A stretch of 64,000 nucleotides of DNA, from NCBI GenBank assembly GCA_965287045.1, contig OZ336903.1, positions 868,001 through 932,000 of the forward strand, given 5' to 3'. The DNA comes from Carcharhinus amblyrhynchos. Taxonomy: Eukaryota. The position numbers and the translations under genes are program-made. Shown here one piece after another: positions 1-64,000 of this stretch; position 1 is the first letter of the stretch; the number at the start of each line of letters is the position of its first letter. The notes under the pieces were generated by a model. That model worked only from the letters and a program-made list of their open reading frames with translations, had not been told where the DNA came from and made no database searches.

Positions 1-323
1 GGCGGGAGAAATTTAGTGACAGGCGATTCCAGGTTGATCAGAGGCACAGGCGAGTGTTAAATAAGTAACTGGGCTCAGTGAGAGCTATCATGGGGATGGG
101 ATTGGAGACGAAGAGAACATTACTCAAAAGGCAGAGCATGTTCAAACGGAGCCGAGAGGTTGTCAGCAGTGCGGATCAGCCGCATGGTTTAGTCAGATAG
201 AGAGCTCGAATGGATAGATCTGGGTTTTGTGGTGGGTACAGAAGCCGATTGTAACATTTTTAAATGTAAAGAACAACAATGCAATGCAAAATGATTTGTG
301 TAATTAGCAGTGCGTGGATAGAC

Positions 324-668
324 AGATAAGGGCTTCTGACAATCGCCTGGATGAGGTGGTAACCAGCTTGAATAACTTGAGGTATATACTCGATCTTCCA
401 TAGTAATGATAACCAGTTATCATTTGTAGAAAGCTGGGAGAGCGCCCAGGACAAGCTCCTGTCTGTTGAGGTCGCATTTCCGTCTATTGTCCTCAGGTTC
501 TGATCCATCGCTGCAAAATGTCCATCTGTTTTTGTTTAGATTCTGACCTATTGCTCCATCAATCCTATACCCTTTTCTCGGATTCTGATCGTACTTCTCG
601 CTATTCCTGGTGTCTCCAATTCTTTTCAGTGTCGGTGATGATGCTATCCGCGGAGACAGTGCATTCAC
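324..668 (-). pseudogene. Orphan/degenerate first exon of a GPR139/142-like GPCR (GPCR-1); exon 2, if present, would lie left of the window
   Basis: ORF from ATG 508 (MDQNLRTIDGNATSTDRSLSWALSQLSTNDNWLSLLWKIEYIPQVIQAGYHLIQAIVRSP) is paralogous to exon 1 at 48630-48810 and 56987-57251 (VIQAGYYPxLAIIGVP). The N|GTAAG donor seen after the Pro codon in paralogs is replaced by TATCTG. Upstream heptad repeats are frameshifted at about 530. Confidence 0.7.
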
Positions 669-1519
669 TCAGTGAAAGAAGTCCGCCAATAATCAAACGG
701 GGGAAACATCAAGTGACACAGTTACTATCCATTCAGACTAAAGTTACTTCCACACATGAAACAAACATATCCAGCTAACTGCTTTGGACTCAAAATATTT
801 GATTGTCAAAACAAGGTGGAACATTTTACGTGTTCTGAAAAGTGAACTTTGTTTCTCTTGCACGGATTTGAGCGTGCTTTCTGTTTCATTTCAGATTTCC
901 AGCTTCCACAGCAGTTTGCTTCGATGAAAGCATTTATCTCGCCTGCATCAGAATTGTTTTGGTTTCTTGGGGAAGAATTCCTGGAAACTGTGGAGTGACT
1001 GGCCATAGCTTTTAAATGTGTCAGAGATATTCGAGTGCTGCCATCGGACTGGAGTGTTCTCAGTATCAGACCTGTCTTTAAAGTGACGGGGAGACAGATG
1101 AATCCTGATGCTGCCATGATGTTGGCAAAATGACTATGAAAATTGATGTGTATTTAAATTGTACACTGTGGGCAGAAGAGTTGGCATCTTCTAAAGATTT
1201 GAAATTTGCAAGATCCAAGAGACATGGTTGTGCTACTGAGAGACCATGTCTTGCACACACGATGTAGTACTACGATGTGTGTCCATGAGAGTTCCGTCTG
1301 AATTTTCGGTAGGATGGAGGACCCGGCACCTCTAACTTTGTCATTCAAGTTTTATTGTCTAGATTTGCTTTGTTTATTACTCACATTATTTGCAGTTCTC
1401 GCTGGCTGAGTTTTCCCACTGTCTTTCCTGATCTCTCCCTCTTTTCTCAGCCATAGTTGTCTTTTCTTTGATCGTGATTTTACGTGAAGGTATCCTTGCT
1501 CACAAGCGATTGTCTTAGG

Positions 1520-2335
1520 CAAATCTAATGTCAAAGTGAACCTTTCATTTTACATTCATTGAGAACCAGATTGGTGAAAAGACAATGGGGGACCAGAAAG
1601 TAGCCGAGCAGCTAAATAAATAATGTGTCAACCCTCAAAGTCAACATCCTAAAATGCAAACAAAAATGTGTGGGGAACTCGTGGAAGGTAATGAATACAA
1701 TAATTATCAACAAAAAAAAGTGCCAAGGAAAGTAATGGATCTAAATAATGGATAAGACAGCTGGAATTAACGTGTTGCACCATAGAATAGTGAAACAAGG
1801 AGCAACAGAGATAGGGGAAACGCTTGTCATTCTTTTTCCAATAATCCTTTACTTCTAGGAACATTTCAAAGGAATTTTAAACTGTCCTTCTTCAACAACA
1901 GAGGAGGAAAGAAACAGCGAATGGTGTTGAGACTGACATCAGTATATGAAAAAAGTGTTATTTTCCATCATGAAGGATCAAATAGCAAAGCATGTAGAAA
2001 TGTATAATGTGTCCAAGTAGTCAGTTAGGATTCGTGAAGAGGCAGACAATATTACTCGAATTCTTTGAGGCGGTACTCAGTTGCATAAATGAAGGGGAAC
2101 CAGACCGTCAATTTCCAAAAAACGCAACAAACGGTACTGAATGAAAAGCTACTTAATACTACATAAAAAACTAAGATGTTGGGTTAGTATATTAGTTTGC
2201 AAAAAACATTGACTGACTGACAAAATACAGTGATTTTGGAAAATAGAATCATTTTCAGGATGCAAAACTCTAACAACTGGCGTACCACAGTGATACGTGC
2301 AGGGTCACAATCTTTGACATCATACATTGATCACT
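1520..2335 (+). mobile_element. Decayed CR1-type LINE RT fragment
   Basis: Degenerate remnants of the QxGF..LLEFFE RT region, with many stops. Confidence 0.6.
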
Positions 2336-2467
2336 ATTATTCCAACAGGACATCCCAGCAGGCCCGATCCCTGTAACCCTAAGCATTTACCACGCTATTC
2401 CCGTCATCTGCACTCCTTGGAGCAGACATCAAGACACAAGTGAGAATGGCCTACCAACCTGACTGGC

Positions 2468-3180
2468 ACATAGAATATAGAACATAGAACAACTACAGCA
2501 CAAACAGGCCCTTCGGCCCACCAGTTGCACCGATCATATCCATACCTACCAGGCCTATCTGTAACTCTCAATCCCATTAAATGTCATGTCCTCATCTAGA
2601 AGTCTGTTAAAAGACCCCAGCGAATTCGCCTCTACCACCACTAACGGCAGCGGATTCCACCAACTCACCTCCCTCTGAGTGAAAAACTTACCCGTGACAT
2701 CTCCTCTGTATTTGCTTCCCAGCACCTTAAACCTGTGTCCGCTCGTAGCGACCATTTCAGCCCTGGGAAATGGCCTCCGAGAATCCATCCTATTTATACC
2801 TCTCAACATTTTATAAACCTCTATCAGGTCGCCTCTCAACCTTCATCTCTCCAGGGAGAAGAGACCTTGTTCCCTCAACCTGTCTTCATAAGGCATGCCT
2901 CCCAATCCAGGCAACATCCTTGTAAATCTACCCTGCACCCTCTCAATAGCTTCCACATCCTTCCTGTAGTGAGGTGACCAGAACTGCGCACAGTACTCCA
3001 AGTGGGGTCTGACCAGGGTCTTATAAAGTTGCAGCGTTACCTCCCGACTCCTAAATTCAATCCCTCGATTAATGAAGGCCAGTACACCATACGCCTTCTT
3101 GACCACACCCTCCACCTGCGAGGCCGATTTAGACGTCCTATGGACCTCGACCCCAAGGTCCTTCTGCTCCTCAACACTTC
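2468..3180 (-). mobile_element. CR1/HER1-type LINE 3' end with microsatellite tail
   Basis: ORFs LYKTLVRPHLEYCAQFWSP and RGDLIEVYKM..FFTQR; (CATAGAA)n tail at about 2468-2490. Confidence 0.9.
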
Positions 3181-4253
3181 TCCGAGTATCTTAGGAATGT
3201 GGGGAAAAGCTGGAAGGAACCGTCAGGGACACAGGGAGAATGTGTAAAATCCACACAGACAATAACTTAACCCACAGTGGAACCCGGGTTCCTGGAGCAC
3301 TATGGCAGACAATAGGAAGTGTGTGATCAGTCCCTGTATGAGACATGACTTTATTGTTCCACACTAAATTCATTTGACAATTAAACATATCTTTCATTTT
3401 TTTCTTTTCGCCAAAGTTCTGGGGATGCATGCTCCCTTTTTGGCATTCATGCACGAGAACAGCCAGATACCATTTAAATATAACATTCTGCAGCTATTCT
3501 TTGTCTATGTCACACTCCATTTTCGATTCCACACGTCCAAGTAAACAACTTCACCCTTTCCTACATCATGACCCTGCTGTAGGATGTTTCCCACTGACAC
3601 ATGCCTCTCTCTCCACATTTCCTCATGTCTCCTCTTGATATATTTCTTCCAGATCTTTATACCACCGGCGAATCCATCCCTACTGCCTTCATTGACAGAT
3701 TCTCTCTGGATAAACGTGTACAGTGAGAATGTGAATGTCACAAAATGGAGAAAAAAAAAGCCCAGTGTGTTAGTAGATGAATGAACAGTAAGATGGTTAA
3801 ACACAGGACTCTCTGCAACTTGGAATGTTCCAGCTGTTCAGCAGAAGATGCAGCATAAGATGTGGGTCAGGCTGAGCTGTGTGTGCTGAGTTGGGTGTGG
3901 TGGCAGACACAATGCACCTAACACCGGTACAACTGCAGATGTGACAGATGTTGCACAGTGGAAAATGAACAAATTTGAGCGAATGCAGCTTCAGGTTAAC
4001 ACACATGAGAAATGACGTGAACTGAATTTCCAACTTAAAAACAAGCGGAAAATAGTTCAGAACAACAGGGACTTAACACAGGTGGCGTCATCTGTTTGTT
4101 CAAAGCATTAAAAAAAGACTGAATAATGTTGTAACTTCAATACCCGGTGGACATGCCACAGAGTATAAGTTAGAGACTTTCTTCAAACAAGTGAAAGTTT
4201 CTCAAAGACAGATTTCCTTTAGTACAGAGAGGCAGAGCAATTCACGTCAAAAA

Positions 4254-4320
4254 ATGCATCTTCCAAGACAAGTGGCTCAGAAAATATTCTATACGATCAT
4301 TGCTGTCATTGGTGTCCCTG
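4254..4320 (+). CDS. GPR139/142-like GPCR-2, exon 1 (MHLPRQVAQKIFYTIIAVIGVP)
   Basis: ATG at 4254, 67 nt (phase 1), donor G|GTAAGT at 4321. Encodes the first half of TM1, matching paralogous exon ends. Confidence 0.85.
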
Positions 4321-6454
4321 GTAAGTCATAAAACAATTGGTATTGTGAGAATCGATGCGTGAACCTGAGCTGATTTTAATCTGTGTAATGTGCCACATGC
4401 TGTTTAAAGTGTTACACGCAGATCTAGTGTTGACCATTGTACAGATATTTGTGATCTTCCCACAATCACAATCCCGAATTCTGGTAGCCACACGGAAAAT
4501 CAATCCATGGCCACAATATCGATCAAGTAAAAAGGGATCATATTTTCAGCCTCGCAGTGGTTACTGTTGAATGAGGCAGCAGACCAGGGGAGGTAATGGT
4601 TTCTGAGGGAAGGACATAACACTGATATCTGGGGTTGCAAATTAGATTGTCACTAACTGGAGCGGAACACCTTAGCACGGTGACCATGGACAATTTTGGC
4701 TGTCCGTCACTAAGAAATTATGCTGACTGTGGCTGTTGGAGAATTGATCTTGGAACAGGAAGAGGGCATTCACGGTTTCCCAGTGCTTAATATGGTCACA
4801 AATAATCTGAATTTGTCGCAATTCGAAATTACTCCGCTCCCACACGAACCCTTTAACTGTTTATACCCCAAAATACATCGATTCAACTCAGAATTGAATA
4901 TGATGAATGTCAGACTTGCAATGGCTTTATTAGACAGAGTGTACAGACAGGTGGCTTTCTATGATGGGAGAAACATATTTTCTTCATCCCAGAATACAAA
5001 AATAAACCACATTTCTTTTCAATTCTGGCCTCCGTCTGTAGTCTCCCTTCGAAGAGTTACCTCTTTGTATCCAACCTTTCAAATTCCTTCAAGGTCTTAA
5101 CATTATTGAGGTAAATAGTGTTGATGCTGAAAAAAAAAACAAACTTTGCATCAACAAGTGGAATACCTCAACCAGTCTGGCAGCTGGGAGAACGGAAATA
5201 CGGAGTCAAGATTGCAGTTTTCCATTAACTGTGGAAATTGAGGATTGACAGCGGGAGCAAGGGCTGCAGGAGAAGCTATCAGAGAGATGATAGTTGCAGA
5301 GCCTGTTTCCGGGCAATTGGACTACCTGGAAATAGTGGTGAGAGGAATCCAGAACTCTGTGTAAATGAATCAATTACTCTCATCGAAGGCATTTTCGGAG
5401 TAAAGTGGTTGATGATGGAATTTGCGAAGAGATGAAGCCCGAGCAGGTGGTTAGACAATTGTGTTATTGTCTTTCAGTGTTCTTAGTATTACTGAAATTA
5501 ACTACTACAGAAAAGTCAATCATTCATATTTCTAATGATATCGTAGGAAAAAAAAACTATTTAATTGAAATGGGTTTCAATATTACAGAAGTTTTTTTTT
5601 CTCATATTTTTAGAAGTATTAACATTCTGAAACGTTATGGATATCACATTTATTCATGGTCAACCATTTGTTGTATTAGTTGTTTATTTAAAAATAGATA
5701 ACTGAAATTACATATTTTTTAAATAATTGCATTTATTATTAGCGGAGTTAAAGTGATAAACCTAAAGGATAGTAGCCAGCAGAAGCAGCAGCTCTGGAAT
5801 TGGCCACTATAATCTCAGAGATAATTTGCCACATTCAATGTACTTTCCCAGCAAAGGGAGAGGCCGAGGGAACAATTACAAAGAAAAGAACAACCCAGCA
5901 ATGGAAACAGGCCCTTCGGCCCAACGAGCCCTCGCTGCCATCTTAACAAAGCATTTTCCTGCATCTACCTTGACCCGTGTGTATGCGTATGGTTACAGAA
6001 TGCACTGGGTACCGGAGAAGACATGGATGAAGGACAAGAAGAGAAGGAACGAGGAGCAGGGAAAAAAAATGACGGCTGCATACAATAAGAGAGCATCACA
6101 GTCTTTTTTTTTGTGTGAAGGAGGTGATTTACCATCAATCAGTGGTTAACATTCCCTTTAAGAACGACAGAATGTGAATCCCAAGTCAACAAAACTTATC
6201 TATCAGACCGCTTACGGGTCTTTTGCATTCTCAGTTTGAAATAGTTTCTGCGAATCTTTCTCTCTCTCTCACGCTGCGCCCCTCACTTTCGGTTTAGGAA
6301 GGCCTTTAAGTTTCAGTTTATGATCACCTTTTCAAGGACAATTGGAATTTCACAACAAGGTTTGGCCTTATCAAAAGGTGCCAAAGACATGAAATAAGAT
6401 GCTAATAATAGTTAATGTATTATTTCCATTCTGTGTTCCCTTCTTTCTCTATAG

Positions 6455-7341
6455 TTAATTTAATGGCGATTCTGGTGCTGTTCCGGGGCAAGTGTGGCCT
6501 TTCCAGCTGCAGCACTCGCTACCTGGTGGCCATGGCAGCGGGCGATCTGATGGTCATTATTGTTGATGTAATATTGAGGCGATTCCGTTTCTTTTATTAT
6601 CCACGGTGTTTCCTGGACTTGACCCCTGTGTGCAGTGTTCTCTTAACGTTTCGCTCAGCAGCCATAGACTGTTCTGTCTGGTTCACCGTCATGTTCACAT
6701 TTGACCGATTTGTCGCCATTGGATCCAGGAAGCTGAAATCAAAATTATGTACCAAAAAAACTGCGACTGTCGTTCTTGCAACAACAACCATTCTTTTATG
6801 TGTTAAAAACGTGCCTCGTTACTTTAGATATGAACCTACCAAAGTAATCAACAATGTATCATGGTACTGTCGAAATAAGAGAATCTACTTCACTGACCCG
6901 AGATGGCAGGGATTCGCTCAGTTTGCAATAGTGTCAAACCCATTGATCCCATTGGCTGCAATTCTGATGTTTAACACACTGATTTTCCGCCGCATATTTA
7001 TGGCCAGCCGAGCCCGCAAGTCATTGAAGGGTCAGAACAAGGGAGACAAACACCGTGACCCAGAGATGGAGAGTAGAAAGAAATCTGTTACTTTACTCTT
7101 TGCCATCTCCTGCAACTTCATAATTCTTTGGTTATTGTATGTTTTATATATCATGGATGTGCCAGCACTATTTTTCCGTGGTAACGATTATGATATATTT
7201 GAGACAGTTGCCTACATGCTGCGGGATTTGAGCTGCTGCACAAACACCTTCATTTATGTAGCGACTCAATCCAAGTTCAGAGCTGAGCTAAATAGAATGC
7301 TTAAATGTCCACTTATATGGATTGCTCAGTACATTGATTGA
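6455..7341 (+). CDS. GPR139/142-like GPCR-2, exon 2 (spliced protein ~317 aa)
   Basis: Polypyrimidine tract plus AG at 6453-6454. 7TM class A features: RGKCGLS loop, MAAGDL (TM2), DCSVWFTV..TFDRF (TM3), DPEMESR (ICL3), SCCTNTFIY (TM7). Stop TGA at 7341; AATAAA at 7785-7790. Confidence 0.9.
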
Positions 7342-7524
7342 AACAACAGATAATTAACCCTATTATCTAGTGTACAAAAGAGAGGGAAAGGGTGTTCCTG
7401 TGAAAGCAAAATGATGAAATTCCAGACAGCCAGGAGAAGGTGTAACGGCAGCAGGAGGAGAAACAAAGTTTCTGTGGGGATGAACTGCCTGAGAAACATG
7501 TGAACGGCGCAGGGAAGCTGAGAG

Positions 7525-7678
7525 NNNNNNNNNNNNNNNNNNNNNNNNNNNNNNNNNNNNNNNNNNNNNNNNNNNNNNNNNNNNNNNNNNNNNNNNNNNN
7601 NNNNNNNNNNNNNNNNNNNNNNNNNNNNNNNNNNNNNNNNNNNNNNNNNNNNNNNNNNNNNNNNNNNNNNNNNNNNNN
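7525..7678. other. Assembly gap
   Basis: N run. Confidence 1.
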
Positions 7679-7954
7679 GAATGAGTGGCCAACTCCATGG
7701 GAAATGCAGCGCATATCAAATCAGAAGTATAATGTGTCATTGGCAGAATACACTATTTTTGGGCCAGATCCAGTATATATTTTAAATAAAATGCACTGTG
7801 TTTAAGCGTTGCATTATGATGCGATTGTTAAAAAATCTATATCTTCTGGAGCAATAAGCTGAGCATAAAATGTTAAGTTCACCTCCAAAATTAGACAGAA
7901 TCTCTGACCGGCTAATTCAGGAAATAAACGTCTTTCGAAAAATTCATTAACTGA

Positions 7955-8703
7955 GACCGTCAATTTATAAGTACGTAAATACAAGAAGTGTTGGTAAAAC
8001 TGAACAATTTAAACGCAATTTTCCAAGGGGAGATTAAGAATGGAATGTTTAAATGTAGACCCACCTCACTCACGCTGTTTTCAGCCTGCGAACGTGCTGT
8101 ATTCTTCTATGTGAGGTCCACAACTTATTTTCAATAAGGTCGTTGAAATGTGAGTTGCAGATTCGTTGGTCTGTTGGCGACCTCTAGCTGTAGGGGAGAA
8201 AACATTAACTGTGTGGTATCAGGAACTATCTCCTCCTAGATCATGCCTACCAATGACTAACAGCAAGCAATCCATCCAGAAACCCTATTCTTCCTGATAT
8301 TATTCGGATCTAAACAAGCAAACGCCAAAAAACTCGCCTTCCACCAAACATGCACAACCCTCTACTAATCTATCCCAATTTGCACAGCACTCAGAAAGCT
8401 TGGCATCATCCATGAAAAATTGGCCAACTTGACTATGTGCCGTCGATCAAATAGATTCTCCACTCATCTCGTCCTATTGCCTGCAGTGTGCAGCGTTTAA
8501 AAGATGCACTGCAGCAAATCAACATGGCCACTTCCACAACACAGTCCAAACCGAGAAATCTACCAGATCGATGGACAAATTTGTAGAGATATCGGGAGAT
8601 CATCACAAATCATTATCTCTCCCAGCCACTCACCATCCTGACATGGGGAAAAAAGTGCCGTTCTTACACTACTGCTCGGGTAAAATGATGGAACAGCCCT
8701 CCC
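7955..8703 (+). repeat. Left arm of ~750-bp inverted duplication
   Basis: Reverse-complement match along its length to 10445-11205, e.g. aaacgcaattttccaaggggagattaagaa vs ttcttaatctccccttggaaaattgcgttt. Confidence 0.9.
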
Positions 8704-8977
8704 GAACAGGACCTGCACCATATGGACTGCAGCAGTTCAAGGAACCAGTTCATAACAGATTCTCTATGGCAGTTAGTGATAGACAGTGTATGGCAGCTGA
8801 TGCAAGAACGCCGTCAATTGAACCTGGGTCCCTGGAGCGGTGAGGCAGCAGTGCTAACTACTGTGCCACCCTTAATAACAATACAAATGTTATTGTTCTT
8901 ATTAATAATATTATCCATCATTATTATTGTCCACGTCATTACCATCATCAAGATGATTGAACAATATTAATTTTCTC

Positions 8978-9268
8978 AGGGCGGTACAGTGGCACTGCGG
9001 CCTCCCAGCACCAGGGATCCAGAGTTAATTGCGGTCCAGGGTGACCGTGTAGGGTTTACACATCGTCCCGTTTTTGCGTGAGGTCCCTGTCACTTTGCAG
9101 TTTTCATCCAACAGTGCGGGTTAGGTTGAATGGTCTTGCTAAATTGTCCCTTGGTGTCGGACAGATTGGCGGGTTAAATATGTGTCACAGGGATGGGGCG
9201 CAGGTAGGATTGTTGTCGGGCAAGCTCGATGGGCCGAATCGTCTCTTTCTACACTGTCGTGATTCTAT
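8978..9268 (+). mobile_element. tRNA-derived SINE (HE1-like)
   Basis: gggcggtacagtggc head, central body and LINE-derived tail ending gattctatg. Confidence 0.75.
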
Positions 9269-9329
9269 GATTATTGTTTCAATTATACTGCTGCTAATAT
9301 TACTATTAATCATAAAATCATGGGTGATC

Positions 9330-10290
9330 TGGACCCATTACTCCTGTTCTGATAAATGTCCTGTTCCAATAAGGAAGAATTGTATTCCTTTCTGATCAGT
9401 CAATAGACTGTGGTCCACACAACAACCATCACAAGCTCCGTTATCTGAAGTCACATCCAGACCCATTATCGTCACCGTTAGCACCATGTCAGTGACCCAT
9501 TTCACCCCTTTCCATAACACCTTTACCTCAAATAATAATTCCCACTTGTTCAAGCTTCATGTCAACAGCAAATACATCTTTGTGTCCCAGAAGCTTTCAG
9601 CATTTGCAAACATTTCGCTTCTCCCAGTTCTCAGTGTTTAATTCTGTGTACATTAACACCACTGTCTTTCATGTAAATCTTTCCATGCAAGATTCCTGGA
9701 GTTAAGTTGCTCTCTTGCCTGTGCTGTCTTTTAATTTTCCAGGCACCAACATATCTTGCTGTTTAAAACAATCATTTTCTCTTTTCTTTCACTGTTCCAA
9801 CTCCGTGCTGACTGATCACAGCGAATATTGGGGAGAATGGTTTTGCACTGCACAAGGAAAATCTTCATCAACCGGGACAGTTTCTAAAATCGGCAGACAG
9901 AGGTGAAATTCACTCTGACATTTGGACAGTTGCTGCTGGAGGGAAGGATGGATGTGTTAGAGCCACTGCAGTGTAGGCTGCTAATAAATTCATAGTGTTG
10001 TTAGAAAGCGATTGGATTGATTTGGGTCCATCAACATTGACAGAATGGTGATATGGATGAGTTTCAATGTTCTGGTTTTGACAGATCAGCAGAGGCTCAG
10101 AATGAATCAAACATTCTTGAAGCTCTGTTACTGGAAATGGTGAAAAATGTGAGCCACTCTGGAAGATAAGTGAAATGTGAATAAATATTATTTCATTTGG
10201 AAATGTATATGTCGCCCAGCAACGCCTTTGAACTGGATTTTGATTCCATCTGACGGTGTTCTTGTATTGGCTGGCATACACTGTCTTTCG
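9330..10290 (-). mobile_element. Possible highly decayed Gypsy-type integrase remnant
   Basis: Minus-strand peptides PFPVTELQECL..THPYHHSVN..KSIQSL (like PYHPxSNGxAERxVQ) and KWVTDMV...CVDH (like the integrase C-terminus) occur in the expected order; heavily mutated. Confidence 0.35.
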
Positions 10291-10444
10291 CTAACTGCCA
10301 TTGAGAATCTGTTATGAAATGTTTTCTTAAACTGCTGCAGTCTATATGGTGCAGGTCATGCTGGGGCCGGGGGGAGGGGTGTGGGGGTGGGGCGGGGGGC
10401 GGGGAACTGCGGGGGCGGAGGGGGGGGGGGGCGGCGGTGGTGGA

Positions 10445-11205
10445 ACTGCGGGGGGCTGTTCCATCATTGTCCCCGAGCAGCAGTGTAAGAAAGGCAATAT
10501 TTTTCCATGTCAGGATGGTGAGTGGCTACGAGAGATATTGATTTGTGATGATGTCCCGATATCTCTACAAATTTGCCCATCCAGCTGGTAGATTTCGCGT
10601 CTTCGACTGTGTTGTGGAAGTGACCATGTTGCTTTGCTGCAGTGCATCTTTTAAACGCTGCACACTACAGGCAATGGGACGGGATGAGTGGAGAATATAT
10701 TTGATCGACGGCTCGTCACTCAAGCTGGCCAATTTTTCATAGATGATGCCAAGCTCTCTGATTGCTGTGCACATTGGTTTGGATTCGGTCGAGGGTTCTG
10801 CCTGTTTGGTGGACGGCAAGTTTTATTTTTGGCGTTTGCTTGGCTTGTTTAGATCCGAATAATATCAGGAAGAATAGGGTTTCTGGATGGATTGCTTGCT
10901 GTTAGTTACTGGCAGTAATGATCCAGGAGGAGATAGTTCCTGATACCACGCAGTTAATGTTTTGTTCCCAACAGCTAGAGGCCGTCACTACACAAACGAA
11001 CCTGCAACTCACTTTTCAACTATTTTAATAAAAATAAGTTGTTGACCACACATAGAGGAATAAAACACATTCACCGGCAGAAAACAGCGCGAGTGAGGTG
11101 GGTCGACATTTAAACATTCCTTTCTTAATCTCCCCTTGGAAAATTGCGTTTAAATTGTTCAATTTTACCAACACTTCTTGTATTTATGTACTGATAAAAT
11201 GACGG
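10445..11205 (-). repeat. Right arm of ~750-bp inverted duplication
   Basis: Same match as the left arm; the inner boundary abuts a G-tract at 10360-10455. Confidence 0.9.
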
Positions 11206-11533
11206 ACACAGCGAATGAATATTTCTGTTTTAATGACCGTAACAACCGAAGGGTCTTCAGAATTGTCGGGCGATAGTGGAGGTGCCTACCTGGAGGAAAT
11301 GGAAACGAATGGATTACTGGATATAAAGTTTGATGAATTAAAATGAAGAAGAAATTTGGAAATCTGACTACCATCTTCACATATCCCGGCGCCCTCAATG
11401 GTCCCGAGTGCGAGCGGTAGCGCTGGCATACAACATCCTGTTGTATTTAGTTGCTGGGGAAATGTTGTGGACCCTCCCCCTCACTTCAGTGACAATCCAG
11501 ATTACAGTAAATGAAGATGACGGAAACAAAACA

Positions 11534-11559
11534 TTTATTTATCATTTCTAACCTTTATT
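11534..11559 (-). terminator. Two polyadenylation signals (AATAAA) of the SRCR gene
   Basis: TTTATT on + at 11534-11539 and 11554-11559, about 350 nt past the stop. Confidence 0.5.
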
Positions 11560-11902
11560 TAATGGCATAAGAAAGAAAGTTTTTACAAAATAATTTTCAA
11601 ATGCACTTGACAAATATTGCATCAAATCATGAGTGACTCTGTTCCACAATGCAATGCGATGTAACAGCTTTAATATGGACAGTGCAATGCTCGAAATACA
11701 TTCTAAGTTGTTTTCCATTGTTCATTGAATGGAAAGTATCTATTTTCACGCAAAGCGAAGAGAGAAATCATAATTCAGCAAGCACAACATGAAGTAATGT
11801 CCAATTAATTTTAAACAACAGCAACATTTATATCTGGAGTTACAGTATATTCAACATGGCGATATTTGTGGAAAAGTGAAGGGGCGTCACCTTTAATTTA
11901 AG

Positions 11903-11949
11903 TCATATGTCTGAGGACGTCACATCCTGTATTTGTTGATGTCGATGAT
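11903..11949 (-). CDS. SRCR receptor exon 15, terminal (DHRHQQIQDVTSSDI*)
   Basis: Strong acceptor ttttattttaccgtttcAG, TGA at 11905-11903, AATAAA hexamers downstream. Confidence 0.65.
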
Positions 11950-12919
11950 CTGAAACGGTAAAATAAAAATATATAAGAATTCCAACGATTTCCACAATCA
12001 GGTCAACACTTTAAAAGTACTTGTGTTATATTCCAGTTCAACTGTCAGTTTCTTTCTATCAAATCCACACTGCACATTCTCTCTGATACTTTCAATGTAA
12101 TGTACCACTGAAAATACTGCAGGAAATCACAAAGCAGAAACCATGTGGGACAGGTCGCATCCCTATACTGCGGCCCTCCCATTGGAAAATGTCATAAAGT
12201 ACGGTTTAACATTATAATGTATACTTCGGAGATGAATGGTCGCTGCCCAATGGTGGTTAAGAGCCCGTGCGTATGCCATAGACAGCATTATTTTTCACAG
12301 CTGTCATAAAAGGAACGCATAAGACGGGATTAATGCGGATCTCGTGAGTACTGTGGGGGTAAAGAAACTTTTCCTGAAACTTGGGCTGAAAATATCTGTT
12401 TTGTTTCACACAATTCGCGGCAGGAACTCAAACCAAATGCCAAATTATTATTTGATTGGCTGGAATTCACTTCAAACCAGAGCGATTATATTCCACACAA
12501 GAGGGCGGGAGGCTGCAGTAATATTCGGAAGTGATAATCAACTCAGAATGTTCTCTGAGCATTGGGATTCCATGAAGGACATCAGAATGTGACCGGGATT
12601 TCCTGGTAATATCCATGAAATTCCAACTTTCAACCTGAAGTCAAGTGTGTTCCTTAAATTAGTGATCAACTAAACATTGAACTTTTGATGGGGTGAATTT
12701 TAATGGTAGGTTGAAAACAAGTTTTCACAGCCCCTCAGCTGGAACTAGTTCATTAGAAAGCAGGATTAATGTAGCTTCAGAAGCTATGGGTCAAAAACAG
12801 AAAGCTCCTTCACTGTGACCTTGTCTGTAGCTTCCTGAAACATGGAGTCACAAGGACTGAGCTTGATGGAATGATGTCATTTAACTTAAAGGTTAATTTC
12901 AATCCAAATGTCTAATGTA

Positions 12920-13395
12920 AAGGGTAATTTAAATCTAAATGATGATTACAAGCATGCGGGGATAATTTTAGGAGGAAAGTCTAAATAGTTTTGCGCTACG
13001 TGCATTTGGTATTCAGAAGAATGAGAGGTGATCTCATTGAAACATAGGATTGTAATGGGGATTGACAAGGTAAACGCTGAGAGGATGCCGTCCCCATTAA
13101 AGATTCTAGCGCCAGACTGAGGAGTCTCAGTATTAAGGGACACCAACATAAGACTGAAATTTACAGGATTTTCTCCTCTGAGTGGGTGGTGAATCTTGGC
13201 ACAGAGAGCTGTGGAGACAGAGTCCCTGTGCACAGTTAAGGCTGAGATAGGCAGATTGTTGATGAATAAATGAATCAAGGGTGACGGGGAAGGGGGAAGA
13301 GAGTCAATATGAAGAATGTCTGATCAGTCATGATCCGGTGAAGGAGTGAACCAGTCTCGAGGGGCTGAACGGCCTAAGCATGTTGCAATTTCTTA
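12920..13395 (+). mobile_element. CR1-type LINE 3' fragment
   Basis: agaatgagaggtgatctcattgaaac (RGDLIE) and typical 3' UTR. Confidence 0.75.
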
Positions 13396-13461
13396 TTAAA
13401 TTATTTTATACTGATCCCAATCGACATTCTACGAAGCGGAACAATGAATGATTTATCTCAC

Positions 13462-13593
13462 CCAGAGTGCCGCCGTCACCGCTAGAACTCTCCGAAGTGA
13501 AGATACCGTCAGGGCTCTGGTTCAGCAGCAAGTGCCCACTCTGGGAGTCAATGGTTTCAGTCTCAGCGTCGTCATAGTCTGTCAAAGCAGGAG
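13462..13593 (-). CDS. SRCR receptor exon 14, cytoplasmic (PALTDYDDAETETIDSQ...GGTL)
   Basis: In-frame acceptor at 13593 (alternative at 13578), donor G|GTGAGA; DYDDAE motif. Confidence 0.7.
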
Positions 13594-14157
13594 CTTAGAG
13601 GTAATAGCATTTGATTATAGCAATATATAGCTGAGAGATAATAACAATTAATTAGTAATGAATGACAGTTAGAATCCTACCCTTAAATGTCTATTACCTC
13701 AACAATTATGGGACAGAAAGAAGTGTGTCTCTCATGGTGTGGAAATCACTGAGTTTGGGCGCGAAGAGTTATTAGGCTAAATTTTGTCGTAGCATTTTCA
13801 AAATTTCGTTTGATATAATAACCTTGCTAATAATTCACCAATCTCATACACCCACACACATTTCACAGCCCAAAATGGCTACTGGGAAATGCTAGAACTT
13901 TTTTTAAAAAAGTTAAAATTCTTTTTTTTTCGGAAGAAAGCAAACTTCATTTCAATTGCTGCGAAGTACCATAAAACATTGTTTCAGGCTCAGAGGTTCT
14001 GGAACTGAAATTATTCTAAAATGTCTGAGCTACTTGGCGCTGTCATTTCATGGTGTGCACGTCATTATGTACACGTTTGGAGATTTCAGAAGCTATTTCA
14101 GATATTACAGAGTGAGAAGACTCGGAAGGAAATGGTAGGATGTGAACTTCGACCTAC

Positions 14158-14268
14158 CCGGAACACAGGAGGAATCCACTGCAGGATATTCTGATCCAGG
14201 ATCCGTGTCTCCCAAACTGTGACTGGTGTAATATTCAATCTGATCGAAGGAGTCAATGCTTGAAGAAA
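14158..14268 (-). CDS. SRCR receptor exon 13, cytoplasmic (SSSIDSFDQIEYYTSHSLGDTDPGSEYPAVDSSCVP)
   Basis: Acceptor gaccAG, donor G|GTAGGT, 111 nt phase 1-1, open. Confidence 0.7.
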
Positions 14269-15239
14269 CTGGTCAGCAAAAAATAATTGGTTATTAGCAA
14301 AATGTTTGCGGTTGATTCATTACGTTCTTATGATGATCAAGAACGATTCAGAAAGTCAAAGTCGATATCGCAACAATGTCAACGCCACTGTGACAATGTC
14401 CTGACATTTGATCGTGGCGCCAGTTTGGGAGAACAGTGAACAGACTGACTGCAGTGGTTTAAGGGGAAGAGCCATGGCCACATAACTGGGGCAACTATGG
14501 ATGGATTAATGATGTCACTCTGGTTCTGAACAGTCCAATGTGTGAGATATCAGTGAACAGAAAATAATGTAAAGAACAAATCTGTTCCGGCTGGGTCAGA
14601 GGACAAGGGTTTACTGATACAGAATCCTTTCCCACTGCCATATTGTTTTCCTGCCCTTTATCTCCAGAGATGAAAATCGATCAGGAGTGAAAATAACTCA
14701 TGGAGGTCGCAGGCAAGACACAAGAAAGAGCAAAAATAGTCTAAATTGGAACATTATTTTCGTTCTGTTCAGTCATTCTGGATAAATCTCGGTCCTCAGT
14801 ACTGCTAACATTCTTGAAAATTATTTTCAAACCTCTCCTGTTTCCTGTAGCCTTTCAGTAACATCATGCTCAGACACATACAATCCACTCCACTATCTGG
14901 TTGATTTTTATCTTCACGTTTTGCTACGTGTTCATTGTATATAAACGCCACATACTTTGTGGATGCTGGCAATCGCAAAAAAAAAACAGAAAAAGCAGAC
15001 AAAGTCAGCCAGGCTGGCATGAAGAAAAGTCATAAAAACGCACTGTTGAACTTGTTTCTCTCTCCAGCCCTTCTGAGATGGCCAACATTTCCTTCTCTTT
15101 TTTTTCATTAAAAATGAACCTTGTGTTTGTTTTGGTTTCACTGATACATTTGTCAGATACATTTTGCATCGAGTCATTTTTGGACCACAGCATTTTAGTA
15201 CATTTTATGAGGTATTTTACTGATATTCGCTAAATATTT

Positions 15240-15417
15240 TCATGAAGCTGGTTGATGGGTTTTTGATAAGAGAGGGGATTAAGGGTTATGGGGAGAGGGC
15301 CGGAAAGTGGAACTGAGCCACGACAGATCAGCCATGATCTTATTGAATGGCGGGGCAGGCTCGAAGGGCCAGATGGCCTACTCCTGCTCCTATTTCTTAT
15401 GTTCTCATGTTCTTATT
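15240..15417 (+). mobile_element. Young 5'-truncated CR1-type LINE tail (copy 1)
   Basis: Nearly identical to 25665-25935 and 49730-49872; (TTCTTATG)n-type tail. Confidence 0.85.
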
Positions 15418-17495
15418 TCTTTCTCACTGTGTTTTAAATTATCTCTTGCTTTTGTTGACGTTCTTTTTTCAATCGTATGTCTTATAATAGCAAGTGAGTT
15501 AACGTTTTCTTATAATTTGCTTCAGTACTTGTCAGACCAGCAAAATTTACTACCACTTTTAAAATGTGTTTGGAAACATTAAGATATTGTAAGAAATCAT
15601 AACCATGTGATCCCAGTACCCATTTGTGTAGACCACCAGTTCTAATCTTCTTCCGACAATATAAACATTCACCCCATAAATTAATAGATTATTACAGCAA
15701 ACTGGTTCTAATTTTAAGATCGCCCCATGATTCTGTACACAGGGAGCAAACACTTGCATCCAATGTAATTTACTGCCTAACTGATGAATCCTCCTTAGTG
15801 ATGCAGTTTTGAAGTGCATTCACTATTGCAACGTATAAACGCAGAAAACGTTTTGGGTCTTGCACTATTCCAATGCAAATGACAAGAAAGAAAGAAACAA
15901 ACAAAAACGCAGGAACTTAATTTTGCCAATTTTCTCAAGGGGTAAGTATTTTTCAGGTCTACCCTCAATAGAATATTGGCCATGGATGATAGTTCCAATG
16001 AAATGTCATGTCACCAATAGTACAACACCTTCTCAGCACTGCAAATCGTGTCAGACTTGATTTCCTGGACCGAATTCTGGAATGGAACTTGGACCTGGAA
16101 ACATCTGAGTCAGAGGCATGATTGTCATGGACTAAAATGGAGCTGACCGTTATATTCTGTTCCCATCCGTTTGTGTATGAGTTTGTTGTTTCACACACAA
16201 ATTTTGGACAACTGGAAGAATGCATTTATGGTGTTAATCATAATTTGCCAGTTGCCATTTGTACGAATTTCATGCTGTTATTATCTGAGAAAGGTCATGA
16301 AAGGTGTACTGATTGTTCTTTATAATTTTTGACATGCAGATATATTTTTCTCACTCTGTCGGAATTGGATTAATGTTCCTGCTAATAATGCTCAGCAGAT
16401 TGATGTATATTTTCCTAACCACGTTCCTTTTTCCTTTCTAATCATGGTGTCAATATTTGTTCTCCATCAGTAGTGTAGTATTACACTCCTTCGTAGTGAT
16501 TCGGTGTAAAATTGGAATGGTCCGTCTGCTAGAATTTTCCTTTCTTTGCAAATGCATGGATGAAAAAAAAAGATCCTAACGCGTTGGGTGCAAATGGCTT
16601 TTGTTTTTGCAAATCTACCATCCCTATTCAAATCTTCTGCCATCACATGTTTAAGTGTTATCATGATACAAAGTGCAGAAAAAAATCTTTAATATTCCTG
16701 CCATTGCATTATTTTGCAATTAAAACAGTGCTGGACAAACACATATGAAGTTATTCTGAATTGCCAAACTTATTTCTCCCTTCATTGGATATCGTGTTAA
16801 TTTATTTAACAACCAATGATTTTACTGTTTTAATGAACTTTGTCATCTTAACCAATTGTGTTCTCTCTCCTTCCTTTTTCGTCACCTCCCTTATACTGGT
16901 TTGCTACCCACAAAAAACAACACCCCCACCACCCTCCACCCCTCCCCCCCCCGCCACCTCCCCGCCCACACGCGCTATCCTCCTTGTTCTTGTTGTGTAA
17001 TGTCTTCCATTCGTTTTTTTTTCCTGCTTTTCAATGAAAATATATGTTTTCCTCACGTCGGCTGAAAATCATTTTAAAACTTTAAAGTTAAGCAAAAAAA
17101 AACAACCTTAATGTACTCCAGACATTTGCCCAGACAGCAGTGATCCTGTAAATCGTATCAGCAGTAACGTGTTCGATTGATTTATGTTCAATCAAACAGT
17201 GTATCCATGGTGTTTTAAAACTGAACCATGATGGACGAAAGGAGTAGCCTATTTGGAATTTGGAAACAACTAATCTGCTCGCTATTTTTACACAGGTGAC
17301 AAAAAACCCTCTTCAGCAATAAAGGAGATTGGAAATCTAATCAAATCCGTTCATCCTCTAAAACCTATTGAGCTTTGTGTCATTTCTCCTTTCCATTTGA
17401 AGGATGAGGAAATGGTGTCATCAACTGACAGTTAAGGGAGGGAAACCTGAAGCTTTCAGTGTAGCTTGGGTTTGAAATGAAATGAAAATACAAAC

Positions 17496-17603
17496 CTGAA
17501 GCACGGAACTCAGTGGAAACCTTGCCAGGCGGAATGTCATCTATTTCTTCATAAATGGCTTGGTACAAACCAGAAGGTGGATCCCTGACGCCAGTTGAAG
17601 GCC
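17496..17603 (-). CDS. SRCR receptor exon 12, cytoplasmic (LYQAIYEEIDD)
   Basis: NAGNAG acceptor (cagcAG), donor G|GTTTGT, 108 nt phase 1-1; YEEI motif. Confidence 0.8.
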
Positions 17604-18650
17604 CTGCTGCAGGGGGATTGAGACTGTTAGTATATTGCTAGATTTACAATTAGAAATATCGTTCCTCATTAGCATTAATTTCACATCTCACTATTTGCTG
17701 AGGCCAGATTCGAACTAGGCCTGGAGAGTTTTTGTCTTGCTACCCTGGGTCATTAATAAAGTGATGATACCACTGTCTCCATCACAAGGGTAACTGATCC
17801 ATTTTCAGCCCATGTAGGTCGGCAAGTAAAATATCGATCACGAATACTCGGTGTGAGTTCAGAGGGAGGCTGTAGTTGTGTTTATCTGTTCAAAACGAAT
17901 GGTACACAAGGCAATATTTAACTACATTCCTTAATCATTTTTTTTAACATCGAACAGATCGCCAACTTGTCACCGCACCAAACACGATCGAACAACATTC
18001 TCTCCCGCTCCCACCGCCTGGCATTATGATTTGGAAAGACTTTGCAGCATTATTTTTTATTATGTTGTTGGTCTGTAGTGTTGGGACTGAAAACTAAATC
18101 TTCTGTCTCAGAGAGAGGGGCGCTACTCACTGAGCTTCCAGCATTGAACCTGCAGTTCTCCAGTGTTGGCTGCGATGGGATGCAGAATTTGCACCGATGG
18201 TTGTGGAACTTAATTTAAAAAGAATCACATCACATCTCAAAATGGATTGAATTCAATTAGAGAGGTTAACACTGGACATAAATCGGAAAGCATAGGGTTG
18301 CAACCAATAGTAAATTGAAATTAAATATAAGTTACGAAATATTGACTAAAATCAGAGTGCAAATTGTTTGAATTTAAATTTTTGATCTATTCTTAGAAAA
18401 AAATGAAGTGTATTTCGAGTCTCGGAGACGAGTGGATAAATCAGGAATATAAATGTGGATAAATCCCTCACTTAAATGTTATATTTCTGTCTTTGCCAAG
18501 CAGCTTGGAAGAAACCATTGGCTGGATAATTTGTTTCTCACATGGACAGGAGACATTCTGCGGGAACCAGCGTAGAAGAGAATCCCCTCGGGGGTTTGGA
18601 ACAGTTATTGATGTTTCACTGTAAGTTCAGGGATATGATTCGAGCCTTAC

Positions 18651-18767
18651 CTTTCATTGTTGATTTCCTCCTCATTACTGCCAAAAGGGCGATTAATTCA
18701 CAGATCAACAGGACACCGAGTGATATGCAGATCACCAGAGGGATGGAAGTGTTTTCACCATCATGAC
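18651..18767 (-). CDS. SRCR receptor exon 11, transmembrane (IPLVICISLGVLLICELIALLAVM-RRK)
   Basis: 117 nt phase 1-1; hydrophobic run followed by a basic stop-transfer; donor G|GTAAGG. Confidence 0.85.
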
Positions 18768-18933
18768 CTAATGAAATGTTCAAGAAAGTATTTTCAGGTC
18801 AAATTCCATATTGTTTCTTAATGCTTACATGATTATCAATTGACAAAACTAAGCCAATGTTAACATGTTCCAGTTGTGCATCTTAACATAAAATTAACAT
18901 AAGTAGTTAATACTATTTATTAATAAGAAATAC

Positions 18934-18960
18934 CTGAAGGTGTTGGTGATAAATCCGTAC
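18934..18960 (-). CDS. SRCR receptor exon 10, stalk micro-exon TDLSPTPS
   Basis: Acceptor cttcatcAG, donor G|GTATTT, 27 nt phase 1-1, S/T/P-rich. Confidence 0.65.
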
Positions 18961-19008
18961 CTGATGAAGATATGGGAAACAAGACATAATTATTTGGGTT
19001 GATGGTTA

Positions 19009-19467
<459 letters not shown>

Positions 19468-19562
19468 TCAAATAGGAGATTTTATTATTGTTATTATTCT
19501 TCTTATTCTTCTTATTATTATTAGTGATACTGTGAATTTTGTTGTTGTTGTTGTGAAAATAC

Positions 19563-19619
19563 CTGATTCTGGTTTGCAGCCGTTTTGATTTTCCTGATCT
19601 TCATTTGGTTTATTTCCCC
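19563..19619 (-). CDS. SRCR receptor exon 8, interdomain linker GNKPNEDQENQNGCKPES
   Basis: Acceptor caacAG, donor G|GTATTT, 57 nt phase 1-1, open frame. Confidence 0.7.
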
Positions 19620-19704
19620 CTGTTGATAAGACAATCATGCTGACTCCATGAGCTACATGAATATTTCAAATCTCACCTGTAAGCAGAATGATTGATTGTG
19701 TTAC

Positions 19705-20022
19705 CTGAACAAACGACACCTGCATCTTCCCGATGATCACAGTTGTGTTGACCCCACGGGTCTGCCTGGCACTGCCAAAGGGTCGACTCATGTGAAAGAC
19801 ACTCGACTTCATCCAACCAAATAGGCCCGGATCCTTCTCCGAATGAACGAGCATCATAGTCCATGGGAACGACTGTGCCGCAATCTAACTGTTTACAGAT
19901 CACATCTGCATCATGCCGATCCAGATTTTCCGAGCACACTGTCCCCCATGTCCCATTATAGAACACCTCCACTCTCCCCTCACAGCGATGTGTTCCCTCC
20001 ACCAAACGCAACTCTTTGTGCG
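19705..20022 (-). CDS. SRCR receptor exon 7, SRCR domain 5 (8 Cys)
   Basis: ELRLVEGTHRCEGRVEVFYNGTWGTVC...CDHREDAGVVCS; 318 nt, AG/GT. Confidence 0.92.
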
Positions 20023-20522
20023 CTGTTAATGAGATATGGAACATCCAGTTAATTCAATGATGAATTCTATATTCATAGTGCAATGTAGAATATATATGTT
20101 GTGTCAGTTAAATTCATGGTTTACCGGTATTACTTCGCAACGGTCACAGAAAAGGAAAAAGACTGTTGAAATCAAACGATGTTATCAAGAATCAGTGGTA
20201 TGGATTCTCAATCGAAATATTTGTGTGATGGAGAAAACAAAAACAATCTTTTTGTTCTAATTGGAGAGATCCTGGCAAGTAGGTTTCTAGACGCATGTGA
20301 CAGGTTTTAAAGGTGCAGCTATATAGGAAATGAATGACAAGGAGACAGAAGGGAACACATCAAAACAGAGTGGACCACTCATTTGGCAATATCTTGGTCC
20401 AGAACAAATAATTCAATAAAAGGTTGGGCTGAATGACCTTTGTAAGCGCAGTTCTCACGTAATTCAGAAGTATGTCTTACTTATGAAGCTTCACTAATAA
20501 CTGCAGAAAATGGGATCGTTAC

Positions 20523-20837
20523 CAGAGCACATGATGTTCACATCTTCTTTATGATTACAGTCGTGGTTACCCCACAGTGCATGGGGACATTCCCAGAGTA
20601 ATGATTCATTCCCAGAACATTGCAGCTTATCCAACCAAATTGGGTCTGTGTCTGGTCCAGTCGAAGTAGGAAGAGGAAGCTGCAATGTATTTCCACAACT
20701 CAACTGTTTGCAAACCACTTCCGCGTCTTTCAGATCCCAGGAATCGTCACAAACTGAGCCCCAGATCCCATTGTGATAGATCTCCAATCTCCCAGCACAT
20801 CGGCTTCCACCATCAGAGAGCCTTAACTGCCTATGTC
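20523..20837 (-). CDS. SRCR receptor exon 6, SRCR domain 4 (8 Cys)
   Basis: QLRLSDGGSRCAGRLEIYHNGIWGSVCDDSW...CNHKEDVNIMCS; 315 nt, AG/GT. Confidence 0.92.
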
Positions 20838-22148
20838 CTAATAGAAAATATCGAGTGTCATATTATACTTTCAATGTATTAACCTCATTGCTAAATGAAA
20901 AGTATTCGATAATGTCGATCTAAATCAGAGCCTTTATGTTAGGTGCTTTTGACAGGTAAATGAATCTATGCAGTAGGACACCTGTTCCATCTTACACAAA
21001 ATAATAAATGCCGAGTATACATATATTCCTAACAACCTCTCTAACGGATTGTATCTAACCCATTCTCAGTGGTATACTTTGCTTTAACATATGCTAGTGT
21101 AATTCTGTTAATTTGTTGTTCCACAAACAATGTTTTAAGCAGAATTTTAGACATTTTGCACTTTGTTTTTCAGGGCTTTTTTTTTGCCCTACATATTTCA
21201 ACAGGTTTCTGTAGCTCACACTTATGTATTGGACACATCAGAAAATGCTGCAAATATCAAACAGCTTCGAAGCATCTGACGACAGCGAAATAGACTTAAC
21301 CTTTCAGAAAGTGACCTATCCTGGAAATTGCTGCTAAAAGCTCCAGAAGTCCCCTTGTTTTTTCAATAAATTCAAATTCAAAGAAAAAAATTCTGATTAC
21401 TGTCTCATCCAAAAACGTGAATGCAATCAATCCATTTCTAAATAATCGTGCACGTTCCATTTCCGCAGCAGTGGCCCACCTCTCGTACAAGCCCGGACTC
21501 ACTCCCACCCGCGCCCCTCCTACACCACCACCGGCCCAGACATTTGATCTTCATTGGATTCTCTTCATTCAATAAAACAAAGCTTCAAAATATCATGTTC
21601 TTTTTCAAATGCATCATTTGTCTCCAACCCTGATCCCGATCCAACAGAGTCAACCCCACCAGCCCAAGCGTCCATGATAACCAATGCCTATGAATTCATT
21701 CAAGGGATTCGATTTCCTTCACATCTGACACTTTTTGCAGCAAATCTTTCTACTCTCTTATTTAATGGACATGATGTTCTCGACAGGGTTAAAAGATTGG
21801 AATTCCAGCCTTAAACATTTCACCCTCTTCTCTTTCGTTGTGCTGTTGAAACCCACTCCTCTGATCAAAACATTAGTCACTATTGCCGATATTAACTTTA
21901 TTTGTTTTAGTCTCAATTTACCGCCGGAAATTACCCAGAGATGAACAAAATTGTTTAATGTGTCAAATTAGTTCAAACCAAAAACTTTTAAGTTTTTGTT
22001 TCTTCCCCGTGACGTCCTGTTCTGCATACCCGCGTCAGTGTCAAATATCTCATCTACTTTCTCCCCAGGAAGAAGTGAAGTATATTCCCAGTTGACCAAG
22101 ATTATCTTTTTCCCTTTTCAGTTCTGGAAAAGTGACCTGTTCACTCAC

Positions 22149-22463
22149 CTGAGCACAGAACCCCTACGCCGATGCTGTCACTGTGATTCGGGTTCAATGA
22201 GAATGTGCTGCACTTCCGGAGATGCGATTCGTTTCCTTCACACTGGACATCATTCACCCACACAGGCCCTTCACCCTCTCCGTGCTTTGAATTGTTATAG
22301 GCGGTTACCGCTTCGCCGCAGCCCAGCTGTCTACAGGTCACATTAGCGTCATTCAGATCCCAGAGGCTGTCCTGCACTCTGCCCCAGCTGTGGTTGTAGT
22401 AAATCTCCACTCGCCCATCACACCGACTTCCCCCATTCATCAACCTCAGTGACCAGTTTTCAT
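22149..22463 (-). CDS. SRCR receptor exon 5, SRCR domain 3 (6 Cys, lacks C2/C7)
   Basis: LRLMNGGSRCDGRVEIYYNHSWGRVQD...VGVLCS; 315 nt, AG/GT. Confidence 0.92.
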
Positions 22464-22719
22464 CTAGGCGAAGAAAGACATTTAGAGCAGTGGTTACAGT
22501 GCAGCAAATTAACCCGTATTGACGTCACATTTCACCAGTACATTTCTGTTTGTTAAAAGGTGAAGGATGTCCCTGAGAGGCGGTTCAGCACAGTCAGGCA
22601 GGAGGATGAATAATCGGAACTCCTGCTCTGGATCTAAAGTAAATACATTGTTCAGCAAAGTGATAATATATGTTTTCAGAACTCAGGGGTGGGCGAGCAT
22701 TTGGGAGGACAAATGTAGA

Positions 22720-23640
22720 AACATCCTCATTAATCCAGTACCACGTGTTAGTGAGTGATTTAAATGGGAGATAATGGATGATTATCCAGCTGAGGAGATG
22801 GTGCTAGAGGTTGGACATTCATTTCCGGCAAAATGGGCAACAATTCTGTGAAAGTTTATCTGGGCATGCTGGGATATGCTGCATCCCATCAAAGCAGGGG
22901 CAGAGGGCATTCTGGCTGTGGGATTATTTGTTTGAAATGATAGTTTGATAAACAAATATCACTTTTAAATAAGTTAACAATTAAGAGCACCAGCGAGATA
23001 TTTTTTCAGGGAAAAAAACATGTTTCAGAAGCTTCCTGGTGTTTTCTATTCGGGGAAATCAAAGGGGGAAGTTAATAATGGTAGGAAGGATACTGTTGTA
23101 CAGGTAGATGCAGAAAGGCCTCGTTAGAGGCTTCGCTGGTAATTTCGCATCAATGAAATGAAACGGCAATGTCTACCCATATGTGAAATTGGCCCTTCGT
23201 CAGGAAATAGTAATCCGGTCTGTTAATGTGGCTTCCTTTGGGGAATCCGTGAAGATCTGCTGTACCTGAGATATGTTAAAGACATTGACTGTGGTGTAAT
23301 GGGCAGGATTAAAATGTTCAAATGCGGCGCTGGTGGTATTGCACAGGCAAATGGCAGAGTCATCTGATGTAGGAAAATGGGAATTGACTCATATTGGTGG
23401 GAAGGAAGACAACGATTATTTTCCGCGAAGTCTTTTCACAGGCACAGGATGTCCCAAAACCTGGAATAGTCATCAATGGGCATTGCGAGAATTACAGTTA
23501 CTTCTGAAATGTCATAATCAAAACAGCGAGTTTGCACATACCAAACATCTGTACACAGCAATGCGATAAGTGTTAAGTTTATTTCTCAGTGTCATAAATA
23601 GGCTTATATCAGGATTGACATAGAGTCTAATGTGATGCTG
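22720..23640 (+). mobile_element. Old CR1-type LINE fragment in an SRCR intron
   Basis: Degenerate RT remnants, e.g. ggcaaatggcagagtcatctgatgtaggaaaatgggaa. Confidence 0.5.
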
Positions 23641-24122
23641 AGAAAGGGATAATACCAGTCTTGAGTTACTTAATGTAATTCGGATGGGATTTTGTTTTAA
23701 CCACCAGGTTTCATGGCGACTTCAAAATCCCGAGGGTTCTGCAAATAAAAGTGTATCGAAGAAAGTGCTGTCACTGGTGGAGGTACAGAGAGCGGGAAGG
23801 AAGTGGGAAGGGAGCGGTTGACGTTTAAGATAACTCACAAAATGCCAGTAGTGACCGAATTGAAATCAGCTGTAGTAAGTGGTTAGGTGTGAAAATGAAT
23901 TGTGTGAGTTTATAGTGGGTGAAGGACAATCAAAACATTTTCGAGAATTGAACAATTATGTGAAGGGAAAAAATAATACAAATCTGTGAGGATATTCATG
24001 GATTGTGACTGAGTGGGGTTCATTTCCAATAATTCTGCACAGGCTCGCGGGTCGAATGGATTTTTTTGCTTACTACACCCAAGTGTTGTTGTTCTCTGAG
24101 TGACTGCATTGTGAGGACTCAC

Positions 24123-24437
24123 CCGAGCAAATGACACTGGCATCATTTCCATGTGAGCAGTTAAATTCTTCCACGGATGAAACCGGACAATCCCCCAACC
24201 GGGACTCACTTCCGTGGCATCTGTAGTTCTCCTTCCATATTGTCCCATTTCCCTTCCCAAAGGCTGCTCCTCTCGGGATTTTCTCTACCACTCCGCACTG
24301 AAGATGCTCACAGACCACACTGGCGTCTTCTAAACCAAAGTAAACATCGCAGAGCGTCCCCCAGTGTCCAGAATTCAGCACTTCCACCCGGCCGGAGCAC
24401 CTGTCCTTTCCACCAACTAGTCGGGGTTCACTGTTTC
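24123..24437 (-). CDS. SRCR receptor exon 4, SRCR domain 2 (8 Cys)
   Basis: PRLVGGKDRCSGRVEVLNSGHWGTLCD...NCSHGNDASVICS; 315 nt, AG/GT. Confidence 0.92.
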
Positions 24438-24594
24438 CTGTTTCAGATCAGAAAAACACACCGACTCAATTTGTTCATTGCAGTCAAAAGAAACTTTTTT
24501 AGATTGCTTCCATATCTGTGCAGCCACAGATATCCATTTGCCAAAAGTAGCAAATTATTACGTGAAAACGAATTAATGTGATATGTGACGCTTC

Positions 24595-24795
24595 AGTGCA
24601 AAATCACACTGCCATCGTTCCTGTGGGCGCACTCGGCCCGATTTACTGTAACAAGGGGCAGTTCGTTTCATTTAATAATTACTTTTTTTTCATCAAGTTC
24701 AATATGTGTCCACTATTATCCTCTCAGAAGCCGTGTTCAGTCTTACAGCGATTCATCTGGAACATTATTCACCATCCGCCCATAAACTGAACAGA
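24595..24795 (-). pseudogene. Decayed SRCR pseudo-exon in intron 3
   Basis: Minus strand reads LWADGE*CSR*IAV ... NCPLLQ*/ECAHRNDGSVI, resembling both ends of SRCR2, with stops, frameshifts and an internal deletion. Confidence 0.5.
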
Positions 24796-25664
24796 CTGCT
24801 GGTGCATCTGGAAAAATCTGGGTATGATCGCCCCCTAGCGCCTGCTGATGGGAACTACCCCCATGTGCAGCCGGCGAAGATGAATAAAAAAAAATTAGTT
24901 TCATTTGCCCAGAGGCTTTCTAACTGATAGACACCGAAATGATCGAGTTCATTTTGTTTCTCTGTTGGCGCTGAAAAGTGTTGGGAATAAACGTTCTCAA
25001 ACGGCTTCAACCAGAAATGAAACGATGGATCTCCCAATGGCTAAATGGTGAAGAGCAAACAACATTCGAGTTCTTATTAAGGGTCCATGTTCACAGGTCA
25101 CTAAAACATTAAGGCCAGATGCAAAACGTAATCAAATATCCTCAGGAATTTTAGCATTTCTATTTGGACGGTTAGAATATGAAGGGGAAGAGTTTCTGCT
25201 TCAAGTTTCAGTAACTTTGCTCCGTCCATATCTGGAATGCGAGAAACAATTCAGCCAACTGCAAACTTGCAAGGACTTCCTGTTCTGGAAAACAGTCCAG
25301 TGGGAGTGTCCCAGGCTACTGGTTACTAAGTCTAGACAACATCTCCTTCTATCAGTTTACACTGTGTGAAATCTGCCTGAAGCTGCAGCAGCTTTAAATA
25401 TTAAAACAACTGATCTCCCTTCATTTTATTCTGGAGAAAGTATCGACTGCCGCACATTTGTTTAAAATCCAACCTCCTGAACAAATTGATCCAGCACAAT
25501 TGATTCAAAGACAACGGAACACTCCAACAATAACATTTCTAATTTCTCTCCTTGAAAGACTCTAAGCGTAAACTCCGTCGGAAAAATAAAACACGAGGGG
25601 AAATCATGTACGAACAGCTGGTATTCATCCTCAAGATAAAGTGGGGGGTGGGGGGCGGTTTAGA

Positions 25665-25935
25665 ACGGAGTTGAGGAGGAACTTCTTCACTCAAAGGGTG
25701 GTGAATCTCTGGAATTCTCTGCCGTTGAAGTGGTGGAGGCTGCCTCGCTAAATATTTTTAAGACGCGGGTTGATAGGTTTTTGATAAGAGAGGGGATTAA
25801 GCGTTATGGTCAGAGGGCGGGAATGTGGAACTAAGCCACGACAGATCAGCCATGATCTTATTGAATGGCGGGGCAGGCTCGAAGGGCTGGATGGCCTACT
25901 CCTGCTCCTATTTCTTATGTTCTTATGTTCTTATC
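25665..25935 (+). mobile_element. Young CR1-type LINE tail (copy 2)
   Basis: aggaacttcttcactcaaagggtggtgaatctctggaa ... (TTCTTATG)n tail. Confidence 0.85.
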
Positions 25936-51164: not shown

Positions 51165-53560
51165 CCTACAGCCTCCACTGACCATACATTCAAGAACCTA
51201 CCCTCTCCCCCTCCCCCGTGTAAAGAAATTACCTGTTACATTTCCTTCAAACAGTCACCATTTTGCCTTCAACTTCGGTACCCTAATAATTGACGCTTTT
51301 CTTTCCCCCTGGAAAGCGACTTCGACTGTCCATTTTATCCACGACTCTCTTAATTTTGCGAAGTTCTATCAGATACCCAATTCTCCAAAGTTCAAGTGAA
51401 ATCGAACAATCTCTGCACAAACTCTCCTCACAGCTAATACCTTCCGAAGCAGATAACTGTTGAAATGTTTTCTGTACCCTATCCAAACCCATCACATCCT
51501 TCCGTGGCCAAACAGAACTGTACTCTGTGTTCTATATCAGATTAAAGTTCAAGCTAGCTGCAAAATTCTTATACTCCAGACACCGACAGATAAAGGCAGG
51601 CATGACACGTATTTTCTTGGCCAAGTGCTCTTCTAATGCTGCCACTTTCAGGAAACTGTTGGCTTGCAGTCCTGGATTAATCTGTTAATGTTTCTCTGAG
51701 TTCTGCCATTTCGAACTTTGAAAATGCGCTTTGTTTAAAAGATGAATGTTCACTTGGAAAGACATCAGTTAATTATAAATATCCAGTATGGTTTTGTCAG
51801 ATAGTTGTCATGCCGAACAATTTTGGTCGATTTTTTTTTTGTGTGTACAAGGGAAGTTCAGTTCTCATAGTTTTGTAGAACTTTGCAAAATATTTGTCAA
51901 GTTCCGACTTGAGAGTTTGATTGAAAAGGCTAAAGCCGGTGTGATTTGGGGAAACTTGGCGAGCTGGATGAGAAACTGGCTTAGTAATGGGACTCAAAGT
52001 ATTACGGTGTGAGGCTGTTCGATGGACGGCATTCCGGTATCCAAAGTTGTAATGATCAGCACTGGAACGTTTCTAGTTTATTATATTCATAAACAACATG
52101 AATAGTAATGTGGTAGGGAGAACAATTAACACGTTTGCAGATGACACTGTGCTTTGGAGAGTGTTTATTGTTTAAAGGCTGACAATGATTGGATGGTTAG
52201 AATGGCAAAGCAGTGACAGATTGATTTCTCCCTGATAAGTGTGACAAGATCACTGTTGGAGGAGAAACAAAATGAGGGAATGGCGAATGACAGCTGGAAT
52301 ACTGTGTGCAATTCTGGTCACCTCACTACCGGAAATATGTGGTAACACTGGAGGCTGTACAGAGGACATTTCCCAGAATGCTGCCTGGGATAGAGCATTT
52401 GAACAAGTGAGTTGGCATTGCTTGTTTTTTTTAAAGGATTGAATTTCATTTTCTTCAAATTATTTATCTGAAAGGAAGCTCGCAGCTACAGCAGACAGAA
52501 ACAGAGGGAAGTGGTATGTTGGACTCACAGCAAGAGGATTTGAGTATCACAATGGGGATGTTTCATTAACATTGTGCAGGGCGTTTTTGAGGCCATATCC
52601 TGAATTCTGTATCCTTACCTGAGGAACGATGCCCTTGTGGGAGTGCGGCGAAGGTTTACCAGGCTGATTCCTGGGATGGCAGGTCTGTCATATGAGCAGA
52701 TGCTCCTCGGTGAGGATTGTTTTTTATTGGTAGTTTGGAGAGTGAGAGGAGATTTGTAGAAACGCAGAAAATTCCAACAGGATTGGGCAGGGCAGAATCA
52801 CAAAGAATGTTCCAATTGGTTGGATGTCAAAAAACAGTTACGTAATTTTCAGAGAAAGGATAAAACTTTTAGAACTGAGGTGAGCTGAAAATAATCGCCC
52901 AGAGCCTATGACGAGCCTATGAAATTCACCGCTACAAAAGTAGTCGGGCCCAACAGTTGTGTGTTTTGAAGAAGAAATTTGGTGTACCTCTTGGATCTCA
53001 CGGACTAAGTGGATATAGTAGGGAAGGCGGGGTCAGGATATTGAACTTGATGAACAGCCGTGATCATGATGATTGGCAGGATAGGTTCAAAACAGCAAAT
53101 GGGCAATTCTTGCTTCTGTTTTCTATATTCCTCTGTTTAGAGCAAATAGCTTTAAGGGAGGCATGGTTTAGGTGATAGGATTATAGAGGTATAGAGAGGA
53201 TGAATGAAAAAAATAAACACCTGTTCCCTTGGTTGAGGGGCCAATAATGAAGGCGCATGCTTTTAGGATGAGGGTCACGAGATTCAGATGGGATTTGAGA
53301 AAAGGCAACTTCTTCACTCAAAATGTAATGTGAAATTAGAATGAACTGCCTGGGAAGGTAGGCAAGGTCAGAACATTTCCAAGCTTAAAACGTATTTGAA
53401 TGGGTTTGAATTATTTTAATACTCAATAATATGGGATAAGTACAGAGAAATATGTTTACTTTGCCATTAGCGATCGATATTTATGGAGTAGAAGTGGTCG
53501 CCTGAAGGCCGTTTCTTCACTGAATGAATCTATGTCCCCAGTGTGGCATTTTCTGATATA
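51165..53560. mobile_element. Cluster of decayed CR1-type LINE fragments (minus 51165-51720; plus 51900-53560)
   Basis: LASWMRNWL and FADDT-like (tttgcagatgacact) remnants, plus several 3' UTR tails. Confidence 0.65.
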
Positions 53561-53563
53561 TTT
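53406..53563 (+). repeat. ~157-bp direct duplication, copy 1
   Basis: Near-identical to 55958-56115, with only a handful of substitutions. Confidence 0.9.
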
Positions 53564-55957
53564 TCCCTTTGTGTTAATGCAGGAATATAGAAATCGGGAT
53601 GAGAAACAAGACCTGCACAATAATCGGTGATCAGGACAGTGAGTTTTATTGATATATTTTATACTTCTGAAATGCAGAGATCTGTTGCAGCCACAATGAA
53701 AGGACAACCGATTTGAAACTGGTTGCGATGGAAACTATTACAATTCAGATATTTCATTCAAAAAGTGCTGGATCCGCGCAGCAGTGTTGGTCATACCAAC
53801 ACAGAGTAGAATCCGGTTCAACCTGTAAAGGTGCGCAGCGTTCATATTGGCAGACCCCACCAAATATTCCGCATCCGAACCTCTCCGCTGAAACAAAACA
53901 AATGAGGAATTTTTTGGTCTGCATTTGTTGGTAATGAAATAGATGGTAGACATGAGAACATCAGCAATCCGAGGCGGTTGACTTACATGCAGATGAGGGC
54001 GGTTGTAATAATGCAATCTTACAAAATTTCCTTTCACCTTCATGTGCTAAACGAGCTTCCTCCGAATTTATCTTCATTATTCAAAAACATTGTTGCTGGT
54101 GACACTGAGTTATACATTCCTTTCACTTTATATTTAATATTTATTCGTTTGTGCACCTGATTGGATTTATTAGTGACTTTCTTATAATAATGCACTATGA
54201 AGTTATGTGATAAGATTTGAAATCAAGTGTCAGTGAGGAGCAGTGTGGGAACTCCAGAACTTGAGCCCAAGAAGGAGAAGGTAAATTCACCTCGGGTGAA
54301 GTGATGAGATTCGGCTGGTTATTTTTGGAGAGCAGAGTTCTGTGAAAATTTTGGGTCTGGTAACCCTTTACGAGATAAAGATGTGAAGATCGTAGGTGTG
54401 TGTGTCGGGGTGGGGGTGGGGGGGCGGGGGGTTGAGGGGTGGGGGGGCGGGTGATGCGGAGGCGGGGGGACTATGACGGAGGACAAAAAGAAAGCTGAAG
54501 AACATTGTTGAATTTAAATCTAAATCATTCAACTTTCGGCACGAATAAAGCGGTGACATTTTTTGGATATTTGTGGTAGAAAGTTGTACAAAAAAAAACA
54601 TTATAATGCAGAGTAGGAACAACCGTATTTTGGCAACCATAAGATATACTGACCTGCTTCTTCAGGAGTGTAGACGTAGACGTCTTGGACAGCAATTTCC
54701 TGCACCAGCAGCAAGACACCAAATACGATGCACAGCGCTTTCCCCATTTTCCAATGCGTTGCAATGAGATGACTTGAGTATGGGAGTTCTTTATACTGAG
54801 AATTGTTAAATATTAAGCTCTTCGTTCACACAATGTGGGGATTGGCTCCAAGTTGCTTCTCACTAAAAACAGCTCACAGACAAACAGTTCCTGTGATCAG
54901 AGATTAAATGTGTTCTCTTATGCAGGTTACAGATCACAAACTTAAAAAAAAAATCAGGTAAATGATTCAACCGGAGAGTCATCATAAAATGCAAATAGTT
55001 TGTAAGGTTAACTTGTCCACTGGTTACTTTGTCACTTATTTTCGTCATTGTTGCAGTGGTTGTTTAATCTTCCGCTCTCCAACATATTGTGTATTTGTTG
55101 TGAGGAATCGTTATGCTAAGACATCGCTATTCACTGACAAACCCACTGGAAACGATTAAATACCCCGATAGTTTGTAATATGTGCCATTTTTGTTTTTGC
55201 TGTATTCCCTGCGACACTTTGTATGTTATTTCATTGATGGCAGTTGTCGCATTGGCAATGATTTTCTGTGGGATATTCAGAGTGTGTAAAAGGCGTTATA
55301 TAAATTAAAGTCATCAGTTTTTATCATTCGTGCCTTTACATATCTCTCATTGTTCCATTTCCCCATGTTTGACTGCCCTGCCTACGTTCAGAATTCTTTT
55401 TTATTATTTTTCTATCTCCTTATTTTCCTGTGTTCCATAATATATGTTTCCTTCTTCCCTCACCCATGTCGCTACCTTACTCTGATATCAACTCTCTCTG
55501 TCCTCATCATGCAAAATTCTCTTTCAATCCAGATGTTTCAATAATTCTGAATGCAGCAGTTGGTCATGTGTTGAATATTTGCCTCTGGTGCCTGGTGCCC
55601 TGGCGCTACCCTGCCTGTTGAACTTCAGCTAACTGCCAGAAATGAGCCCTCTTATTTGTGATCTGTGGGATCAGCTGTCTGCTTGAAAACAACACAAACT
55701 CCACGCTATTGGCTTTGGATAATCTGCATTAATGACTGGTCATTTTCCAGCACCTTCAGTCGCTCCTTGATATCACGTGGACGGGTGTAAAATGGCTGAA
55801 GACTGGCATGCTGAACCCATGAAACTAATGTGAAACATCAAACCAACATTTCTGCCTGTAGATTATCTACGATGATTGAACCTCCTCCATTATATTCACA
55901 TGCGGGCCTGTCACACCATTGTGGAGCCTCCTCCCCCAGATAGTTGTTGAATTGGTC

Positions 55958-56115
55958 TTGAATTATTTTAATATTCAATAATATGGGATAAGTACAGAGA
56001 AACATGTTTACTTTGCCATTAGTGATCGATATTTATGGAGCAGAAGTGGTCGCCTGAAGGCCGTTTCTTCACTGAATGAATCTATGTCCCCAGTGTGACG
56101 TTTTCTTATATATTT
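55958..56115 (+). repeat. ~157-bp direct duplication, copy 2
   Basis: Matches copy 1 at 53406-53563. Confidence 0.9.
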
Positions 56116-56986
56116 GGAGCGCTCGCAAAACGTCAAGCCTAGTGCAGGATGAGTTCCACTAGAGGGTGAAGGGAGCCTTCCTGGAAGAATTGCAATATCG
56201 AGTGCACCACGGACAAGGTGTCAAACGAGTAACTCACGGCACATGTTCAGTGACACCTATATCCTCTCTTGTGCTCTGTTGCTCGTGAAGAGTGATATGT
56301 TTCGAATCGATGTTTGACAATCTCGGATGCTTGACCTGCTATCTTTAACATCCTGATTCGCTGAATCACGTTTAATATCTGCCCAACTGATCCCTTCACA
56401 CTGCTTTCATTGAAATTCCTCATCAACGACACCAACTACACTACCATCCGCAATCATATCCCCTTATTCCATCAATATTATCAGACATTATTTCCCATTC
56501 ACAATTCTGTTCTGCTGTCAGATATTACTGATTTTTTTTTTGAAGCGAATCTGATCTCTGGCCTTTATTGCGACGCCTCGACATTTCTCCTATAAGTGCA
56601 TCACAGTGGTTGTAGTTTATAATTTCAATTTATCTTATGGTATTTGGGCAGTTCCATTGCAATGCTGCACTTTGCATGTAGAACGGTGATGGATGCTTAT
56701 AGAAGATAAAGTTTGCCCGATTGGATGGGGTTAAGTGAATCTGTTTGTTCAATGAGCGGAATTAATATGATCCCCATAGATTTCAATCGGCGCAGTCGAG
56801 GGAATTTTGTTTTTCTTTTAAAGGGTAACTCCTGTCAATGAGTCACCCAGTGGCATCAGCGATAGTGTGAACAGCACTGACAGTGGGGCCACAGCTTCAC
56901 AGAGAGGGCAGATTCCTCAGCATATCGCTAGAAGTGCTAGAGAGATTGGACCATATCCGAGAGCAATAATTTGGACCGTTGGAACA

Positions 56987-57251
56987 ATGGAAAATAATCT
57001 CAGTTCAGTTGACTGGAATGCTGCATCGATGGGAGAGAACAGAACAACAACAATGGAAAATGTTGGAACAACAGGTCAGACTCCGAGGACATCGGATCAC
57101 AGAGTAATAACAATGGACAAGAGCTTATCTGTGGCAATTTTCCAACTTTCTACTTTTTATAATTGGATGGCACTAAAACATCGGATCCTTTGGACACTGC
57201 ATGTGATTCAGGCTGGTTACTATCCCCTCCTCGCTATAATTGGAGTACCTG
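56987..57251 (+). CDS. GPR139/142-like GPCR-4, exon 1 (heptad-repeat N-terminus)
   Basis: MENNLSS VDWNAAS MGENRTT TMENVGT TGQTPRT SDHRVIT MDKSLSV...VIQAGYYPLLAIIGVP, donor G|GTAAGT at 57252. Start codon choice is uncertain: several in-frame ATGs, and the frame is open back to 56867. Confidence 0.8.
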
Positions 57252-57899
57252 GTAAGTCACTGTTTCTATCCCTCTTACCCTCTCTCCCTCTCTCAACAAC
57301 GCATTCCACTTCTTGGAAACCTCTATCTGACCCACTCTCACTCTCTCTTTCTCGGTCTCCATCTCCATCTCTCTCTGTCTCTCTCTCTCCATGAATGATG
57401 CTTGCCAGGAAAGCATTGTTTATTCTCCGACAGAACTTCAGTATCCATAACACCCTTCATGGAGGAAAAACTGACATCGTTACATGGACTTGCTTACATG
57501 TGAGTCCAAATCAACAGCAATTTGGTCGACATCGAATTTCCCTCGACAACTCAGAAACCTACTCCGTTTCGATGACACATTGGGAGAGACAATAGTCTTG
57601 GTTTGATCTCAGCTCCATGTGCAGATCAAACACATAAATCAAATATTGTATTGGCTCAGGTTTGGATAATATTATCCTTCGTTTTGGAAGTGAATCCCAC
57701 GAATGGCAAGCAGAGGGCAACAACTTCAACACTGATTGTTCCAATTCTGCTCTCCACTCAAGGGCTTTATGTGAACAACCCAGGTCTCTGTGTTCCGGCA
57801 CTTTCTCTAACATACGTAAGTTGATATTTCAACATAGCGCTAAATTGTATCTACAATACTGTGTATTTGCAAAAGCCCACAGCATCACTCGGACTCAGC

Positions 57900-58700
57900 T
57901 TCCCACCCCTTCCTCTTCTCCATGATTCAGCTCCTTATGGTCCCGGGCCCCCAGGTCATTCTCCCGTGTTTTCCTTACAAATCTCTTGTCATTGACGGAT
58001 GAAGCACTCCTGCCTCGATCCTGCCACCATCAGATTTTCCACATCCCCTGGTTTGGCGATTCCATTCCACACAGCAACCTCCAAGTCCTGTTCCTCAAAC
58101 ACTGCATTTATCCTCTCAGCCCCCTCTACTCATCTCCTCGGACACTCCCGAATGATCTGGCACAGTGGAGAAAACAGGGCCCCAAAATCTACCAGTGTTG
58201 TTTTAATTCCCACTGCAGATTTGGAGGGCCAAAACACCAGTTCCTGCGCTGTAGTTTTCTTTGTTGTTTGTTCTGCCACAGTATCAAGGTTGCTCTCTCG
58301 CCGTACCCTTTCACTGCCTATTGTACTCAGATGGGATTGCTCCTCAGATTCCGGAATCTCTGAGACGAATCTCCCTCCCCTCCATGGATTCCTCCAACCT
58401 TCAATCAGGAAAGCTGTTTGATTATCGCCAGCGCTCCAGCATCCCTCCGCCAAATTCCCGGGCGATCCCATCACACTGCTAAATCCCTGCATCCCGCCTC
58501 GGACTCCACGCCTGGCTACCTCCTCTCCTCCACCGTTGGATTGGAAGCTCGCTTCCTCCAAAACCTTGCAGTCAATCCCCCTTCTTATCTTCGCCCAAAT
58601 AGACACATGGTATCACTGCTGGGCCTGTTGCTGTATTTATTTTTAGACAGCTCTGCCATAAAGAACAGGGATCCAATGGTTTTGTGCAGCTGCAGGGGTG
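57900..58700 (+). mobile_element. Possible decayed Penelope-like element fragment in the GPCR-4 intron
   Basis: C/T-rich segment resembling chondrichthyan Penelope ORF DNA as I recall it; no intact motif. Confidence 0.3.
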
Positions 58701-58759
58701 AACAATAAAGGTAAGGAAATGAAGGATGACCTGAGTTGGTTTGGGGAGAAGCAAAGAGT

Positions 58760-59082
58760 TCCTTCAGTGCAGAAGGAGGCCATTCGACTCAACAGTTCTA
58801 CACCGGCTACAGGACTACACAGGCCCTATCCCCATAACTCCACAGATTTACCTGTAAATCTCTCTAATCTGTGAATCCCCGGACAATATGAGCCGTTTTT
58901 GCTTGGCTAACTAACCTAACCCACACATCGTTGGGGTGTGGGAAGAAGTCAGAGCACCTGCAGGAAACCCACGCAGGCACGGTGAGAATGTGCAAACTCT
59001 ACACAGATGGTGACCCAAACCAGGAATCGAACCAAGATCTCTGGGGCTGTGAGGTAACAGCGCCAACTACTGCAACACCATA
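58760..59082 (-). mobile_element. HE1-like SINE
   Basis: ggaaacccacgcaggcacggtgagaatgtgcaaactc...ggaatcgaacc...ctgtgagg. Confidence 0.75.
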
Positions 59083-59169
59083 AAAAAGATGTTTTGATTT
59101 AGTTGAAGTTAAAATCACACTAAATGTCACATTTTTATTAACATCTCACGCTCCTCCAGACGATGTGAA

Positions 59170-59930
59170 TGTTAAAGATGTCAGCCCCCAGCTATGTTGT
59201 TTCACGCCGCGTGGTATCAAGAAATGGTGAAGACACTGGATACTGCAAATGCTATGGATCTAGATCAGAATACATCACAATGCTGAAGCATTATGTTCGA
59301 CAACTTGCAAAAGCTCGATCCCAATTTCTCCAATACTTTTTCAACACAGGTAACTACTCAGGTGCACGGCAATTTGTCCACGTGCTGCCTGAAAAAAATG
59401 GAAATCAGGACCATCTCAACTCGACTAATTGGATTCCCGTTTGCCTGTCCTCTTCCATGAATAAAATAATACAAACTTTCAAAGATGCTATCAAAATATA
59501 ATGCTTAGCAGGCATCAGTGACTGTCCTCAGTTTGGGTTTCGCCGAGAACGTTCAGCTCCTGACCTTACTAACACCATGATGCAACTCCAGAGTTGAGGG
59601 AAATGTGACTTATGTTGACATCAAGGCTGCATTTGACTCAGTGAGACATCGAAACCAGAGCCCATTAATTTCAGAGGGAAACACCTCCACTATTTGAACA
59701 ATACCTGCCTCAAAGGAAAATGATAACTTTGGCTGAACACCAAAACAAAATTTGAGGTAACCACTGCTGCTGCTGGTCAGTTTAACTTGCTCAGTTCATC
59801 CAACCTCAGCTGTTTCATCATTGATCTGCCGTCCATCGAAAGGCCCGTGATGCTGGTTTGGTATTGATTTCACAAATGTTATTTCTATTTGAGGCTCGCC
59901 ACATATTTATGGCTAATCATGTAATTTCTG
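59170..59930 (+). mobile_element. Decayed non-LTR retrotransposon RT fragment
   Basis: QFGFRRERSAPDL ... DIKAAFDSV motifs. Confidence 0.7.
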
Positions 59931-60124
59931 AAAACAAAATATGCAGACCTAGAGTGACAAGGGACAAGGCACAATCCGCGCCACATATTTGGATGAAATT
60001 AGGCATCTCCAATTAGAACAATCCAAAAAAAAATCAGTTTTACATCCTATTGCATTGCAATCACTGTCATTATTTTTTGATCATGAAATGTGAATGTTCC
60101 TGACCGCACGAGCATTTATAGACT

Positions 60125-60560
60125 TCGGAACAAGAACACAAGAAGAGAAGCAGGAATAGGCCTCCAAGCCCCCAAGTTAGACCTTCCATTCAGTTCAATC
60201 ATGATATATCCCAGCTTCAATCCCCTCTCTGTGAAATTTATGTGTAGTCCTCTATTCCTCAATCTGTCAAGTAAATGGCCACCTCCACTTTAAATATTAC
60301 TATTCACCCAGCCCCCACTACCCTTTGGGGCAGGAAATGTTGCAGATTCACCACCGTTTGCGAGAATAAATGTCTACACACCTCAGTTTCAAATGACCTG
60401 CCTTTCTGTTGTAGTTATGTCCCCTTGATCTAGAATTTTCCACCAGTGAAAATATCTCACCATCTGTTTTATCAGTCTGGCTTAAGATGTTATGCTGTAA
60501 TAAATTCGCCCCTTCACTCCTTTCAACTCTAAGGTAAACAAAATCGGATGTTTTTGTCGC
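60125..60560 (-). mobile_element. CR1-type LINE 3' fragment
   Basis: aagaacacaagaagagaagcaggaataggcc is the reverse complement of the family tail. Confidence 0.65.
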
Positions 60561-61802
60561 TCTTGAGGAAATTTAGAGTCAGCCACATTGCTCTGAATCT
60601 GGAGTCACATGTAGATCTGACCAGATAAGGACGACATATTTTCTTCCTTGAAAGACACGAATGAAGCACGTACTGCAACAGGTTCGCTACACTTCTAACA
60701 CACACACACCACTACCTGCTCCATGCATCAACATTCATTGTGGTTACAGCGATCAGAAACCAAACTGCAATGTTCATAACCACACTGTGGCTGCAAATTG
60801 ACTGAATGGCCTTCAATCCAACAGGAAGTAAAACCCTTTCAGACTCCAAATGCTGGTCCACCATCGACAGGTGCAAGTCCACAGTGTGACAGAGCTGTCT
60901 CTAGTGCAGTTCTCACAACACGCAGGTAGTTCTACGCCATCCAGAATAAAAGAAACAGCTCGCGTGTTTTCCACCTCTTCCAACGAATTGTTCTTTCTCT
61001 GCAACTGGCGTGTGCGATGGCATTGTGCACAGCACAGCATGCTCTGCAGAATCTTATCAAATCTCCGAAAAGAAAAAAAAATCTCCTTTCAAATCCGCCG
61101 TTTTCACTATTCACCTGGAGAAAGACTGAAGGGAAATGATAACATCACCATCTCCAGGTTTCCCTCCAAATAACTCTGCTGGCACACTTGAATTCCATCC
61201 ATATATGCAGGTTAATTCGAAATTAGGTCCTCTACGAAATCAAAGTCAGCAGCTTCTCTTTTATGGGCTTAAAATTGTCCAATTAAAATTTAACTATGTC
61301 CAACACAGCTCGGCTAAATGTCAGTTGAATTCATTCCTCAGAATTGAGTGTTGTTATTGGTCACTTAATGTTGAGTTATTCCTGGAAAGGAAGGGAATCA
61401 TTTCAATGATATGAAAAAAAAGTTTGGTAATTTGCCCACGATGCCTTTGGCTGTAGTAATGTTCATATGTTGCGGTTTGTTGCAGACTTTGCTGTCACTT
61501 TTCTTGTCTGCAATTAATTGTTTACATCTCAGGATAAATTAAAACAGCACATTGCTTCCAGAGTCTGTGCTGAGAAAGTTGATGTCGAATGGGTTAGTTG
61601 TTGTCAAATAGGTTTTGTTGATTGGCCGTGCAAAACTGAACCTAGTGTAAGGGGGAGTTGCAGGGTAGATGTGTGGGGTTATGGGAATAGGGCCTGGGTG
61701 GGATTGTGGTCGGTGCAGACTTGATGTGCTGAATAACCTGTACTGAAGGGATTTGTGATTCTATCACTCTATAATATCCTGATTTGTTTCTGCTCTTTCC
61801 AG

Positions 61803-62728
61803 TTAATATGCTGACAATTGGAATACTGTCTCGGGAACGATGTGGTCTCTCCAAATGTGTAACAAACTACCTGATTTCGATGGCAGCCGCTGATCTATTG
61901 GTCGTTTTTTTTGATGTGATATGGAGACAAATTCCAATTATTTATCGGGAGCATTTCAATTTCATCTGGAGCATGCGTATTTGCAACATCCACGCTGTGC
62001 TCCTTTATGCAGTTACTGACTGCTCTGTTTGGTTCACCGTGGCATTCACCTTTGATCGCCTTGTGGCAATTTGTTGCCCTAAGCTGAAAAGTAAATTTTG
62101 CACCGACAGAATGGCAACTATAGTTCTGACTTCAATCACTGTTCTGAGCTGTTGTCTGAACATATTTTGGTATTTTATGTTGTCAAATTCGTATTGGTTG
62201 AGGAATAACCCATGGTTTTGTTTTGTAACATTTGGTGTTATGAATTCTCCTGTCTGGATTGCTGTTGAATTCAGCCATAATATTTTAAACCCCTGCATCC
62301 CTTTTGTTCTGATTTTGCTGTTCAATATTTGCACTGTCAGGCACATTTTAGTGACCAGCAGGTCTCGCAGGAGACTCCGAACTCCGATCAGTGGGAAAAG
62401 TACTAAAGACCCAGAGATGTTGGATCGATGGAAATCCATAATTTTGCTCTTTGCTATCTCAGTGAATTTTATCCTGTTATGGGCAACGATGATGGTATAC
62501 TCTACATGGAGACGGATGTTTTATTTGGTGTATTATGCTGTTTGGATGGATGATTTTGTTCGGGAATTCGGCTTCATGCTTCAGCTCACAAGTTGCTGCA
62601 CAAATACAGGTGTATACGCCGTGACCCAGAGGAAGTTCAGAGAACAGCTGAGGAATGTGCTCAAATACCCGTTTATGGCAGCTGCACGTTGTTTTCAATC
62701 ATGCATATCGTGGGCAAGGAAGCTTTGA
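61803..62728 (+). CDS. GPR139/142-like GPCR-4, exon 2 (spliced protein ~396 aa)
   Basis: Acceptor ctctttccAG|TTAAT. Contains RERCGLSKC, DCSVWFTVAFTFDRL, KDPEM and SCCTNTGVY; stop TGA at 62728. Confidence 0.9.
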
Positions 62729-64000
62729 TGGATTTCTGTTTTCATTTAATTACACTATTCCAACATGGCAGGGCCAATGGTGACAGAGCAGGTAGTGTTC
62801 TGTTGATATATTTTCAGATTGTAGGGAATTACCTCTGAATATGGAGAAAAGGCTGGATAACCCTATTGCTATGGGGTCAGTGAATCCTTTTTGACAACGC
62901 AGGGTGCAGCCTTTCTAAATGGTGACAACAAACAAAAAGCCTGGAGATTATATCACAATGGGATTTGAACTGATTTAGGATTTGGTGCCACAAGGCCGCT
63001 ACACAGTCTTTTCTACCCACAGCAAGTGCAAATATAACCTCTGAAGACTGAATACAGATGGAGTGGTCCCCTATCTCCTCCAGCTCTGCAGCCCCACCAG
63101 CACGATGGGCTCCCCAAAACCAACACCATAAAATTGATATGACGGTTGTAATTAAAGAAGGAGATGGGATTAATCTGTCAGGAGCATTCGTGGAATGAAC
63201 ACCTAAGTGTATACACAAATTGACGAGAATTGTATGGCGCACAAAACATGTGCAAGCGGCATGTAAACAGGCAATTCAGCAGCAGATGTGAGGTTTCAAA
63301 ATTACACTGGGAGAAAGTGTGACAGCTGATGGAAACACTGTGAGAAAACCGTTATAAGCGTGAGGGGAGTAATGAAGGAGACAAATAATGCGGGTATTGA
63401 TATTTGTGAGATTCATAGAATGATACACTAGTTAGTTGCATTGGGATTTGGGGACACGTGCAACAAGCAGTGAGGGAGAGTGACTGATTTATGAATTACA
63501 GAATTGATTTATGGTGATGGATCTGGTAGAGCAGGGGAATGAGTGAGATACTACACTCTGTCTAGTAGAGATGAATGTATACTGTGAACATCAGGGTGAT
63601 TGTTGGCTTGCAAGTTAGCCGTTGTATCATGTTATGCGTTAAAATGAGTAACATTTAGGGAGAATTAATACTTATTAAGAAATAGTGGAAATATCTGCTA
63701 ATATACATTGTGTTCCCTTTGTGTTGCCCACAGCCTAGAGTTTTATATCCTGCTTAGACTTTATTGAATCAGTTATCTTTCATTTTAACATTTCCTGCAA
63801 GTGCATTAGTGTGTTAATATATCCAAATTGTAATGGGGGTTTACAACTGTGTAACAATCACAATAATTCCATTTTAATGTTAGAAATCCAGGAGCAATGC
63901 TGAGAAAACAAAAAAGTCAATTGAGCTGATTGTGTTTTCAGTAGAAGGAAGAAGCTTGATCAGTCTGCAGCAGGAGAGGGAAGGAGCTTGCACACTGCAG

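Follow-up and report, generated by a model that had tools for sequence, protein, structure and literature searches.

Genes and features of the window

The window, that is, the whole stretch of 64,000 nucleotides from Carcharhinus amblyrhynchos that was analysed, contains three intact class A GPCR genes of two exons each (A, B and C), one lone exon-1 remnant and one membrane-anchored SRCR gene with six domains, which lies between genes A and B (Table 1). A Pfam scan of three other open reading frames in the window gave no match.

Table 1. Features of the window
Feature	Position	Strand	Description
Orphan exon-1 remnant, B/C-type receptor	329..508	-	No splice donor; without matching exon 2
Gene A exon 1	4254..4320	+	22 codons and phase-1 base; short N-terminus, start of TM1
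Gene A exon 2	6455..7341	+	Remaining TM1 to C-terminus; predicted protein 317 aa
SRCR gene, membrane-anchored	18651..27476	-	Six single-exon SRCR domains and TM exon; signal-peptide and tail exons not located
SRCR domain exons	about 27163-27456, 24124-24417, 22150-22434, 20524-20811, 19706-19996, 19102-19395	-	Exon frames, splice sites
SRCR gene TM exon	18651-18767	-	Exon frames, splice sites
Gene B exon 2	45475..46355	-	Predicted protein 353 aa including exon 1
Gene B exon 1	48630..48810	-	60 codons; N-glycosylation sequons
Gene C exon 1	56987..57251	+	88 codons
Gene C exon 2	61803..62728	+	Predicted protein 396 aa including exon 1
Segmental duplication unit	1..43067	+	Remnant, gene A and SRCR gene recur ~70 kb upstream; megablast against flanking 200 kb

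The three receptor genes share a phase-1 intron inside TM1, whose donor GT follows the ...GVP codons and whose acceptor AG lies two bases ahead of the N1.50 codon, and all three encode the motifs CGLS, DCSVWFTV..DR[F/F/L], DPEM and SCCTNTxxY. Their exon-2 frames match Pfam 7tm_1 (E 2e-17 to 5e-14), and an AlphaFold model of gene B (pLDDT 87) shows a 7TM layout with helix 8. The features that define class A were found, namely the 7TM fold, the 7tm_1 profile, N1.50, D2.50, DR3.50, P5.50, W6.48, Y7.53 and helix 8; a fold search also supports class A, without telling peptide receptors apart. This gene set and its motifs are not due to chance. The initial annotation had described four paralogous loci, three of which are these intact genes with the motifs that it listed, while the fourth (508-329) is an exon-1 remnant, so that a fourth gene at 324-700 was dropped. 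The remnant is 47% identical to exon 1 of gene B (tblastn), GT is absent at the homologous donor position, and a search of the adjoining 100 kb found no minus-strand exon 2.

In group B SRCR membrane receptors each domain has eight cysteines and is encoded by a single exon, and there is a TM segment. The SRCR gene of the window has this exon-per-domain layout with a TM exon; eight cysteines were counted in its last domain and fewer in one other, and both of the two exons scanned match Pfam SRCR. In these respects it resembles receptors of the CD163/WC1/DMBT1 type. Chains of CD163 head its PDB list, partly because of their repeats, and with six domains found the likeness to CD163 and WC1 is one of domain layout.

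Part of the window belongs to a segmental duplication, with an identity of 97-99% over the first 19 kb and 80-91% beyond. The duplicate, 69.8 kb upstream, carries a copy of the remnant and a 96% copy of gene A exon 2. Gene B exon 2 has 13 copies at 81-100% within C34:0.14-2.07 Mb, and 23 close copies of the SRCR gene are interleaved with receptor genes in C34:0.17-2.04 Mb.

Relation to GPR139 and GPR142

In a phylogenetic analysis of 34 rows, from which 28 redundant or long-branch rows were left out (an earlier tree of 62 rows was run in quick mode only), the receptors form one clade (support 98/99). Its sister is a GPR139-like gene that amphibians and sturgeon have in single copy (e.g. XP_069092602.1; 99/98). 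The family lies within the GPR139-like grouping, which may form a clade with GPR139 and GPR142 apart from invertebrate peptide receptors (91/85 with four outgroup rows; the larger quick tree does not settle this split); the wider branch takes in FMRFamide-receptor-like invertebrate receptors. The family falls outside the GPR142 clade (100/99). AU tests reject a clade of the family with GPR139 (p 1e-58) and one with GPR139 and GPR142 (p 0.013), and the genome has separate, single, conserved GPR139 (C18) and GPR142 (C21) genes as well as two GPR139-like genes. The initial label 'GPR139/142-like' is apt as a statement of relatedness, and co-orthology with either gene is rejected. A protein search of the genome for a separate shark orthologue of the amphibian/sturgeon gene found none (best 36%). 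One further candidate relative, at C14:49.87 Mb, was rejected; it reads as a somatostatin-receptor-like gene and served as an outgroup. Judged by sequence, the family descends from a single-copy cousin of GPR139 and not from GPR139 itself.

GPR139 is the best PDB sequence match of the family (E 1.6e-9) and ranks second by fold. Besides the class A fold, GPR139, GPR142, the GPR139-like gene on C7 and all four family members checked share the phase-1 TM1 intron, two bases before N1.50, and the family is like GPR139 in W6.48 and in the missing proline of NPxxY. The differences are also clear. The family is only 20-25% identical to GPR139, which is one ultra-conserved gene as against ~2,000 fast-evolving copies, and it retains the TM3 and ECL2 cysteines, whereas GPR139 and GPR142 have no TM3 cysteine in the alignment. 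The amphibian/sturgeon gene is the closest bony-vertebrate relative found and, in salamander, has the DPEM motif and the ICL2 pattern in common with the family. Unlike the family, it falls into a single conserved cluster in each species (20 in amphibians, 1 in sturgeon) and still has N7.38 and, at 6.51, a basic residue. It is possibly one of the GPR210A/B sets, the GPR139-like genes of fish and coelacanth described by Rinne et al. 2019 (PMC6504862).

Residues of the GPR139 pocket for Trp and Phe are F3.33, H5.43, W6.48, R6.51 and N7.38 (PMC5430874). Among 97 family copies, a set that excludes five loci (L025, L057, L068, L086 and L096), W6.48 is retained in 96, H5.43 in 39 and F3.33 in 8, and the anchors R6.51 and N7.38 in none. 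Because these polar anchors are lost, the family is unlikely to sense aromatic amino acids in the way that GPR139 does.

Copy number, neighbours and selection

The initial annotation had proposed an expanded chondrichthyan birth-and-death family, and the expansion proved far larger than it had guessed. Across the genome, a 35-base TM3 motif is matched exactly 2,021 times (its reversed control 0 times) and sampling suggests ~2,100 open copies, a family count that may be inflated because many copies are on small contigs (uncollapsed haplotypes). Five protein searches returned 3,021-3,436 first-look candidates. At sampled exon-2 loci, 39 of 49 frames are open and 10 broken; two of four regions sampled at round coordinates contained no receptor. 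Named relatives, which databases automatically label 'probable GPR139', occur in sharks, skate, stingray and chimaera. Clustered paralogues, recent duplicates and pseudogenes are all present, as in birth-and-death evolution.

A leukocyte role had been suggested on the strength of the SRCR linkage. An innate-immune repertoire of leukocytes or barrier cells would sense microbial or damage peptides, and formyl-peptide and Mas-related receptors are analogues of such a system. The interleaving with 23 SRCR copies is compatible with this, as are SRCR exons near members on C7 and C56, an NLR gene in a C13 receptor cluster, and integrin-alpha, Ig or TRIM domains fused in 5 of 21 scanned family gene models of other species. 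Positive selection on the ligand face (see below) would fit an arms race, and the MAS1-related family is reported missing in cartilaginous fish in the part of PMC8455134 consulted. SRCR and NLR genes, being immune neighbours, count against a chemosensory role. However, 980 kb sampled from eight other receptor cluster regions contained no SRCR exon. Four clusters elsewhere consist of nothing but receptor genes and LINEs, and C2H2 zinc-finger arrays occur in two regions, so the neighbourhood is simply one prone to duplication. We therefore reject a family-wide SRCR partnership; co-amplification is local to this 2-Mb cluster, in which the SRCR gene most likely travels as a passenger. Since other clusters stand alone or among zinc-finger or NLR genes, the linkage says little about leukocytes. 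No 'receptor 139' appears among bamboo-shark immune-organ markers of 12 cell types (PMC11372145 supplement), where sparse expression or multi-mapping could mask it, and PU.1-like sites were not found upstream of 23 genes, a weak test. On balance we consider an immune repertoire rather unlikely.

The conserved inner and variable outer face noted in the initial annotation are borne out by column counts, residue shares and dN/dS. Genes A, B and C, 40-61% identical in pairs, agree in 60/117 inner TM columns and 27/57 columns of the intracellular loops and helix 8, as against 3/29 in the pocket and 4/47 in the loops. Among 34 representatives the share of the commonest residue is 0.46 in the pocket, 0.45 in loops, 0.60 in other outer TM, 0.75 in inner TM and 0.70 in intracellular positions, the pocket being more variable than outer TM (p=0.013). 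Outer/inner dN/dS in four subfamilies is 0.65/0.30, 0.65/0.37, 0.37/0.37 and 1.0/0.45; the C48 subfamily has no outer-face excess. Nor is selection uniformly purifying, since three of the four subfamilies have sites with dN/dS>1 (2dL 17.5, 35 and 83; 12 null simulations for each, run without recombination, do not exceed 6.3), and 37 of 47 flagged sites are on the outer face. Recombination was detected in two of these three subfamilies (p about 0.01). With regional synonymous rates left free, no region class is significantly above 1 (best ECL 1.45, interval 1.0-1.75). As read from the sequences, purifying selection acts on the inner face, and the pocket and loops are hypervariable. The pattern of chemoreceptors, a diversified ligand face over a conserved inner face, is seen in three of four subfamilies, with recombination as a caveat.

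Could the amplification be largely neutral, with few functional receptors in LINE-rich, duplication-prone regions and an outer face that is relaxed and not positively selected? Copies lie in segmental duplications with unrelated passengers, about a fifth of the sampled loci are broken as given above, and outer-face dN/dS is near, not clearly above, 1 once synonymous rates vary by region. On the other hand, inner-face dN/dS (0.30-0.45) is significantly below 1 in all four subfamilies (2dL 27-86), all 14 exon-2 frames of the C41 array are open, and the site tests are positive in three subfamilies. Subfamilies 35-60% identical persist, moreover, one of them with members in both this shark and a skate (98/96 in the tree). 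Neutral amplification thus seems distinctly improbable.

Candidate roles of the family

Our best explanation, to which we would give about an even chance, is that this cartilaginous-fish class A GPCR family of ~2,000 genes works as a sensory repertoire. The fast-changing outer face suggests that it is likely a large set of chemical sensors. Each receptor would recognise its own external peptide or small molecule and signal through a common G-protein interface on the inner face; candidate sites are the nose, taste or solitary chemosensory cells, skin, gill and gut. Tandem and segmental duplication supply new copies and others decay, and selection on the outer face would favour new specificities. 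The ligands may well be peptide-like, given a branch among peptide receptors and the retained cysteines of the TM3-ECL2 disulfide, and the coupling may resemble that of Gq-coupled GPR139.

Clustered birth-and-death evolution, a variable pocket and a conserved inner face are also found in the OR, TAAR, V1R/ORA and V2R repertoires. Unlike these, the present family belongs to the peptide-receptor branch and has a coding intron, and its members in the window match Pfam 7tm_1 only. The srw chemoreceptors of nematodes likewise arose by large-scale expansion within this broad branch of peptide receptors. GPR139 proteins have a PF10324 (Srw) listing, as has 16% of one family cluster, but the two expansions are of independent origin and the three window proteins have no PF10324 match at E<=0.001. 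In size the family is comparable to the largest OR repertoire, the 1,948 genes of the elephant, as quoted in the part of PMC11979771 available. According to the same part, catshark olfactory families are tiny (2 OR and 6 OR-like, 3 ORA, 3 TAAR, 2 TARL and 32 V2R), and GPCRs are absent from the 50 top genes of brain and olfactory epithelium, which counts against a chemosensory role. Of ten promoter motifs sought upstream of 23 genes (those, out of 37, whose exon 1 could be located), none is common across clusters and there is no olfactory-promoter-like enrichment, in a test of low power. None of the sequencing runs listed as containing the sequence is an RNA run; four runs aligned to gene B are genomic-type contigs that span intron and exons alike, with no splice joint among the rows displayed, and they speak neither for nor against expression, nor do their depths measure copy number.

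A repertoire for reproductive recognition, directed at sperm, testis, oviduct or pheromone peptides, appears very unlikely. Reproductive proteins typically show rapid outer-face evolution, and the wider branch includes the FMRFamide-receptor-like receptors noted above; the reproductive GPCR families known to us are, however, far below ~2,000 members. Several catshark chemoreceptor genes are testis-enriched in the available part of PMC11979771, which would favour such a role.

Returning to the sensory repertoire, we tentatively propose, at somewhat less than an even chance, that in sharks, rays and chimaeras a GPR139-like peptide-receptor ancestor, which remained single-copy in amphibians and sturgeon, gave rise to a fifth chemoreceptor family of vertebrates, with up to ~2,000 genes. 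Our literature searches found no description of the family. A name search of the supplements of PMC13188829 and PMC9396271 gave no match, GPR139 is not mentioned in PMC11886862 or PMC5818035, and the part of PMC13689627 available holds only orthologue-table rows.

The available parts of PMC8455134 and PMC11979771 portray cartilaginous fish as having few GPCRs and few olfactory receptors. Some 2,000 mostly open-reading GPCR genes contradict the 'GPCR-poor' view, whatever their tissue, and the family would rank among the largest vertebrate receptor families known, masked by an automatic label. The single-copy amphibian sister gene offers a natural comparison for the ancestral state, accessible in Xenopus or axolotl. 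If the family is indeed a fifth chemoreceptor family, it would rival elephant odorant receptors and overturn the view that cartilaginous-fish smell relies on a few dozen receptors; the old puzzle of sharks smelling well with few receptors can now be tested directly in existing RNA-seq.

Receptor genes of the window and their relatives

By six-frame motif search and tblastn the window contains exactly three complete exon-2 frames, each matching Pfam 7tm_1; they belong to the two-exon class A receptor genes A, B and C. Each first exon closes with GVP and one further base before a GT donor, and the acceptor lies two bases ahead of the N1.50 codon. The signature motifs listed in the initial annotation are present in all three genes, and of the four paralogous loci it counted three are intact. 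The fourth is an exon-1 homologue and can be ruled out as a receptor gene, since it lacks a donor and no minus-strand exon 2 was found in the 100 kb beyond it. Together with gene A and the SRCR gene, this remnant forms a unit that is repeated approximately 70 kb upstream. In the 34 kb downstream flank (~window+66150-66400) a second lone exon-1 remnant, with a stop, adjoins an intact B-like gene. The gene B intron carries a short repeat of very high copy (window 48450-48600), and an internally repeated block lies at ~37.2-38.3 kb (noted within 37200-39500).

Receptor features of the window
Feature	Coordinates	Strand	Product or state
Gene A	exons 4254-4320, 6455-7341	+	317 aa
Gene B	exons 48810-48630, 46355-45475	-	353 aa
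Gene C	exons 56987-57251, 61803-62728	+	396 aa
Exon-1 homologue (remnant)	508-329	-	no splice donor

The proposed relation of these genes to GPR139 and GPR142 holds in part. Human GPR139 is the best PDB sequence match (E 1.6e-9), and the TM1 intron lies at the identical base in GPR139, GPR142, a GPR139-like gene on contig C7 and all four members checked of the family, that is, the genome-wide paralogues of A, B and C. The common intron position supports common ancestry independently of the tree. The family is, however, only 20-25% identical to GPR139, and AU tests reject a clade of the family with GPR139 (p 1e-58) or with GPR139 and GPR142 (p 0.013). In the maximum likelihood tree (34 rows, 28 of the 62 rows of an earlier tree having been dropped) the family is one clade (branch supports 98/99) and its sister (99/98) is an amphibian/sturgeon gene; the GPR139-like clade holding both (100/99) tentatively joins GPR139 plus GPR142 (91/85, with four outgroup rows). 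This sister, the nearest bony-vertebrate relative found, has one cluster per species (20 amphibian clusters plus sturgeon). The expansion is confined to sharks, rays and chimaeras; the lineage is not. A word-limited search gave no amniote or teleost match among 25 matches, and the shark genome has no separate orthologue, the best identity being 36% and all matches lying within the family's range. The clusters concerned (P0239, P0412-P0431) represent a conserved orphan GPCR for which the database label 'probable GPR139' is wrong.

A GPR139-specific pattern finds one locus in the genome, which shares 99% identity with a named shark GPR139 and 93% with a named ray one, and GPR142 is also single copy. 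Two more conserved GPR139-like genes occur once each: L089 (C7:106.8 Mb) groups with an anchovy gene, and L162 (C22:47.7 Mb) matches a coelacanth gene at 64%. Both are orphan subtypes common to this genome and bony fish; R6.51 is kept in L089 and in the coelacanth relative of L162, while W6.48 is not. Rinne et al. 2019 (PMC6504862) describe three GPR139-like sets in fish and coelacanth, the available text not mentioning sharks.

Family size and genomic surroundings

The family is expanded, as the initial annotation had supposed. Searches of the 2.92 Gb genome with B, A and shark GPR139 gave 134, 133 and 150 scored matches, mostly in different places, drawn from 3,210-3,436 first-look candidates. 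Exact matches to a tight 24-base TM3 pattern number 890, and a looser one of 35 bases gives 2,021; neither reversed control gives any. We sampled nine cluster regions (1.24 Mb; five near known matches, the window's region included, and four at round coordinates) and added one targeted locus. Exon 2 could be scored at 49 loci, being open in 39 and broken in 10, and one more is cut by a region edge; the looser pattern detects 34 of the open and three of the broken loci. The family would comprise about 2,600 loci, roughly 2,100 of them with exon 2 open, an estimate that rests on a non-random sample, counts exon 2 (exon 1 being checked for part only) and may be inflated by uncollapsed haplotypes, many copies lying on small contigs. 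Arrays are as dense as 14 genes per 180 kb on C41 and 16 loci per 200 kb on C52. At C52:564-755 kb (L117-L136) exon 1 contains approximately 2-4 copies of a 14-residue repeat bearing an N-glycosylation sequon, so that N-terminus length differs between neighbours.

Among 2,863 candidate public protein clusters 1,804 matched, the closest being from sharks by name; of 120 listed, 119 are named 'probable' or 'putative' GPR139 and are of shark origin. Twelve representatives from the family's range were looked up, one distant row being set aside: ten carry shark, skate, stingray or chimaera names and two are Scyliorhinus and Leucoraja rows. The genes are already annotated in databases and so not unseen, only mislabelled. 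Four predicted proteins of 440-490 aa (P0002, P0003, P0050, P0128) score above the BLAST-identity expectation or match in two stretches, and may contain internal duplications or be mis-joined gene models.

The SRCR gene between A and B, on the minus strand, comprises a TM exon and six domains, each encoded by one exon. There are 23 close copies of the last domain (85-100%), all of which fall within C34:0.17-2.04 Mb on the window's own contig; this span also holds 13 B-like receptors and is a co-amplified mixed receptor/SRCR cluster. Copies on this contig, some of them broken, vary in SRCR exon number (six in the window, 7-8 in two neighbours); a second cluster of seven lies at C34:8.5-8.8 Mb. 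The predicted TM segment (18651-18767, -) includes a glutamate; this is uncommon in single-pass receptors, and the residue may mark a pairing site.

The initial annotation read the SRCR linkage as hinting at a leukocyte role, and an immune sensing repertoire would be the corresponding explanation. C7 and C56 also have SRCR exons in the vicinity of family members, but 980 kb from eight other regions contained none. Of these regions four consist of receptor arrays and LINE fragments, two include C2H2 zinc-finger genes and one includes an NLR gene; fused gene models of other species likewise show mixed neighbours. The linkage is therefore weak evidence for a role in leukocytes and points to duplication-prone neighbourhoods. 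In the bamboo-shark immune-organ single-cell study (PMC11372145) the shark marker sheet, as far as available, has no 'receptor 139' row among its NCBI descriptions, which speaks mildly against broad leukocyte expression, and no WC1- or M130-named shark marker was seen there either. We consider an immune repertoire unlikely. Among clusters on C13, C39 and C40 lie an NLR (NACHT) exon and C2H2 zinc-finger genes (L205:1731-3491, L170:4118-5068, L179:2913-3848). By our reading, translations at C48:1.38-1.39 Mb and C9:99.04 Mb include fragments similar to LTR-type reverse transcriptase, RNase H and integrase among mostly LINE-type ORFs.

Ligand face, selection and possible role

GPR139 places Trp/Phe between F3.33, H5.43 and W6.48, with N7.38 and R6.51 as anchors, according to the accessible part of Nohr et al. 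2017 (PMC5430874). Across 97 family copies W6.48 is kept in 96, H5.43 in 39, F3.33 in eight and both anchors in none; in the amphibian sister gene N7.38 is retained and position 6.51 is Lys. Family members retain the cysteines of ECL2 and position 3.25. An AlphaFold model of B (pLDDT 87) agrees with the helix boundaries used, and its fold neighbours are peptide receptors, GPR139 ranking second. Pocket positions follow class A numbering, cross-checked against the GPR139 alignment. Over 34 representatives below 85% identity, the commonest residue has a share of 0.46 at the 29 positions facing the pocket, 0.45 for loops and 0.60 elsewhere in the outer TM half. The inner TM half reaches 0.75 (pocket vs inner p 7e-9; pocket vs outer p 0.013) and the intracellular loops 0.70.

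The initial annotation envisaged a conserved intracellular and a variable extracellular face. With our own codon model, overall dN/dS in four subfamilies (13, 22, 16 and 21 copies) is 0.44, 0.51, 0.35 and 0.69. With synonymous rates free per region, outer/inner values are 0.65/0.30, 0.65/0.37, 0.37/0.37 and 1.0/0.45; the inner face is thus below 1 in all four, while the outer is higher in three and equal in one. Selection is purifying inside and relaxed to positive outside. A site class above 1 is favoured in three subfamilies (2dL 17.5, 35.2 and 83.4; C48 giving 1.2), null maxima being 1.3, 6.3 and 2.6 (12 simulations each), and the outer face carries 37 of the 47 sites flagged. Positive selection there is likely but unproven: when synonymous rates are allowed to vary, no class of region exceeds 1 significantly; a PHI-like test indicates recombination in two of these three subfamilies (p 0.012 and 0.010, against p 0.15 for the 22-copy set); and similarity to a query partly determined the choice of three sets. 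Neutral amplification appears improbable to us, and reproductive recognition slightly more so.

The reading we consider most likely, at about even chances, is a sensory repertoire. In it a single GPR139-like ancestor lost the anchors for amino acids, tandem and segmental duplication amplified it, and pocket and loops diversified while a common G-protein face was kept. The anatomy and evolution of the family are shown by its genes; tissue, ligand and coupling we infer. No RNA run was listed as containing the sequence, and four runs aligned to gene B behaved as genomic, a result that speaks neither way on expression. In catshark no GPCR is reported, in the part of PMC11979771 available, among the top 50 brain and olfactory genes, an outcome that sparsely expressed receptors would also give. 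That paper and PMC8455134, as far as accessible, describe cartilaginous fish as having few GPCRs or olfactory receptors. The available portion of a ray tandem-cluster survey (bioRxiv 2025.06.08.657570) lists SUCNR1 and V2R among others and does not name this family, that of a GPR139 review (PMC12208981) does not mention cartilaginous fish, and PMC13100897 has no mention of GPCRs. Full-text searches, whose coverage mostly excludes subscription journals, gave no paper that describes the family. The repertoire is real, very large and from an unexpected branch, and apparently undescribed. If the sensory reading is true, the family could prove to be the missing chemoreceptor family of sharks.
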